Source of the DNA: Nemertoderma westbladi | Taxonomy: Eukaryota > Animalia > Xenacoelomorpha | Assembly (NCBI GenBank): GCA_032718475.1 | Contig: JAUCBJ010007004.1 | Span: 1-64,000 of the forward strand | Length of the DNA stretch: 64,000 bases | Direction: 5' to 3' | Shown: piece after piece, positions 1 through 64,000 of the stretch | Position numbering within the stretch: the first letter of the stretch is position 1 | Layout of the letters: every line of letters begins with the position of its first letter | Notes under the pieces: model-generated | Told to the model about the DNA's origin: nothing | Databases searched by the model: none | Seen by the model: only the letters and a program-made list of their open reading frames with translations | Position numbers and translations under genes: made by a program

Positions 1-19
1 ATTGGTAACCTTCCGTTAG

Positions 20-80
20 GAGTATTGGATCTACTGCTGCTCTAAATAATCGAATCTTAATATTCCGATGTATTCTGTCC
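20..80 (-). mobile_element. Short diverged fragment of an RTE-group LINE related to family A
   Basis: ctactgctgctctaaataatcg.a.cttaa at about 31-60 matches the family A RT sequence at about 6761-6790 and 42862-42890. Confidence 0.45.
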
Positions 81-377
81 AGACTGCCAGAGGCCTGGCT
101 ATAGGGGAGGGGTGCCGTGCACCTTGGCGCCAACCAAAGACGGCGCCAAAATAGTTTTTTTTTGCGTTTAAAAATCTACTCAAAAGTTTGGTTTGTGTGG
201 TGATATTACCGGTACACATAACGAACGAATGGTACTGTAATTTCAAATCTAATTTGGAATTTTTGATAATAATTTAAATATTAATTTAATCTTCTTATGC
301 AAAATCTGTTACCAACTAGACCCTAAAAATCTGAGGGCTTCTAAAACCAACCCATAAGGAAATAATAACCAGAAACT

Positions 378-608
378 GGGTTGGGTACTGGAGGGGAGGG
401 GGGGGGTAAAAGTTCGTATATCCCTGGGTATACTGGAGGGGAGGGGGGTGTTTAAAAGTTCGTATATCCCTGGGTACTGGAGGGGAAGGGGTTAAAAGTT
501 CGTATATCCCTGGGTACTGGAGGGGAGGGGGGTTAAAAGTTTGTATATCCCTGGGTACTGGAGGGGATGGGGGGGGGGGGTTAAAAGTTCGTATATCCCT
601 GGGTACTG
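378..608. repeat. Minisatellite, about 41-47 bp unit (AAAAGTTCGTATATCCCTGGGTACTGGAGGGG+polyG), about 5 copies
   Basis: Direct repeats are visible; they explain the spurious ORF 316-690. Confidence 0.9.
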
Positions 609-1156
609 AGAAGATACGCCAGGATTCCGTGTCACCACTTCGAAAGGAATTTTGTTCCCATGTCAACACTTCGAAAAGCCATGTCGACACATGGCTTTTC
701 TTTGTTTTTTATTTGCTTTTTTTTGTTTGTTAACACAACCAATATTACAAAATAATAAAATAAAATAATAAAAACGAACACCAAGTGTTTTATATTTTTT
801 TGTTACCATTCTGCGTAATTCTATCAATTCTGCCCAAATACTAGACAATGTTGGTTCCTTGAATGGTGTAGAGAATTGTATGTACAGTAGTACATCAGTT
901 TTATATACTGTATAGTGTATATAGATAGTTTATATTATTACCGGTTTGTTGTTAGTTATACTATAGTTTTCTTAGTCTCGTAAGATGCTTACAGTATATT
1001 TTAGGTTTGGAAAGTAAACTTACAATAGGCCTACATATGATGTTTCAATTTGGGAAATTCGTGATGATATATTCGCGGTTAGGAATCCTTCCCAGTATTA
1101 CCGGTAAATGATACTACCGGTATTGGTATTTGTAACTATTCAGCCAATATCGTACT

Positions 1157-4100
1157 ATGCCAGTGTATATAAATGACATTCAGTACTTCCCCGATGGAAA
1201 ACAGTTCGTTTATTGCTCTGGATATGACGTCATCATCTGCGAGTCATCGACATTGGAAGAAAAGATAGTGCTGAACACTCGCGGTGTGTTTTGCCGAAGA
1301 TTGGCGGTTTCTAGCGATGGGAACCGAGTAGCAGGTACTGGTAACGGTGACGTGTTTCTATGGGAAGGTAATCAGTCGGGTGGATACGACCTCGTGGTGA
1401 TTCAGAGTAACGAGTTGCCACATGGGGAGGGCCAAACATTGAGGTGGAGAATTCGGTTCAGTCCAACCGATGCTAATACTGTGGCGACATGCGGAGAAAA
1501 TGGAACAATTTCTATAATTCGCACAAAAGATAGAATATCTAGCTACAGAGTAACAACGTGGCTGGGACATCGTCACGCTGTCCGCGACATTAATTTTGAT
1601 AATAACGGCGTTTACTTGGCATCATCTTCGGACAATGGTGAAATAAAAATCTGGGAACCTAAAACTCAGAAAATGGTTCACCTATTAAACATCCACGACC
1701 AGGTTGTTCACAGTATTATATGGGACAAGGATTCAAGCAAAATTATTTCAGCTGGTCATGATGGTCTAATGTGTTGCGAGGTACCCAGTGGAGAGGTGCT
1801 ATGGCAACAGGCGGTAGACTATCGTCGCTTGGCGTGTAGCTCTGATGGGCGGCTGCTAGTAGCTACACGAGGTACTTGGCTAAATGCTGTCATTTTGGAT
1901 GCCGAGGATGGGAGTATCTTAAAGAAAGTCAGCAGATACAGAAGTGGTATTATCAGCATAGCACTCCACCCAGATAATAAATACTTCTTAATAGGTAACA
2001 CTAAAAGCAATATATCTTTATTATACATAATACGATTCATAAAAAAAAATTAATAATGTACCGGTAAATAAATTACATAAATTACATAAATTGGCTTCCT
2101 CCAAATACACAATGCTATGCAAATAAATTTGCCGCAAAGCAATGGCGCTGGCGCAAGCAACTGCAAATTTTCATTGCATTAAGTTGCGTTGTATATTTTC
2201 GAGAAAGCCGTACATAAATAACTTATTATACATAATTTTTAATTTTCATAAATTTTCGGGAAACTTATTTACCTTATTTTTTATAAGCATTTATAAAAAA
2301 CTTGTGAGAAAATTACACTGCGTTATTGGACATGATGCATTGCATTCTGGTTTATAAAAATCTGTTATATAATTTCACTCATTAATCACTCATTAGTAAT
2401 TTAAGGTATAAATTAATTTACCTTTATATTAAATATAACTATATTAATCAAGATAAATATATCGTGTTTGAGGTAATAATGACATTATCAGTCTTTTCAG
2501 ATCAAATATCAGTATTTTGACTAGTTCCCAAACTATTTATGTTTTTTCGTTTATTATATTTAGGAAACGGTGATGGAACCATAAGGTGCATTGACATATT
2601 CAGCATTGAACAGGAAGTTAAATTTAAAAAAACGATATCTGATTTAACAACCGCGATAGAAAGTGCTACAGAATGGAAAGATATCGCGATATACATGGGA
2701 ACAATTGGACCAATTAAGTCTTTGAATCAAAAGGCAATAGGAAAACTCGTAACCAATGCAGTTGATAGTCTTCCTATTGAACTAAAAGAATTATACCTCA
2801 GTCTAGATATTGAAGAAAATTTGAAATTAGACACTATGTTCCTAGACAAGCGCTGGTTTAAAGACCTACAAAAAACCCAGCTGGCAGTGCAAGAATGCCT
2901 TGAGAAGTGTCTATTGTTTAAAGGAGCGGATGATGTTTACTTAATGCCGTCTCAACTGCAAAAATATATACAACAAATAAATATCCCACTTGAAATCCTA
3001 ACTAGGGGACATAAAGCTTTAGTTGCCTACAAAGTAGCTCTCCAGAGAGGAACCACAACAACTTTCAGGTCTAGATTAATGCTTGTTGGTCAGGAGCGTG
3101 CTGGAAAGACAAGTTTAAAAAAAAGTTTAACTCAACAGAAATTTGATGTAGATGAAGCGATTACTGATGGTATTGATGCCAATACTCATTGCGTGATAAA
3201 TATAGACGATTCCACGGCATGGAACTGGAAAGATAAAGGAGCAGAAATTGGGGAAAATCCAGATGTTGTTGTAGCGAAACAGGCCATAAAGACTTTACTT
3301 CTCCAACAGGACATCATACAGTCTGATGCTCGACATATCGATAGTGTAAATAGAAGATTTCGAGCATCTTCAGATCCAACAGCAGAATTATTATCATCCA
3401 CAAGCTCTAAAAAAAAAGTAACAGCAAAAGAAATAGCACATAGAGCAAAGGCTATCTCAGAAAAAAAAGCGTCAGAAATATTTGTGGAAGAGGATGATAA
3501 AGTGAAAGGAAATATTGCCTCCAAGAAAAAGGAAATAAGACATCCTTCATTAACACTTCCACATACAGTTGTTAATGCCATGCACGATTTGTTGAAAAAG
3601 TTTAAAAGCGCTAAGGATATATTGGCTAAGTTGGATGAAGAAGATAATGAACTATCGGTATGTATTTTTGACTTTGGAGGACAAGCAGTATATTATTCCA
3701 CACATCAAATCTTTCTAAGTCATAGAGCAGCCTATATCGTCGTATTTGACCTTAGCCAAAATATCCATGATACAACTAGAGTAATATTCCGTGCACCAAC
3801 AGGTGAGAATGTGGAATATCTGCAGAGTGAACTTACAAATGTGGAGTTTATTGATTTCTGGTTGTCGAGTATATATGCATTCGGATTCTGTCCTGAACGC
3901 CACACATCCCACAGTCCTCCAATATATATAGTTGGTACTCATAAATCGAAGTTAGATGTTAGTTTCACAAATCAATGCAGATTATCTGATAAAATCTTTA
4001 CTGACATTGAAAATTTTATCCGGGATAGACCTTATACGAACAGCTTGGTGCGAGAATATTATGCTATTGAGAACAATATGGAGTCACGATCACTAGAAGA

Positions 4101-5799
4101 TGATGAGCTTGAAAAACTACGCATTGACATTGTCAATGAAATGTTGCAATTTAAAGAAGATATTCCACTGGACTACCTAAAATTTGAGCAATACATTTGT
4201 GAAATGTTAAATCAGGGAAAAACATACATAAATATCAACGATCTTTTAATTAATCTGAGAGAAATACATATTGATCTTATAGATATTGGTTTGTCAACAA
4301 TGCTCAACTTTTATCACGATATCGGAATGATTGTTTATTTCGATGAGGATGTGTTAAATGATTGGGTCATTTTGAACCCACGATGGTTGATGGATATGTT
4401 TTGTAAAGTCATAACTGTTAAAGATAAAATATTGAAAGCTCATCGTCTCCTATGGAAAGATTTAGACGATAATGGTGTGCTGCATGAGGGTCTAATTAAC
4501 TACATGTGGAACGATGTTATTGATGACAAGATGTTCTTATTAAATATTTTGGAACGCTTTGATTTGTTATGCAAAAGAATCATTCCACCAAGTACACTGT
4601 CTACAGAAAGTTCTACACCCGAGCTCAGCTACTATGTTCCATGTCGTCTAAAACCAAGGGCAACAGAGATGAATCATATTATTATGAAACCTACAGATGT
4701 AGAATTCTATTTTGTTTTTAATGGCTTTCTCCCAGACAGCCTATATCATAAGTTGATGAAAAGGACAATTGAATGGACATACATTGTAGCACCCACGATA
4801 ATATCGCCGAGACTCTACAATAGATGTGCCATCATATATTTGGATGAAGAACACGAGCTCGTCATTGAGAATGAAAGAAGATCTTTGTATCGATTAAAAG
4901 TTCAGATTATTCGTAAAGTTGCGAACCAACCTACTCACCAAGGGATAAATGCTGCATCACCACCAGATCATCAACGTGTTAAATTAATTAAACATTTTCT
5001 AGTGAACACATTGAACGACATAGTTGGTTTGACCAGGATGAAAAATGTTACATATGAAATAAAAATTAAGTGTCTCTGTCCAGCCCACTGCCAATCACAT
5101 AATATAAGTTATTGCAAAAACGGCCAATGCCACCATTTTTTAAAACTCGATGACTGTCTTAAAAGTAAAATAATATCGTGTCAATATCATGGAAGTTGTG
5201 ATGTTACTATTTATCAGAAATGGTTTGGCTTGGTTTGTGAAAACAATTTATCATATTTAGAGAAAGTTAACCAGTGCCAAAATGAACTAACTGACAGACT
5301 AGAACCATTAAAACTCTTAATACACCTGGAAAGTAAGTCCGTATTTACAAAAGAAACGCTTGACTACATCAAATCGAAATGTACAAAGTTACGAATGAGT
5401 AGAGCAATTATTGAAGGAATTAAATGGAGATCTTCTGCTGAATATGCAATATTTCTGGAATGCCTGGCAAGTACCAACCAGGTCCATTTAGTTGATTTGC
5501 TGGAAGGCAATTGTGATGCAAATAAAAACCAATTCCACGATATACTGATAACAAATAAAGTTGAATTAGTTGACAACATTGAACTAGACGACATAGTGTT
5601 GGCTTATCTTGTAAGTCACCATGTCCTGACAACTGATATTGCTGATGACATCAGATCACAGAAAACGAACTTGAGTAAGAAAAGTTACCTTATAGATGTT
5701 ATTATGAAGAGAACTCAGGAGGACTTCTATGTATTTTGTGATTGTTTAAAATATACTGGGCAAGACCATTTGGTGGAATTTATGTTGAACAATCAATAA
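1157..5799 (+). CDS. ROCO protein, WD40 repeats - Roc GTPase - COR - CARD - CARD; exons 1157-1994 and 2564-5799, about 1357 aa
   Basis: The donor G|GTAACA at 1994/1995 and acceptor TTTAG|GA at 2563/2564 are both phase 1. They rebuild a WD40 repeat (HPDNKYFLIG-NGDGTIRCIDI). Roc motifs are GQERAGKTS, TDGID, DFGGQ..YYSTHQIFL and VGTHKSK. COR motifs are FYHDIG.IVYF and VILNPRWL. Two ~85-aa death-fold repeats ending F..CL..T.Q.HL are CARD-like. Further upstream exons are possible (acceptor-like ATTCAG at 1143). Confidence 0.88.
1995..2563 (+). other. Spliceosomal intron (569 nt, phase 1) of the ROCO gene
   Basis: GT...AG ends with a pyrimidine tract; removal joins ORF 1157 and ORF 2539 in frame. 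Confidence 0.85.
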
Positions 5800-6294
5800 T
5801 AGAAAATTAATTTAATTAATTATGTTGTGATTATTTATGTTCATTATTTGATTCCAATTTTATACAATCAAAGACAAAGAAAACAACTTAAGATATATAA
5901 ATATCCTCTTTATTTCGTGCGCAACAAATTTACTAGGTGTCGTACTAAACTACAGTACCAATAGAAACCAAAAGAACCCAAAACACATTAAAGAACCTAA
6001 TCTGTTAAGACCGTTGCGTTAGATTTTGGGCCTCGTAGGACCAAATCTGTTAGCCATTATTATTCTCTCAAGCAGATTCTCTCCCCCTTCTTGCCTTTGA
6101 ATCTATAATCATCCTAACCTGATTGATGGAATACGGACATAATAAGTCGGTAGAATAAGAGAAAGGAGCAGGTTACAGACGAAGGATTTTTCTATCTAAA
6201 AAATATTATTTACAAATTGTCGGAGAGGAGCAGGTGATAGAGGGTGATTTTTCTAACCAAATCAATAAACGATATTCTGCCAATTAATGAAGAA

Positions 6295-7235
6295 CTACTA
6301 CTACTACTAGGATCGGCATGCTGCATTGCAGCTGCATTTTTAAGAATGCTGTGCCGGCTTATCGACAAAATTGCACCGCCACAACTCCCTATCACCCATG
6401 ACATTTGCTAGATCATCTGCATCTTCAAGGCCAGTGTCCTTTAAGATGCGTCTCAAGAAAGTCATGGGCTGTCCACCATGCTTATTCACTCCATGAGGCT
6501 GCCAAAGTACAAGATTATGCACTGGCTGGTCCTCACGGCGAAAGCAATGTCCTGCAAAGCGGAGGCGATTTTGTTCTAGTGTCAAGCTTGGGGGAGCCAA
6601 TGAGACACCTCCAATGTTATATAGTGTCTGGTTGGAGATGTGTGCATTGTACTTGACACAATGAACCCGGCGTAGCATTCTTGTGAATGTGCCATCCAGA
6701 GATTTGGTGTCCTCAGCAGTTAGAGCCCAGCATGGACTCCCGTAGAGGAGTACTGGAACTACTGCTGCTCTAAATAATCGGACCTTAAGTTTCCGATTAA
6801 TTCTCGGTGACTTCCAAATCCTGGAAAGCCTATTCAAGGCTGCCCATGCCTTTCCCTTACGTATTCGAAGGTCCTCACCTGACTTCCGGATCCATGATCC
6901 CAGGTAACAGAAGTCGTCCACATGCTCAAGCATACCATCCTTTGAGCTTATGCTCATCCGATCAGAGACTTGCTGAGGACTTTCAAAGTTAATTGTCAAA
7001 ATTTTGGTCTTTCTGGAGTTAATAAAAAGACCAACACTAGAAGCAGCATGTTCTAATGAGCTGAGGAGCCGTTGGGCTCCCTCTAGTGATTCTGAGAGTA
7101 CTCCTAAGTCATCAGCAAAGTCTAGATCAGTTAGGTACTTGGCAGGATTTCCTCGACTTCTGGAGCCAGTAGGTGGAGTTATCATCACCCCATCATCATT
7201 ATGATGATCTAAGGACATGCGTAGAACGAAGAACG
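6295..7235 (-). mobile_element. 5'-truncated RTE/RTEX-like LINE (family A), RT C-terminus, (TAG)n tail
   Basis: RT motifs DLDFADD and FCYLGS; near-identical to 42471-43333; 13-bp TSD AATTAATGAAGAA at 6282-6294 and 7236-7248. Confidence 0.9.
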
Positions 7236-8748
7236 AATTAATGAAGAAGGGCAGATTACATGAGTTGATATTTTCATATAAACGTTGCCAAACCATGGCA
7301 CCAGATAGCAGACGTATAGGATTTAAGTATTATGGGCGTATGAGCTGCATATGTATAGTATGTGTATTGTATAATTTAAGTATGTGGAGCGAGCCACGAA
7401 GTTGGCGAAGCGTTATCGAACTGAACTGACACTGTTCAACAGTCTCCCACTAGATTCCCCCATTATTTTGCTTTAATCCGTTCCAGTTGAAAAACTTTGC
7501 AGATATATACTAGGCCCTACAGTACACCTTAGATGCCTTACAAAGGAGGATATTCCATTTTCAGTTCTCCAGAATGCCGTTAGGGGGCGTAATATTTGAG
7601 TCTCATTTTGTTATATAGTCCATACGAGCTGTCAGATAATATTTACTACAGTACAGTAGACCACACTTCGGCTGTTTCTAGATTTGTAATAAGTGTGACT
7701 TTTAGGTCCATTTGTTTGTTTATTTTGGACTATATATAATTATTATTGATATTTTTACTACTGTACAATTTGGCGTAAATAACAAAATTACGAGGGCTAC
7801 TTACTTTGTCTCCTAACGGATCCAAAGTCACCCTCGCCCTGTTTCGGAAAATAAAGTCCGTAAATATACAAGTCGGCTGAGGGAGATAAAGCTGAAAGTG
7901 ATTGTACAGTAATATTCAAGGGGATTTTGTAGCGGGAAAAGCCAGGCTTCGGCACGCGAGACTATTATATTAATTATAAGCCGTCTGGAAGCTTGCCACG
8001 CTGAGGGCGTGAGGAATCGTTTACAGAAAACGAAGACAAGAAAAGGAAGTGATCTGTGCAGTTTTCCATTCTGCCGCTAGAGTGCGAAATGTCCAAAAGT
8101 GAAAACCTTCCACCGTTTCCTTGATTTTAATCAGTTTAAGTTGAGATTTTGCATATACAGTAGTAGTATAAGGAGAACTATCTTCTTATACTACTTACAG
8201 TGCAGTACTGCATGTACGAGAAAACTGGCTGTTTCTTTGTGGAACGGTTCTCCACCTACACCTCTATATTTGCCGCTAGAAGTGGAAATATCTGAAGGTG
8301 ATAACGCTCTCTCGTTTATTAATTTATTATCATGCTAGACAGTAGACCATCCATTTGTTGGGACGGTAATCCATCAGCAATTCTCCAGTCTACAGCAAGA
8401 GGGCTGAAATTGAAACATTTCAGAAATGCCTAAAATAAAATCTAAGAGCCATTTCGCAATATTGTTTCCGTTCTTTCTGATTAATACTGGACGTACCAGG
8501 CACATATTCCAACCCCAATAGTTTATGTGAGGAAAAAAGCAGTCTGCAGTTAACCAGTCTGTCACTAGGAGGTAAGAGTGATTAGAGGACATTTGCTTAT
8601 ATTTTGCTATAATTTATAACATTAGACACATAACATATGTTTATATCACGTGCTGTGCGAATACCTCATTTCGTGTAGGCCTACTAATTCATATGTTTTA
8701 CGTTTTAAGTTTTTAAAAAGAAATCCGCTAAGAAACCTAATTAATTGA

Positions 8749-9200
8749 CTACTACTACTACTAGGTCTAGGTCGAGCGAACTCGGACAATGGAAATGAGA
8801 TCCTTCCAGGCTTCCCGATTCTCCATAGTTGTCGCAATTTCGTTTCTCCCAAGTTCAGTATCCCTTTCAAGTTGATCTATATATGTTATGGCCGGTCGTC
8901 CACGACTACGCTTTCCATGAGTTGGTTGCCAGAGAAGTAGATCTGGTATGACCTCGTCTTTACTTCGCTAGCAGTGCCCACTGAATCTTAATCTGCGTTC
9001 ACGGAGGGTGGTTGATACAGGCGGTATTGTACCATAAAGCTCGGCTTTTATCATGTGTTGTCTCCAGCTGATGTTTAGGGCTGCCCTTAGTAGTCTTGTG
9101 TAGCAACCATCAATTCGGTGTTCAAGTGATTTAGTCAGTGTCCAGGTCTCACCCCCGTATAAAAATACACTTTCAACTGTGGCTGACTGATTTCAAGATG
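8749..9200 (-). mobile_element. 3' fragment of RTE/RTEX-like LINE (family B)
   Basis: (CTA)n tail on +; matches 40551-40905 and the reverse complement of about 48290-48765. Confidence 0.85.
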
Positions 9201-11291
9201 GTATTCCAAGGCCATTTGTGCAGAGGATTAAATCCTGAGCACTCCCAACTTACCGACTTACAGGTCGGCCAAAAAACGTTTTCACAAAAAAAATCAGTGT
9301 TCAGTCCAAACGTTCTAGAACAGTGGGGCAGATAATTTTTCTTTGAGCACCGCGTGATAAATCACCGACACTCAAAGTGAAATTGCACCAAATATGCACA
9401 CCACCCAACCCCAATTATCTGTGTCACGCAAAACTTAGCTTATTAGCAACAACCTAAGAGAACTTCACCGACTCCTGAAGGAGAGGTGTGAAAACACTTC
9501 ATGAAGACACAAAGATGTAGGTTTTCACGTTAAAGCAGATTGTACTGTACTCCTGCTTGGGGGGAAAAAGAGAGACGCAATTATTAGTTGTGGTCATATA
9601 AAGTAGTCACTAGTTACTTTATTAGATTATGAAATAATAAAAAAATTTCAATAAGAATAATTCCCAACGATTATCTTAAAAAAAATTATTATATTTTTCT
9701 GTAAGATCAGATAAATGACACGTTCGGTGTGCGTGGTTTTTCACCACTTTATCTGGAATCTGCGCGTTTTCCAAACCTGGTTTTAAAGGAAAGACAGCCG
9801 CTCGAAACTGCCTAGGAATCGAGCAGCCCTATAAGGTAAGGGTTTTATTTTTTCGAGGGTACGAAAGCTTGCGGTGGTGGATTTGCCTGAAATCCCAGCA
9901 ACAGAGGCAATCAGACGAAAAAATCCCAGGATAACGTTAATATTTAGTGGGATAGGGATGGCAATACAGGGCTAGGTATTTATACCAGTATTATCTCTGG
10001 GCCTAACTCACCAAACCTTTCCTTCCAATAGAGGTAGCGGACCTCGTGTGTGTGGGGTGCGAGCTGATGCAGACCTCTGGTTTTGGGTAACAGAGGTGAT
10101 CAATCCCTGGGAACTTCTTCTGTCGGTAGATGTGTCAGTCTCTTTCTTTTAATATAGATTCGTAGTCACCTGTAACTTTTCCTGCCTACGAAATTACACT
10201 CAGACTTAGTAACCGAGTATTTTGCATTTGATATTCAAATAACTTTTTCAGCAGCGCTACCCATGGCCGTGAGGGCTGCCACGAGCCTATTATAGTTATA
10301 CAAATTTTTGTATAATAAATTTAGTACCGTACACCGGTAGTGTAGGCCTCTCAGGGGGACCTACACGTGGGCCAAAAAAAACCACAAACAATAAAAGAAA
10401 TTTGTCGAGCGCTCTGGCGGGGAGCGCAAACAAGTTTATTACTGTAATGGATTTCTCGTGCTCCTTAGCACGATAAGCTCCTAAAACGGCTTTGAATCTC
10501 AAAAAAGTTCCAGGTAGTGCTCTACTTTCGCTTAGTGTTTTGGTTTTCCGGCTAACATAAATATTTCCACTTTAACACGGTCCTTCATTGACTTGTTATT
10601 TACGGACATCCACAACTTTTCAATATAGTACAATAAGACAGTGATTTTCTATTCTTCCAAAATGATACTGTATATTGCTTCCTTCTAAATAAATGAAATG
10701 GCTTACTGTAACACTGTAGAAAAACCTCTGGGATGAAGAAAAAGATAGAAACCGGGTGAGGGCTGCTTATGGTCCGTTAGGATCCAAAGTATAGCCTCTA
10801 AATATTCCAAACGGCAGAGAAAATATACCGTATTTTTAGCCGTTTTGTTTTGCTAAAAATACACCGGAAAAAATATACAAATAAAGGGAAAAAGTCTAAC
10901 AATAATCAATTGTTTTGAAAAACGTCTTAATAAATCGTGAAAAAGTCATGGGCTAATAAAGTCGTAGAACGTCTTAAAAAGCAATGGGACGTCGTAATAA
11001 ACTTGGTGCAGCTTCACGCTATTGGAACTTGGCGATAGTACAGAACACCAGGTTACCGTCTGAGTCCAAACAGGGGTGGTACCGATTGGACTTAAAAGGT
11101 TAGCTGCAATTTGTTCTCAGACCATAGAGGTTTATTTGGGCGAACCACAAATAAACGTATAGTCTGCGGACAGTGCACCAGCACTACCGTGGGCAGGAGA
11201 GCCGAGCCAGTGGAGATGCTGCCACTTTTGCCTGGTAGGCAATAGCGAGCACACAAGCGCTCCGGGCTGTCTAGCCAATGTGCTCAGACCA

Positions 11292-11490
11292 ACGGCGGAA
11301 CCGTCTTACGTTACTGGCGACCGCAAAGCCTTTCGCAGGCCCGATCCAGCAACAAAGAGGGTCCCAACTTTGGACCAGAGGTGGCTTAGGCTAAGATAGT
11401 ACAGCCGTCCGACGGCGGAATCGTCTTAAGTTACTGGCGACCGCAAAGCCTTTCTCAGGCCCGATCCAGCAACAAAGACGGCCCCAACTC
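11292..11490. repeat. Two ~120-bp GC-rich direct repeats inside the solo-LTR-like element
   Basis: acggcggaa.cgtctta.gttactggcgaccgcaaagccttt...gatccagcaacaaaga occurs twice. Confidence 0.85.
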
Positions 11491-11686
11491 GGAACAGAGC
11501 TGACTTCTAGGCCAGGGACCTCTGCTGTACTGAGGAGCTGGGCTCAACAATTATGCCCGAGGCAGAGTAAAAACTCTGAAGTTATAACCCGGTGCGCCCC
11601 TATTTATAGCTTGCTGTGGGGTCAATATGGGGTTGACCCCTAATTATCACCCCTGCGCGCGGGTGGACTTTCTGGGCGGAGACTTT

Positions 11687-11857
11687 ACGTTCGAACAATA
11701 TTAGATATAATTACTCAATATAATAGACCAATTAATATTGGTGCACGTTCGAACAATATTAGATATAATTACTCAATATAATAGACCAATTAATATTGGT
11801 GCACGTTCGAACAATATTAGATATAATTACTCAATAATATAGACCAATTAATATTGG
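11687..11857. repeat. 58-bp tandem repeat x3
   Basis: acgttcgaacaatattagatataattactcaatataatagaccaattaatattgg occurs three times. Confidence 0.9.
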
Positions 11858-12254
11858 AGCCTGGATAGAGTTTAGAAGGTGACTTGTCAATCACTTCCTA
11901 CTGCTATTGGATGGCGGCCATAGGCTGCGTGCTGGGGGCCGGTGTAAGGGAAGGGATGTATTGGATAACAATGGACACTGGATAGTGCATTGGATGGAGT
12001 GTATTGGGCGTATTAGGCAATACTTGACACGCCCGCCACGACTAAGAATGTCTGGGTTGGGGCAATAAATCGTAATGTGAGATATGGGATAATATTCTGA
12101 GAAGAATATTTTGATGACTATTTTCGGGATGAATATTACGACTGAATAAGGGAAGGGGGAATAATTATATTATAATTATTTCGTTTTTAAAATCAGAGTC
12201 CTGAGGAAGTGTATTTTGTATGTTTGCCTACGGAGGCGCGAAAAATCGATTACA

Positions 12255-12370
12255 CCACTGTAACCTGCTCCTTTCCCTAAATTGAGAATTTAACATTGAG
12301 GCGGGATATTAATTCGCCAAGGCGGGTTTTGCGTCGAGTTCCCCCCCCCCCCCCCCCCCCCCCCTGTCTC
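12255..12370. repeat. Dispersed repeat with a poly-C tract; inverted copy at about 52850-52970
   Basis: ctaaattgagaatttaacattgaggcgggatattaattcgccaaggcgggtttt is present as a reverse complement near 52870-52935. Confidence 0.75.
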
Positions 12371-14674
12371 TATTTGTTATAACTACTGTACATTAGCAAC
12401 TCAAAACTATACTATAACGAACATTATAATATCAAAACTATTACGAAATTAAACAATAGAATTGGCTCCGATTTTTCAACTCTCTAAAAATAATGAAATT
12501 TTCACTAAAAATACTGAGATTTTCACTAAATCCAATGCCAAAAACACTAAAAATAATCTCATAACTAAATAATTCATTTATATATTATCAATAAAAATTA
12601 TTCCAAATCCACTAAATAATGATTTATTACTAAATATGATCGATTATCACTAACAATAAATATATTATCGCTAAAATTAAATTTTTATCACTATAACTAT
12701 TCACTATTGATTTAGTCACTAAATATTCAGGGTGTACGTACAGTAGGCTAATCACTATTTTAATATGAATAGGCGATTGGCTACTGTAGAATTAGGTCCC
12801 ACCAGAGCAAAAAGGATCAGGTTTGTAAAGGGGCGGAACAGAGAGGCAGCGTTCGGGGAACCAAATCAACAAACTAATTTTAACATGAAGGTTAGTATAC
12901 AGTAGAGTTACGACCTGAAAAGAGTTACTTTAAGATTGTAAGTTTAAAGGGTAGGCATACAAAGTCGTTAGGTCCTGCAGCATTAGGTCCATTTTCAGGG
13001 AAAGGATCAGGTTTCAGAGATGTATTATTCTAACCTAAACAATAAGCAAAAGTCAATAACACACATTACAATTTATTTTTGCTAGAAAACAGTTGTAAAT
13101 AAAAATAGAATTGCTACAAAATATAATACAAATACAATAACCTAACAATGCAGGATCTAATAACTAAAGTACAACCGCATTACCACTTATAGCAGAAGTG
13201 GGCCCTAATTCGAAAGGTAAGAGAAGGAAATGATTACTTAGTGGGAAATAAATACAAGAAATCAAAGCCAATCGAAGACAATAGAAATGACTAGAAAGAA
13301 ATAGAAATATAAGCGAATAGAAATAGTTACTAATCAACTACTCAATAGTTGTCAAGTTCGAAACATTGCTCCATTAATTATATTCTGATGGGTACTGTAG
13401 TGGATGAGGCTACTTACTATATAATTATAGGGCTATCAGTATTTTCCTTTTTATCTGATGCAAAGATTCCTTCACAAGCCAGTTTTATTCGTTCTGCAGT
13501 TGCTGGACTATCGAGACGAAAGATACGTTGTTCTCCTCGGTAAGCAGCTATAGCTTCTTTAATGGCGAAAAATACACACGAGCTCAATAGAAGTGGCGCC
13601 TCACCAATACCCCTGGCTGACAAGAACCCGGCGTTTTTTATGGATCCATCATTTAGTAACTTGACATTAAAAACCCTGGGAATGTCAACCACTGATGGAA
13701 TCTTGTAGTCACTCAACGATCTTGTAAATTTCTCCCCTGAGCGAGAACACCAGATTGCCTCAGTTGTATGTAAACCCAACCCTTGAATGAACGCGCCTTC
13801 TATTTGTCCAATATCAATAGCCGGATTCAAACTGTGTCCAACATCCATAACAATATCTGCTGCTATAAACTTAAATTCACCTGTACGACAATCAACTTCC
13901 ACTTCACAGACAGCAGCTCCTGATGTTTGATGGTCCACAACTCTTCCATCATCCAAAGCATTAGGATAATGACCAACAGCTGATAAAGGTATCCTTGCTA
14001 GGTATGCGGCTTTGACCCACGATACCCAGTCACCCTCCACATTTCCCTCTCTGAATGGCCTCAATCTTTCTTTAAGTATCAAACTTGCATGCAATAAAGC
14101 TTCCCCGGCTAATTCTGTACACCAACTTCCGGCTGAGAGAGTTGCATTCGGGGTTTTATCTGAAGCAGTGTCACCAACTCTTACAATACCCGCATCCACA
14201 TCTAATGTATCGCTTACAATCTGGATCATCTTAATGTGGAGACCTTGGCCCATTTCAACACCAAGGTGGTTAATAATAACAGACCCATCTGTATATATAC
14301 ACACCAGGCAACTTGATTGAGCCATGCTATGTGAAGCAAGTAAAGAAACACCTAAAGCTTTTACAAGGATATAAATTCCTCGTTTGATATATTGATTTTT
14401 TGAATTAAAAGCAGAAACTTCATTTTTCCTTTTATGGAAATTGCTTGCCTGAATACAACGTTCCCAACATATTTGTGCATTGAATTCATCGATAATCTTT
14501 CCATTGTGTAAGTGGAGTACATCACCTATCTTGTTAAAATTTATAGCTTGTACTTCATAAGGTGGGATATTGCAGGCAATGGATATATCCTGAATCCAAT
14601 TGTCGACAAACCAACTTCCTCCAATAACTGATATCCCCCTCATTGCTCCATTACTTGGCCAGTTGCTTTGGCAA

Positions 14675-15869
14675 TGTTCGCGCTTTTGAAGACCTTTAGC
14701 AGTTTAACCTGCCAAAATTTATATGTCTTTTAGTTAATTGAAACACCTTTAGCATACGACAATATTTTATGCTAATACACAAAACATTACCCGAAGTCAG
14801 CCCATGCGCGATCATTCACCCGATGGATCTACACCCGGGAGGCTGAATTCGGCTGCTTAAATTTTATTATTGCAGTGTAAGGTTGCAGTGTAAACCTACT
14901 GTATTATTCGATAGATCGTTAATAATTAATTTCTGACAGATATTATTGGCTTTCGGGAAATATTAACAGTTCCTTTAGGACGTGGCGCTCTATCTATTTA
15001 AACAGAACTAGGACTTATACTAAACGCAACGATACTGCTTATGATTAAAGTATAAAGCGCATTCTTTAGGAAATACTTTGTTACCAATCACAATCATGCA
15101 CACTATTCTGCCGACCGTCAGTATATTTGATCACATATAAAGAGAGCAGCAATTGACTCATGTAGGGTCTGCTAAATAACATTAGATTCAATACACACCA
15201 CATTAATATAAATCGCAATTGTTATATATAGCCTGTCTCTCTAACCTGTAGTGTATCAAGAAAATTGGGAAATTTGGGTGATTTATCCGTATTATCCAAA
15301 GAGCAATATTTCCATCAACAAATAGATACAATTAATAACTGACGGTAAATAACAGTACAAACAATATGATTAATAGTGAGTTAAGATTGATTAGTTAGGT
15401 GATTTAAGTTAGGTAACAGTTTATACTTTCGATAATTTAAGCAGTTTTACTAGAGTTCTTCCCAAAAAGCCGGTGTTATGGCGAAAATGGGAACACAACA
15501 ACAGAATCATATAAAATCACATGACTAGAATGACTATACGAGTATACCAACTACCCTTATTCCCCGAAGCTCCCGTCCAACACAGAGGATGAGCAGTGAG
15601 ATAGGAAATTCAGTTCAGTAGCTCTGGGATAGGTCGAAATCAACGCCCACTCAAATTCTATTGGCCGATACGGACAGCAAGGCTAAGGCAACCTCTCTAA
15701 GCTAGTTGGCCGATTAAACTGAGCCCAGATATCTCCGTACAGCACATCAGCCAATAAGCTGGTAGCTTGCACTATTTTAGTTATAAATCCCTTTGAGAGT
15801 ATTCTAGCGACTGGGGGGGAACTGGCCAGCAAAGGCAAACGTATCAGTTATCCCACAAAAGCTTTTACA
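14675..15869 (-). repeat. 3' LTR of the BEL/Pao element
   Basis: Matches 36143-37337; I saw three transitions between the copies. Confidence 0.96.
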
Positions 15870-15947
15870 CCGCTCCCAGAAAATGGGATTTAAGTCTATA
15901 AAATATACAAAATCACAGTTTCTAAAATATAAAAATACTCTAAACAG

Positions 15948-18900
15948 TTAGTCTTTCTTGCGCGGACGGCGTTTACGCAGTTTTTTAAAGCTAGCAAGAG
16001 TCCTTTTCTCTTTGGGGCGAGCCACTTTACGAGGAGGGCTATAACTCCTGGGTGAAGGGTGCAATATGATTGCATCAGAAGGTATGGGATTACGATCGGT
16101 ATATCCGCCGGTCGAAGTACCGGGTTGATTGACATCAACGTCCGGGGAGAGGGGTCTAACGGCTTTGAGAGCTCGTTTCAAGACAGCCGCTCTTACGGGT
16201 TCTTTACGAGTGGTCTGAACGAGGGCCGTGGGTGGACCATAGGCAGTTAGAAACTTCCTTGGTTTAATGGTTCTTTCCAACTCGCGTTCGCGGGCTCTGT
16301 ACTCGTAAGGCCGTCGATATACTTCTTGTAACTCGGGGTGTGAGTTGACAAATAAGTCTCCATAGGCCGGATCTTGACGGATAAAGTTTATTAAGTTGTA
16401 CGAATTGATGTCACTCGGATTAATGCTCCTGAGAAATTTGCGTACATATTTGGTTGAAATACATTCTCCAACACGCTTCAATAGTTCATAACTTGATAGG
16501 CGCGATTTCTGCTCGACGGAGGCAAACAAATAAGGATGGAACGCATAAACTCCTTCGTAAGCGCGTCCAGGATAATAGCGATGGCGTGAATCACAATGTA
16601 AATCAGCGTTCGCTTCCCAAGCTCTGATATAACGTAGTACAATCATTTCATCTACGCTCTCTAAATCATGGTTAAAGGGACAATCAAAGCTGGCGTGTCC
16701 TTTTAATTGACAATGATGGCATTGAGTCATAAATTGGGGGCAGACAGCAAAAATGTGCAAATTATTAAGCCGACAATATGCACAATAGATTTCCATCGAC
16801 GGTTGCTCGTGGAAGTAGGAACAAAGATCGTTGGTGTCCATAGACGTAATATGGTCTCTCGATGCGCACAGCCGACAACGTTGTCTAGAAACATAATTGG
16901 CATGGCGATAATCATACGCAGTAAGACACTGGGGACCTTGATACCATTCCAATATGTAGTCGCTATCGCTACTCCGAGACGTGGGGGGCTGAATCTCTTC
17001 AGATTCTAAACATATGGGTTCGTCTTCCCCTTGTATAGTTGAGGTAGGCGTGGCTGTCTCCTCAAGTGGACCTACCGTCTGAATTTCCACGACAGAATAA
17101 CCTGTGGGGATCCGAGGTCTTTGGATAACCGAGGAATGCAGGTTCATTATACAAATGTCTTTGAAAATAGCAAATCCAGCGCTATCTAACTTCTCCGCAG
17201 CCGAGTCTCTTAAGCTGAGCTTGGTCAAAGCGCGGTCTTTGAATTGGCTATCCATGTTGCGAAACGGGGTTAAAAACCGGCGGAAACATTCAAAGCGGAT
17301 GAATTTATTATGTTCATCTAGCTTAGCGAGTTTGGTCCCAAGGATTAATGGATGGGCGCGTATAGTACGACTGCACACATCGGCTAGCCAACCGGAAAGT
17401 GCGGTGTTTTCGAAGATCGTGTAGATAGCTAAGGAGGGGCGGAATGGAACACTCATGAAGCTATACACGGCGCCAGGTGCGGTCAACGGTCCGTCAAAGT
17501 ATAATCGAGAATAATGGTCTCCGTATACTTGTTGATAGTTGATGGGATTTCCGACCTTGAAATTCCACCCGTATTCCTGAAAGGCAAGATGTCCGATGGA
17601 AGTTCGTTGCACCTTTGTAATGTTGCTAGACGCATTAGCATACATGGTGCGAAAGAAACCTCGGCCTTCGGCCCAAGGAGCTATCAGCTGAGTATCCACG
17701 AAAGGATAGGGGATATTCTCCATATTCCGAAAGTCGTTTTGGAGATCTCCGTAAACAGTTGAGCCGATTTTAATGATTCTTTCGTTGAATAACATCTCGA
17801 GAACGGGCTGGGGTAACATTGATCCATCGATACCCATGGCCGGTTTGCGTTCGGTGTCAATGACGTAACGCTGCGCGAGTTCGAATTGTCCATGTCGGAG
17901 ATTCCTTTGCGTTTCGGTGAGAGTCTCAAAGGAATAATCGATCACGTCGGAACACGCTCGCGTAAACACGTGAGTGGAGCCAGCTAATCTGCGTATGTGT
18001 ATCATGCGCGTAGTTCCTAATTCTCCGATTGGAACGCTACCTTCGTTATCGTAAGTAACAACGCCATACATCTCAATGATATTAAGAGTTTCATTCCACT
18101 CTTTGGTGGCGTTCTCGAGGGTCATCCCTACCGGATGCCACAAGGTGGCGCATTGATTAGCGTCAGGGAGATCACTATACTTCATATATCGAGTGGTATA
18201 CGTCTCCACATTTCCATATCTTTGGATTTTCTCCTCCTCGAATAATACATCTAGATTCCAATGGACTAATCGAGTTTTAATAAATCCATCGAGATTATAA
18301 GGAGGTTCTGTATCCTTCTCTATTCGAGAAACGTTATATGGTTTTCGAAATGAGTTTACCTTTACTAATTGATCCAGATGTTTTTGCAATTGTTCGAGTT
18401 CGACAATGTCCAGAGGATTTATTAGTGGTAGAAACTTTAAATTATGCGTCGGATCTTCTGGTTTTACCATATAATATTGAGTCAGATTAACGTAATAAGG
18501 GTGATCTTTAATTCCATAAAAAGAGTTCTGTAAAGGTCTAGCGCGTATGTTGACATCGTGTACCATACGACGGACAAGATCCGCTCGATTGTCCGGAGGT
18601 TCAACGAGTATACCGTCAACTCGAGCGGCCTCGATTGGCGGACGCTGTAACATAGGAGCGTCAGCGATAAGATTTTGCGATCTTATGCTGATATCAAGCG
18701 GTTGGGGTTGTATCTTTGCGAAAAGTTTGTCTCTGAAATGCGGAACCATCGAGGGATGACGGACGGTTTTAGAGTAGAGATCGGTTATGAGTATCTGAGC
18801 TTCGGGTTGGGCTAAAGCGGCTTCTTCTCTCTCATCCATTTCCGTATGTTTCTCCTCTAGTTGATTTTCCTCCGCTTGTTTCTGTAAGCGTTCTTCTAGA

Positions 18901-20201
18901 AACTCCTGTAGAGAATACGTACGTCCAAGCTCGATGTCCTCTTCGAGGTTTTGGATTTCTCTATCAAACTGCGGCAAGGCTAGCTCTTTCACCGATTGGA
19001 CCTGCTGCTGTAATTTACGTTTCTCTAGAAAATCCTGGGTTCCCTTTCCGATTTTCTGTCGGATGGCGTCTAGAGCGTTTCTGATGACACTCTCCTCGAC
19101 TTCCGTGGCAGGTTGTATCGGAGTTAATCCTGGCCGATTGTAAGGATTAAATGGGGATGTTAGATGCCCGCGTCCCAATCCGGTTAGATAGGATGGTCGA
19201 ATATCTAACGAACCTACCGCTGGAACACCACCGATTAACTGCTCGGGTAACACCAAATCTTTGAACAGTGAATATAACTCGGGAGAATCAGTGATACTGT
19301 TAGGATCAAGAGTTTGAGGTCTCACGGGGAAATGGGGAGGCCTGACCGAGTATTCCGGAACTCTGATCATGGGTTTATTTAGCGATCGTTTTAGACGGGC
19401 GATCGTAGGTGATACGTCGAACAGGTTTCGCTCGAAACTCCCGTAAGTATAACGCGTAAAACTGTGTTTAGCACAACGTCTCCGCGGATGTTTATGTCTT
19501 TCCGTTTGCTGGTTAGGTCTAGGACATGAGTCACAATAATACCAAAGACGTACGTCCTGCAGAGGAAACGCGGGTGATCGTTCTCCAGTTTTGCAATACT
19601 CTTCCATTTGTTCAAAGCTGTCCGGGACAACAGGCAGTGGACGATCTGCGGTAAGATACATCATGGTGAAATAGAGTCGTTTGAGTTCTACCATGGGATC
19701 GTGATGTATACCTTGAGGATATCGAGTCTCTAGGTTCTGTTGACTGGCAATATTGAGATAGGTTTCTCGCAAAAATTCCAAGTAGTCGTTGAAGTTGATA
19801 CGCTTATCGGGTTCTTCAACGTTTTCTCTGTCGAGTAGGTTGCGAATAGAGTTCTCGTGTTCTATTCTCGGTTTATCATTACGATTCCGCTGGGCATGAT
19901 ATTTAAATAAAACCATTTCCCTTTCGGTGTCTACATCATCAGTATCATGTAAATCGGTAGGATGGCCGGTAGTTAAGAAGTCCATATACGTACCATTACG
20001 ATTCGTATAGCGAGCGGTGAATTTTCTATAGTCCAATTCACGCGTAAGTTGTTCTTGGGACATCGGCGGTTCGATATAACGACCATCGTCCTCCGTAATA
20101 GTCGGATCGGCTTCACCGCGTATCAAGCTATCCACAAACGCTTGTAAAGGTAGAGTATATCGCTCCCTGATACCAAGGTCATCTTCTATCAATTCCGTCA
20201 T
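15948..20201 (-). CDS. Accessory ORF3 of the BEL/Pao element (1417 aa): coiled coil, DEDDy/RNase D-like 3'-5' exonuclease, three CCHC knuckles, basic C-terminus
   Basis: The ORF is intact and lies between pol and the 3' LTR. Exonuclease motifs are VVTYDNEG (ExoI), LFNERIIKIG...YGDLQNDF (ExoII), FVDTQLIA, SIGHLAF..YG..FK and YTIFE (ExoIII-like). Knuckles are CRLC-x4-H, CAYC-x5-H-x4-C and CHHC-x4-H-x4-C. It ends KKLRKRRPRKKD. No signal peptide or TM segment seen, so it is not env-like. Confidence 0.8.
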   Translation of the reverse strand: MTELIEDDLGIRERYTLPLQAFVDSLIRGEADPTITEDDGRYIEPPMSQEQLTRELDYRKFTARYTNRNGTYMDFLTTGHPTDLHDTDDVDTEREMVLFKYHAQRNRNDKPRIEHENSIRNLLDRENVEEPDKRINFNDYLEFLRETYLNIASQQNLETRYPQGIHHDPMVELKRLYFTMMYLTADRPLPVVPDSFEQMEEYCKTGERSPAFPLQDVRLWYYCDSCPRPNQQTERHKHPRRRCAKHSFTRYTYGSFERNLFDVSPTIARLKRSLNKPMIRVPEYSVRPPHFPVRPQTLDPNSITDSPELYSLFKDLVLPEQLIGGVPAVGSLDIRPSYLTGLGRGHLTSPFNPYNRPGLTPIQPATEVEESVIRNALDAIRQKIGKGTQDFLEKRKLQQQVQSVKELALPQFDREIQNLEEDIELGRTYSLQEFLEERLQKQAEENQLEEKHTEMDEREEAALAQPEAQILITDLYSKTVRHPSMVPHFRDKLFAKIQPQPLDISIRSQNLIADAPMLQRPPIEAARVDGILVEPPDNRADLVRRMVHDVNIRARPLQNSFYGIKDHPYYVNLTQYYMVKPEDPTHNLKFLPLINPLDIVELEQLQKHLDQLVKVNSFRKPYNVSRIEKDTEPPYNLDGFIKTRLVHWNLDVLFEEEKIQRYGNVETYTTRYMKYSDLPDANQCATLWHPVGMTLENATKEWNETLNIIEMYGVVTYDNEGSVPIGELGTTRMIHIRRLAGSTHVFTRACSDVIDYSFETLTETQRNLRHGQFELAQRYVIDTERKPAMGIDGSMLPQPVLEMLFNERIIKIGSTVYGDLQNDFRNMENIPYPFVDTQLIAPWAEGRGFFRTMYANASSNITKVQRTSIGHLAFQEYGWNFKVGNPINYQQVYGDHYSRLYFDGPLTAPGAVYSFMSVPFRPSLAIYTIFENTALSGWLADVCSRTIRAHPLILGTKLAKLDEHNKFIRFECFRRFLTPFRNMDSQFKDRALTKLSLRDSAAEKLDSAGFAIFKDICIMNLHSSVIQRPRIPTGYSVVEIQTVGPLEETATPTSTIQGEDEPICLESEEIQPPTSRSSDSDYILEWYQGPQCLTAYDYRHANYVSRQRCRLCASRDHITSMDTNDLCSYFHEQPSMEIYCAYCRLNNLHIFAVCPQFMTQCHHCQLKGHASFDCPFNHDLESVDEMIVLRYIRAWEANADLHCDSRHRYYPGRAYEGVYAFHPYLFASVEQKSRLSSYELLKRVGECISTKYVRKFLRSINPSDINSYNLINFIRQDPAYGDLFVNSHPELQEVYRRPYEYRARERELERTIKPRKFLTAYGPPTALVQTTRKEPVRAAVLKRALKAVRPLSPDVDVNQPGTSTGGYTDRNPIPSDAIILHPSPRSYSPPRKVARPKEKRTLASFKKLRKRRPRKKD

Positions 20202-20244
20202 ATCTGCTATCTGAGTTTATTAATATCAATATGAGTTAATTTTT

Positions 20245-20398
20245 TAGGCAAGCGGGCGTCGCTGCCTACTAGGCTTTTGCCCCCGGACAGTGGGTTTCTC
20301 AGCGCCGATGTACCGCTGTCGCAGTGTTTACGCCAACATGTAGCAACAGCACGACAACGATAACCGGCACAAGTCCCACCACTGTCCGTCCCAAAGGC
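20245..20398 (-). other. Structured RNA element: a ~125-nt extended hairpin plus a 24-nt hairpin upstream of ORF3
   Basis: On -, the pairings are CGGACAGUGG/CCACUGUCCG, GUGCCGG/UCGGCGC and UAUCGUUGUCGU/GCGACAGCGGUA, with many G-U pairs. A second stem UAGGCAGCG/CGCUUGCCUA follows. Confidence 0.7.
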
Positions 20399-23300
20399 TT
20401 GAATCCACTTGAGGTTATCTCGGTAGAGTTAGGGCTATTTTACAATTGCGATTAGCTACTGTAAACACACTTTAGTAGTAACATTCACCTATAAACGCAC
20501 AAATTCCATACAATCATTACTTACTGCACACATGCATGCCATTTGTCCGTTAGTCAGTGTCTTCCAGAATGTCACGTTATTACTATGTATCCTTGGATAC
20601 TAATAGTGCTCTATGTATACTCTTATGCTACGCAATGGGGCAAGCTTTTATTGTTCTTTTAACTTGCTTCTAATTCTAGCGTGGGTGTTGCCATGGTGAC
20701 ATTATGGAAAACTAGCGGTAGAATTAGGGTAATTCTCATGCATACAGATCTGGGATGTTATTTAATAGTAATTCTTTAGTTGTCAATATCCTCTTTATGC
20801 ATGATTTTATAAATTTTATCGGCTATTGACTATATGTTGGAGATTCTCGCACTCTAATACACTCAATATGAATCTCCGCTCCCATGATCTATTAATTACT
20901 GGAATTTTGGGAATGTTATAAATTGCACAAAATGACAATTTATGAAATCCATTTGAATATGAATTTAAATTTATTCCCGTGAATTTTATTATTTGATGTT
21001 AAATTGATACAAATTTTATTCCAGAGCATATCTGGGGACTTAGGATCCTTAATTCTATAAAATAGTCCTTCTAAGAATATGGGTAAATACTGCGATATCT
21101 TAATTGACTAGAAATTTTAAAGGATCTGGATTTTACAGATTTTAATAAATATTAAATTAATATTTAGGATGGGCACCGATTTATTCCAGAACTTGTCTGG
21201 GGACGTTAACCACTGATTCTAGAATTTGTCTTTCAAGTATATCGGTGGGTGCCACGATATCTTAATCGACTAGAATTACAGATGGTCAAAAAATTTAACA
21301 GATTTGTTTGCGATTTACGCTACTGTTAGAGGGACATCACGCTACTATATGTATTATTTGTTATAAGGTAGAAGAGCAATATCGCACGAAGCAATGTCAG
21401 TGCGAAGAGGCAAGTCGTTTCCAAGGTCTACCCAGAGCTTGGTTTAGCCGAGACACGAGGATCTGAACTTTGCATTCCTAATACTCTGCCTACCAATAAT
21501 ACTTAAATATAGTAGTGGCTTTATTGTACTTTAAAAAGTACGGACATTTCATCTTACTGTAGTCACGTATTTATAATATGATACGGACAGTAAGGGAAGA
21601 GAAAAATAATTATTTCTCGCCGTCGCACTAAATATATATTATAGTAATTATGTACGTAATAAACACTAATATATTGCACTAATCTACTAAATAATCCCTA
21701 AAATAACATTTTACTAAATAAAATTAAATAAAAACGATTATAATAACGTACATAATAACATTTACATATAAAATGTAATAAAAACAGATAAAATAATATA
21801 GACATACACCCACTCCAGACGTACTACGTTGAAGAGTCCCTAGATGTTTGAGGTATTAGGGAGGTGGTCGTGGGAAGGGTTTCTTGCCTTCCATAGTTTC
21901 CGGAGAGTTCCCTGTCTCTTTCCAGCAAACATAAACGACCAACTGGGCGATTGAGTTGTTGCGTCTCAAAGATTATCCCGGGTTTCTTGAAGTTACGCCG
22001 CATTACGACGAGTTCTACTGAGCGCACTAGACCATCCTCCGAGATGTGCGTCTCGATGATACGACCGATCTGCCACCGTCTACGTGGAAGGTCCGGATCT
22101 ACAATAAGGACCATGTCTCCGGCGCTGACATTTTCCTGCTGCGCAAACCACTTAGTTCGAAGTTGTAGTGTGGGCAGATAATGTTTCTCAAAATGGTCAG
22201 CGAAACGACGGGATAGCAACTGCATAAGCTGCCAAGTTCGACGACAGTATTCATCTCCATCGGCAATCTCGGATTGTGGGAGCATGGCTACAGGTTTCTT
22301 AAGTAGGAAGTGCGCGGGTGTTAGCGCTTCCAGGGAGTCGAGACTCGATGAGACTGGCATAAGCGGTCTCTCGTTAAGATAGGCAGCGATTTCTTCCATT
22401 AACGTCCGTAGAAGTTCGTCGGTGAGATATGCGCGGCACGGCACTATAAAGTGAAATGCGGTCTTGACACTTCGAATTAATCTCTCCCAACTTCCTCCCC
22501 ACCAAGGGGCGTCGGCGGCGTTAAAGGTCCAGCTAGACGCCGTTATCCGTAGCTGGTCGTCCACCTGTCTTTGATTCCAGTCCTTTACGTAAGCCTGAAT
22601 TTCGTTGTTGGCACCAATGAAGTTCGTTCCCTTATCGGATCTCATCGTATTGCTAGTGCCGAAACGAGCGATCTGTCGTCGTAAACATAAGACGAAGCTG
22701 TTAGTAGATAGATCGTTCACCATATCGAGATGGATAGCTCTACAAGTCATGCAGACAAAGATTACACACCATCTCTTGATTATAGTTCTAGCACGATACA
22801 CTTCAATAGGGCCAAATAAATCCACACCAGTATTAGTAAAGGGTGGTTCATAAAAGCTTACTCGTTCCCTAGGTAATTCTGCCTCTCGCTGTGTTAAAGG
22901 CCTACTGAATACTTTCCTACAAGGTATGCAGTTCCTAAGAACTTGATTCAGAGCTCTACGCGGTTTATGAAAATAATAGCGGGTTCGAATTTCGCTAAGA
23001 ACTCGTTCTCTACCAGCATGATACAGTTTACTGTGAACATCTACAATCATCTTGATTTGTACTTCAAGATTACTAATGAGTATAGGGAATTTAGTATCAA
23101 AGGATAATGGGGCGTTTGTAAGCCTTCCTCCAACACGTATTAACCCATCTATCATTGTGCTAGAGAAGCGATCCCTTAAGCGCATCTGCGGATTTCTTAA
23201 TAGCAGAAAATACCTATCGGAATCCTCATAGCATTGTAGGAGTCTCAGTAGCTGCTTATTAGTTTCTTCATGCTCCTGGTAGCTGATCTTCTCCTTTAGA

Positions 23301-26300
23301 AACCGGTCTGATATCTTGTACTTAGGTAGATCTTTAATAACATGAACTTGCGCAGATGTCACTGGAGCAGGATCATTAGTGGTCTGCGTCCTGGAGTAGT
23401 GATGGTGAAAACATCTCTTTAAGTATGTGACGGCTTTACAGAGACGATTCCAGGAACTGTAATGATGCAGTGCTCTCTGCAGCAGGGGTGAGATTCCTTG
23501 CGAGACGTCTGGTATCCCCGATTTCCAATCTCTGTCTCTAATTTCCACAACAGATTTGTTTGTGGCGAGGGATTGTGGATCCGAAGTATCGTTTGCGGCA
23601 GTATGTAATACAGATAGATCGATTGTCGGTTTAAATAACTTCGATTTACTTGTCCGAATTTTGGGTTTGACTTTCTCCGCTCCCTTGGCTTGTCTAATCT
23701 CAGCCGTAGTAAGGTGAGGAGGCCATTCATCCTCTTCCTTGCTCAAGAAGTCGGGTCCACCCAACCAGTCAGGGGTATCTATCAGTTCCTGTGGAGTTGC
23801 TCCTCTGGAGGCGATGTCAGCTGGGTTAATCGTACCAGGGCAATGTCTCCATTGATCTATCGTTGTGCGACTAAGAATAATGGCTACTCTGTTAGTAACA
23901 AAGACGCTGAACTGACAGACTTCATTCGTTATATATTCCAATACAAGTAAAGCGTCGGTCCAATAAACAGTTTTCTCCAGTGGATAATCGATCTGTTCTG
24001 TTACATTCCGTCCGATAGCTGTAGCGTATAAAGCTGCTTTTAACTCCGCCCGAGGAACCTTAAGCTTGTTGTTAATCAATGCCTTAGAGGTAACCAAGGC
24101 AACTTTGATTCCATCCGGAGTTTCGACTCGCAGGTATGCTACTATACCGATTCCCATATCGCTGGCATCTCCAAATACATGGAGTTGATAGGAATACGTA
24201 GGGAGAACATGGCCAAAATATGAACGAGAAATTATAAAGTTCTCGATGGCAGGTAGCGAGTCCTCTCATTTCATCCATTTCTTTAATAGTTCTCCCTTGA
24301 GTGGATCGTCCCACGAGTGGTTTTCCAGCCACATTTGTTGTACTAAACTCCGAGCAATCAATATAACTGGGCTAATAAATCCCAAGGGATCGAAATAAGT
24401 GCTCAGAATACTTAAACAAATCCGTTTGGTCCGAACTGGATTATCTCGCTGTTTTAACTGAAAAAATAGGATGTCTCTTTCTGTGTCCCACTTCAAGCCA
24501 AGCGTCTTGGTTTCCGGAAGATCATCATGTATTAAGTCGAGATCTTTTGATCCCCGGTCTTCTACCGATATTGCTTCCAGAAACTCACGGGAGTTGCTGG
24601 TGAACTTCGTCAATCGAAATCCACCTCTTTTCAAACACTCAACCGTTCCTTTCGCGACATCAATGGCTTCCTTTACTGATGGAAGGGACTTTAAATTGTC
24701 GTCCATGTATATGTCTCGTTTGATGTTATCTATCACCTCTTTAGAGAAGGCATCCCTGTTGTCATCCGCAGTGGTACGGACCACTGAGCAGGCGTTTGAA
24801 GGGCTTGATATAATCCCAAAGGCCTGGATGGTCATCCAATACTCTACCGGTTTCTGGTTGAGATCTCCTTCAGGCCACCACAGGAATCTTAGGCTGTCTC
24901 TATCCCGATCCAACGCCTTGACTTGTAGGAACATTCCTTCTATATCGGAGGCGAACGCGATGGAATATTGTCTTAATCTTAACAGTATTCCCAACAAAGA
25001 TTGAAGCAAGTTGGGTCCTGGTAACAATTCGGAATTAAGGGATTGACCCATATATAGGGCGGAGCCATCAAATACGACCCGTACTTCATGGGGTTTACCG
25101 GGTTTGGGAACATAATGATGTGTTAGATAATAAGTCCTTTCAGTTATTGGAGTTCCTTCCGGTACTCGCTCCGCATATCCCTTTGTGATAAATTTCTTCA
25201 ACTGAGTTTGGTACATTTCCTTAGCTGAAGCGTTTGCCGTAAGACGTCGATGTAATTGATTGATTCTTTTCTCAGCCAAGGGTCTGTTATTTATAAATCT
25301 GGGTTCACGTTTTCGGAAGGGTAGTCCGATTTCATATCTACCTTGATCTTTTAAAAAACGTGTGGTTGTTTCCTGGATTTGCTTGGCTCTTTCTTCTTCT
25401 ATCGACAGGGCTTTGTCGTATGAATTGGGTTCTACCAATTCTTGGGTAAAGAATCGTACGGCGAGTTCGTCCCGAGTTCTAGCGTTGTAGCGCTCTACCT
25501 CGTCATTAAGTTCGTCATTATAAATAATGGATTCCGTTGGGCGAATCAGTTGACATAGGTTCGTTTGGTTTTTCCAAGTTTGGTTTTCGGTAAGTAGATC
25601 CATTGTGTTCTCTTCATCGAAGAGTTGGTAGATGTCGTCATTATCTGAGGAGTATGGTGTTCCCTCAGTTGGTTCGTCCACATCGCTGCTTTCCTCTTCC
25701 CAATCACTTACCTGATCTATTTGTTCGTGTGGCATTCTCTCTTCGAGAGTTCTACGGGAAGGGCCAGTAAAGTACCAACCTACTCTAGTTCTTACCGCAT
25801 AGGTTTGCAGTGGTTGTGGTTGAGCAGGCCGTTTCTCTAATGTTTCGAGCGCCTCGTGCGCGTTTTGGCCGATAAGTATTTGCACTCCATGATAATCTGT
25901 CTGGAATCGAGGTATCTTAAGATGTTGGACGCTCTCATCTTCGTCCCAATTATAAAGGTCTGCTTGAGTAGTAGCAAAGTTCTTTATAGCAACCATTTTT
26001 ACTGACCTTATACCTTGTGTTCCTAACTTATCCTGGGGGGTGGACAACACACCTACATAGTAATCTGCCGTTAGGGTAGATTTCCAAACCTGCATAATTC
26101 CTGACATATTCAATTTAGTCCGGAACTTGGGTTGTCCAGTAAAAATATCTTCGGCTAGTTCTTGATCGATGAATGTTCCTGTGCTGCCGGAGTCAAGGAG
26201 AGCGTTCACTATGTAGCTTTTTTTAAGACCGTGAACTCTTACCTGAACTACAGGAAATTCTCTTATTCCTACGTTGGAAGCTGGAGCTTTCCAAGATGGT

Positions 26301-27957
26301 TGTTTGGCGAAAGTAGTTTGGGGAAACTCATCGTTGATGTCCTTTTCGTGAGTAAGTGCTCGATACACCGCGGTGTTTATTAGATAACAGGATTCATTGG
26401 CGTCGGAGAATTCGTCAGTATAGAATCCTTCCATCTCAGACTCTTGATCGGTGTCATTTACGTCACTAAATTGGACATGTAGTTCGGGCTCACTTACCTG
26501 ACTCTGTTTGTCTCGTTCAAACTCACTGTGTAACAAGATGTGATGTTTCGCGCCACACTTTTCACACTTTAGGTCGGAGTAACAGGTTTGCCGTTGGTGT
26601 CCTGGTCTGAGGCAATTATAGCATAACCGCTTGTCCCACACAACGGTACGTCTGTCGATAAGTGATTTCTTTAGAAATTCCGCACACGCACTCAAACGGT
26701 GGGTCCCGTCGCACAGCGCACAGTTAGGTTTTATGTTACTTATTTTACCTTGGGTAGTCTGATGCACTCTCGTTCTTTCTTCGGGCTTTCTTCCGCGCAT
26801 TCTACTAGGAGACTGAGGAGGGGTCTTAGCAATCTGTTCTCTCCTATTGTTGGTTCGAGCCTTGTATTTACTTACGTCCTTTGAGGTTTTGTCAACATAA
26901 TAAGATCGGTCTGTATCTTTCCCGCTGTCCTCTTCTTGGGAAGCTTGGCTTTCGCCGTCGTCAGTGTAACACACCGGTGTTACCCTTCTCCTAGAAGTGG
27001 GTTTCTCACTTACCTTATTTTCCGATGTTTTCTCTCTGGACTGCTTGATGAGTTGTAGTTTGACTTCGCCATCTAAGAAAGACATGAGATCAGCCATGGT
27101 AGGACTTCGTCGTTGTTGTTCATTCATGTACAACACTTTCTTGTCCCAGCGTGTACATACTCCACCCTTTGGTAAAGTAGAGACTACGGCTCCAATAACC
27201 ATGGAACTCTGATATTCGTGCGACTTACCTAACCAGTCCAGTTGTCTACAGATCTCTTGAATTTCATCGGAAAACTCTATAATCCCACTACTAAGGAAGT
27301 GTCGGGGGGCTACTAATTTGGCGTACAAATACTTAGCTATGTTATCCTTGTTACCATACCTGATGTTTAATGTATCCCAAACTTGTCTTAATCCTTCTGG
27401 ATGTCCAATAAACTTTAACGCCATTAACTTGGGAGGTCCTTCCAAGCACTTGATGAGGAATCTAAGTTTCTCTCCGTTAGATAGTACAGAGTTCTGTATG
27501 CTATCTTTGTAATATTCGTTGAAAGGTAACCATTTCATCTCATCTCCATTGAATTTGACGATCTCTCCCACTTTGACAGCTTGGCGGGCTTCTGTTCTAG
27601 CCATCTGACGCGTAAAGCTTTCTTGGGCCATCGTGTTATTTAATATCGAATTATCGGTATATAAATTTCTCGGATCTGTTGAAGATATATAAACAGTTAT
27701 AGATAATCCAGTAACTCAATAATATAGTATAATAGCTGACAGTCAAGTTACAGAACTGCACACAGACCTAACACAACTGACAACTGCACAACCTCCTACC
27801 TACCGTACCTGTCCAACCGGTAGGCCTACACCTGATACAGCAACACTAGTACTGTACTGTAGTTTTTCCTTTCTTGTACTACCGTACTATCCCAGTGGCA
27901 TGGCCTACTATATGTCTCACACAATTTCCCAACACCTCCCACAGTTTTATAAACTTT

Positions 27958-28285
27958 TTAGTTTTCAAATCCATATCGCTTTGGGGGCCTAGACATTCGG
28001 CCTGAACGCGTAACGACCGTGGGTGGAGCAACCCCTATTGGTATCTCATCTTCATCATCTGTAGGGTCTATTTCATCGTATGATGTTTCATCATCTGTAC
28101 TATCAACCTCCGTTTCCGATTCGATATCAATTACCCTTTCAATTTCATTATTCGTATTTAATGCTGACTCAACCTGATTTTCTGCATGCGAAACTTTCAT
28201 CGACTTTCTAACATCTTGAAGGTGTCGGCGTATTCCTTTCACTATCACTGAACGTTCCTGTACTTGATCGACTCTATGAGGTCCC
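27958..28285 (-). pseudogene. Out-of-frame integrase C-terminal remnant (GPY/F-like) of the nested element
   Basis: Reads GPHRVDQVQERSVIVKGIRRHL...TRSGRMSRPPKRY, a typical integrase tail. Confidence 0.75.
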
Positions 28286-30484
28286 TTTTTCTACAAAAAC
28301 AGGATTAGGGTCTATGCTATTGCATTGATCACATTCTGTGCATATTTCATTCACTAACTTCTTTGGCACAGTTCTAGAATTTAATTCTCTATCAACGTTA
28401 CATAACTGCATGGTTCTGTCTACACCTTGGTGCGCTAATTTGTGTAAATATGTAACACGCTGACGATTGTTTACATTCAATTCCTGTATATCTCCCATTG
28501 CAGCGAATGCATCATTATTGGTTTCTTTTACATCCTTATCACGGCCAAATTTCAACCAATGTGATGGAATTCTAGTTAACGTGTCCGATAAATTTTTCGC
28601 TGATTCAACCCGATGCGGTCGGATTTTTAATTTATATTCTACTATGATCTCGCTCAGTATATCCAATCGACGCTCAATGAGCTTTCTCGCCTGACCTTTA
28701 GTTCGAATTCTGTGTGTGTCGAAAATAACAGCATTCACCCAGCTATACACGGTTGATGAATCAATAAAGAGATTAACTACTTTTATGTTCCAATCCACTG
28801 CCATGTTAATTCCCTCAATAACCGCATCTAGTTCTGATACATTTATGTGTTGGTTGTCACTTTCTTTGCGAAGCCATGATCTGTCTTCAACTACAACTCC
28901 GTCTATCTTTATCAATGCTCCCTTTGCAATTGAGCTGGCGTCAGTCCATATATCTGCGTGATCTGTAGTACGAACAACCCACTCTCCTTTTACAGGATCA
29001 TTGTGACATACATTATCGATCGTTTCATTAACCAATTGTTGTAAACCATCGCCTATATAACTGTCCCATGTTACGCCCGCACTACAGTGTTGTAACCATG
29101 CACATGCTGGTCTTAACCATCCTCCCACAGGATAGTGTCCCCGAAGCTGTCCACATATCGAATGTAACTCTCTCCTAGTGGTTTTTTCTGGAACTTCTGG
29201 TAACTTTTGACTCCGTCTCCAATACAATTTATTGTTTTGTTCATTTCCACAAATTTCTAGACCGAGAACCTTACATCCATTTATTACTGGTTCAGCGTCT
29301 TTTGAAATTAACCCATAATCTTTCAGGTGACCCCTTACAGCCTCTGTAGGTATTTTATTCGTGTTTACATATACATCGTCTCTGAAGTTATCTGTGGAAC
29401 TTTGAACCTTTTCATCTTTCTTTAAAACTCCTTCAACAATACGGTCCATAATCTTTGGACCAGGACCCAACCCAAATCCCATCCTAGTAACGACATATCG
29501 CTTTCCTTCATATACAACAGTTTGGTATGATCGTAGTTCTTCTTTAATATGAATTTGCATATATGCCCAACGAAGATCGATTACAGCGGTTTGTTCTCCC
29601 ATCCTCCGCCAGACTCTTAATTTTTCATTGCAGGCAGCAGCTTCACGACCAGGTGCATTGACGACATGAGAATTCAGTTCTCTATAATCTAAGATCGGCC
29701 TTATTCGTTGTTTTTTCTCCTCATATTTTGCCATGATTGGGATGGTTCCCTTGACTTCTCCATGAATTTCCGGAGAGTATGGAACTATCCATTCTCGCTC
29801 GATCCACTCTTCCATAGCAGCTTTATATAATTCGGTGTGCTCTGGTCGTATGCGATACTCAGTCATTCGATTATTAAGCTGAGGTGGCGTTCCGTCTTTC
29901 CACTTCCACTCTGCAGTCCAATTTTTTCCATCATATACTACGCGAAAGTCTGAATCTTCTATAATAATATCGGACTGATTGGGTGCTATTTTCTTAGTTA
30001 GTGATACTTCGATATTGACTTGTTCCTTCTCTTCAATATCTAGCTGTTTAACCTCAGCCCCTACACAACCAAATATGATTGGAGACAACGTTTCAGATCC
30101 AATATGTCGGACCACATCGATTCCTAACATTACTGCCCCTTCACCCAACAATTTTTCTACCACCAATACTGGCCATGTAAAAAGGAATTCAATTGAATTA
30201 ATGGCAACGAATGTTAATTCAACCTCTCCTATCACTCCACAATGCGATTCACCGTCTAACATCGTAATTTCAGATGATCTAATACATTTTTTCACTTCTA
30301 TTCCATTTTGTTGACACCATAGTTTTGACACTAAACATCTCGAGCAGCCAGTGTCAACCAATGCGGGAATGACTATATTCATTCCTTCAAGTTGAATGCC
30401 AACTAATGGGAGATTCCCATTGTGGGGGAAACATCCATTGGCTGCGATGAATCCCCCATTCCGTTTCCCGAAGGTTGCCGCCAC
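28274..30484 (-). CDS. pol: Pol of the nested element (PR-RT-RNaseH-IN zinc finger), -1 frame relative to gag, truncated
   Basis: LVDTGC, RPILDYRELN, IDLRWAYMQI, FRDD, WTDAS, H-x3-H...C-x2-C, then a stop. Confidence 0.9.
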   Translation of the reverse strand: MAATFGKRNGGFIAANGCFPHNGNLPLVGIQLEGMNIVIPALVDTGCSRCLVSKLWCQQNGIEVKKCIRSSEITMLDGESHCGVIGEVELTFVAINSIEFLFTWPVLVVEKLLGEGAVMLGIDVVRHIGSETLSPIIFGCVGAEVKQLDIEEKEQVNIEVSLTKKIAPNQSDIIIEDSDFRVVYDGKNWTAEWKWKDGTPPQLNNRMTEYRIRPEHTELYKAAMEEWIEREWIVPYSPEIHGEVKGTIPIMAKYEEKKQRIRPILDYRELNSHVVNAPGREAAACNEKLRVWRRMGEQTAVIDLRWAYMQIHIKEELRSYQTVVYEGKRYVVTRMGFGLGPGPKIMDRIVEGVLKKDEKVQSSTDNFRDDVYVNTNKIPTEAVRGHLKDYGLISKDAEPVINGCKVLGLEICGNEQNNKLYWRRSQKLPEVPEKTTRRELHSICGQLRGHYPVGGWLRPACAWLQHCSAGVTWDSYIGDGLQQLVNETIDNVCHNDPVKGEWVVRTTDHADIWTDASSIAKGALIKIDGVVVEDRSWLRKESDNQHINVSELDAVIEGINMAVDWNIKVVNLFIDSSTVYSWVNAVIFDTHRIRTKGQARKLIERRLDILSEIIVEYKLKIRPHRVESAKNLSDTLTRIPSHWLKFGRDKDVKETNNDAFAAMGDIQELNVNNRQRVTYLHKLAHQGVDRTMQLCNVDRELNSRTVPKKLVNEICTECDQCNSIDPNPVFVEKGTS
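30397..30469 (-). promoter_or_regulatory. -1 ribosomal frameshift signal: G GGA AAC plus pseudoknot
   Basis: The slippery heptamer (30469-30463) is in the correct gag frame, within the gag/pol overlap. Stems UGGGGGA/UCCCCCA, AAUGGGA/UCCCAUU and GCCAAU/GUUGGC follow it. Confidence 0.8.
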
Positions 30485-31359
30485 GATGATGCCGCCAAAG
30501 CATTATTGCTACCGGAGACCGCATTCATATACCCTTGTCTCGTACTGTTACGGCATCCTCTCGCAATATGACCCTCCATTCCACAGTTGTGACACCTGAT
30601 GACATTTCCACTATTTCTAGCTTGAAAACCATCATAACGATCATTACCGGTGCCACCTCTATCAGCTACTGAACAATTCCGAGCCAAGTGGCCCCACGTT
30701 CCACAACGGTAACACTGAACATTACTACCAACACCACCGCTATTTACAATGGGACGAAATCCCCTTCCCCTGTGTGGCCCACCACGAAAACCAGCAGCTC
30801 CAATCCCAAAACCGGCAGCTCCAATCCCAATCCCATCTCTTCCACTTCCGGCTCTCTCTGACAGTATACGCCGAGCTTGTTGCAATAAATCCGTCCAATT
30901 TCTCCTGCTCGCCATTGCTTTAACTTCTGACCTAACGCTCTCAGGTAAACCATTCGCAAACTGAGCCGTTAACATATCCTGTGCACATTGACTATCTATA
31001 TCCTTTGTAATTAGTGATAGCAACCTCCGCAAATCTGCTAGAAACGCATCAGCAGACTCATCACTCTTTAATATCCGACTTTTAAACTTATCGTACGCTA
31101 GATACGGATTGTCAGCAAACGCCTCGATCAATCGGTCACGAACTTCATCGTAGTTATTCTTTTGCTCGTCGTCCAGCTGATTTATAACATCATGAGCTGC
31201 TCCCGTCAGCGATAGACGAAAATATGTAACTCGACTCTCTTCCGTTAGTTTAGATTCCGTTTTGAGAATATTGAAAGTATCGTCAAACGTTGCAATCCAC
31301 GAGCAGGGATCACCAGTTCCATCATACTTAACGACGTAATCCGATAATTTTGGCGCCAT
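30403..31359 (-). CDS. gag: Gag of the nested LTR element, with two CCHC knuckles
   Basis: YDGTGDPCSWI capsid-like start; CYRCGTWGHLARNC and CHNCGMEGHIARGC. Confidence 0.92.
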   Translation of the reverse strand: MAPKLSDYVVKYDGTGDPCSWIATFDDTFNILKTESKLTEESRVTYFRLSLTGAAHDVINQLDDEQKNNYDEVRDRLIEAFADNPYLAYDKFKSRILKSDESADAFLADLRRLLSLITKDIDSQCAQDMLTAQFANGLPESVRSEVKAMASRRNWTDLLQQARRILSERAGSGRDGIGIGAAGFGIGAAGFRGGPHRGRGFRPIVNSGGVGSNVQCYRCGTWGHLARNCSVADRGGTGNDRYDGFQARNSGNVIRCHNCGMEGHIARGCRNSTRQGYMNAVSGSNNALAASSWRQPSGNGMGDSSQPMDVSPTMGISH

Positions 31360-31390
31360 AACGATTTAGGTTAAACAATAGATCAGTATA

Positions 31391-31402
31391 GCCCGGTTAG
31401 CT
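31391..31402 (-). promoter_or_regulatory. Primer-binding site complementary to a tRNA 5' end (Lys/Ile-like)
   Basis: The + strand reads GCCCGGTTAGCT directly against the 5' LTR. Animal tRNA-Lys begins GCCCGG(C/A)TAGCT and tRNA-Ile(AAT) often begins GGCCGGTTAGCT. Confidence 0.65.
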
Positions 31403-34400
31403 TGTTGAAGATATATAAACAGTTATAGATAATCCAGTAACTCAATAATATAGTATAATAGCTGACAGTCAAGTTACAGAACTGCACACAGACCTAACAC
31501 AACTGACAACTGCACAACCTCCTACCTACCGTACCTGTCCAACCGGTAGGCCTACACCTGATACAGCAACACTAGTACTGTACTGTAGTTTTTCCTTTCT
31601 TGTACTACCGTACTATCCCAGTGGCATGGCCTACTATATGTCTCACACAATTTCCCAACAGGATCATTATCAGGTCTATAGGGAATATCATTAATAACAG
31701 GTCTATAATCACCCTTAATAGGGTTTGCTATAGGAGTTTCAACTTCACTAGCAGTATAGATGCGTGTAGGCTCCACACCTTGCGCATGTAATACTTCAGA
31801 CCTAACAGGTTGACACAATGTTACAGGGGGTATTGGTATGCCCCTTTGTATATTGACTAATTTGTCGCGTTCTAGCGCGATACTTTGCTGCACTTCTTGC
31901 AACTCTGCTCTACTTTCCCTCACTGTTCCCTTAAGTTGGTGGACAGTCTCCTGCATCTGTCCCAGCAGGAGATTCATCCCACGCCGTCCCTCTTCCACCC
32001 ACTCAACCGCCGAAGCGGGAGTCGCCAACATAGTAGCGGGCTGACGCGGGACGACGGGAGACAAATTTTTAATTTCTCTCTCTGCTATCTGGACAGGGAT
32101 ATTCTCTTGGACTGTTCCACCGGGTACAGGCAGTGTAGTACTATGTAAAGGGAATTTAGAGTTAAGCTCTGGAAGTACAGGGGTCTCTAACACAGAAGTG
32201 ACTTTGGGAACGACAGGCCTAATTATCTCAGGCTCATCAACTATTGTAGAGAGTCTTTGGACCTTAATACTTTGGGCTGTAGGTTCTATACTACTCAAGT
32301 CTGTGCTAGCTAGCTGTCTTCTAACAGCTGGGGGCAAATCAGGCAATTTGCGACGGTAAGATGTTTTTCTACGCCTACTTAGATGAGATCTATTTCCTCC
32401 GCCTTCAGGATCGGTAGTATCGCCTTCCTCCGAGGATGTGTATCCCTGGCGCTTGGGAGTAGATTTTCTCATCATCTGCATCTGATTAGCAGTAAACTGT
32501 TTATTTATACTGTCTTGCGTCTCGTGCAGATTTTCCAACTCTAATTGGATAGTCTCCTCAGACGCTCTCCGTTCTGCTTCTGCCACTGTTGCCTTTCTTT
32601 CGGCTTCCGCCGCTTTTCTTTCTGCTTCTGCTTCTGCCGCCTTTGCCTTTCTTTCGGCTTCTGCTTCTTTTCTTTCTGCTTCTGCTTCCGCCGCCGCTGC
32701 TGCTGCTACCTTTCTTCTCTCTATCAGTTCTTTCTTTACTTGTTCTTCTCGGACTCTAGTGAGGCGGAGTTTTTCATCACATTCAGCTTGGTTTGCAGCT
32801 AACATTTCGGCATCGATTGAGTCCAACACAAGCTTGGTTCCTTCACTATTAGGGGAAAGTCCAGACAGCCTTCTCCTCAACTCTTCGTCTCCTAGGAATC
32901 GCTGATAGTCGGACAAGTAAATGTCGATAGCGTCTCTAGTTCGCGGTTTCTCGGCGGTCTCTTCGCTTTCCGCTTGAGAAAGGGTGACATCAGTTTGTTC
33001 TTCACAGGTTGATCTCTCCGCTAGCTGGGATTTCCACTGGGCCGTTTCCTGTACTTTGAGATCTACCCGATGTAACCAAGTTTTGACAGCAACCTGCAGC
33101 GACGTGTCCTGTCTTCTTTTGGAAGTTTCCTCAAAGGCTGAGAGGATTAGTCGTATGCGTAGGGTTCTTTCGCGTATTTGATATAGCAGCTCTTCCTGCT
33201 CTTGAGGTCCTTGAGGTTGTCGAAACAGTTGTTCTTCCAATCGATCCAAGGAGCCGAAGAATCCCTGCACATATCCTGCTGCCGACCTCTTCCAAACAGC
33301 TGGATCCATTGTATCTTTAGCCACTCCCATCCTGTGTATATCTTCCCAAGTAGCCTCGGACAGATCCAACGGGAGTCCGAGTCCGGGAAAGTTCCATTGT
33401 GATTCAACAATAGATATCAATTCTTCCCTGGCGTATCCCGCGTAATTATCTTGGGTCGCTCGCTTATTCCTCGCCCAGTCGGCTTGATGTTCTTCCACCG
33501 CAATGAATATAGTAGTTAGCACTGCAGCAGGAAGGGTAAGAAGGGGGTCCGAGTAGACTGTATCGGCCATCTGCACTCCGTGTTCGGGGGTCAGCTCTAC
33601 AGTATCCGAACTGCTGGAGCTATCGGGTCGCTGGGATGTATGTTCTTGACCAAGATGTTGCTGCGATGAGACGACTGCCTCTTGGTTCCGTTTGACCTGT
33701 GCCCGAGTGCCTATGATGGACCTATGGTGGATTAGCCTAGGGTCTGATACTACTGGAGGGATGACCTTTTTTGCAGTAGGAGGTGAGCTGAACTCCTTTC
33801 TTACTCGCTCCACACTCCTATCTGAGTCACAGATAGTTGTATCGATCAGACTGTCTGACAGGTTTTGCTGAGTGTCAGACATGTTTGGCTATACAGTTGA
33901 ATGTCTACTACTATAGTTTCAGTTAAAGCAAGTCTGGTAATTCAGTATGACCGCAAGCCTAGCGATTTATTACCGATACCGTTACTCAGTGTAACGTGAT
34001 ATATATACAATATATTAGAATACCGGTATGCTTATAATATATATATAAGTATTATTACAGACTAGATTTGTCACAGAGTACCGGTATATAATTTTAGCAC
34101 AAATATATATAAATATATAATAGGCCTATCGTGAATACCGGTATGCAGCTTACACTTATAGTATATAAGTATAATTCTGGACTAGAATTAATTACAGAGT
34201 ACCGGTATGATTTCAGCTCAAATTTATAGAAATAAATATAATAAGCCTATTGCCAGTACCGGTATGTCAATTATTTTTAGAATAATTGAATTTCTGAATA
34301 TTTTAAAGGTTACTTGGATACTTTAACTTACTTTATTACGGTTATTTAAGCAGTAGTCCAACTGATATTGAGACCTAGTTGTTGTCTGGCAGGCCTACTA

Positions 34401-35259
34401 TTTATAAATCGTTTGAGTTGATTTATAATAGATATATACCCGTTTAAAAAGGGTTTTTTGTCAATATTTGAAATAAATGTTATTATTTCTGGGGGAATCA
34501 CTACACAGAAGCTGTGCGCTCTCAGTGAAGTGTTACTTATTGAGACACTAAAACTGATAATTCTAATTTACCTAAGTTACTTAATACTACAAATTACTTA
34601 CGATATGGGTGAGATTAATTCTCTAATTAAAACACAACAAAATATTACGTACGAAATTTTTAGGGTAATTTTACAGGAAGTCTACAAACCAGCCTAACAA
34701 AGGGTTAGAATTCTGGTTATTACAACGGACAGGGTACTACGGTATTTGAAATAATAAGTAGTAGTAAATATATTGCACTGTCCAGATAGGAAAATACCAC
34801 CGCCTGACGACCTATAACCGTATCGCTATAGGTACTACGTTATGTATCACGGAGTGTTCCTACCTAGAAGTTAATAGAGCTAGCGAATGTGCCTATCAAC
34901 CACTTTACAACACAAATATACTGCCCACACTAATTATTCCGGAAAGCACTGTACACTAAACCCTAAATTAGGTACAAGTACCGGTATAACAAATAATCAG
35001 TAGTTAAATATACTTGAACAGTTAAAAGAACCACGGCATCTGCTGGAGTGACTGAAGCACAAAATCTCCAGTCTTTACCTACGCCGAGCAGCCCTGATGT
35101 AGTACCGGGGTTAGTTTAACTATAACGGTATGTATAACAAGCACAATTACTGTAGGAATAAACTTGGGGACATGAATGTTGCGAATAATCGCATAAACTC
35201 TGAATAATAAATATTACGCTACCCGTACAGAATACTCAAACAAAAATACAAACCAAACG

Positions 35260-35720
35260 CTGGCAGACTACTATCAAGCCTAAACAAACTACAGTATGTG
35301 CAGATTCTGAAACTGTTAGTTAGTATGCGTTCTAACACGGTAGTACGACTTATTCTTTAAGAGGGGATTGACCTTACAGCATATGGCTGCCCCAACTTAC
35401 TAACGGCACTTTATCAGACTACTCTACACACGCAGCAATCCCTTCAGACCTAAAAATAGCTAGACAACAATCCAGCCTACAAAATATTTGAGTAATAACT
35501 ATTACGGTACCTGAACAGACCACACAAACAAACACAGGCTAAAACACTGGCAGACTACGATCAAGCCTAAATAAACTACAGTATATGCAGACTCTGAAAC
35601 TGTTAGTTAGTATGCGTTCTAACACGGTAGTACGACTTATTCTTTAAGAGGGGATTGACCTTACAGCATATGGCTGCCCCAACTTACTAACGGCACTTTA
35701 TCAGACAAACTCTACACACG
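35260..35720. repeat. ~288-bp-period direct duplication in the BEL 5' leader
   Basis: ctggcagactac.atcaagcctaaa...cggcactttatcagac occurs at about 35260 and 35547. Confidence 0.9.
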
Positions 35721-35948
35721 CCGTAATCTCTCCAAACTCAACAACAGTCAGACAGTAGCTCAGCCTACAATTATCTGAACAATCTGAGCAGGGTCACACG
35801 CCTTCTGCTCAATATTAGCCTACTAGGAAATAAAACCGACAGAAATAGATAAAATCTCAATAAAAATTCAGGGCTGCAGTCCCTGATTAAGTACTAAGAC
35901 CTACCGGTATACACCAATCAAATTCGAATAATACTAATGTACTGATAC

Positions 35949-36077
35949 AGCAGTACCGGTTAGGACAGTTGGGCCTACAGACCTACAGAAGTACCGGTTC
36001 TGGCAGTTGGACCTACGGACCTACAGCAGTACCGGTTCTGGCAGTTGGGCCTACTGACCTACGGAAGTACCGGTTCA
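35949..36077. repeat. ~36-bp tandem repeats next to the BEL 5' LTR
   Basis: agtaccggttctggcagttgg.cctac.gacctac occurs 3-4 times. Confidence 0.85.
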
Positions 36078-36142
36078 GGTTACCGGTCACTACGGTATTT
36101 TGCAACCTTATTGCCTACTGCAATAAGATATTAAACTGTTAC

Positions 36143-37337
36143 TGTTCGCGCTTTTGAAGACCTTTAGCAGTTTAACCTGCCAAAATTTATATGTCTTTTA
36201 GTTAATTGAAACACCTTTAGCATACGACAATATTTTATGCTAATACACAAAACATTACCCGAAGTCAGCCCATGCGCGATCATTCACCCGATGGATCTAC
36301 ACCCGGGAGGCTGAATTCGGCTGCTTAAATTTTATTATTGCAGTGTAAGGTTGCAGTGTAAACCTACTGTATTATTCGATAGATCGTTAATAATTAATTT
36401 CTGACAGATATTATTGGCTTTCGGGAAATATTAACAGTTCCTTTAGGACGTGGCGCTCTATCTATTTAAACAGAACTAGGACTTATACTAAACGCAACGA
36501 TACTGCTTATGATTAAAGTATAAAACGCATTCTTTAGGAAATGCTTTGTTACCAATCACAATCATGCACACTATTCTGCCGACCGTCAGTATATTTGATC
36601 ACATATAAAGAGAGCAGCAATTGACTCATGTAGGGTCTGCTAAATAACATTAGATTCAATACACACCACATTAATATAAATCGCAATTGTTATATATAGC
36701 CTGTCTCTCTAACCTGTAGTGTATCAAGAAAATTGGGAAATTTGGGTGATTTATCCGTATTATCCAAAGAGCAATATTTCCATCAACAAATAGATACAAT
36801 TAATAACTGACGGTAAATAACAGTACAAACAATATGATTAATAGTGAGTTAAGATTGATTAGTTAGGTGATTTAAGTTAGGTAACAGTTTATACTTTCGA
36901 TAATTTAAGCAGTTTTACTAGAGTTCTTCCCAAAAAGCCGGTGTTATGGCGAAAATGGGAACACAACAACAGAATCATATAAAATCACATGACTAGAATG
37001 ACTATACGAGTATACCAACTACCCTTATTCCCCGAAGCTCCCGTCCAACATAGAGGATGAGCAGTGAGATAGGAAATTCAGTTCAGTAGCTCTGGGATAG
37101 GTCGAAATCAACGCCCACTCAAATTCTATTGGCCGATACGGACAGCAAGGCTAAGGCAACCTCTCTAAGCTAGTTGGCCGATTAAACTGAGCCCAGATAT
37201 CTCCGTACAGCACATCAGCCAATAAGCTGGTAGCTTGCACTATTTTAGTTATAAATCCCTTTGAGAGTATTCTAGCGACTGGGGGGGAACTGGCCAGCAA
37301 AGGCAAACGTATCAGTTATCCCACAAAAGCTTTTACA
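36143..37337 (-). repeat. 5' LTR of the BEL/Pao element
   Basis: 1195 bp, matches 14675-15869. Confidence 0.96.
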
Positions 37338-39989
37338 GGCAAAGATGATTTACGATTTTGTAATTAGGAATATTATAGCAATTACCCATATTTCTGGTCA
37401 TTTTCTTAAATAGATATTCATTCGTTCCTGGCTTGTAACCACAATCTGAGTAGATATATGCCTCTGCTGCAATTATTTTTCCCTTGGAACTACACCCCAG
37501 CTTATACTTAAAGAAAATTGGTGTCCTGTTACCTAGCATTTCAAAATCTTGATTTCTGTTCATTGCATACCTAATTGGCCTTCCAAGCTTATAAGCAGCC
37601 AGAGCTACAGGTCCAATCACTACACGAGGCTTAGAAAGTTTGCCACCAAATCCACCGCCAAGCCTCTTCACCTTAATGTCTATTTTATTTCTAGGTATAT
37701 CAATTAATGAACTTAAAAAGGACTGAGTGTTAGTAAGATCTTGTGTAGCAGCATAGACAGTCATCTCATCATTTTCACCCGATGGCACACATAAGCAAGC
37801 AATATTCTCCAAATATACATGGTTTTGAGAACATATTTTGAGTTCACCTTCAATAATATGCTCAGAACTCTTGAATCCATTTTCAACATTCCCCAAAGCT
37901 TGAGTATCCGGATCTCCATAAAATGACTCTACTTTAATGGCATCTTCAATGTTGGTTACAGCATCAAGAATCTCATAACATACAACAATAGAATTTGCAG
38001 CCATGTTGGCTGCTACTTCAGATGTTGCTACAACACAACCAATTACCTGTCCAACAAAATGAACTTCTTCTGTTGCAAAAACAGTTATTGCGGAATTATC
38101 ATTCTGTCCAGGGACATCTTTGTGACAGAAATATCTCACAAATCCCATCATATTCTTTGCTTCTGAAATGTCGACTGAAATAATCTTTGCATGAGCTTCA
38201 GTACTCGTCACAAAGGCAAGGTGTAATTCATTGCTTAATTTCGGCAAATCTCCTACATACACCGACTCACCAGTGCAATGCGCCAGCCCACAATGGTGCA
38301 CCAAAGGTTTTCCTGTAAATTTGCTCTTGGAATGCCAATCACCGATATGTTGATGCGATTGAAATATAGAATTTGTTGAATACTTGTGATCCTCCTGATC
38401 ACTAACAAAATCATAAAACATTCTAAATAACCCACCAGCTAGAAATCCTTGATATTCAGGGAGCATATCCCCAAATTCTACATTCAAATCATCAATAACA
38501 CTATGTACGAGGTTTTCATCCCATAGTTTTCCAATTGCTAAAGATTGTGCATGGCTAGGTACAACAATGCCACCTTTAACGCCTCCATACACAAGGGTCA
38601 GTTTCTTTACTGTATTCGATGCATCCCGTACAACCTTATATCCACATGATAGAGGAGAAAATTGGGTGTTTGTTGGTTTTGGCCAAAGACGATGAGTAAA
38701 CAGGTTACCATATTCTTCACAACATGGAATAAACACACTTAAAACAAGTTCCATATCCGAGACATGGGAAGCAGTGGCAATCTTGTAAAAATCAGTATTC
38801 AATGGAACTACCCGTCTACATTTTGTTCCACAATCTAAAACTTCCAATGTTGCCTCACAAGCCACAAGGAGTGGTACAATATCAGATGAAGAAGGGTTAG
38901 GGGCCAATACATTTCCGATAACAGTGCCCATTTCCCTCACCGTTTTATTCATTGAATTTGTAGCCTGTATTAGAGATTTACAAAGTAAAGGTTGTTTATC
39001 TTGATTGCAAGAACGTTGAAGATGTAACCGCAAATTGGAAATAGTAACAGCAGATCCAACACAAATTCCTTCAGAAGTTATATCAATCATAGCAAGTTCA
39101 TTTACATATTCAGTAGCAATGGCGACATCCACATCATATTGTTTTAGCATGGTTAACTGTCCTCCAACGAATCTTGCTGATCCATGCTTAGTTTTGAAAT
39201 CTAATAAAGAATTTAATGAAAGAGGGAAAAATGTAATACCAAAAGGCCCATTTAATAATACATCTTTTTGCTGTTTTGATAAATCATACAATTCACTCGG
39301 ATAAACAGGATTTGATGCTTCTGAATAGGGCATGTACTCATCAGAGTCATAAAGAGGGCATTTCTGACAATGCTGAGATTCATCAGTGAATGATTGAAAT
39401 GCATCGACAATAGGACGGTATCCTGTACATCGACATAGATTCCCTCTCAGTGTATCTTCTATGTCTATAATATCAGGATTAGGGTTATTTTTCAGCAACC
39501 CATACATTGACATAACGAACCCTGGACTGCAGTATCCGCATTGTGTTCCATGTGATAATGCTAATCGCTGTTGTATGGGATGGGGTTTCTTGGTGGTGCC
39601 TAGACCTTCTATCGTTGTTATGGCAGCTAAATGGCATCGTGTTAAAGGGAATAAACATGATGACACAATCCTATGTTCTATATCTACACCACCAGGGTAA
39701 ATCTTAGAAACAAGAACATTGCAAGCGCCACAATGTCCAGTTTCGCATGTAGGCTTACAGCCTGTCAATCCAAGTTCATTACGTAGATAGTTGAGAAGGG
39801 TTGACTTCTGTTTGTCTCCAAAAATATCTTTTCTCACACCATTAACAAAGCAAATAATTGAGTCATTCATTATATTTTACTGTATCGTGGTTATAAACTA
39901 AACGTATAAATAAAAAATCGACATTAATGGCAGAAGACTGTACCCATATACTTTTTTTTCTGAAATGGACACATAAACTTAGAATTGTC

Positions 39990-40267
39990 TTAAAAAGTAA
40001 AAGTAAAATAAATTTTCTTCGGCCACTAGGCCAGGGATTACGCACAAAGTCTGACGACTTATTTCCAGTGCGGTCCCCCCAGAACTTTACTCCCCAGAAG
40101 AAACTCCAGTACTCATTTAGCTACCACTTGCAAGGCAGAGATGCGCCCTGGCTGGTCCCTTTAAAGCATTCGTACCGAAACGAAAACTGCCCTGGTCCAT
40201 GTGAGGATCGAACCCACGACCTACAGGAGATGTGAATTCAATGCGACCACTACACCAAGGTGGAACC
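39990..40267 (-). mobile_element. tRNA-derived SINE
   Basis: A-box TGGTGTAGTGG and B-box GGTTCGATCC; GGTTCCA/TGGACC acceptor-like stem; central AGCTAAATGAGTAC resembling SINE core domains; (TTTTAC)n tail. Confidence 0.7.
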
Positions 40268-42470
40268 TCACGTTTATTTACTTAACATTTACATAACATT
40301 TATTTACGACAGTACGACGGACCCAAGACGGACCACCAGACGGACGGACATGCTGACATGCACAATTTATTTTCCCAATATGAACCGCATGCCAAGCTTC
40401 ACCGAAAACGTGTCACGGAGTCGGCGACAATTATTATTATTTGGATCCAGTAGGCCTATTGATGGCTTGGGCGATTTGTAACAATGTCCAAAATACCAAA
40501 AAATCCTATAGGCCTATTATCTTAGTTGGCAGAAAAGATTACAGGATAGTTTACTACTAGGTCGAGCGAACTCGGACAGAGGAAATGAGATCCTTCCAGG
40601 CTTCCTGATTCTCCATAGTTGTCGCAATTTCGTTTCTCCCAAGTTCAGTATCCCTTTCAAGTTGATCTATATATGTTATGGCCGGTCGTCCACGACTACA
40701 CTTTCCATGAGTTGGTTGCCTGAAAAGTAGATCTGGTATGACCTTGTCTTTACTTCGCCAGCAGTGCCCACTGAATCTTAATTTGCATTCACGGAGGGTG
40801 GTTGATACAGGTGGTATTGTACCATAAAGCTCGGCGTTTGTCATGTTTTGTCTCCAGCTGATGTTTAGAGCTGCCCTTAGTAGTCTTGTGTAGCAACCAT
40901 CAATTCGTTATTCTAACGAGATAAATCACCGTCAACTAACCGTCAACTAAATAAGTCATTGAGGGCTATAGCGCCTAGGGCACCATTGAAGGCAAAGGCT
41001 TGAGTGCGCATCTGCAATAGAGATGATACACGCCCCGCTCTGTCTATACTGGATGGTGGATGCTCCTCTACCAGTGTTACGTAACCTAACCCAGGAGACA
41101 CACTTGGCTCAGAGTGTAACAAAAGGACCCATACAGTCGGCAGCAGGGCTGTAGGCCATGGATAGGCGGAAGGTAATCAACCAACGGCTAGACATGCTGA
41201 CAAGGTCGGCGGAAGGTAATCAACCAACGGCGACCTACTGCGAAGACGCTTGTAGGAGTTGCGACCACAAGCGGTTTACCCCCGCAACTGAAAGATATGA
41301 GTATGAGAACCCTCCAGGAGAAATACCGGCTCGGTCGTCGCCCGGGTCAACAAGAACCGCGTCCCTCAGTGGTACACCAGGCTGGGGTCGATAAATTGGC
41401 TACTGGAACAGAAGAAAGAAGAACCAACCTGCTGAAATGTAAAAAGACACTAAAGATTGCTACAATTAACGCACGCACGCTGAAAAGCACATAACAAACA
41501 GGGTGACAAGGTCGCTCTAGCAATGGAATGTAACATCGACATCATCTGCATCCAAGAACATCGGATTTGTCATGAAGACACTGCCATGAAGTACAATGAC
41601 ATTGGAAATGGATGGACGTTAGTAACAAGCTCAGCAGTAAGAAACTCGGCCAATGCATCAATTGGAGGAGTAGGAATTCTGCTAAGTCCATTTGCACTTA
41701 AGACCCTAAACAACATCGAATCTATAAATTCCAGGGTTATGATAGCAACATTTGTGGGGAATCCCAAGACAACAGTAATATGTTGCTACAGTCCAACCAA
41801 TGCCTCAGAGCCAGAACAAGCAGTCAAGTTTTATGAAGATCTGACTGGACTTATAAAAGACATTCCGAAACACAATGTTAAAGTCATTGCTGGTGACCTG
41901 AATGCTCAAATTGGCCCAGAAGACATCAAGGATTACACATATAACACCAGTTCTAATAGAAATGTTCTAATAGTACTTACTTTTAGACCTAATGGAAGAA
42001 TGTGAATTGATACCAACAAACACCACATTCGAAAAGAGTAAGGGGAAGCTATGGACCTTTCAATACCCTAATGGAACCATAAGCACAACTGGATTACATC
42101 CTTATAAACAAAAAGTGGAGAAACAGCATGATCAACTGCGAGGCATACAGCTCGTTCAACCTAATTGGTTCGGACCACAGAATTGTGACTGCAGAGATCA
42201 GACTCAGTTTGAGAGCCAGCAAACTAATGGACAAGCAAGCAAATCAATTATGACTGGGAGAAACTCAGAACTGACAGATCTGCAGTAAAGGATGCTTATA
42301 CAGTAGAAGTTCAAAACCGCTTTGAAGCACTCCAGTCAATGGATGAAGACCAGTCCACCGATTCAATATACCAGAATATAATAACAGCCCACAAGGAATC
42401 AGCTAAGAGGCATATCCCCCAGAAACCTAAACGAAAACAGTATGTGCCATGGCAAAACTCTGAGGTTACT

Positions 42471-45400
42471 ACTACTACTAGGATCGGCATGCTGCATTGC
42501 AGCTGCATTTTTAAGAATACTGTGCCGGCTTGTCGACAAAATTGCGCCGCCACAACTCCCTATAACCCATGACATTTGCTAGTTCATCCGCATCTTCAAG
42601 GCCAGTGTCCTTTAAGATGCGTCTCAAGCTGGTCCTCACGGCGAAAGCAATGTCCTGCAAAACGGAGGCGATTTTGTTCTAGAGTCAAGCTTGGGGGAAC
42701 CAATGAGACACCTCCGATGTTATATAGTGTCTGGTTGGAGATGTGTGCCTTGTACTTGACACAATGAACCCGGCGTAGCATTCTTGTGAATATGCCATCC
42801 AGAGATTTGGTGTCCTCAGCAGTTAGAGCCCAGCATGGACTCCCATAGAGGAGTACTGGAACTACTGCTGCTCTAAATAATCGGACCTTAAGTTTCCGAT
42901 TAATTCTCGGTGACTTCCAAATCCTAGAAAGCCTATTCAAGGCTGTCCATGCCTTTCCCTTACGTATTCGAAGGTCCTCACCTGACTTCCGGATCCATGA
43001 TCCCAGGTAACAACAGAAGTCATCCACATGCTCAAGCATACCATCCTTTGAGCTTATGCTCATCCGATCAGTACTTGCTGAGGAATTTTAAAGTTAACTA
43101 TCAGAGATTTTGGTCTTTCTGGAGTTAATAAAAAGACCAACACTTGAAGCAGCATGTTCTAATGAGCTGAGGAGCCGTTGGGCTCCCTCTAGTGATTCGG
43201 AGAGTACTCCTAAGTCATCAGGAAAGTCGAGATCAGTTAGGTACTTGGCAGGATTTCCTCGACTTCTGGAGCCAGTAGGTGGAGTTATCATCACCCCATC
43301 ATCATTATGATGATCCAAGGACATGCGTAGAACATAGTCAACAACAATTATGAACAAGAATGATGCAAGTGTGTCTCCCTGGAGGACGCCCCATAACACT
43401 TCAAATGGTTCTGTGTCACCGTCAACAGTAGACACAAATGTTGTCGAACCATCGTATACTGATCTGATTGCTGCAATAACTTCATCAGGAATCCCATATA
43501 ATGAAAGTATGCTGAACATACGTGAGCGAGAAACTGAATCAAAGGCCTTGAAGAAGTCAACAAAGATAACAGCCAGATGCCTGTCTTTCTTTTTTGATAA
43601 CTCTTCAATTATCCTTCTAAGTGCCAAAATGGACTCCATGGTCCCACGACCTTTACGGAACCCATTCTGATTTCCACGGAGCAGTCTCTCAATGGGATCC
43701 CTGATGCGATTTAATAGAATTCTATTGTATAGCTTTGCAGCAATCGAGATTAATGAGATTCACCGAAAAGAACCATAGAGTGTTAGGTTTCCCTTCTTGG
43801 GTACTGGCACCAACTTATTTGTTTTCGTTTCTTGTGGGACACTTGTTGTTCGGTACATGTCTACTATGATGGGATAGATGAGCTTTAAACGGTATTTTAA
43901 AGACCTCAGGGGGAACACCATCTACTCCACTGGCACGATTGGTCTTAATGCTCTTTGCAGCAGCCTTGACTTCTGCAAAGGAGATATCACCAATGGGAAT
44001 ATCTGGGAATACAGACTCAGACATTTTTACTTCTATAAAGTTATCAGGCAATACCCTGTCATTATTGAGGAGGTTTTCAAGGTGGGCCTTCCAACCATTG
44101 AGGCGATCGGCTGGTGATTCAGCCTTAACCTTAGTGATTGGTTGGCTTTTCCGACCAGTAAGCAAGTTGATCGATTTCCATGCCTGGGATGATTGCCTGT
44201 TGTCGTCAGCATCATTGATAGCATCAACCTGTTGGTTTATTAGCTCCTGTAAATTAACAGAGTACTGCCTGTTCAGGGACATAGATGCAGCCTTAACTGC
44301 ATTGTTGGCCGCTGTAGTCTGTTTGAGACAGGACTCTTTCTGCGCCTTGTAGAGGTCATTTCGGCACTTCTGAATTTTGTTGTCAGTCCAGGGGGCCCGT
44401 TTCCTGTTTCGAGGGTATACAGGAACTGTTTCTGCAGCTGCTAACTTAACTGCCTCTGTGAAGGCAGTATATCCCTCACAGTGATCTGCCGCCTCAGAGG
44501 CAAGAACCTCATACCTGTTGCTCAGCTGTAGTGTGAAGCTGGATCAACCGCCCCCATGTCCTTAATCAGAACCTCATCAGTCTGTCCAGTCTGCATTCGG
44601 TGCTCTTGAACACCCACTGCACTAAGAGAAAGCTTATCTGCAGTCAGCTCACCTTGTCGCATTGGGGACCCGAGTGTTAGGGTGTTTACTGAGGCTAGTC
44701 TAGTGACTTGCCTCAGATTCACCAATGGCTTTGTTGGTCGGGGTGGAACATGAGAGTAGCCTCCAACTCCAGAATCCCTCTCCCTCCCCCTCACAATCTG
44801 GCCTCCCTGGTGACCCAGGGTTTGGGCCAGAAAGGTCATCAGGAAAGGGACTCAAAGAATTGTTTGCCAGTCTCTCTCCAGTAGGGTGTGAGACAGGCCG
44901 CCGGTCAGGAGATAACTGACGCCTGAGAGGCTGATTGTGTCCGGTCATTCCACTGGCCTCTAGTGGCCGGACCTCCGCATTACTAATGTAATCCATAGTG
45001 GGGGTTGGGGGGTGCTTTTTTGCCGAGTCAGCTCTCGGGGCAAATACCACACCCTGGTTTGCCATTCCACAGGGTGGGTGTCGCAGTGGAGTCAGATATG
45101 AGGCCCATCACCCATATCTACTCTGGCGCACATAACCCACCATTGGCTGTGCAGCTCATCTTCTGGGTCATGCCCTGTACCCCTGCCGCCAGGTGCAGGT
45201 CGCAGTGAAGTGCACTCAGAGTGAACATGAGAACACTCTACTCCTGACTGTTGGTATTGGTAGATCACCATCTGCCTGGCCAGTCCATATACTGTACCCC
45301 TGCAGCCAAGTATATATATATATTAATAGATACACCCCGGGCGGGGTAAATATGAGATACAGTATACCAATCAGCCAATAGAAAAACATATACCAATACA

Positions 45401-46928
45401 GTACAGTATATAAAAGTACAGTAATATGCGAGGGGAGACGGGGGGGGGGGGGGGGGGCGTTGTGGTTAGTTTGCGGCGAGTACTGACAGCGGCGGGCAGA
45501 GGTTGCAGGAAAGTATGTGGTAGCGGTCACTGCAGGAGAGTTTGCAGAACTTGCAATGGCATTCCGGGGTTAAGGCATGGAAGGGAACGGAGTTGTTGCA
45601 GACTTTAAAGTGGAATCCGTGGGCTGTCGTCCGGGTGACAACATGCCTGTTAGTCTGGCCATGAGTCTTCCAAACCGAGGTTTGGAATGCTGGACCGCGG
45701 GAGTATCCCTCGTTAACGAAATTCTCCTCGCGTTCGGAGCGGTACGACCGGTAGTTTCGGATAACTTCTGGGTTAAACGCATACAGGGAGGTCTCTAGGA
45801 GGGCTTTGATGAATGATTTTTCCCCTGCCAATTTTAATACAAGAGTCGAGGAAGCAGAGCTGTGTAGTCGAAGCATTCGTTTTACGTGGGTCGTTTTTAC
45901 TTTGTCGATATCTTTCACATTTTGCAGGGAGAGATGTGGTGAGATTATTTGTAGTGCGTATGTTATCATTGGAGATATTTTTGAGTTGAAAATTTTAATT
46001 CCAGTTTCTACAGACAAGAGGTGGATGTGTTTAAGGGAACCGATGATGCAATAAGCTTTTTCTTTTTTCTGTTTGAGGTGGAGAGAGAAGGATAGTGAGG
46101 ACTGGAAGGTGACTCCGAGATATTCGTAGTGGCTGGCGAGTTGAACTTCGCGGTTGTTGTAAGTGAAGTGGTCGCTGCGTGCAATGCGGCTGCCTTTGCG
46201 GAATTTTACCATTTTTGTTTTGGTGAGGTTCACCTCCATCCCATTAGCGACACACCAGGTTTGGAGGACGTCAAGTGCAGATTGGATTTCGAGTTTGTTG
46301 CAGGAGTAGAACACTAGGTCGTCTGCGTAGAATATAAATTTAAGGAGAGCCACAGAGTTACGGAGGGCTGACGCCAGATCCGCAATGAAGATGATGAAAA
46401 GAGTCGGAGAGAGGCAGTCCCCTTGAAGGACACCACGGAGTTGGTGGATTATATTCGAGAAACGTAGGCCATCATAAACCCGGATGTAATTATCTAGTAG
46501 TTCCTTTACGAGATCGTATGTCTTTCCTTTGATACCGAGGGCATATATTTTATGGAGTAGCTTGGCACGGCTTACAAAGTCGAACGCCTTTCGGAAGTCG
46601 ACGAATGCCGCGTAGACGATCCGTTCTTCGCGGCGACTCGAGCGGAACGCTGATGCTATATCGCAGAGGAGTTTTGATATAGCTTGATTCGTAGAGCGAC
46701 CGGGGAGGAATCCGTATTGTTCGGGTGGGATCAGTTGGCCAAGCAGCCAAGTATATGGGTCCTTAATCGAGGACCAAGGGCGTCCTTATCCCAGAACGAA
46801 GGGGGTCGTAGTTACAGGACCAGATTTGCCCTAGTAAGAGGGTCTATGCAGCTACAGGTGGCACCTCCTTTATGCTGCATGGAAGTGGCAAGTTTTCTTG
46901 ATCAATAACCTAGAATACCTGACCTGAC
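42471..46928 (-). mobile_element. Family A RTE/RTEX-like LINE with 5' UTR, internally deleted endonuclease, decayed RT
   Basis: TSD CTGAGGTTACT at 42460-42470 and 46929-46939; (TAG)n tail; RT motifs FVDFFKAFDS and GVLQGDTLAS. Confidence 0.88.
45316..46742 (-). mobile_element. 5'-truncated LINE of a third family (CR1/L2-group-like RT, C-terminal Cys/His motif)
   Basis: FYADDLV, YEYLGV and CHCKFC...DRYHILSC; TSD GCAGCCAAGTATAT at 45302-45315 and 46743-46756. The clade assignment is uncertain. Confidence 0.85.
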
Positions 46929-49900
46929 CTGAGGTTACTTGTAAGAGAGAAGATCTTAAGATAGCCTACAAAGTTAAAACCGAACAACCAACAAGGTTGT
47001 TCGGTTAAAAACATTAACAAGGTTGAGAAAGCTAAGGACTATCTTAAATTGGCCTACAACATCAGACAGGAAAAGTACATACAGGATAAAATTGAAGCAA
47101 TTACAACTGCTCACATACAGCAACAATCAAGACTTACCTGGCAAACTGTGAATGAGAAATCTGGTCGGAAAAGTTGTGCAAAGGGGCGCCTCAAAGCCGA
47201 TAGTCCCGAAGAACGTGTGGGGAAGTGGAAAAATCACTTCAGCAACTTGCTTGGGCAGCCACCAAACATCGAGGTCAGCCCTACAAGGAAAATATCTATA
47301 GAGACAGGGGACTTCACACCTGCCGAACCCCAAAGAAGCATTAAAAGCATGTCCAATAATAAAGCGAGTGGATTAGATGAAATTCCAGCGGAGGTATGGA
47401 AAACAGGAGTGCTAAACAGACCATTATTGAATGTTTGCAACCGGATGTTAAAAGGGGAAAAGCCTCCACCAATTTGGACTAAAGGTCAACTAAAGCCTCT
47501 CCCCAAAAAAGGAGACCTCGGTATACCAACAAACTATCGTGGGATCTGTCTGCTTGTGGTAGCTGCCAAAATATACAATAAAATGATTCTATATAGGATT
47601 AGGCCTCACATAGAGAAACTGCTGCGTAAGAGCCAAAACGGATTTTGACCAAATAGATCAACAATAGTTCAGATACTTGCACTACGGAGACTGATTGAAG
47701 GAATTAAGTCAAATAATCTCCCAGCAATCATGACTTTTGTTGACTTCAATAAGGCATTCGACTCCATCCATAGAGGTAAAATGCTTGAAATCCTAAGAGA
47801 TTATGGAATACCAGAAGTAATTGTGGCTGGCATTGGATTGTTATATTGTGACACAGAAACACAGGTACTCTCACCAGATGGTGAAACAGGGTTTTTCTCA
47901 ATTCTGGCTGGCGTACTGCAAGGTGACACATTAGCACCATTACTATTTGTAATTGTGCTGGATTACGCAATGAGGACGGCCACAAAGGGTGAAAATCTGG
48001 GATTCACACTTCAAGAACGCAGAAGTAGTAGATATCCGGCAACTACAATCACAGACACCGACTTTGCGGATGACATCGCCCTGCTCTCTAATACGCTAGC
48101 AGATACACAACTCATGTCCTTCTCATCATGACTTATAAGTGTAGATGGAAACTTGACAACCAGTGATAATAATCAACTAAGGAAGGTTGACGACTTCCAG
48201 TACCTTGGATCATGGCATAGAGAGTAGCAAAAATGACATAGAAGTTAAGAAAGCAAAGGCTTGGGTAGCTCTATCAAAAATGGATACCATCTGGAAATCA
48301 GATCTCCCCAGGCACCTGAAGACTAAGTTCTTTCGAGCCACAGTGGAAAGTGTATTTTTATACGGGGGTGAGACCTGGACACTGACTAAATCACTTGAAC
48401 AACGAATTGATGGTTGCTACACAAGACTACTAAGGGCAGCCCTAAACATCAGCTGAAAACAACATATGACAAATGCCGAGCTTTATGGTACAATACCACC
48501 TGTATCAACCACCCTCCATAAACGCAGATTAAGATTCAGTGTGCACTGCTGGTGAAGTAAAGACGAGGTCATACCAGATCTACTTTTCTGGCAACCAACT
48601 CATAGAAAGCGTAGTCGTGGACGACCGGCCATAACATATATAGATCAACTTGAAAGGGATACTGAACTTGAGAGAATCGCGACGAGAAATTGCGACAACT
48701 ATGGAGAATCGGGAAGCCTGGAAGGATCTCAATTCCACTGTCCGAGTTCGCTCGACTTAGTAGTAGTATTCGTTATTCAAGTCAGTGTCCAGGTCTCACC
48801 CCCGTATAAAAATACAATTTCCACTGTGGCTCGAAATAACTTAAGATCTGATTTCCAGATGGTTTCCATTTTTGATAGAGCTACCCAAGCCTTTGCTTTC
48901 CTAACTTCTATGTCCTTTTTGCTACTCTCTATCCATGATCCCAGGTACTGGAAGTCGTCAACCTTCCTTAGTTGATTATTATCAATGGTTGTCAAGTTTC
49001 CATCAACATTAAAAGTCATGAATTCGGTCTTGGTAGCATTTATATACAATCCAACCTCATGAGCAGCCCTCTCCACTTTATTCAGTAGAAGTTGTGTATC
49101 TGCTAGCGTATTAGAGAGCAGGGCGATGTCATCCGCAAAGTCGGTGTCTGTGATTGTAGTTGCCGGATATCTACTACATACTTCTGCGTTCTTGAAGTGT
49201 GAATCCCAGATTTTCACCCTTTGTGGCCGTCCTCATTGCGTAATCCAGCACAATTACAAATAGTAATGGTGCTAATGTGTCACCTTGCAGTACGCCAGCC
49301 AGAATTGATAAAAACCCAGTTTCACCATCTGGTGAGAGTACCTGTGCTTCTGTGTCACAATATAACAATCCAATGCCAGCAACAATTACTTCTGGTATTC
49401 CATAATCTCTTAGGATTTCAACCAATTTACCTCTATGGATGGAGTCGAATGCCTTATTGAAGTCCACAAAAGTCATGACTGCGGGGAGATTATTTAACTT
49501 AATTCCTTCAATCAGTCTCCGTAGTGCAAGTATCTGAACTATTGTTGATCTATTTGGTCAAAATCCGTTTTGGCTCTTACGCAGTAGTTTCTCTATGTGA
49601 GGCCTAATCCTATATAGAATCATTTTATTGTATATTTTGGCAGCTACCACAATCAGACAGATCTCACGATAGTTTGTTGGTATACCGAAGTCTCCTTTCT
49701 TGGGGAGAGGCTTTAGTTGACCTTTAGTCCAAATTGGTGGTGGCTTTTCCCCTTTTAACATCCGGTTGCAAACATTCAATAATGGTCTGTTTAGCACTCC
49801 GGTTTTCCATACCTCCGCTGGGATTTCATCTAATCCACTCGCTTTATTATTGGACATGCTTTTAATGCTTTTTTGTAGTTCAGAAGGTGTGAAGTCCCCT

Positions 49901-50683
49901 GTTTCTATAGGTAGTGTCTTGTCATATATTTTCCTTGTAGGGCTGACCTCGATGTTGGGTGGCTGCCCAAGCAACTATTTGTCTGTGCCATCTGTGTGGT
50001 CTGGTTGGTTAATCACTTCTGGCACGAAGGAAGCACACCACTGAGCTAAAACTTTCATTACGGGGGTTTACGGGGTAGCTGATTTGATTTCCGTTGCCAG
50101 TTTTACGGTTTGATGGAATCTAGTCTCTCTGTCGGTTGTCTGTCTTTCTTACAATTTGACGGACAGAACGTCATACGGAAAACAGCGATAACTCGAGAAC
50201 TAAAAGAGGTCTCGCTAAGCGGTTTTCAGATTTGAAATCCACATTAAAATTCTGCTATCGATTAAATAAAAAACAAATATTTGAAACTTTCACATTGATG
50301 GGGGGGGGGGGTGTGTACTCCCCCGTAAGGCCGTAACTGTACCCCAAATGCAATCCCCACCACATCAAGGGAAAGTGTACTGTAAAGCACATGCTGTGTA
50401 GGCCTACTGTATAAACAACATACATACACTACATATGCTTAAATAATATACAATACAATGTTAATTCAAAGTCCACTTTCAATTAGCTACTGTAGCACAC
50501 ACACCGTACATTAATTACAAGTAATTTATTGAGCCAGATGGGGTAAACAGTTAGTTGATTTGGTAATCATTGTACCTCTATCACTAGCCTACTGTTCCAT
50601 TCATTATGTGCTGTGGGTGTGGGGCTCATCTTGGGAGAATTGATATTTTACTCCAATCTACAATCTAATATTTTTTCAACAGA

Positions 50684-52355
50684 ACATACATGACTGTAAC
50701 ATGAAACATACATGACTGTAACATACATGACTGTAACATACATGACTGTAACATACATGACTGTAACATACATGACTGTAACATACATGACTGTAACATA
50801 CATGACTGTAACATACATGACTGTAACATTCATATGTGATAATTGAATGTACCGACATACTGACTAACAGGGGGTTGTGATGTATATATTAACTTTAAGG
50901 TAAACACTAGAGTCTTACACCCTTTAACTACAAAAAAAAACTTTTGTTTGTGTTTTTTGTTTGTTTTGTTTTGTGTTCCTTGATGGCCTTAGGGTCTGGA
51001 AGGTATTTTGGGCTTAATGTCCTGATTCTATATTTTTTTTGTAGTTAAAGGTTGTAAGACTCTAGTGTTTACCTTAAAGTTAATGTAACATTCATGACTG
51101 TAACATACATGACTGTAACATACATGACTGTAACATTCATGACTGTAACATTCATGACTGTAACATACATCACTGTAACATACATGACTGTAACATGAAA
51201 CATACATGACTGTAACATGAAACATACATGACTGTAACATGAAACATACATGACTGTAACATGAAACATACATGACTGTAACATGAAACATACATGACTG
51301 TAACATACATGACTGTAACATACATGACTGTAACATACATGACTGTTACATACATGACTGTAACATACATGACTGTAACATACATGACTGTAACATGAAA
51401 CATACATGACTGTAACATACATGACTGTAACATGAAACATACATGACTGTAACATACATGACTGTAACATACATGACTGTAACATGAAACATACATGACT
51501 GTAACATACATGACTGTAACATACATGACTGTAACATGAAACATACATGACTGTAACATACATGACTGTAACATACATGACTGTAACATACATGACTGTA
51601 ACATGAAACATACATGACTGTAACATACATGACTGTAACATACATGACTGTAACATGAAACATACATGACTGTAACATGAAACATACATGACTGTAACAT
51701 ACATGACTGTAACATACATGACTGTAACATGAAACATACATGACTGTAACATACATGACTGTAACATACATGACTGTAACATGAAACATACATGACTGTA
51801 ACATGAAACATACATGACTGTAACATGAAACATACATGACTGTAACATGAAACATACATGACTGTAACATGAAACATACATGACTGTAACATGAAACATA
51901 CATGACTGTAACATACATGACTGTAACATACATGACTGTAACATGAAACATACATGACTGTAACATACATGACTGTAACATACATGACTGTAACATGAAA
52001 CATACATGACTGTAACATGAAACATACATGACTGTAACATACATGACTGTAACATACATGACTGTAACATGAAACATACATGACTGTAACATACATGACT
52101 GTAACATACATGACTGTAACATGAAACATACATGACTGTAACATGAAACATACATGACTGTAACATACATGACTGTAACATACATGACTGTAACATGAAA
52201 CATACATGACTGTAACATACATGACTGTAACATACATGACTGTAACATGAAACATACATGACTGTAACATGAAACATACATGACTGTAACATGAAACATA
52301 CATGACTGTAACATGAAACATACATGACTGTAACATGAAACATACATGACTGTAA
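50684..52355. repeat. Satellite of 15-bp (CATACATGACTGTAA) and 22-bp (+CATGAAA) units, interrupted at about 50830-51084
   Basis: Direct reading; explains the repetitive ORFs in all three - frames. Confidence 0.97.
50889..51083. mobile_element. TTAA-flanked MITE (Kolobok- or piggyBac-like), ~50-bp TIRs
   Basis: ttaactttaaggtaaacactagagtcttaca... and its reverse complement ...tgtaagactctagtgtttaccttaaagttaa. Confidence 0.75.
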
Positions 52356-53496
52356 CTGTAACTGGATCATATTTATCGCTGTTACACCCCGATAGGTGAC
52401 CAGGTGAATATCATGTCCGTCAGTATCACGACATTCCATTGAATTCCTGAACGACCAAAGAGCTCGTCTGACTGAAAGGGCCATATGCTATAAGCAAATA
52501 CAATAGAAAGAAAATTCGTTCATATACGATTTAGAATTAGTTATTGAGCCAGACCGCCAGATAGGGTGATATGGTAATAGATCAGCAATAGGTTGATAGA
52601 TAATTAGGTAATGTTTATATAGCTATCACTACTGTAGCTCTAGTGGGGACTGCAGCAACAAACAAGAATTAGAATTATATAAATTATTGACTGAAACAAC
52701 TATCAGCGGAGGTCATCAACCCCTAACATACAGCTGTTTAATTCATAACCGATAATCCCTTGACGATCCACAAATTTGGTTTAGTCTGCGATCTACGTAT
52801 TTTCGGCCTGTAGCTACTAGATCCATCAGCTGTAGTTATCAATTCAATCGAGACAGGGGGGGGGGGGGGAATCTCGACGAAAAACCCGCCTTGGCGAATT
52901 AATATCCCGCCTCAATGTTAAATTCTCAATTTAGTGGTACAGTGGTACAGTGGCTTTAGGTTACAGTGGTACGTTATTTTAACCCAAAACAATAAACTAA
53001 ACACAATAGAACACGTTACAGTTTTATTTTTGAGAGTAATCATCTGTTATTTGCGTCCATTTTTCCCTGGAGAGGAATGACTTTTTATTGCGTCCAGTCC
53101 CCCCCCCCCCCCCCCCCCCCCCCCCTATCTGATTTAATCAGATTTGATGACAAAATTATAACTTTTGACTTAATGAATATCATAAATGATTTATAAGGGA
53201 AACAAACATACAGTAGTTAATGAAATGAAAATTATGGCACAATTATTGCACAAAAAAGCTCAAAAGGAAATTTAAGTTAACACTCTATATTACGACCATT
53301 ATATTTCTTACTGAGAATCTAGTTAGAGGAGGAGAAGAGGACACATCAAAAGAAACACAGGATGCTATTAAATATATCGATTGAAGCTTTATAGTTTTAT
53401 TTTTTAGTAAATAAAAGAATGACCAGTGTTTATTCATATATGTAGTTGTTAGCAGTTACAGAGTAACCAGACATCTCTACCGGGTCCCAGAACACT

Positions 53497-56400
53497 CTAG
53501 TAGATTCCGTTTGCCGACTCTGTTCTACTCGGTCCACGGTCCAATGTTTGGTCTGGCGAGGGAACTATGAGATCAAACTCTTCCATTTCCTGACCATAAA
53601 CTCGTTCAATTCTATAAAACAATAAACACGAAACAGCCACTTAAGCCGAAATCAAATATAATTCTATCACATCAAAAACGGTGAAGAAAGACAATAAAAT
53701 TATGGAAAATACATAAAATATTTAAAAAAAAATTCCGTCAAATATAAAGATAATTAGAAATACATTTTTCCACAATCAAACATTGGGTTTTTGGGACAGT
53801 AGGTAGAGGTACCCTAATCTATATGAAATAAATACCATGAAAAAGACAATATAAACTACTGAACATAGAACTTATGAGTAAAGTATCACTTTATTGTGCT
53901 TATCATGGTTGGTTGTTTGTTACGAAAGTTAGTGGTGAGTGAAAAGTGCAGCAAAGCTGAGTGATCCGAACACAAATAATTAAATAGTAACAATATACAG
54001 TAGATAAAGATAAGTAGCTGAGATAGTAACACCGTAGTTGACGGTGGCTATGAAACTAGAGCCTTATAGTGAAGTTATAATGATTTATTTTCGTATCTTC
54101 AATTAATTGCACAATGATAAATATATATCATGTAAGGAGATAATAATTATCATTTTTAATAGTAGGTTCGGATCCCGAAAAGGGGCAGAGTCCTCTCGTG
54201 TTGACCCCACGTGTTGTGTTACTATGGTAACAACTAATCATATTTGCGATGACAAGTAAAGAAAGAACCAAAAATTTGCGGGAATTTAAAATTATGTGTT
54301 TTTCAAGATTGCCTGTTCAAGTTTTTTACCACTTAATATGGATTCACATTAACTCAACACATTCACATGCACAGTACATTTCAACATCATGACTTAGCCC
54401 GATCAGTTAAGGTGGTTTCTCAATTTGTTCCGATCTTACCGTATAAAGATATTTGTTTGTATTAGCCAATGATCATTGGTTCACGGCGTATTTCACACTG
54501 AAATTAAAATAAATTATAAATAATGTATTAGACTAACGCGTCCACCAGTTTGTATACTTTGTCGGGGAATTCTTCCACACGCTCCTTCAGTTCTTCTGTA
54601 GTAAAATTTCCGGAGTCTTTCTTAACCTTTGGAAATATCCTTCGTGGGCGAACCATTGAGACAAACTTGCCAAATCGATTCATAATGAAATTAACTATAT
54701 TGTACTCGTTAATAACCGGGTTGCCTTTCACCTTTTGGGTATAAATAATAACAATAACAGTTGGATTTAATAATGAAAGAAAAGTAACGAACTGCAAATC
54801 TGAACAATGAAGATGTATTTAGTGCAGCAATAATCAATGTGGAAAATATCCCACCCTAAGATTCGAAGTTTGAATCTAAAATTCTGAAAGCCCCTTAGCA
54901 TCCTTAAACATAAAAAAACACAAATTTCTGAATTTTTTATCGCATTTATGGAGAAACAAACATGAGCTTAGATATTACAAAATATTATATCGTTTAGAGG
55001 GTAAAAATGGTACCGGTATTAAACTTACCACGCTAATACTCTCGTTAAGGATAGCAACAAATAAGTTGATGACAATAACGTTCATTGTGAATGTGTAGAG
55101 CAAGAAGAATGTTCTACCGATATCCGGGGTAACGTAAGCCATTTCATTGAATTCAAATTTACCTGCAAATTAAATTAATTTACAACTTCCAGTTTCAGAC
55201 ACACCAAGTGAGTTAAGGAAATACAGGCTAGCTGTTATTAAGGAAAGCCACACGATGACTGTGTACTGCTCTTACCATCAGGTACGGTGCTGAGGAAGAA
55301 GGACTGGCTCTTACCAAGTAGGGTGCTGAGGAAGATGGACTGGCTCTTACCAAGTAGGGTGCTGAGGAAGATGGACTGGCTCTTACCAAGTAGGGTGCTG
55401 AGGAAGATGGACTGGCTCTTACCAAGTAGGGTGCTGAGGAAGATGGACTGGCTCTTACCAAGTAGGGTGCTGAGGAAGATGAACTGGCTCTTACCAAGTA
55501 GGGTGCTGAGGAAGATGGACTGGCTCTTACCAAGTAGGGTGCTGAGGAAGATGAACTGGCTCTTACCAAGTAGGGTGCTGAGGAAGATGAACTGGCTCTT
55601 ACCAAGTAGGGTGCTGAGGAAGATGAACTGGCTCTTACCAAGTAGGGTGCTGAGGAAGATGGACTGGCTCTTACCAAGTAGGGTGCTGAGGAAGATGAAC
55701 TGGCTCTTACCAAGTAGGGTGCTGAGGAAGAAGGACTAGTTCTTACCAAGTAAATTGATAATAAGGCTCCGTAATGGCCCATACCAAATGGGGGCTAAGA
55801 GTATTTTCACTTACCGAGTAAGGTGCTAAGAACACTATGTATTTGCTCTTACCAAGTAGAGGTGCTAGAGGAAAGACTCTTTTATTCGTTCCTACCAAGT
55901 AAGGTGCTAAGAAGACTGTACATTTGCTCTTACCAAGTAAGGTGCTTAGAAGGCTTTGGGCGCAGGCTGGTATTGTGTGGAACCGCAGAAGACGCCCCAT
56001 GAACAACAGGTAGGCAACGGCCCAGAATCCAGCGAATATGATAAAGAACCACAAAGCAAAACCGACTGCCTCGTGACTCACATGGGATAAAGTTCGAGAC
56101 AACATGGTAATACGGGCGTTGAACTGAACAAAAAAACAACAGACAAGAAGTAAATAAAATTACAAACAAATTTATTACCAAATATTAGGTGTGCAAAAGT
56201 GTCGTAAATATAAAGTTACTGAGGCAACTGAATGATTTCTTCATAACCACCACCCAATGTTGAGCTCTCTGAGTCTCACGGTAGTGTCAAAATAATATAA
56301 AGCATGCCATGTGATCTAGGGTAGTAGACTTGTCGTGAGTTGTTTGAGCATAGATGACAAGCGGAGTTTGTTGTTAACCCGTATATTTACGGACAAAGGG

Positions 56401-59400
56401 GTTCAAATAGTTCTTGATCTTAGGGAAAAACTCCGCAGGTTTCGTTTTTAACTTCCGCATAATATTGTTAATAAGGGAAGCAGGACAATTCGGTCCCGGA
56501 CAATTCGGTCCCGGACAATTCGGTCCTAGGACAATTCGGTCCCGGACAATACGGTCCCGGACAATTCGGTCCCATTTTTTAGTGTTTTGGAACCGAATTG
56601 TCCGGGACCGAATTGTCCGGGACCGAATTGTCCTACATCCGTTAATAAGCAGTATAATAGTAAATAAATAATAGTAAATTGGCGTAGAAGCTTGAAAATC
56701 CAATAATATAGAGTTAATTGTATTTTATTTATTTATCGAGCACGTTAAGTAAAAACCTTACCGGTAGGTATGTCAGTGCCAAAGTATGTAAAAAACTAAA
56801 AAGCAACAAGACCTAGACGTTGCATGCAATCAGTGATCAGCTGACAGCAGCCAGCTGATCGGTATGTTTCGCTACTACCGGTAAGGTTTTTACTTAACGT
56901 GCTTGATAAATAAATTAAATACAATTAACTCTTTATAATAGTAAATATAATGCAGATAGATAACTAGCTAATGCCCCAAGGCCAGGCTTGTGCGGGGCAG
57001 TGGCACCACACAGGTTGAAAAATATAAGTCAATCTTTCTTCGTAATAATTATGGACATGGATGCGATTACTGCAGCAATGAATCAACAATTAAAGTACAA
57101 AGGGCTTGCATTGGGGCAGCTAACATGGTTAATGTATGTGCTAACTTATGTAAGCTCTAATTAGCTGTTGCCTGGCTATTCATCTCATTAAGTAGCAGCA
57201 GTGATATGTTACTAATCGATGTACTTAGCTTTCCCTTAACAAGACTCTGCTACTTACAATATTAGGGGTTCACCTAGTGATTAACACCTGTACATCTCTA
57301 TACACAATGGATAAACAATATAATACACTGTATGACAATATTATAGATTGCGCAACACGTGATTACGTCTGATTGGTCGCGAGGCCCTATTACTACCTTG
57401 ACTTTGTTAGGTAGTAATCCCATTTCAAGTTAGTACTAATACACAGCGATTTCTATTTTCCAGATGTTATTAATGTCTTCCTTGGAATAAAAAGTGTTCA
57501 GTACGTAACACCATAGAAAAACCTCTGGGAAGAGGGAAAAAGAGAAACCGGGTGAGGGGTGCTTTGGGTCCGTTAGGATCCAAAATATAGCCTCGAAAAA
57601 TAATACAATCAAAAATAATAGTAACCAAAATGTAGTACATAAAATAGAAAATTTTAGTCGTTTCTTATGCTAAAATACTTAACAGAGAAAAATAGTGGTG
57701 AAAAATCGTAATAAACTTGATGCGTCTCCATGCTATTGGAAACTTGGCAATAGGACTTTCTGTGTCAAAACGGGGTGGGACCGATTTGACGCAGGGCAGG
57801 AAGTTAGCTGCTACTTTGACCTACGACTCAGAGGTTTGACCAAAGGTCGCTCCAATGAGCCTACACGGGCCGAGTACGCAAGCACTAGAGGGCTGGTTGG
57901 CCAAAAGCTCTGTTCGCAGCGGGAACTACCCACGCTCCTAAACCCCAGCTTCGCGAGCTAAAGTAGGCGAAGTAAAGGTGAGCCCCTTGCTAAGAATGGT
58001 GGTCTTTCCTTAGCAAGGATCTGTTAAATACACGTCAAGTTATGATTAATATTGGTGGTTGAAGGTAATTGTGAAGGGCGAGGGACGTTAGGATATTGGA
58101 TGGCAATGATAGGAGGTTTGAATTAAGGGGTGTGGATGGGGATAATATTGGAATAATTAATTATACTATATTTAAATTAGTATCACCACGAGGGAGTGTG
58201 TTTCTATATAGTGCTTCCTATGAAGGCGTGAAAAATCTACTACAAGGATAATCCCGTAACAAAGCATTAAAGTATATAAGGGGCTCCCCGTCCCAACCAA
58301 TCAGGATTGTTCGCTGAGTTGGCTTGTAGTTATGATACACGAAGGCCACAGACCTGTTAATAGCGGCATGCGGTGAGCGGTGGTGCAAATCAACGCTATC
58401 GATTATTAACAGCAGTTAAAAAAATAAATATTTAAAATCCGGTCCTCCCTCTTGAGTTAATGACCCCCCCCCCCCCCCCCCATGTCTATCCTGCATTGCT
58501 CTATCTCTGTCGAACTTATTACTAACTTATAAATCCGGTTTCAATGATGTTACCGATATTATTATTTATTTTATTACAATTAATAAATAATTACTAACCC
58601 TTAAAATAACAAGAAACTTTAGTGTTGAGAAGAAGGCAGTGAATCCGAGCATTGTGAGGAAGGATTCGTGTACGAAACCGACGAAAGTGAGATTTAGCGA
58701 GTCGCGGCCGCCGGATTTAACGATTTTATCGAGTCGGGACTCGGTTATTTGGTACCGGTAGAAAAACATTCCAATAGAAGCTGAAATACACATATATTTC
58801 AGGTAATAATCAATAATTAGTCTTCAATAAAAGTTGTTGCGGAAACTCAAAAATGGAAAGTGTCATCTAATTATGATTTACTGATAGTATCACTACATAA
58901 GAAATAACTTTATTTCTGTAAGTGTAAATATTAACAATTACAAGTAAATTAATAACCTAATAATTAATAAGATTTATTGTTCATTCAAATAATTGCTTTA
59001 ACCTTTAAATGACTTTTTGTCCTGAGGTCCCTTTCTATTCACATTAATTATCACTTTTTAATGTAATTTTTTATCATAAAAAATAATATAACTGTAACCT
59101 GTTCTATTTAATTTCGTTTATTGTTTGGGTTAGAATAACGGTTATTATAATTTTTGCTTTGCTTTTTAGTGATAATTCATATATTTTAGTGATAATTGAT
59201 ATATTATTTTAGTGTAAACTTAATATTTTAATAATTTTCCTACTAAATGACTATATTTTAGTAGGTGGATGACTGGTGGTGGACCTACCCAAGGATGTTA
59301 CAATGATCAACATGTCCAGGTAGTTAGCAACGTGTCTGAAATAATCTCTCTTATCTTCCGATAGTTTAATGGCCTCCCGAATAATTATAATCAGCGTCAG

Positions 59401-62400
59401 TATTGCCATGGCAACTAGAGATACAGCCATCCACATATCCTTTTCGGCAAAGTCATACTTCAGTTTGACAGGAAGAGTTCGGTAATATGGAAAACCTAAG
59501 CGGGGAATAAAAATGTAGGTACTTTTCAATAATTTACTTACAAACAATTACAACACTGCCAATAACTGGAAATTAATTTGTTCATTTTGAAAGCTACAAT
59601 TGTTTCTGAAACACTATTATGTTTCTCTTTATATTTTTCTATTTACATTTTCCTCTTTCTCGCTTTGTTTTCACAAGCATTATAAACATTGGGCAAAAAT
59701 GGGATGAAAAAAAACAATAAAAACTTGGCAAATGAAACAAACTGGAACCCAACTCTGATATAAAATATAATAAAACAAAAGCACAGAAATATTGTAGTCA
59801 GAGGAAAGTATAAAAAAATTCCCAGTCCCTTTTAGTTTAGAAGTAAAAGATTTATTTGTTACAATAAATATTTAACCTGATGCGGTTGGGGGGAATTCGA
59901 CAAGGAATGTGGTTACAGCGTAGACATTATTAGGTACATTGTAAGCCGTGAATTCCACGAAGATGGCTCTGGTAAATTCATCCAGCCACAATTCCGACTC
60001 CAACTTATCAAGATCTTCTAATGTCTCTCTCGGTGTCATCTTCATTTTATATATAAAGCCGCCTCCTAAATAAGACAAACAATTCTTACAGAAATACGTC
60101 GCTGTGTTGTATAAATCACTTACCCTCCTACAAATGGCTGCAGAATTTTAATTCCCACACTATTAATTCTACATTTATCATATTAGATACATATATTTAG
60201 TCTCCACTCCGCCACCAGTTATGTAGTCCACCAGTTATGTAGTCCAACAGTTAGTCCACCAGTTATGTAGTCCACCAGTTAGTCCACCAGTTATGTAGTC
60301 CAACAGTTAGTCCACCAGTTATGTAGTCCAACAGTTAGTCCACCAGTTATGTAGTCCAACAGTTAGTCCACCAGTTATGTAGTCCACCAGTTATGTAGTC
60401 CACCAGTTATATAGTCCACCAGTTTTCCAGTCCACCAGTTATGTAGTCCACCAGTTATGTAGTCCACCAGTTATGTAGTCCACCAGTTATGTAGTCCACC
60501 AGTTATGTAGTCCACCATTTATGTAGTCCACCAGTTATATAGTCCACCAGTTATGTAGTCCGCCAGTTATGTAGTCCACCAGTTATGTAGTCCACCAGTT
60601 ATGTAGTCCACCAGTTATGTAGTCCACCAGTTATATAGTCCACCAGTTTTCCAGTCCACCAGTTATGTAGTCCACCATTTATGTAGTCCACCAGTTATGT
60701 AGTCCACCAGTTATGTAGTCCACCAGTTATGTAGTCCACCAGTTATGTAGTCCACCATTTATGTAGTCCACCATTTATGTAGTCCACCAGTTATGTAGTC
60801 CACCATTTATGTAGTCCACCAGTTATATAGTCCACCAGTTATGTAGTCCACCATTTATGTAGTCCACCAGTTATAGAGTCCACCAGTTATGTAGTCCACC
60901 AGTTATGTAGTCCGCCAGTTATGTAGTCCACCAGTTATGTAGTCCACCAGTTATGTAGTCCACCAGTTATGTAGTCCACCAGTTTGTTATGTAGTCCACC
61001 AGTTATGTAGTCCACCAGTTATGTAGTCCACCAGTTATGTAGTCCACCAGTTATGTAGTCCACCATTTATGTAGTCCACCATTTATGTAGTCCACCATTT
61101 ATGTAGTCCACCATTTATGTAGTCCACCATTTATGTAGTCCACCATTTATGTAGTCCACCAGTTATGTAGTCCACCTGTTATGTAGTCCACCATTTATTT
61201 AGTCCACCAGTTATGTAGTCCACCAGTTATGTAGTCCACCAGTTATGTAGTCCACCATTTATGTAGTCCACCATTTATGTAGTCCACCAGTTATGTAGTC
61301 CACCAGTTATGTAGTCCACCAGTTATGTAGTCCACCAGTTATGTAGTCCACCATTTATGTAGTCCACCAGTTATGTAGTCCACCAGTTATGTAGTCCACC
61401 ATTTATGTAGTCCACCAGTTATATAGTCCACCAGTTTTCCAGTCCACCACTCACAGCAGGCTATTCTTGTAAAAATATTTAGAGCATACATATTATATGG
61501 CGCGCAAGTCGAATTTTTTTACGTGTTTTTTTCCCGGTACTTTGTATTTTACTTTCAACTTTAATTTGTTATGGTACATACTTCACTCAATTTTTATCTA
61601 ACTGGAATTCGATAAGAGAGAAGATACTCAGACTCACCCCCATACGTGGCCATAAGGGCCTTGAAGTCGGAACCGTCTACCGCTTCTGGCGACGACCAAC
61701 TATACCACGGTACGTTTACGTGAGACGGGTTCGTGAGATCCATCGGCTCCCAACGGGACCCGTAAGTACCTTGATCCTCGTTCCTCCTGGTGTACGAGGG
61801 AGCGCAGTCCTTTCCCAGCCCTTTATCTAGCGGCTGACATAAATCTACAACAAAATAAATACAGACACTAATTTATAGCATAAAAGGTGAGAATGGAGTA
61901 AATCAACAGCATTTAAACGATTCTCATAAATCTCGCATATCGACAGATAAATAACTTCGTTCGAGAGGTCTTCGTGACGTACAATGTAAGCAAGTTTATT
62001 ATACGGACGGGTACAACTAATCCAACCATTGCCTAGTCGCCCTCTTGCGGAGACTGGAGAACTGCAGAGTCTCAACCGTGCAAATTGTATTTCAAACTCT
62101 TGACAGACTACATACGGTATGTGTACTAAGTTTGGTTAAAAATTTAAACAAAATGTGTCTGAGTTATTAGCCATCAAACATTTGTCGACAGACAGACCAA
62201 CAGACATGCCAACAGTCCGAGGAATACTTCGGTTGAGACAGCAGAACCAGTATGCTAAGTCCACTGGACTAACAACGTCTCTCGTTCAACGCGTAGGAAG
62301 AATGGATTTTTAACACCACTCCATAATGGAGAAAGTTAGCGACTCGAATAAATTCCAGTTCTATTTAATTGTAATATCACTTTCATTAGTACAAATGTCT

Positions 62401-63328
62401 TACTTAATTATCACCTACCCCTCTTTACTCTGAGTTGACGTATCATAGGCATTCCGACCATTAGGTTGGCCTTGTCCCCCATGAGGCCCCGCAGACCCAT
62501 CGGTTTGGGATGAGCTCTGGAGTACCAAACATCCGCATAAAGTCCGGGAATCAATCTCTGTCGCATCCAGTAAAACCAATGTTCGTACGAAAACGCCTAA
62601 ATATAGGCAATTTATATTGTTAATGACAACTCCGCTTCAAGTCTATGGCATGCGTTACTATGGTAATAAAATCCCTTCACTAACATTTGCGAAAGTTGAG
62701 TTATCAGTAATATCTAAAATGGCGTTGCCTTCAACAAAAGTTTTTTTCATGTGGTTGTAAAGTTGGTAACCGAATATTTCTTGGTTCAGATTGAGTATTA
62801 GAAACAGGAACAAACAGAATGTCACAAACAGTACCACCTCCCACATAACGCTTCGCATTTTATATTCCGCGAGTTTTTTTGACCGAATTCGACTTTGTTG
62901 GAAGGAGGAGCCAGGAGGTCGAAACGATGGAAAAGCAGCAGGAAAACCTATAAAATTAGAGATAACAATAGTAAGGAAATATCAGCCTTGGTTCCTTTTC
63001 TATTGGAATTATTGTTTTAAAAAGCATAATAATGTGCTTCCTCTGTAGGGCAATTAAAACATCCAACTACAAATAATTTTATTTCAAGTACAAAAATAAT
63101 AAATAAAAACTTGAAAAAATATATTTCATTTTATATCTAACGGTTCAATAAAATTATCTCTCAATATGGATCCGAATACACGAACTACAGTTCTTTATAG
63201 CGTCGCAAATTACCGGCGTCGTGTATAAATTCTTCATCGATATCCAACTCAACATCAACGTTGTCATAATCCTCGTCGTCTTCTTTAGGTTTACAACACA
63301 TAGTGAGGGCGATAGCAAGGAAAACCAC
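53497..63328 (-). CDS. Polycystin-1-like (PKD1L/REJ family) gene, C-terminal TOP/channel part; exons 63328-63214, 62947-62685, 62596-62419, 61844-61638, 60065-59877, 59495-59289, 58780-58599, 56123-55934, 55162-55029, 54731-54538, 53611-53497; 5' part lies beyond the window
   Basis: Junctions are GT-AG with matching phases. Motifs are KMRSVMWEVVLF, IRQLRV, TYGGGGF, LWLDEFTRAIFVEFTAYN, TLKFLVILRFN, LLGKFEF and INLFVAILNES. The stop follows GIY. Confidence 0.88.
55275..55946 (-). repeat. 36-bp minisatellite (about 13 copies plus diverged copies) derived from the PKD exon/donor junction
   Basis: The unit AGCACCCTACTTG|GTAAGAGCCAGTCCATCTTCCTC copies the real junction AGCACCTTACTTG|GTAAGAGC at 55934. 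Confidence 0.9.
56476..56640. mobile_element. Mutator/foldback-like MITE with TIRs built of 15-bp tandem units
   Basis: GGAAGCAGGACAATTCGG...CCGAATTGTCCTACATCC; perfect 9-bp TSD GTTAATAAG at 56467-56475 and 56641-56649. Confidence 0.88.
56707..56935. mobile_element. Palindromic MITE with ~57-bp TIRs (GAG...CTC ends, Sola-like?)
   Basis: gagttaattgtattt...cacgttaagtaaaaaccttaccggtag and its reverse complement; TSD ambiguous. Confidence 0.7.
57504..58244 (-). mobile_element. Shorter diverged copy of the solo-LTR-like repeat at 10707-12254
   Basis: Shares gtaacac..tagaaaaacctctggga...gggtgaggg...gtccgttaggatccaaa and the end gaaaaatc...taca. Confidence 0.7.
60213..61449. repeat. Intronic 16-bp satellite (AGTCCACCAGTTATGT)n
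   Basis: Direct reading. Confidence 0.97.
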
Positions 63329-64000
63329 CTGAAATAATAAAATAGGTTTACAACACATAGTAAGGGCGATAGCAAGGAAAACCACCTGAAATAATAAAAT
63401 AGGTTTACAACACATAGTAAGGGCGATAGCAAGGAAAACCAACTGAAATAATAAAATAGGTTTACAACACATAGTGAGGGCAATAGCAAGGAAAACCACC
63501 TGAAATAATAAAATAGGTTTACAACGCATAGTAAGGGTGATAGCAAGGAAAACCACCTGAAATAATAAAATAGGTTTACAACGCATAGTAAGGGCGATAG
63601 CAAGGAAAACCACCTGAAATAATAAAATAGGTTTACAACACATAGTGAGGGAGATAGCAAGGAAAACCACCTGAAACAATAAAATAGGTTTACAACGCAT
63701 AGTAAGGGCGATAGCAAGGAAAACCACCTGAAATAATAAAATAGGTTTACAACACATAGTAAGGGTGATAGCAAGGAAAACCACCTGAAATAATAAAATA
63801 GGTTTACAACGCATAGTAAGGGTGATAGCAAGGAAAACCACCTGAAATAATAAAATAGGTTTACAACACATAGTGAGGGCGATAGCAAGGAAAACCACCT
63901 GAAACAATAAAATAGGTTTACAACGCATAGTAAGGGCGATAGCAAGGAAAACCACCTGAAATAATAAAATAGGTTTACAACACATAGTAAGGGTGATAGC
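63287..64000 (-). repeat. 57-bp minisatellite (12+ copies) containing the PKD acceptor and exon start
   Basis: The unit is ATTTTATTATTTCAG|GTGGTTTTCCTTGCTATCGCCCTTACTATGTGTTGTAAACCT (VVFLAIALTMCCKP). Confidence 0.93.

What the first reader, a model, noticed from the sequence alone, without database searches (positions are those of the whole stretch)
1157..5799. ROCO protein with N-terminal WD40 propeller and tandem C-terminal CARDs
Seen: two ORFs join through a phase-1 intron into WD40-Roc-COR-CARD-CARD, with a ~160-aa charged insert between Roc G2 (TDGID) and G3 (DFGGQ). Known: LRRK2 has C-terminal WD40 and a kinase, DAPK1 has Roc-COR-death, and MFHAS1 has LRR-Roc-COR; APAF-1 combines WD40 sensor, NTPase and CARD. 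Inference: this is a mirror-image APAF-1/NLR-like sensor-switch-effector that uses a GTPase, a candidate innate immune or cell-death receptor.
Basis: partly seen in the sequence, partly recalled or inferred. Interest (0 to 1): 0.7.

Follow-up and report, generated by a model that had tools for sequence, protein, structure and literature searches.

The report
ROCO switch with WD40, twin CARDs
This intact two-part animal gene joins a WD40 propeller, an LRRK2-type Roc-COR switch and two cell-death adaptor (CARD) domains; it is a new combination within a large, much-shuffled invertebrate family and likely acts as an inside-the-cell immune or cell-death receptor, though no function has been tested.

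Summary
Joining 1157-1994 to 2564-5799 (GT-AG, phase 1) gives one 1357-aa frame. No RNA run was listed, but only this join completes the seventh WD40 repeat. Both CARDs pass Pfam's cut-off and model as APAF-1/caspase-9-like folds; Roc-COR models confidently. The G2-G3 insert is not special: 97 of the 97 best hits have it. The core belongs to a marine-invertebrate ROCO clade ('neuralized PATS1'-like) with heavily shuffled ends: 48 of 83 scanned relatives carry a death fold, 23 more another immune-type domain, none WD40. A mussel protein has an independently built propeller-Roc-COR-CARD-CARD. The 'mirror APAF-1' is an analogy only: there is no STAND ATPase, and repeat-switch-effector is the ordinary ROCO order, already proposed as an immune design (Kaur 2021; Trichoplax Roc-COR/CARD, Civiero 2014). 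New point: the guanine-reading G4 aspartate is kept in 46 of 46 cores outside this gene's subclade but only 6 of 28 inside it, so 'GTPase' is uncertain. The scan noted related designs on other DNA (bacterial and protist WD40-Roc-COR-effector, invertebrate Roc-COR-CARD), not this gene. Verdict: new variant of a known kind; likely immune/cell-death receptor, untested.

The parts
1157..1994 (+). Coding exon 1: WD40 repeats 1-6 and the first half of repeat 7
   Evidence: Pfam WD40 E 9e-20; 464 PDB sequences at E<=0.001, the 60 shown being WD40 proteins; seven repeats laid out by eye. GC3 0.44 against 0.31 in exon 2, Fisher p 9e-5
1139..1143 (+). Acceptor-like TTCAG just before the ATG; an upstream (UTR or coding) exon is possible
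   Evidence: Sequence; not tested
1995..2563 (+). Phase-1 GT-AG intron, 569 nt, inside WD40 repeat 7
   Evidence: not shown in RNA
2564..2615 (+). Start of exon 2: second half of WD40 repeat 7
   Evidence: Raises the repeat's score against 120 of 120 WD40 proteins compared with exon 1 alone
2616..2967 (+). About 120-aa linker, predicted helical at low confidence, no known family
   Evidence: No Pfam match at E<=10; no match among 261 Roc relatives; pLDDT mostly under 50
2968..4095 (+). Roc domain with the clade's pre-Roc helix: G1 at 3088, G2 at 3163, G3 at 3670, G4 at 3937 (THKS, no Asp), G5 near 4066
   Evidence: Pfam Roc E 5.8e-14; motifs against 81 relatives; model matches LRRK1/LRRK2/CtRoco, best E 3.7e-19
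3178..3645 (+). G2-G3 insert: predicted hairpin and long helix, a disordered charged middle (about 3367-3555), two helices
   Evidence: long in 97 of 97 top hits and in 89 of 97 measurable further representatives
4153..5055 (+). COR domain (COR-A about 4153-4575, COR-B-like about 4633-5055)
   Evidence: Pfam COR-A E 1e-12; high pLDDT and fold match to C. tepidum COR 3dpt, TM 0.76 by target length
5056..5235 (+). Cys/His-rich small domain after COR, probably zinc-binding (inferred)
   Evidence: Two cysteines kept in 74 of 81 aligned relatives each; matches 21 of 240 proteins then held, all Roc relatives
5254..5511 (+). CARD 1
   Evidence: Pfam CARD 37.5 bits; best PDB sequence match CED-4 CARD E 3e-4; six helices, pLDDT about 90
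5533..5799 (+). CARD 2 and stop codon
   Evidence: Pfam CARD 42.0 bits; Z 15.1, rmsd 1.6-1.8 A over 90 residues to caspase-9 and APAF-1 CARDs; 32% identical to CARD 1

Best explanation
This is one two-exon gene (join inferred from sequence) for a 1357-residue WD40-Roc-COR-CARD-CARD protein that likely works as a cytoplasmic immune or cell-death receptor: the propeller would sense or dock on a target, the Roc-COR core would act as a nucleotide switch, and the paired CARDs would then recruit a CARD-bearing caspase or adaptor. Shown: the domains, their order, intact G1-G3 motifs, and descent from a clade of invertebrate ROCO proteins with freely exchanged ends. Inferred from the bacterial LRR-Roc-COR protein CtRoco (abstract): nucleotide loading would swing the N-terminal repeat domain off Roc-COR about a linker hinge and change the dimer/monomer state, here exposing or clustering the CARDs. 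Inferred from RIG-I/MDA5 2CARD and APAF-1 (established knowledge): exposed CARDs would nucleate a CARD-CARD assembly. The nucleotide may not be GTP alone, because the G4 aspartate position is serine.
For: Domains. Join. Family context: of 83 relatives scanned (picked for long flanks from 141 new representatives), 48 carry Death, DED or CARD; 23 more carry TIR, caspase, HEPN, GT4, NACHT, macro, OTU or trypsin; 12 carry neither. Six of the 83 have a caspase fused on, including Bcl-2-Roc-COR-caspase in Owenia, which suggests the output this protein would reach through CARDs. N-terminal partners vary (Neuralized, ankyrin, NHL, LRR, FN3, SH2). A mussel protein (KAL3889163.1) has an NHL-like N-terminus, Roc-COR and two CARDs and is rejected as the query's sister (AU p 6e-6), so the design arose at least twice. 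Print: bacterial repeat-AP-GTPase-COR-effector systems predicted as counter-invader (PMC8195603, section read); sponge and coral AP-GTPase+COR+Death/DED/caspase rows in its supplements; brown algal ROCOs as candidate immune receptors (PMC11378527, passages).
Against: No expression, ligand, partner, paralog count or selection data. None of the papers read shows an invertebrate ROCO of this clade acting in immunity by experiment; the one expression datum is a 'neuralized pats1' transcript strongly down in infected clam tissue (table row). The 83 relatives were chosen for long flanks, which inflates the share with extra domains. The WD40 repeats are not near-identical (no internal DNA repeat), unlike fast-shuffling sensor repeats of fungal NLRs (recalled). 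The closest orthologous group (Neuralized-Roc-COR-Death-TIR) is conserved across phyla, which fits a fixed signalling role as well as pathogen sensing. G4 lacks Asp in the clade alignment, although the pairwise alignment to LRRK2 instead pairs a downstream Asp with it by a three-residue gap.
Confidence: 0.55

Rival explanations
1. One protein, but a constitutive signalling or trafficking scaffold, like LRRK, MFHAS1 or DAPK: the WD40 domain localises it to a host complex and the CARDs link it to developmental apoptosis or stress signalling, with no sensing of invaders.
For: The nearest named group is conserved from molluscs to amphioxus; WD40 repeats are divergent, with no sign of repeat shuffling; characterised animal ROCOs act in trafficking, cytoskeleton and cell death (passages).
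Against: The query sits on a long branch (1.0 changes per column against a median of 0.41) with both ends replaced, no relative above about 36% identity over the core, and the clade's flanking domains are mostly immune or conflict types.
Confidence: 0.22
2. One protein that acts as a brake or decoy: the CARD pair soaks up caspases or adaptors, and the altered nucleotide site makes it a weak or dead switch.
For: G4 Asp is missing; CARD-only inhibitors are known (recalled); CARD 2 resembles caspase-9, CED-3 and RAIDD CARDs.
Against: G1 Lys/Thr, G2 Thr and G3 DxxG are intact; loss of the G4 Asp is shared by most of the subclade, including conserved orthologs, so it is not decay of this copy.
Confidence: 0.11
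3. Two separate genes, or a Roc-COR-CARD-CARD gene with another first exon, next to a free WD40 gene.
For: No RNA evidence for the join; exon 1 has higher GC3 than exon 2; no database protein with WD40 on this core was found.
Against: Exon 2 begins with the missing half of WD40 repeat 7 directly after a strong acceptor, in the right phase; read unspliced, exon 1 runs into AT-rich sequence and stops after 20 codons.
Confidence: 0.07
4. A recent, non-functional shuffling product.
For: Long branch; repeat-rich neighbourhood; no close relative.
Against: 4,074 coding bases without a stop or frameshift, intact splice sites and conserved motifs despite about 65% divergence from the nearest relatives.
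Confidence: 0.05

Closest known systems
Neuralized-Roc-COR-Death-TIR proteins ('neuralized PATS1' of Saccoglossus; Aplysia MyD88-like ROCO, PMC9334734)
   Same: Closest core (33-35% identity over about 750 aa, E to 4e-124); same long G2-G3 insert, pre-Roc helix, Cys-rich domain and relaxed G4; same 18-row clade (SH-aLRT 99); grouping with them is not rejected (AU p 0.48).
   Different: Neuralized is replaced by WD40 plus a linker, and Death-TIR by CARD-CARD; the query is on a long branch and its exact sister is unresolved.
Trichoplax adhaerens ROCO repertoire (Civiero et al. 2014, PMC4104024)
   Same: Roc-COR flanked by CARD, death, TIR and repeat domains in an invertebrate (passages and figure legend).
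   Different: WD40 does not occur in that paper's text (0 occurrences); the figure itself was not seen, so domain order and CARD number there are unknown to me.
Prokaryotic AP-GTPase+COR counter-invader systems (Kaur et al. 2021, PMC8195603)
   Same: N-terminal repeats, Roc-COR switch, variable C-terminal effector; the supplement has 41 occurrences of BetaPropeller+AP-GTPase.
   Different: Bacterial; short G2-G3 segment and G4 Asp in the bacterial rows examined here; no COR+CARD row found (0 occurrences; one file was cut when stored). The query's core groups with animal proteins, so its WD40 was likely gained separately.
Sinanodonta woodiana KAL3889163.1 (unannotated database protein)
   Same: Predicted propeller-Roc-COR-CARD-CARD order, long insert.
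   Different: N-terminus resembles NHL-type, not WD40, repeats (by likeness to relatives with weak NHL hits); separate bivalve subclade (AU p 6e-6); G4 Asp kept.
APAF-1 / CED-4 and NLRs (STAND ATPases)
   Same: WD40 or other repeat domain, nucleotide switch and CARD in one chain; CARD 2 superposes on APAF-1 CARD (TM 0.89 by target, rmsd 1.5 A).
   Different: Switch is a Ras-like Roc-COR, not NB-ARC/NACHT; order reversed; one propeller rather than two and two CARDs rather than one (APAF-1 layout recalled); ring assembly is not expected from ROCO precedent.
RIG-I / MDA5 tandem CARDs
   Same: Two adjacent CARDs; top Foldseek rows for the pair, at E 1e-3 to 4e-3.
   Different: CARDs are C-terminal, there is no helicase, the relative orientation of the two CARDs does not match (rmsd 15 A; model pTM 0.50), and sequence identity is 14-18%.
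LRRK1/2, DAPK1, MFHAS1
   Same: Roc-COR core.
   Different: No kinase, no LRR; long insert; G4 Asp absent.

Membership tests
ROCO proteins | Roc domain (Ras-like P-loop fold) | tested here: met
   Pfam Roc 52.8 bits against cut-off 27; model matches LRRK/CtRoco
ROCO proteins | COR domain directly after Roc | tested here: met
   Pfam COR-A 48.6 bits against 35.3; fold match to 3dpt/3dpu
ROCO proteins | Nucleotide-dependent dimer/monomer or conformational cycle | not testable with these tools
   Needs biochemistry
GTP-specific TRAFAC GTPase | G1 GxxxxGK[ST], G2 Thr, G3 DxxG | tested here: met
   All present and matching the clade columns
GTP-specific TRAFAC GTPase | G4 [NT]xxD aspartate that reads guanine | tested here: not met
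   THKS; Asp in 62 of 81 aligned relatives; 6 of 28 in the query's subclade against 46 of 46 outside. A gapped alignment to LRRK2 offers a downstream Asp. Role of this Asp: PMC7952092 passages
GTP-specific TRAFAC GTPase | GTP binding and hydrolysis | not testable with these tools
   Needs assay
CARD (death-fold superfamily) | Profile match above curated cut-off, each repeat | tested here: met
   37.5 and 42.0 bits against 23.9
CARD (death-fold superfamily) | Six-helix death fold | tested here: met
   Model pLDDT 85; Z 15.1 for CARD 2; CARD 1 has six or seven helices but is spanned by few rows of that search
CARD (death-fold superfamily) | Homotypic CARD-CARD binding | not tested
   No partner known
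WD40 seven-bladed propeller | WD40 repeats, seven blades | tested here: inconclusive
   WD40 match is clear; only two repeats score strongly, seven are counted by eye; not folded
APAF-1 / NLR (STAND) | NB-ARC or NACHT ATPase domain | tested here: not met
   No such Pfam match at E<=1; the NTPase is Roc
LRRK / DAPK / MFHAS1 subfamilies | Kinase domain and/or LRRs | tested here: not met
   None in either exon
Neuralized-Roc-COR-Death-TIR orthologous group | N-terminal Neuralized and C-terminal Death-TIR | tested here: not met
   Absent
Neuralized-Roc-COR-Death-TIR orthologous group | Core falls in the group's clade | tested here: inconclusive
   In the wider 18-row clade; union with the 8 Neuralized rows neither shown nor rejected (p 0.48)

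The most novel reading that the evidence does not exclude
Invertebrates carry a second, ROCO-based class of NLR-like receptors, and this gene is an independently invented apoptosome trigger: a WD40 sensor releases tandem CARDs through a Roc-COR switch that, in this subclade, has given up guanine specificity and runs on (or senses) another nucleotide.
Probability: 0.18. Interest if true: 0.78.

Novelty: new variant of a known kind. Interest (0 to 1): 0.45.

Why it matters
If the receptor reading holds, invertebrate innate immunity has an overlooked receptor class parallel to NLRs, built on the LRRK2-type switch, and propeller-Roc-COR-CARD-CARD arose at least twice. A kinase-free ROCO with a CARD output gives a simple read-out (CARD clustering, caspase activation) for how Roc-COR turns nucleotide state into signal, an open question for LRRK2. 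The subclade-wide loss of the G4 aspartate is a directly testable hint that some ROCO switches are not GTP-specific.

Tried and rejected
RNA test of the junction: no RNA holder was listed, so no reads were laid. No whole genome is held, so paralogs and selection could not be examined; within the window the gene is single. Complex prediction of exon 1 with the start of exon 2 was not available, nothing was folded. The protein atlas could not read this sequence; a stand-in (P0291) gave only leads under 0.9, among them mollusc Roc-COR-HEPN/Death clusters, a sponge-rich cluster with CARD in 26% of members and bacterial WD40-Roc clusters. Search for the same architecture: WD40 query against longer proteins gave generic, mostly bacterial-type WD40 proteins at about 20-38% identity, none of the 120 listed matching the Roc-COR core; CARD-region search gave nothing at E<=0.1 among 281 candidates; exon 1 matched none of 261 Roc relatives. 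These searches saw only the best 120 of 126, 120 of 127 and 150 of 5604 hits, so the architecture may exist elsewhere. Idea that the WD40-Roc linker is a hidden death domain: no Pfam or relative match, low-confidence model; left open. Idea that the insert is unique: rejected. Idea that the query is an ortholog of the mussel or amphioxus Roc-COR-CARD proteins: rejected (AU p 6e-6 and 8e-7; groups named after a first tree was seen, quick tree, 40 of 74 rows). Idea of horizontal origin from bacterial WD40-Roc-COR: not supported, the core nests among animal proteins, though no bacterial WD40-type ROCO was in the tree. Literature searches listed no paper describing WD40-Roc-COR-CARD-CARD or the G4 change; subscription journals are mostly missing from that library, and none of the searches was aimed solely at G4 in invertebrate ROCOs except.
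Full report
1. Observation. Two open frames lie at 1136-2053 and 2521-5799 on the + strand. Splicing GT 1995 to AG 2563 gives a 4,074-base frame, 1357 aa, one stop, phase 1. The intron is 25% GC with stops in all frames; exon 1 is 45% and exon 2 35% GC. No RNA run was listed, so the join was tested by sequence. 25 GT/AG pairs give an open frame, but the intron cuts the seventh WD40 repeat, which allows a test: the repeat made by the proposed join scores a mean 53.8 against 120 database WD40 proteins, higher than the unspliced read-through in 117 of 120, higher than five other acceptors in 118-120 of 120, and above all 30 shuffles of the exon-2 residues (max 48.1). A small home-made HMM agreed only weakly (2.0 bits, first of 26). 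I put the one-gene reading at about 0.9. An acceptor-like TTCAG at 1139-1143 leaves an upstream exon possible.

2. Domains. Pfam finds WD40 in exon 1 and Roc, COR-A and CARD in exon 2; each CARD passes the cut-off alone and they are 32% identical. A model of the pair has pLDDT 85 but pTM 0.50, so each domain is firm and their arrangement is not. CARD 2 superposes on caspase-9 and APAF-1 CARDs (Z 15.1, rmsd 1.6-1.8 A); Foldseek rows were all CARD-type among the top, none at E<=0.001. A model of exon 2 on an 82-row alignment (pLDDT 74, pTM 0.71) is confident over Roc-COR and the Cys-rich domain, poor over the linker and the middle of the insert, and matches LRRK1, LRRK2 and CtRoco.

3. Family. 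The best relatives are marine-invertebrate proteins named 'neuralized PATS1' or uncharacterised, 33-35% identical over the core. All 97 top hits have the long G1-G3 segment (154-247 aa), against a median of 51 in the 20 measurable of the next 23 hits; so the insert marks a clade. A full HMMER search found 5604 representatives at E<=0.001 and listed 150. Of 141 new ones I scanned the 83 with long flanks: 48 carry Death, DED or CARD (6 CARD), 23 more carry TIR, caspase, HEPN, GT4, NACHT, macro, OTU or trypsin, 12 neither; none carries WD40. Named examples include Bcl-2-Roc-COR-caspase (Owenia), Roc-COR-caspase (Lingula), Roc-COR-CARD (amphioxus) and CARD-FN3-Roc-COR-TIR (Amphiura). Trees of the core without the insert (74 rows FastTree; 40 rows IQ-TREE quick) place the query on a long branch in a clade with the Neuralized-Roc-COR-Death-TIR orthologs and echinoderm expansions. 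The mussel protein with an NHL-like N-terminus and two C-terminal CARDs lies in another subclade (AU p 6e-6), so the layout is convergent. Exon 1 has higher GC3 than exon 2 (0.44 against 0.31, p 9e-5), which fits, but does not prove, a separate origin of the propeller.

4. Nucleotide site. G1, G2 and G3 are intact. The G4 position that reads guanine is Asp in 46 of 46 cores outside the query's subclade and in 6 of 28 inside it (Asn 10, Glu 5, others 7; the query has Ser). Changing this Asp alters base choice in Ras and contributed to ATP use in SpoIVA (PMC7952092, passages). Against this, the pairwise alignment to LRRK2 reaches a downstream Asp through a three-residue gap, and ROCO base recognition was not modelled with a ligand. 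The switch probably still binds a nucleoside triphosphate; which one is open.

5. Mechanism. Shown: repeat domain, linker, Roc-COR, Cys-rich domain, two CARDs in one frame. Inferred: as in CtRoco, where GTP drives monomerisation and swings the LRR domain away about the linker (abstract), nucleotide state would couple the propeller to the oligomer state of COR and so to exposure or clustering of the CARDs, which would recruit a CARD-caspase or adaptor (established behaviour of APAF-1, RIG-I and NOD-type CARDs, recalled). Relatives that carry the caspase in the same chain point to that output. Ligand, partner and biological role are untested. Confidence 0.55; rivals are a constitutive scaffold (0.22), a decoy (0.11), separate genes (0.07) and a dead gene (0.05).

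6. What is known. Roc-COR with CARD and death domains in Trichoplax (PMC4104024, passages and legend); ROCO-TIR, ROCO-Death-Neuralized in Aplysia, suggested as a new GTPase-linked TLR cascade (PMC9334734, passages); LRR-Roc-COR-TIR and kinase-Death-TIR ROCOs in sea anemones (PMC5094078, passages); brown algal ROCOs as candidate immune receptors, with the remark that WD40 repeats occur N-terminally in some ROCOs (PMC11378527, passages); bacterial repeat-AP-GTPase-COR-effector systems (PMC8195603, passages, section 15 and supplement searches), whose tables include BetaPropeller+AP-GTPase and sponge/coral AP-GTPase+COR+Death, but no COR+CARD (one file cut). PMC2575513 (passages) has no mention of Roc. 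PMC4769524 gave one table row. Ten searches listed no paper on this exact architecture. It works like a ROCO-type sensor-switch-effector; it is a ROCO protein; it is not a member of the APAF-1/NLR family.

7. Verdict. Real gene, correct anatomy, new domain combination within a known and partly described kind. Interest 0.45: the single gene is one more shuffle in a large family, but the family itself seems little studied, the layout is convergent, and the G4 change is a testable oddity.

Noticed in passing
window 39876-37333 and 14703-13417, - strand: A xanthine dehydrogenase/aldehyde oxidase-like gene, apparently intronless, is split in its MoCo-binding domain by a 22,663-bp LTR retroelement (37337-14675) with 1195-bp LTRs 99.7% identical and a 5-bp target duplication, so the insertion is very recent.
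   Followed up: partly
window 15948-33888, - strand: Inside that element lie BEL/Pao gag-pol frames (21824-27715), a Gypsy-like gag/RT pair (28274-31365) and two long frames with no Pfam match (15948-20216, 1422 aa; 31552-33888, 778 aa); 22.7 kb is long for one element, so nesting or extra cargo is likely.
   Followed up: no
database relatives P0001-P0031, P0241-P0261: The G4 aspartate of Roc is relaxed across the whole Neuralized-Roc-COR-Death-TIR subclade, most often to Asn (10 of 28), the change that switches Ras to xanthine nucleotides.
   Followed up: partly
P0277 (Owenia CAH1786849.1), P0266 (Lingula XP_013407220.1): Bcl-2-Roc-COR-caspase and Roc-COR-caspase fusions, grouping together in the tree.
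   Followed up: no
P0327 (Mercenaria XP_053379695.1): A CARD inserted inside the Roc domain, after G3.
   Followed up: no
window 382-608: G-rich tandem repeat, 41-bp unit, about 5 copies, 550 bp upstream of the ATG.
   Followed up: no
window 6340-7329, - strand: LINE-type reverse transcriptase fragment 540 bp downstream of the stop codon, with related pieces at 41484-49974.
   Followed up: no
window 51069-52487, 55228-55794, 63154-64000: Long open frames that are simple tandem repeats.
   Followed up: no

Follow-up and report, generated by a model that had tools for sequence, protein, structure and literature searches.

Elements of the BEL/Pao group of LTR retrotransposons (Belpaoviridae) have LTRs of 0.2-1.2 kb with TG...CA ends and a short target duplication, share a gag-PR-RT-RH-IN gene order, a triple Cys-His box, an LLDSG/LIG protease and a DAS RNase H, are primed from an 18-nt primer binding site (PBS) for tRNA-Arg or tRNA-Gly, and carry a polypurine tract (PPT) of about 10 nt ahead of the 3' LTR. 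Their curated length is 4.2-10 kb (ICTV), a descriptive and not a defining range, and published automated calls, which are uncurated, include some of 16-23 kb, the longest at 22,762 bp. Giant Gypsy elements include Burro of planarians at >30 kb and Ogre of plants at 16-25 kb, and fish foamy-like ERVs extend to 17 kb (PMC6431247). The element described here, at 18,674 bp, exceeds the curated BEL/Pao range about twofold, and as in Burro, Ogre and the foamy-like ERVs its size comes with a long polyprotein, an accessory ORF and repeats, and with high copy number. In contrast to Burro and Ogre, which are Gypsy elements, it belongs to BEL/Pao ('Pao' has 0 occurrences in the main text of the giant-element review PMC6431247), and its internal region of 16.3 kb is below the 20-kb cut-off for a 'giant' used there. 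It also differs from described BEL/Pao elements in that apparently no tRNA PBS adjoins the 5' LTR and in that the third ORF is a predicted exonuclease and not env.

The window, a stretch of 64,000 nt of Nemertoderma westbladi DNA, holds the element on its minus strand, to which all features below belong unless stated. Its boundaries can be read directly from the target site duplication (TSD) GGCAA (14670..14674 and 37338..37342, no strand), between which lie 22,663 bp, or 18,674 bp after subtraction of 3,989 bp for a nested 4 kb Gypsy-like element including one TSD, so the native size of ~18.7 kb proposed in an earlier note is borne out. The LTRs (5', 36143..37337; 3', 14675..15869, with AATAAA at LTR position 1002) are 1,195 bp each, have TG...CA ends and differ by three mismatches, all of them transitions, in keeping with the recent movement that had been claimed. 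The remaining layout agrees with the earlier description of 1.2-kb LTRs, a 2.3-kb repeat-rich leader, a 1.6-kb spacer and ORF3: the 5' leader (33883..36142) measures 2,260 bp with repeats of 38, 121 and 287/288 bp, the non-coding, AT-rich spacer that separates pol from ORF3 (20202..21823) 1,607 bp, and ORF3 1,417 aa. Adjoining the 3' LTR is a short purine-rich tract, GGGAGCGG (15870..15877), likely the PPT, which is 8 nt long with one pyrimidine among them; GGGG(A/C)-type tracts occupy this position in related elements. The length is the sum of a 2.3-kb leader, ~550 extra pre-RT codons, a 1.6-kb spacer and a 4.3-kb ORF3, plus long LTRs. Rfam gave 0 matches over 14600-37400 at E up to 1, and a viral-contig scan found no relatives among viral contigs.

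The nested element (27677..31660) encodes a gag with CCHC and PR-RT-RH, has identical LTRs of 258 bp and the TSD GGATC, and near 28280-28287 is ~570 bp shorter than one contig of run X1. A joint without it, 27671->31661, is present in all four public runs whose contigs were compared with the window, and it may have moved with the outer unit or come later.

With the nested element removed the polyprotein frame is, by arithmetic, 2,689 codons. A premature stop (24266..24268) falls inside PF05380 and so the window copy encodes no intact protein of that length; the ~2689-aa polyprotein of the earlier note therefore holds as a frame and fails as an intact product of this copy, which is broken twice, by the nested element and by the stop. 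The N-terminal extension (31661..33882), ~740 codons with an E/A/K/R-rich stretch, has no Pfam match. It is followed by a gag core (DUF1759), the triple Cys-His box, a protease with LLDSGS...LIG and an RT with YMDD (24269..27676), and then by RNase H (DAS), an HHCC zinc finger, a D(61)D(49)E integrase and DUF5641 (21824..24265), giving the order PR-RT-RH-IN with PF05380, DUF1759 and DUF5641 all present. The Cys-His box reads CX2CX3HX4C, CX2CX4HX4C and CX2CX3HX4H, the arrangement being that defined for BEL/Pao in PMC554778, and the integrase spacing is within the widened DD(45-53)E of the group. All 60 hits of an RT search carry PF05380 (best E 5e-91), and in a quick-mode IQ-TREE tree of 59 of the 60, which had no outgroup from other superfamilies, the element sits on a long branch (1.5) within a 45-row clade (SH-aLRT 99), with RT identity to unnamed relatives of up to 44%. 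Domains, Cys-His box, integrase spacing and RT clade agree, and the earlier assignment to BEL/Pao is supported. The element may be Sinbad/Sailor-like; for Sinbad PMC554778 gives D(62)D(49)E, and the agreement with the Sinbad/Sailor lineage is that of the D(49)E spacing alone. The relatives are smaller, at 6.6-9.4 kb between repeats, and have 963-1,475 codons before YxDD in the 55 that could be parsed as against 1,729 here, and ORF3 was found in none of 80 relative loci.

Such relatives could suggest that 18.7 kb is a one-off chimera, ORF3 and spacer having been inserted once into a normal BEL/Pao element, or an assembly artefact, as might the absence, among the contigs of the four runs, of any spanning a second full-length copy. 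The depth of these contigs argues against it. Summed contig depth is not copy number. On this measure every X1 bin that lies entirely within the element but clear of its nested part reaches at least 156,000, while the flank stands at 25.6; bins of ORF3 range over 178k-761k and those of pol over 218k-1,115k. Across the four runs leader, pol, spacer and ORF3 are covered at a comparable order of depth, and in all runs compared ORF3, spacer and leader are thousands of times deeper than the flank. Single X3 contigs, 13-15% diverged from the window copy, have depths of 5,718 over ORF3 and 5,742 over pol with 33-36 on the flank. The earlier note had held that its view would fall if other copies with the same LTR were short and lacked ORF3 and spacer; the family does not bear this out, as these parts are covered across it and a junction from LTR to ORF3 exists, but internally deleted derivatives occur, with pol skips of 1,708-1,710 and 1,775 bp in 4/4 runs and skips inside ORF3 of 2,809 bp (X4) and 2,353 bp (X1). 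That the family is of very high copy number and that ORF3 and spacer are not a one-off is supported by these observations.

The insertion site also speaks against an artefact. The element splits an intronless host gene for a xanthine dehydrogenase/aldehyde oxidase-like protein, whose 5' part (37338..39876; Fe-S, FAD and MoCo 1) and 3' part (13417..14674; MoCo 2) lie either side of it. Both host junctions of the filled site are found in X3 contigs, and in X1 a contig of 4,251 nt reads through the empty site, where the TSD occurs once, so the insertion is polymorphic, filled in the X3 and empty in the X1 sample. The chimera or artefact reading is by now largely refuted and we give it very little credence.

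ORF3 (15948..20201, ATG at 20201) occupies the position of env. It has no transmembrane segment (highest 19-residue hydropathy 1.24), for which reason it is rejected as an env glycoprotein, and it has no fusion-protein family either; its C-terminal tail is basic. By sequence it holds three CCHC-type zinc knuckles (16680..16877), a 3-sequence profile of which matches retroviral nucleocapsid (E 6e-4), and a predicted DEDDy-type 3'-5' exonuclease domain (17382..18113) with predicted catalytic residues D723, E725, D824, Y932 and E936 (numbering from 20216). In an Atlas search 27 of 30 matches were to PF01612 (score 0.94). HMMER over 1.84 billion proteins returned two hits, P0113 and P0114, of about 25-30% identity to ORF3 and with its exonuclease-plus-knuckle layout; in the alignment of all three the ExoI pair D723/E725 (DxE) and ExoII D824 are invariant and ExoIII Y932 is aligned. 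A by-eye reading that ExoIII is lost in ORF3 was overturned by alignment of the domain alone. The motif is Y932-xxx-E936 and not YxxxD, the last position being E in P0113 and D in P0114, and with E for D the domain is classed as one that would work like DEDDy and not as a strict member. The best Atlas cluster of an ORF3 homologue combines PF01612 with zf-CCHC and is Euglenozoan, its layout matching that of ORF3. Direct matches were found neither in Pfam (whole protein), nor in PDB (single sequence), nor in two word-index protein searches, and a PDB profile search gave as best rows Egalitarian and EXD2 at E 0.07 and 0.55, neither significant. The EXD/WRN/RNase D-type exonucleases to which these belong have the ExoI-II-III pattern in common with ORF3, the similarity being remote and ExoIII having E for D here. 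Residues 1-690 have no assigned domain. Two AlphaFold models made for ORF3 have pLDDT of only 34 and 33, too low for use.

Juno and Vesta are Gypsy-like elements, and thus of a retrotransposon superfamily other than BEL/Pao. DEDDy ORF3s are known from these LTR elements of bdelloid rotifers and from the Terminons (PMC5408684), and by description they resemble ORF3 here in being DEDDy-like exonuclease ORFs in the env position without a transmembrane segment. The acidic motif is altered in both, to DEED in the rotifer ORF3s and to D-E-D-E here, and ORF3 here differs in its 1,417 aa, its three CCHC knuckles and its ~700 N-terminal residues without assigned domain. Among openly accessible papers, a literature search turned up no BEL/Pao element described with an exonuclease ORF.

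How ORF3 is expressed is suggested by a joint in run X4 from LTR position 624 to 20418 with an exact GT...AG (depths 1,108 and 493). The donor, CAG/GT, is at LTR position 624/625 (36713..36714), and the putative acceptor AG (20419..20420) is preceded by CTAAC, exon 2 starting at 20418. ORF3 is likely made from such a spliced, env-type LTR-to-ORF3 subgenomic RNA, the joint being displayed in X4 only and the kind of library of X4 being a guess. The 2,809-bp X4 joint inside ORF3 was also considered as an intron and ruled out, having no GT donor. As a separate observation, most of the single-copy host gene is without cover in X4, which would fit an RNA library and is not used as evidence here.

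Taken jointly, the anatomy of a recently inserted copy of a high-copy BEL/Pao family and the exonuclease and splicing reading of ORF3 seem to us probable. The family would replicate through the usual LTR cycle with an ~18-kb RNA as its starting point, and broken copies, such as the window copy and the deleted derivatives, likely moved in trans. What ORF3 does is a more tentative matter. The account we favour, at rather less than even confidence, is that it is an accessory RNA 3'-end nuclease: the spliced RNA would give ORF3 protein, the knuckles would bind RNA, and the exonuclease would trim or degrade the small RNAs of host silencing, or the targets of those small RNAs, and in this way would help the family reach its high copy number. 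Alternatively ORF3 could be an RNA-binding adaptor akin to Egalitarian or EXD1, with weak catalytic activity, for export, transport or packaging of the 18-kb RNA, as the Egalitarian row, the E of ExoIII, and the nucleocapsid-like knuckles with the basic tail would allow, and PMC5408684 discusses DEDD derivatives that are inactive yet still bind RNA. However, ORF3 and both homologues retain the tyrosine and all four acidic residues, a pattern more in line with an active than with a dead site, and we regard the adaptor as unlikely.

Yet less probable in our judgement is that ORF3 is captured cargo of no benefit and the size of the element tolerated bloat. The ORF3-deleted joints, and a small and biased list of variant sites in which one of five in ORF3 is synonymous as against 19 of 27 in gag-pol, would be in line with cargo, and Rodriguez et al. 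saw no clear link of ORF3 to copy number, and described its evolution within the genome as near-neutral. Such cargo would not be expected to keep a frame open over 1,417 codons, to retain the residues at catalytic positions relative to homologues so distant, to possess a dedicated GT-AG junction, or to persist at matching ORF3 and pol depth in the diverged subfamily seen in X3.

Apart from silencing, priming offers a role for the nuclease, since at the PBS position no TGG is present until leader position 227 and the 11 nt that start at the first base after the 5' LTR (36132..36142) are exactly complementary, 11/11, to LTR positions 447-457 (36881..36891). The complement, seen in the element's own letters, hints at self-priming of the kind by which, according to PMC4600332, Tf1 and Tj1 prime from the 5' end of their mRNA. 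There too the PBS position is complementary to the element's own LTR, but in those elements, of unrelated lineage, the matching stretch is where the mRNA begins, whereas here it is LTR 447-457. ORF3 would then be a cofactor, its exonuclease trimming the unpaired 3' tail of the paired RNA to leave a primer 3'-OH at the LTR edge. Among shuffled LTRs 2 of 5,000 had a complement as good, and among internal positions 10 of 20,243 did; the spliced exon implies that transcription begins before LTR position 624. Against this, an energy-based duplex control was weaker (3/200 shuffles), the test was chosen after the sequence was seen, and the 11-mer overlaps TATAAA at 445-450 and so may lie upstream of the start. 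Thirteen relative loci served as controls, nine with LTR ends clean enough for TGG and seven for energy; an adjacent TGG is absent in eight of the nine, none of the seven, all distant relatives, has a significant duplex and none of the 80 has ORF3, so priming in the lineage needs neither. The nested element has no self-complement of note (4 nt). A self-priming cofactor is to us about as doubtful as the adaptor, and the fuller claim of a first self-priming BEL/Pao, an 18-kb element that has dropped tRNA priming and whose exonuclease, made from spliced RNA, trims its own RNA into an 11-nt primer, is a shade more doubtful still; no report of BEL/Pao self-priming was found among the openly accessible papers searched.

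The curated size range of BEL/Pao is extended about twofold by this element, which shows that such length need not keep a family from becoming abundant or from landing in host genes; the polymorphic insertion here is a natural knockout of the xanthine dehydrogenase-like gene. Standard LTR searches use length limits of 11-15 kb, so an element of 18.7 kb would be missed or distrusted. A DEDDy-like accessory ORF, as reported for rotifer retroelements, is now met in another superfamily, in the env slot and with probable env-like splicing. The role of exonuclease ORF3s has been unsettled since 2017, and because the present family is abundant and recently mobile that role becomes testable.

The outer boundaries of the giant minus-strand retrotransposon come from a self-comparison of the window, in which a 1,195-bp direct repeat (14675-15869 and 36143-37337) has TG...CA termini, carries 3 mismatches, much as the earlier note had estimated for the LTRs, and is abutted on both outer sides by GGCAA, the target-site duplication (TSD). 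A second LTR pair of 258 bp, identical and with the TSD GGATC, encloses 27677-31660. Because of the positions of these two pairs and their TSDs the element spans 22,663 bp, or 18,674 bp less the nested element and one TSD, and its long frames lie on the minus strand only. By arithmetic the leader (33883-36142) is of 2,260 bp, the spacer between pol and ORF3 of 1,607 bp and ORF3 itself (15948-20201) of 1,417 aa, so that the sizes first given for span, LTRs, leader, spacer and ORF3 were all correct. The polyprotein then put at about 2689 aa holds as a frame length of 2,689 codons, but in the window copy this frame is broken twice, the nested insertion being one break and a premature stop within PF05380 (24266-24268) the other.

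Judged from its predicted frames, the element is BEL/Pao by every protein hallmark. The polyprotein frame holds DUF1759, PF05380, an integrase zinc finger and DUF5641 along with a triple Cys-His box and the motifs LLDSGS...LIG, YMDD and DAS, and its integrase spacing is D(61)D(49)E, to be set beside D(62)D(49)E in Sinbad and second spacings of 53 in BEL and 45 in Pao (PMC554778, in excerpt). PF05380 is present in all 60 long RT homologues (2,014-2,527 aa) from a search restricted to proteins of 2,012-5,000 aa, and a quick tree built from 59 of these places the element as a long branch within a 45-row clade (SH-aLRT 99), outside which lie four rows carrying a baculovirus-F domain. Named clade references are absent from that tree, so that 'Sinbad/Sailor-like' can serve as no more than a lead. 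Ahead of YxDD the element's frame counts 1,729 codons, versus 963-1,475 in 55 parsed relatives, and the N-terminal 740 codons (31661-33882) gave no Pfam family match. Direct repeats more than 3 kb apart were found in 38 of 80 metagenome loci of relatives, with spans of 6.6-9.4 kb, and none of the 80, whose short contigs create a bias to short elements, matched ORF3 or the N-terminal extension.

ORF3 lacks a transmembrane segment and matched nothing directly in Pfam or PDB, and for its first 690 residues (18150-20201) neither a Pfam family nor any of the 80 loci gave a match. For residues 690-900, 27 of 30 matches in the Atlas protein-cluster resource fell in PF01612 clusters, with a very high score (175 of 256 features), PF01612 being carried by only 11-31% of members in the top three. 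In a full HMMER scan, 1.84 billion proteins yielded two matches, the unnamed proteins P0113 (E 8e-7) and P0114 (E 2e-4), both with an exonuclease-like domain and, after it, CCHC knuckles; they sit on contigs of about 9.4-11.5 kb. In a domain alignment of the three sequences D723, E725, D824 and Y932 are kept throughout, and the ExoIII acidic position is E936 in ORF3; P0113 likewise has E there, P0114 has D. Profiles built from the three sequences rank Egalitarian and EXD2 top in PDB, not significantly, and match retroviral nucleocapsid knuckles at E 6e-4. The best Atlas cluster for P0114 combines PF01612 and zf-CCHC, again at a very high score. The exonuclease is therefore a well-supported prediction rather than a demonstrated activity. 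Variant sites give no support for selection on ORF3: among 56 listed coding sites, a small, top-ranked subset, synonymous changes make up 19/27 in gag-pol, 13/24 in the N-terminal extension and 1/5 in ORF3.

As to ORF3 expression, contigs of one public sequencing run (X4) connect LTR sequence with the spacer at depths of 1,108 and 493 among the joints listed. On the window the join runs exactly from CAG|GT (LTR position 624/625) to the AG after CTAAC (20419/20418), omitting 16,295 nt, or 12,306 without the nested element. Splicing of an env-type subgenomic RNA is established for gypsy and retroviruses, and the X4 pattern would be of that type, the kind of run being a guess. The joined sequence may be RNA or a DNA copy of spliced RNA; under either reading the join ties ORF3 and LTR into one unit.

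The element has inserted into a xanthine dehydrogenase/aldehyde oxidase-like frame that has no introns and runs to about 1,260 codons (13417-14674 and 37338-39876, minus strand). It divides the MoCoBD_1 profile of that frame, with positions 13-199 to one side of it and 198-244 to the other; the halves join in one reading frame if the TSD is counted once. Contigs matching 39499-39638 belong to a diverged paralogue. A 4,251-nt contig of run X1 aligns by letters 1-2160 to 39497-37338 and by letters 2156-3230 to 14674-13600, and so shows the site unoccupied, the five TSD bases being present a single time. One X2 contig, from the same sample, breaks off from the window at 37338 and does not run into the LTR, and both filled junctions occur in contigs of X3, perhaps the run from which the window derives. 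The insertion is therefore polymorphic between two samples carrying the same organism label, which supports the recent movement proposed in the earlier note.

To see whether the length is a family trait, contigs from all four runs were also mapped onto the element. For X1 the summed contig depth, which is no copy number, comes to 178k-761k for ORF3, more than 1.1 million for the spacer, 218k-1,115k for pol and 360k-1,435k for the leader, compared with 25.6 for the host flank and 139 for the nested interior. Individual contigs tell more: single X3 variants of ORF3 (15% diverged) and pol (13% diverged) reach 5,718 and 5,742 against a flank of 33-36, which would put a single variant some 160-fold over flank. 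All four runs have a joint from which the nested 3,989 bp, no more and no less, are missing. On the other side of the balance, no contig among those compared spans a whole copy. Joints deleting pol sequence (1,708-1,710 bp and 1,775 bp) each occur in all four runs and joints deleting ORF3 sequence (2,809 bp and 2,353 bp) in one run each, and so shorter derivatives exist alongside the long form. The recurrent deletions, at 21959-23672 (about 1.71 kb) and 23859-25635 (about 1.78 kb), take in integrase and RT/RH regions, are in 4/4 runs with X3 contig depths of 2,500-5,000, and are likely non-autonomous derivatives amplified in trans. Overall the element is real, young and abundant, about twice curated BEL/Pao size and with an exonuclease-like accessory ORF in the env position.

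The ICTV profile gives BEL/Pao lengths of 4.2-10 kb, as do De la Chaux and Wagner, who take 15 kb as the upper bound where full-length elements are already known. Among the calls that they made automatically (median 7.4 kb), every clade has a maximum of 16-23 kb. These maxima are single de novo calls that may include insertions, but with them in print length by itself is not without precedent. Excerpts of Arkhipova and Yushenova (PMC6431247) treat Burro, Ogre, foamy-like ERVs and Terminons with Pao unmentioned, and those of Rodriguez et al. (PMC5408684) describe ORF3s of predicted DEDDy type in Terminons and in LTR elements of rotifers. Neither a BEL/Pao exonuclease ORF nor BEL/Pao self-priming is described in the portions available of PMC6238403, PMC3601003, PMC6338049, PMC13524379 and PMC3985635; Repbase, closed journals or supplements might hold one.

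The window has other features. The nested element (27677-31660, minus strand) is small and Gypsy-like, with DUF7047, RNase H and no TGG primer-binding site; its X1 depth is about 5x flank, and near 28280-28287, the expected integrase-core location, it is about 570 bp shorter than an X1 contig. At 1136-5799 (plus strand) two long intron-free frames encode WD40 repeats and, after these, Roc-COR with a pair of CARD matches; the layout is of the ROCO type, as in innate immunity or apoptosis. An element at 47247-49974 has inverted ends of 885 bp that are 95% alike and contains RT fragments on either strand, in a fold-back or DIRS/Penelope-like arrangement. A non-LTR element is present twice (6296-7329 and 41484-43759), with RT, DUF6451 and a (TAC)n tail, the second copy also having an endonuclease fragment, and minisatellite arrays occupy 50683-52356 (periods 15/22), 55268-55952 (36), 60212-61449 (16) and 63286-64000 (57).

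Past the 5' LTR no TGG occurs before leader position 227. LTR positions 447-457 are the exact reverse complement of the first 11 bases there, directly at the LTR edge, a match that arose in 2 of 5,000 dinucleotide-shuffled LTRs and at 10 of 20,243 internal positions; in an energy test 3 of 200 shuffles did as well. The pairing has the geometry of Tf1/Tj1 self-priming (PMC4600332, in part), and self-priming is kept as a rival reading of low probability. However, the 11-mer overlaps TATAAA and may lie upstream of the transcript start, and among relatives, where a TGG adjoining the 5' LTR is absent in 8 of 9, a significant duplex was found in 0 of 7. The related 7-kb BEL/Pao loci without that TGG are L017, L019, L024, L034, L040, L045, L053 and L071.

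Follow-up and report, generated by a model that had tools for sequence, protein, structure and literature searches.

The question raised by this locus is why an LTR retrotransposon carries, in the env slot, a long open reading frame (ORF3) with the motifs of a DEDDy nuclease, and whether its product would serve a replication step or counter-defence. The locus lies in a window of 64,000 nt from Nemertoderma westbladi (contig JAUCBJ010007004.1, positions 1 to 64,000), and all features described here are on the minus strand. The LTRs are 1195 bp each with TG...CA ends (5′ LTR, 36143..37337; 3′ LTR, 14675..15869) and are flanked by a 5-bp target duplication, TTGCC (37338-37342 and 14670-14674). 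They differ at three positions, i.e. by 0.25%, and the element is young. That it belongs to BEL/Pao, as the sequence-only reading had it, is borne out by a Pfam profile search, which found gag and pol families of the BEL type, with the pol domains ordered PR-RT-RH-IN (DUF1759, E=2e-12; Peptidase_A17, E=5e-13 and 6e-15; Integrase_H2C2; DUF5641, E=4e-20). More specifically, gag (DUF1759, knuckles), protease and RT occupy 24266..27676, while RNase H (Peptidase_A17), integrase and DUF5641 follow at 21824..24265. A search for relatives of this pol found none. The leader of 2260 nt has internal repeats (33883..36142) and no match in Rfam up to E=1; the segment 31661..33882, assigned by position to the first ORF (gag region) as its 5′ portion, gave no family in the Pfam search. 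The earlier reading was silent on two lesions: gag is split by a nested Gypsy-type element (27677..31660; its 258-bp LTRs are identical and flanked by a GATCC duplication, and it retains gag and PR-RT-RH but not the integrase core), and the RT part terminates at an in-frame TGA in pol (24268-24266).

ORF3 itself (15948..20201; ATG 20201-20199, TAA 15950-15948) runs for 1417 aa on the minus strand with no internal stop, and the plus strand opposite is closed, with no open frame. It starts 1622 nt downstream of the pol stop and ends 78 nt upstream of the 3′ LTR, so the coordinates confirm an intact frame between pol and the 3′ LTR, inside the LTRs. The purine tract said to follow it does adjoin the 3′ LTR, and it is short (8 nt, 15877-15870). 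The spacer before ORF3 (20202..21823; 1622 nt) is non-coding and contains 24 ATGs; at its 3′ end, just upstream of the ORF3 ATG, AG dinucleotides and a branch-like word form a possible splice acceptor. ORF3 may be translated from a separate, probably spliced, message. No transmembrane segment is predicted in ORF3 (highest 19-residue hydropathy 1.24), in agreement with the earlier claim, and the protein thus appears to lack the membrane anchor of an env product. The claimed coiled coil was recovered as a charged helical, heptad-like stretch at aa about 418-460 (18822..18950), by a crude heptad score only. The putative RNase D-like domain, with two insertions, covers aa about 695-950 (17352..18119), and three Cys/His knuckles lie at aa 1109-1174 (16680..16877). 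The claim of three CCHC motifs holds for their number, but only the third (aa 1161) is canonical, C-x2-C-x4-H-x4-C; the second has x5, the first is irregular (C-x2-C-x4-H-x9-C), and Pfam matched the knuckles only with zf-CCHC_3 (E=0.59). As had been noted, the C-terminal tail is basic (15951..16040; 15 K/R among the last 30 aa). It is predicted to be NLS-like, and the protein may enter the nucleus. Approximately 1100 of the 1417 residues fall outside the nuclease domain and the knuckles.

All motif positions are as first described: the ExoI word VVTYDNEG starts at aa 714 (D718, E720), the ExoII word KIGSTVYGDLQNDF at aa 811 (D819) and FVDTQLIA at aa 834, and in the ExoIII-like motif Y927..E931 the tyrosine is kept and Glu931 stands in place of the Asp of Y-x3-D. 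Across two sets of alignment settings D819 was aligned to ExoII in 30/30 and 35/35, and we regard the ExoII assignment as secure at the level of alignment. Its context, KIGS..D, is nearer to the EXD/WRN-like KVGV..D than to the KVFHA..D of RNase D. The ExoI assignment appears to depend on the settings (D718/E720 in 12/30 and 18/35), and a second ExoI-like word, IDTE (D783-E785), rivals it in some alignments; choosing it would remove two core strands. Y927-x3-E931 was aligned to ExoIII in 7/30 and 30/35 settings. The same Asp-to-Glu change in the Klenow exonuclease reportedly retains much activity.

No single sequence search of ORF3 reaches significance at curated cut-offs. Pfam did not detect PF01612 in ORF3, and a sequence search of the PDB gave no matches. 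Among 18950 NCBIfam models only two matched, both RNase D (E=0.0095 and 0.046), with TIGR01388 at 15.2 bits, below its cut-off of 298.95. A search of 1.84 billion representatives returned a sole homolog, P0002 (E=6.6e-6), which is 29% identical to ORF3, shares the nuclease domain and the three knuckles, and has its catalytic positions at D62/E64, D130 and Y229..E233, i.e. with the same ExoIII glutamate that the earlier reading had pointed out in ORF3. D62/E64 were aligned to ExoI in both settings tried, and Pfam found PF01612 in P0002 at E=0.2. Aligned together, ORF3 and P0002 matched an RNase D alignment in hhalign (E=1.1e-5, probability 82%, 61 columns; reversed control E=0.53). A two-sequence HMM placed DEDDy proteins in all 25 top ranks among 497 ORFs, 82 of them labelled DEDDy, as compared to 5/25 for the reversed control. 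With P0002 as query, the best three rows in the Atlas were all PF01612, and the first, with a score of 0.86, also carried zf-CCHC. The unguided AlphaFold model was unusable (pLDDT 34). A guided model was built from 41 bacterial DEDDy proteins whose alignment was picked for aligning all motifs, so that its DEDDy matches are not independent; within that circularity it reached pLDDT 59 overall, 84-92 near ExoI and ExoII and 76-85 near ExoIII, with a best structural match of Z 14.5 (rmsd 3.3, 169 aligned), and two core strands were not formed. In our view the evidence for the RNase D-like assignment is weak but converging, and it is very likely that the region adopts a DEDDy fold. NCBIfam, hhalign, the HMM ranking and P0002 with its Atlas rows thus support the domain and knuckles proposed at the outset.

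Regarding known proteins, the architecture appears closest to that of trypanosome RND. TbRND combines a DEDD exonuclease with four CCHC fingers, which bind the substrate being trimmed, an RNA (PMC7797062), and, as appears to be the case in ORF3, the fingers follow the exonuclease where HRDC would be (PDB 7c42). In the Atlas, P0002 matches best a euglenozoan cluster with PF01612 plus zf-CCHC, and 7c42 matched the guided, alignment-derived model with Z 11.4 (rmsd 3.7, 190 aligned, 9% identity). TbRND differs in being a cellular enzyme of the mitochondrion whose DEDD tetrad is intact and which has four fingers and a linker of 28 aa (PMC7797062); in ORF3 the knuckles number three and lie about 160 aa downstream of the nuclease domain, and there is an N-terminal region of 690 aa. 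The shared architecture is likely convergent. The best sequence match to ORF3 is with bacterial RNase D/Rrp6, in the K...D...P.FVDTQ stretch (aa 798-843). These proteins carry HRDC, whereas a bacterial HRDC profile built from 23 sequences, low in sensitivity, did not match ORF3 (best E 3.7). Nibbler, Egl, Exd1 and WRN reached Z 11-12 against the guided, alignment-derived model; the structural rows are nearly tied, and ORF3 has no sequence-level assignment to Egalitarian, Exd1, Nibbler, EXD2 or WRN exonuclease.

Among retroelements, DEDDy ORF3s have been published for the bdelloid rotifer LTR elements Juno1/2 and Vesta2/5 and for Athena/Terminon (Rodriguez, Kenefick, Arkhipova 2017, PMC5408684), which confirms the Gypsy-type and Penelope-type precedents named earlier; the Discussion of that paper states that there was no earlier report of DEDDy exonucleases in retrotransposons. 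The nematode precedent that had also been named was not found, and that paper contains none of the words 'nematode', 'BEL' or 'Pao'. In the running text of open papers we found no case of a DEDDy ORF in BEL/Pao, in line with the earlier statement that none was known. Compared by description, the rotifer frames resemble ORF3 in being RNase D-like, in the env slot of an LTR element and without a transmembrane segment; their tetrad is also altered, and the same proposals, 3′-end processing or silencing, have been made (PMC5408684). They differ in the tetrad itself (DEED as compared to D-E-D-E here), and the paper's account mentions just a Cys-His-Cys motif, whereas ORF3 has three knuckles. Its selection tests concern env-like and GDSL ORFs only, which looked neutral, in contrast to the DEDDy domain here.

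The family is repetitive and diverse in four runs. ORF3, spacer and pol are covered in all 30 bins of each, which bears out the presence of ORF3 in other copies. The 29 variants at a share of at least 20% in the nuclease domain comprise 23 synonymous and 6 non-synonymous ones; counting segregating variants only, the ratio is 22 to 2. The pN/pS is 0.08-0.11 (segregating 0.03-0.04; p<1e-7), and no variant at a share of at least 20% is listed in codons 718, 720, 819, 927 or 931. The nuclease-like part of ORF3 is under strong purifying selection across the family, as predicted, and therefore the ORF3 protein matters to the element. On fold, presence in the family and neutrality, the three points on which the sequence-only reading had said it could fail, no result went against it.

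These data bear on two simpler readings of ORF3. It is very unlikely that the motifs are there by chance and the domain lacks a DEDD fold: individual E-values are weak, as is the unguided model, and the A2 HMM gave chance-level matches only, in 8/301 bacterial genomes, but four partly independent tests agree on the family with reversed controls negative, and a homolog as distant as P0002 preserves the motif order. It is extremely improbable that ORF3 is a captured host gene, a passenger without function for the element. P0002 being the one homolog found fits such a capture; against it stand the 22:2 ratio, the cover in four runs, with each of the 30 bins over ORF3, spacer and pol represented, and the absence of a close cellular homolog among the 1.84 billion representatives. 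For the nuclease domain this reading is largely refuted.

What remains to be weighed is what a constrained nuclease-like protein would do, and here the priming of the element is relevant. The 11 nt following the 5′ LTR (36132..36142), where the primer-binding site is expected, are an exact complement (11/11 nt, offset 0) of nt 447-457 of the element's own LTR (36881..36891; second copy 15413-15423). No tRNA-type site with a TGG start was found at 36132..36142; a tRNA-complementary site is usual in BEL/Pao. In shuffled LTRs an 11-nt match at offsets 0-3 occurred in 76/20000. Moreover, leader segments nt 17-26 and 33-42 (36101..36129) are complementary to LTR nt 983-1003, beside the sole AATAAA, with which they could pair, or they could fold as a local hairpin. 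The first 45 nt of the leader have three matches of at least 10 nt, a number reached in 0/5000 shuffles. The primer would pair with a probability of 0.83-0.96, conditional on an assumed RNA start at LTR nt 447. By these complementarities the element appears to bear a Tf1-like self-priming signature in place of the tRNA site. As here, the site of Tf1, Tf2 and Tj1 lies right after the LTR and complements the element's own LTR, but these are Ty3/gypsy (and, as predicted, Ty1/copia) elements (PMC4600332, PMC6317226, PMC5341516). Unlike theirs, the candidate primer here overlaps a TATAAA, and its placement at the transcript 5′ end is an assumption. In Tf2, according to the same papers, the element's own RT makes the primer cut; therefore, primer trimming by an extra nuclease is not needed in general.

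We favour, with a probability of about 0.4, the reading that ORF3 is an RNase D-like exonuclease with RNA-holding knuckles that trims the element's own RNA or its replication intermediates at their 3′ ends. The RNase D-like domain would act 3′ to 5′, and the knuckles would hold single-stranded RNA and, like the fingers of TbRND, may guide its tail into the active site. Candidate substrates are oligo(U) or oligo(A) additions to element RNA, extra bases at cDNA ends and the overhanging 3′ end of the self-primer; the non-tRNA priming features would create own-RNA ends that need processing. Trimming assumes that ORF3 may be active despite the ExoIII glutamate. Against catalysis weigh this substitution, where the Asp of TbRND is a direct metal ligand (PMC7797062), and Egalitarian, which keeps all five catalytic residues and yet can dispense with them (bioRxiv 10.1101/2025.08.03.668247). 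ORF3 might instead be a pseudo-nuclease adaptor that binds RNA without cutting and, by way of its knuckles, coiled coil and basic tail too, localises or packages the element RNP, like Egalitarian and the catalytically inactive Exd1 (bioRxiv 10.1101/2025.08.03.668247); the glutamate shared with P0002 and the roughly 1100 residues beyond the two recognised domains would suit this. However, Asp-to-Glu is a conservative change, two proteins with just 29% identity share the Tyr and all four acidic residues, and the invariance of the catalytic codons at the 20% share speaks in the same direction. We consider such an adaptor possible but rather doubtful.

The counter-defence proposed earlier, in which ORF3 would trim, degrade or sequester piRNAs, siRNAs or their precursors, or compete with Nibbler/Mut-7/EXD1-type factors and thereby lower silencing, gains no support from the results and seems to us tentative and on the unlikely side. 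Nibbler and Exd1, fold relatives acting on small RNAs, are among the matches of the guided model; an EXD1-like cluster is the second Atlas row for P0002 (score 0.77); TbRND trims small guide RNAs (PMC7797062). The family is repetitive and diverse, the DEDDy ORF3 of Juno1/2 is possibly linked to higher copy number (PMC5408684), and the predicted basic tail would suit nuclear silencing. A diffusing suppressor, however, would also aid copies without ORF3, and weaker constraint would be expected than is seen. Copy-level constraint would be easier to explain by a step in the element's own cycle than by a diffusible suppressor common to all copies, and counter-defence accounts for the data no better than processing of element RNA or primer.

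In the open papers covered, env-slot nuclease genes are described only for rotifer elements, without a function or a selection test of the DEDDy ORF (PMC5408684). ORF3 likely extends them to another LTR superfamily and offers a soluble, intact, assayable candidate for RNA trimming by a retroelement, with which a replication step could be told from counter-defence. With little confidence we suggest that BEL/Pao independently built a TbRND-like D-E-D-E enzyme, a DEDDy nuclease fed by CCHC knuckles, that removes host marks for decay or silencing, for instance oligo(U)/oligo(A) tails, trims piRNAs or matures the self-primer. If this is true, no animal LTR element before it would have been shown to encode an anti-RNA-surveillance enzyme or a primer-maturing nuclease of its own, and the unexplained nuclease ORF3s of retroelements would become testable.

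Note that, within 681 nt, 5 sites set this copy apart from nearly all others, and 4 of these are non-synonymous, which exceeds the expectation from its 0.25% LTR divergence. This excess of mostly non-synonymous changes suggests recent copying without constraint, and ORF3 may have been supplied to this copy in trans.

The element in the window is placed in BEL/Pao because a Pfam search of it returned matches to DUF1759, Peptidase_A17, Integrase_H2C2 and DUF5641, which mark that group. Its LTRs (37337-36143 and 15869-14675, minus strand) are 1195 bp long, begin and end with TG...CA, differ from each other at 3 positions and are accompanied by a TTGCC duplication. The sequence-only reading described an intact 4.2-kb ORF between pol and the 3' LTR, and this ORF3 is indeed present as 1417 aa at 20201-15948 on the minus strand, while the plus strand is closed over the same interval. 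Every motif that had been named was found at the residue given. The claim of three CCHC knuckles holds in part: there are three Cys/His knuckles, only one of which has the canonical pattern. The reported absence of a transmembrane segment was borne out (peak 19-residue hydropathy 1.24), and env identity was rejected for this reason. An extra Cys/His cluster (C223-x2-C226, H236, H238, C243, H246; aa 223-246, 19466-19535, minus strand) in the N-terminal region of ORF3 could be a zinc site.

Support for an RNase D-like (DEDDy) domain comes from several comparisons. Standard Pfam search of ORF3 gave a weak knuckle match only, PDB sequence search gave no match to the nuclease part, and unguided, single-sequence AlphaFold produced no usable fold for this domain. 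Of 18950 NCBIfam models the nuclease domain matches just two; each is an RNase D model, with E=0.0095 for one and 0.046 for the other. When 1.84 billion representatives were queried with ORF3 aa 120-1319, a single match was obtained, P0002, a protein of 648 aa (E=6.6e-6) on a contig of 9449 bp; it aligns over aa 775-942 with 29% identity, and a second alignment lies at the knuckles. In the PDB, the knuckles of P0002 are similar to those of retroviral nucleocapsids, with a best E of 1e-4, and to Air2, with E=0.064. In the Atlas protein-cluster resource its top three rows are PF01612 clusters, the first of them also with zf-CCHC (score 0.86, to be taken as a lead only). When restricted to the N-terminal parts, local alignment of ORF3 with P0002 scored no better than shuffles. 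A profile of ORF3 and P0002 matches a 23-sequence RNase D alignment with E=1.1e-5 (82%; reversed control 0.53) and an EXD-like alignment with E=3.9e-4 (reversed control 0.18). A two-sequence HMM was used to rank 497 ORFs, of which 82 are DEDDy, and DEDDy proteins took 25/25 top places (reversed HMM 5/25); 38 ORFs belonging to 8 bacterial loci had been removed beforehand, since these loci were selected by the HMM. In blind search it gave 0 matches in 5 bacterial genomes and 8 chance-level matches in 301. Thus the DEDDy signal, on which four weaker tests agree, is real but faint. No homolog was found in a 5.8-billion set with ORF3 aa 600-1300 (proteins of 779-2480 aa only) or with another alignment as query, which missed even P0002 and so has low sensitivity; P0002 aa 30-270 retrieved P0002 itself only. 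Homolog scans of viral, metagenome and genome contigs and plasmids gave nothing relevant, and PHROGs gave weak unnamed matches only.

Regarding the active site, D819 takes the ExoII Asp position in 65/65 alignment settings, Y927/E931 lie opposite the ExoIII Y..D in 7/30 and 30/35 settings, and D718/E720 lie opposite ExoI in 12/30 and 18/35. One alignment placed IDTE (783-785) at ExoI; this was rejected since two core strands would be lost and the word corresponds to the 'IDP' strand of RNase D. P0002 has D62/E64, D130 and Y229..E233, therefore the D-E-D-E arrangement is common to both proteins. A D-to-E change in the Klenow exonuclease reportedly leaves much activity. A guided AlphaFold model was built from an alignment of 41 bacterial DEDDy proteins with ORF3 and part of P0002. 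Its pLDDT near ExoI and ExoII is 84-92, and it resembles DEDD nucleases, the best of which has Z 14.5 (rmsd 3.3 over 169 aligned residues), against Z 13.4 for E. coli RNase D. It is important to note that this indicates compatibility and is no proof, because the alignment was picked for aligning all motifs.

Our results indicate that ORF3 is a genuine accessory gene under constraint. Six public runs from 4 studies contain the window stretch or part of it, and one of them may be the sample from which the window comes. From ORF3 through pol, 30/30 bins are covered by many divergent contigs in 4/4 runs examined, which places ORF3 in other family copies as well; no contig among those listed spans the region. 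In the nuclease domain (17390-18070, run X3) there are 29 variants with a share of at least 20%, where shares are depth-weighted contig sums from this one run: 23 are synonymous and 6 non-synonymous (pN/pS 0.08-0.11, p<1e-7), and 22 affect the third position of a codon. Among the 24 segregating variants the ratio is 22 synonymous to 2 non-synonymous (pN/pS 0.03-0.04), so that the expectation of dN/dS<1 is confirmed for this domain as purifying selection. None of the 29 variants falls in the five catalytic codons, and E931 is thus the family state. Outside the nuclease domain just 5 variant sites were observed in ORF3, 3 synonymous and 2 non-synonymous. The 5 differences private to the window's copy (4 non-synonymous, 1 synonymous) show a neutral pattern and exceed the expectation from its LTR age, a hint that it was copied in trans. 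Some public contigs contain joints that indicate copies with internal deletions: 17029-19839, limited to run X5, would take out the greater part of ORF3, and 21959-23672 and 23859-25635 correspond to two pol deletions of 1.7-1.8 kb in several runs.

DEDDy ORF3s have been published for the bdelloid LTR elements Juno and Vesta and for Athena/Terminons (PMC5408684), and are restated in PMC5718144, PMC6431247 and PMC6338049. The bdelloid part of the earlier statement on such ORFs in retroelements therefore stands; nematodes, like BEL and Pao, are not named in PMC5408684. There the tetrad is given as DEED, in contrast to D-E-D-E here, and selection is tested on env-like and GDSL ORFs only. In agreement with the sequence-only reading, a search of open full text yielded no BEL/Pao element with a DEDDy ORF. 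ORF3, with its RND-like layout and D-E-D-E site, is likely to be the first such case in BEL/Pao.

What ORF3 does can be approached through Trypanosoma brucei RNase D, a DEDD exonuclease whose CCHC fingers hold the RNA under trimming and in which the ExoIII Asp is a ligand of the A-site metal (PMC7797062). Because this is the closest architecture of known function, we favour ORF3 as a knuckle-guided 3' trimmer, with a probability of roughly 40%. The knuckles would hold RNA while the DEDDy domain trims the 3' end; the substrate would be the element's own RNA or intermediates, for which the argument is evolutionary and indirect. A non-cutting RNA adaptor, for which Egalitarian and Exd1 serve as models (bioRxiv 10.1101/2025.08.03.668247), seems unlikely. 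Suppression of small-RNA defence by ORF3 is in our estimate similarly doubtful, and the results do not yet justify a counter-defence label.

A trimmer or any other product of ORF3 would need its own message, because a spacer of 1622 nt with 24 ATGs separates it from pol. Rotifer ORF3s are said to arise from spliced messages (PMC5408684, section 12). In contigs of X4, a run guessed to be RNA, the ORF3 start is matched by 0/15 listed joints, of 76.

No tRNA-type primer binding site was found: the leader that follows the 5' LTR lacks TGG at its start. Rfam and tRNA scans gave no match. The first 11 nt of the leader (36132-36142) are fully complementary to LTR nt 447-457 (36881-36891), a match reached at offsets 0-3 in 76/20000 shuffles and at 3/2240 leader positions. 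Two further 10-nt leader segments (within 36101-36142) pair with LTR nt 983-1003 (36335-36355), beside the sole AATAAA, or can alternatively fold into a hairpin; three such matches in the first 45 nt occurred in 0/5000 shuffles. Folding predicts two leader states that would switch according to the RNA start site. Complementarity to the own LTR has been described for Tf1, Tf2 and Tj1 (PMC4600332, PMC6317226 and PMC5341516), and the BEL/Pao element has the same signature in its sequence, which makes it a candidate for self-priming.

The window's copy is broken by a TGA in frame between RT and RNase H of pol (24268-24266, minus strand) and by a nested Gypsy-type element in gag (DUF7047; 27677-31660, minus strand) with identical 258-bp LTRs and without an integrase core. 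The nested element also has no TGG at its primer binding position, where the sequence looks able to pair with the 5' end of a tRNA. A loose end at 27675 in 36 X1 contigs, followed by sequence like the far flank of the insertion, suggests that other BEL/Pao copies are likely to be without it. Without the nested element the copy measures ~18.7 kb within 14675-37337, with a leader of 2.3 kb and a gag region that clearly exceeds 1000 aa and for whose first 740 aa there is no Pfam family. This is large for the BEL/Pao group. The insertion splits a minus-strand xanthine dehydrogenase / aldehyde oxidase gene into two pieces (37333-39876 and 13417-14703; ~1270 aa), apparently without introns. Elsewhere in the window a gene with long open frames (1136-5799, plus strand) has the innate-immunity-like ROCO architecture WD40 - Roc - COR - CARD-CARD. 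RT fragments lie at 6340-7329 and 43094-47648, and tandem arrays with units of 15/22, 36, 16 and 57 bp at 50600-52430, 55171-55860, 60166-61400 and 63172-64000. A 2.7-kb foldback element (47247-49974) has long inverted arms that share sequence with 8756-9184 and 40552-40913.

Follow-up and report, generated by a model that had tools for sequence, protein, structure and literature searches.

A conserved 12-nt putative primer-binding site complementary to tRNA 5' ends in a lineage of DUF7047-carrying LTR retrotransposons

The window analysed here, a stretch of DNA of 64,000 nucleotides, contains an LTR retrotransposon belonging to a lineage whose minus-strand DNA would quite likely be primed by a 12-nt 5' tRNA fragment, the site located directly behind the 5' LTR being the putative primer-binding site (PBS). 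The position of this site, its length, its conservation throughout the family and its exact complementarity to the 5' ends of tRNAs Phe, Lys and Met are established directly. The literature search, which did not extend to most subscription journals, to GyDB or to Repbase Reports, where a prior note is possible, found neither this primer type nor this lineage described; this lineage-wide type of primer site is probably undescribed.

The element (27677–31660, minus strand) has 258-nt LTRs with TG..CA ends and a 5-bp TSD and is young, as its LTRs are identical. The 5' LTR (31403–31660, TGTTG..CAACA) and the 3' LTR (27677–27934) were delimited by repeat comparison, and the TSD GATCC is found on the same strand both upstream (31661–31665) and downstream (27672–27676). 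The LTR boundary is set in three ways, by the identical 258-nt repeats, by GATCC on both flanks and by empty-site contigs. As these contigs skip 3989 nt and keep five shared letters in the 4/4 runs examined, both ends of the element and its 5-bp TSD are fixed. A purine-rich tract that ends in GGGAGG and is flush with the 3' LTR (27935–27948, minus strand) is the likely PPT, G-rich tracts occupying the corresponding position in relatives. Immediately upstream of the G-rich tract, a partly palindromic motif containing GATC was found with a loose pattern in 11/37 families (L001, L002, L017, L039, L055, L064 and L071 among others) and is absent from the window copy.

The gag gene (30403–31359, minus strand) encodes a Ty3-capsid-like region and two CX2CX4HX4C knuckles, and its ATG (31359) lies 31 nt behind the 12-nt site. 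The pol gene (28274–30502, minus strand), which is in a different frame, encodes a protease, an RT, DUF7047, an RNase H with four acidic residues and an integrase zinc finger, followed by a stop. The overlap of gag and pol carries a slippery heptamer, G GGA AAC (30463–30469, minus strand), that follows the standard X XXY YYZ rule and precedes a possible hairpin; pol would likely be expressed from gag through a -1 frameshift at this heptamer. Other copies in the same organism have about 570–580 nt more at 28280–28287 (minus strand), the point of an internal deletion, which shows that the window copy has lost the integrase core; relatives of the element carry this core (PF00665). The capsid, RT and RNase H matches of the window element are below the curated cut-offs of Pfam, and the acidic residues of RNase H are kept. 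The RT motif of the window pol is FRDD (ORF residues 372–375), a form found in only one of the 44 aligned proteins, the rest having Y/F-[IVLM]-DD.

The element sits inside a BEL/Pao element (14675–37337, minus strand) that has 1195-nt LTRs with three differences and the TSD TTGCC; Peptidase_A17, DUF1759 and DUF5641 are present in this enclosing element and absent from the inner one. The BEL/Pao element has no TGG site, and the 11 nt that follow its 5' LTR, GTAACAGTTTA (36142–36132), are the perfect complement of nt 447–457 of its own LTR (about 36891–36881); it is a candidate for Tf1-type self-priming. It carries, between its pol and its 3' LTR, an ORF of 1422 aa (15948–20216, minus strand) without Pfam match, possibly an env-like or captured gene. 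The BEL family reaches a very high depth in the runs and the inner element a word depth of about 120–210 (27400–27676, 31661–32000), these depths being sums over contigs and not copy numbers. The nested BEL element splits an aldehyde oxidase/xanthine dehydrogenase-like gene (37333–39876 and 13417–14703, minus strand) that is apparently intronless over both stretches. Elsewhere in the window, a WD40 ORF is followed by a Roc-COR-CARD ORF (1136–5799, plus strand). Judging from these genes, the host is probably an animal.

The 12-nt putative PBS (31391–31402) reads GCCCGGTTAGCT on the plus strand and AGCTAACCGGGC on the minus strand, the sense strand of the element, and is of the Lys type, its complement corresponding to nt 12..1 of the tRNA. 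The initial annotation had described these 12 nt as flush with the 5' LTR and without TGG, and they do follow the LTR end (..TTCAACA, 31403) with zero spacer, no TGG being found in the 43 nt after the LTR. It had also placed their complement within one mismatch of nt 1–12 of tRNA-Lys and tRNA-Ile(AAT), which agrees with the comparison with human, mouse and silkworm tRNAs (from the accessible part of the supplement of Westhof 2022, PMC9023262): one base differs from Lys(CUU) and Lys(UUU), in both cases at nt 7, and one from human and mouse Ile(AAU), at nt 2. The window site consequently matches tRNA-Lys of the three animals at 11/12 positions, and it matches tRNA-Lys genes on viral contigs at 12/12. 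Among 61 viral loci carrying the 12-mer plus four D-arm letters, ARAGORN predicts a tRNA starting there in 57, of which 32 are tRNA-Lys. With uniform base frequencies, the rough probability that a fixed 12-mer is at most one mismatch away from one of about 60 tRNA 5' ends is 1.3e-4, and about 0.009 if any tRNA 12-mer is allowed. In host contigs aligned to a viral tRNA-Lys locus, Lys(UUU)-like genes align from nt 1, nt 7 having no readable call. ARAGORN detects no tRNA in the window and none in the 78 metagenome loci considered below.

A search with the RT-RNase H region retrieved 153 proteins (36–44% identity among the 120 of the 153 that are listed), nearly all of which carry DUF7047; the named ones originate from a barnacle, whipworms and a crab (Amphibalanus, Trichuris and Portunus, respectively). 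Matches of the lineage in the Protein Atlas consist only of unnamed clusters, and none of 29 candidates from viral contigs was a relative. An alignment of 44 proteins was used to fetch 78 metagenome loci; in the 52 usable ones the gag start was preceded by 45 nt or more, the other 26 lacking enough 5' region. Conservation of the 12-mer in diverged relatives, a point raised by the initial annotation, was borne out: the motif [A/C]GCTA-N5-GC is present between -90 and +30 of the estimated gag start in 45/52 relatives, the background rate being 0.009 per interval of this size, and the median RT-RNase H identity is 47% (36 families). Of the 46 sites thus obtained, that of the window element included, 42 are preceded by CA. 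Among the seven misses, three have the motif further upstream (L029, L031, L016), two differ by one change (L013, L044), one has a partial site at a contig edge (L015) and one has none (L047).

The 52 sites, a number that includes the window site and six sites added by eye, fall into 37 families (L029 and L030 being near duplicates). Conservation at 7/12 positions is partly circular, since the search pattern, which preset positions 1–5, 11 and 12, was itself drawn from the same loci. The free positions are nevertheless informative: position 10, which faces C3 of the tRNA, is G in 37/37 families, 30 have C at position 9, 31 have T at position 6 and 37/37 have C or T at position 7, position 8 being unconstrained. 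The information content is 1.82 bits at +12 and falls to 0.26 at +13, which lies just past nt 1 of the tRNA, and on the other side ACA precedes the site in most families. Expressed as a tRNA, the consensus is G1 C2 C3, a variable acceptor stem from 4 to 7, then U8 A9 G10 C11 and U12 or G12.

In 12/37 families, the site matches a human, mouse or silkworm tRNA 5' end at 12/12 positions: Phe in seven families, Lys(CUU) in two, Lys(UUU) in one and silkworm elongator Met in two. Both Met-type sites start with C, the complement of G12 of tRNA-Met, and this switch of the first base indicates that nt 12 of the tRNA is paired. The variant GCCTAGATAGCT corresponds to the start of a eukaryote-type tRNA-Phe found in L152. 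The commonest variants lacking a listed tRNA are GCCGCGATAGCT (11/37 families) and GCCGTGATAGCT (5/37). These GCCGCG and GCCGTG variants are 5' ends of tRNAs Thr or Phe in at least 17 of the 80 viral loci examined; they were found as such only on viral contigs and not in a eukaryote set, and what the viral loci show is only that they are possible tRNA starts. In the assemblies of three further loci (L155, L156 and L158), which are bacterial bins with stray eukaryote contigs, no tRNA starts with the elements' own 12-mers, and two other matches were found in one of the three. One contig of a bacterial bin (L158/L159) carries a Phe-type relative together with tRNA-Ser genes of eukaryote type in a tandem array, which raises the possible targeting of tRNA gene arrays and contamination of the bin by eukaryote DNA.

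Other data concern the limits and the independence of the site. The alignment of the 5' and 3' LTRs stops exactly at the site in L002, L010 and L053 and one base later in L021; the repeat runs past the site in L005 and L064, and six further alignments end at the contig end. As a held-out check, the motif was fixed before six later loci were fetched; these gave three independent elements with a gag start, and 3/3 carry the site, one matching Lys(UUU) exactly, one matching Phe exactly and one being one base from Phe. The site variants are intermixed on an RT-RNase H tree that was obtained by a quick search without L071 and L073; the window element branches beside a clade with Lys- and Met-type sites, with weak support (79). 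Lys is favoured over Ile(AAU), since the site position facing nt 2 of the tRNA is G in 35/37 families, a count whose weight is limited because this position belonged to the search pattern, and since relatives have exact Lys-type sites. The primer of the window copy would most likely be tRNA-Lys. All the sites read face an A at position 9 of the tRNA, which suggests that the lineage may avoid tRNAs carrying m1G9, a modified base at this position.

Combined, these data lead to the following scheme. The site would invade a mature tRNA or a longer 5' fragment, pairing with the 5' strand of the acceptor stem and with the beginning of the D-stem. By computation, the duplex would be strong enough to open the folded tRNA: at -20 to -23 kcal/mol, it exceeds the computed cost of opening nt 1–12, the net values being -8.5 and -12.1, and the value computed for the window site on the named animal tRNAs Lys (11/12 match) is -18.8 versus -23.1 kcal/mol. 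The RNA would then be cleaved or trimmed behind nt 12 by the RNase H of the element, by analogy with Tf1, or else by host nucleases. RNase H reportedly has a role in releasing the self-primer of Tf1 (work attributed to Levin, 1996). The 3'-OH is predicted at nt 12, within the D-stem, because U12 has its partner in the base that follows the LTR, while C13 would face an A and could not pair. This 3'-OH would face the last A of the LTR, so that DNA synthesis would begin precisely where the LTR ends. Cleavage between these two nucleotides would fall inside a stem; we know of no enzyme that makes such a cut and of no described class of 5' tRNA fragments this short. At the level of sequence, conservation and covariation among relatives strongly support the proposal of the initial annotation that a ~12-nt fragment ending in the D arm would serve as primer.

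Plus-strand synthesis may run off the 5' end of the primer and thereby re-template the site. Such copying would account for the restriction of the site to 12 nt, for the way in which it follows tRNA variants and for the scatter of these variants over the tree; selection alone could also produce the sharp length of the site and this scatter. Primer copying into the plus strand is described for retroviruses and not for Ty1 and Ty3 in the accessible text of Cullen and Schorn (2020, PMC7472051). A fuller version of the model is put forward tentatively, as one possibility: the primer would consist of the first 12 nt of a mature tRNA-Phe, -Lys or -Met, freed where the RNA duplex ends, through cleavage by the RNase H of the element itself. 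This would be a trans version of Tf1 self-priming and would constitute a fourth primer class in a widespread, unnamed lineage with a DUF7047 Pol, maybe a deep branch outside Ty3/Gypsy proper.

Other readings of the site have to be weighed against priming by a 5' fragment. The tRNA might be bound intact by its nt 1–12 and remain uncut, DNA synthesis starting either from the internal 2'-OH of nt 12, as a retron-like branch, or from a displaced 3' CCA end held by a protein. The sequence data speak for pairing to nt 1–12 and not for cleavage, and the computed energies allow the duplex to form on a folded tRNA. However, the CCA end would have no pairing partner at the LTR junction, where +1 is A or C, and a second tRNA contact, searched for in 28 Phe-type and 4 Lys-type families, did not rise above a shuffled null (best 4/28 families, the maximum of the null being mostly 3–5). 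As branch priming is, to our knowledge, not established for LTR elements either, an uncut tRNA appears unlikely. The site could also bind tRNA 5' ends or fragments for packaging, dimerisation or control of gag translation, DNA synthesis relying on another primer. The gag ATG lies 0–35 nt behind the site in most relatives, where a bound RNA could affect initiation, but the site is also flush with the LTR end in three relatives and one base on in a fourth, i.e. where the primer must end, and no other conserved primer site of the TGG type was found, which makes such a role quite unlikely.

Tf1-type self-priming by the element's own LTR RNA, in which case the likeness to tRNAs would be incidental, deserves consideration since 8 nt of the window site can pair, with one G-U, with nt 115–122 of the LTR (31539–31546, minus strand) and since the folded RNA forms that helix. 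When G-U pairs are allowed, runs of at least 8 occur in the own upstream 200 nt of 7/32 families, versus 13% for foreign LTRs. With Watson-Crick pairs, in contrast, own and foreign runs average 4.84 and 4.72 nt, respectively, and 0/32 families reach 8 within 200 nt upstream. Furthermore, the self duplex has an energy of -14.0 kcal/mol versus -18.8 to -23.1 for the tRNA, and self-priming predicts neither exact matches to four tRNA species nor a conserved site beside LTRs that cannot be aligned; it is very unlikely. Finally, the 11/12 match of the window copy to named animal tRNAs might on its own reflect chance likeness or a one-off tRNA remnant, a reading that family-wide conservation, the held-out elements and the switching between isotypes refute and that retains hardly any credibility.

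If the 12-nt 5' fragment does act as primer, it would be a further primer type, present in about 36 families of elements with a Gypsy-like gene order and a median identity of 47%. Very short 5' tRNA fragments would gain a concrete function, and cleavage of a tRNA within its D-stem would be indicated. It would also be clear why pipelines restricted to tRNA 3' ends should miss the site in this lineage, for which the 12 nt offer a simple annotation marker.

The lineage can be compared with several known groups. The initial annotation suggested a link between the Troyka lineage and such PBSs. The window lineage and the Troyka elements or Kuafuorterviruses are all animal LTR elements with a PR-RT-RH-IN order and short LTRs. 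According to the available portions of Kojima (2025, PMC12440569) and Gong and Han (2024, PMC11673190), Troyka elements have CG..CG ends (CGCCA..TGGCG), a 3-bp TSD, a CX2CX8-10HX4C zinc finger, mostly a single gag-pol ORF and an [IVL]ADD motif. In contrast, the LTR of the window element is TGTTG..CAACA and that of most relatives ends in ACA; the TSD has 5 bp (GATCC in the window element, GAGTC in L053); gag and pol are in separate frames and gag has two CX2CX4HX4C knuckles; and the RT motif of the 44 aligned proteins is YIDD in 20, YVDD in 16, YLDD in 3 and of F-type in 5. The primer site also differs, as one Troyka-type element, in the part of the Kuafuortervirus supplement available, carries TGGTGGCAGCGG behind its ..TGGCG end, an ordinary site of the TGG type for tRNA-Leu's 3' end. 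The accessible text of the Troyka paper (Kojima 2025, PMC12440569) has no mention of primer, PBS or tRNA. Membership in Troyka is rejected on termini, TSD, zinc finger, RT motif, gag/pol layout and primer site, and the suggested link is not supported.

The features shared with Metaviridae (Ty3/Gypsy) include TG..CA LTRs, a 5-bp TSD, a gag with capsid and CCHC, a pol in the order PR-RT-RH-IN (the integrase core being found only in relatives) and a PPT. Metaviridae have an 18-nt site complementary to a tRNA 3' end (ICTV profile, PMC7879559), whereas the site of the lineage has no complementarity to tRNA 3' ends and its Pol carries DUF7047. The best match of its RT among solved RTs is a retroviral Gag-Pol (E 3.4e-15 over 146 profile positions), and Ty3 matches the lineage only in the integrase region (E 1e-10). 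The motifs GFGL, DYRELN, DFRELN and LRKAY have no match in the available text of the Gong and Han supplement, which includes an RT set of 418 elements and in which alignment gaps could hide them. As judged by gene order and profile matches, the lineage is Gypsy-like in gene order and distant from solved RTs.

As regards priming, the available text of Neumann (2019, PMC6317226) distinguishes three primer types in LTR elements, i.e. the 3' end of an intact tRNA, a half tRNA cut in the anticodon stem, known only in Copia, and a self primer. Truncated tRNAs used as primers involve the anticodon arm and only Copia in the accessible parts of this paper and of Kojima (2024, PMC10886601), which also attribute half-tRNA priming to the plant Osser, Bryco, Gymco-II and Bianca and to the fungal Copia and Helenus. 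The systems of Drosophila copia and yeast Ty5 likewise use a 5' piece of a cut tRNA, with no complementarity to the CCA end. However, half-tRNA Copia elements pair with the anticodon stem-loop of a tRNA cut in the anticodon stem, whereas the window lineage pairs with nt 1–12 of tRNAs Phe, Lys or elongator Met, with a primer end predicted in the D-stem, and no conserved match to nt 13–73, anticodon stem-loop included, was found. Its gene order is also PR-RT-RH-IN, the integrase zinc finger following RNase H, and not that of Hemivirus-type elements, in which IN precedes RT. In Tf1, Tj1 and sushi, the site immediately behind the LTR likewise pairs with a short 5'-terminal RNA piece, which must be released by a cut to provide its 3'-OH (Guo 2015, PMC4600332, in its accessible part). 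Tf1 takes this primer in cis from its own mRNA, whereas the window lineage would take it in trans from a host tRNA, self-pairing being restricted in the window copy to the 8 nt with one G-U. Taken together, priming in this lineage would work like half-tRNA priming and like Tf1 self-priming, and the lineage would be a member of neither group.
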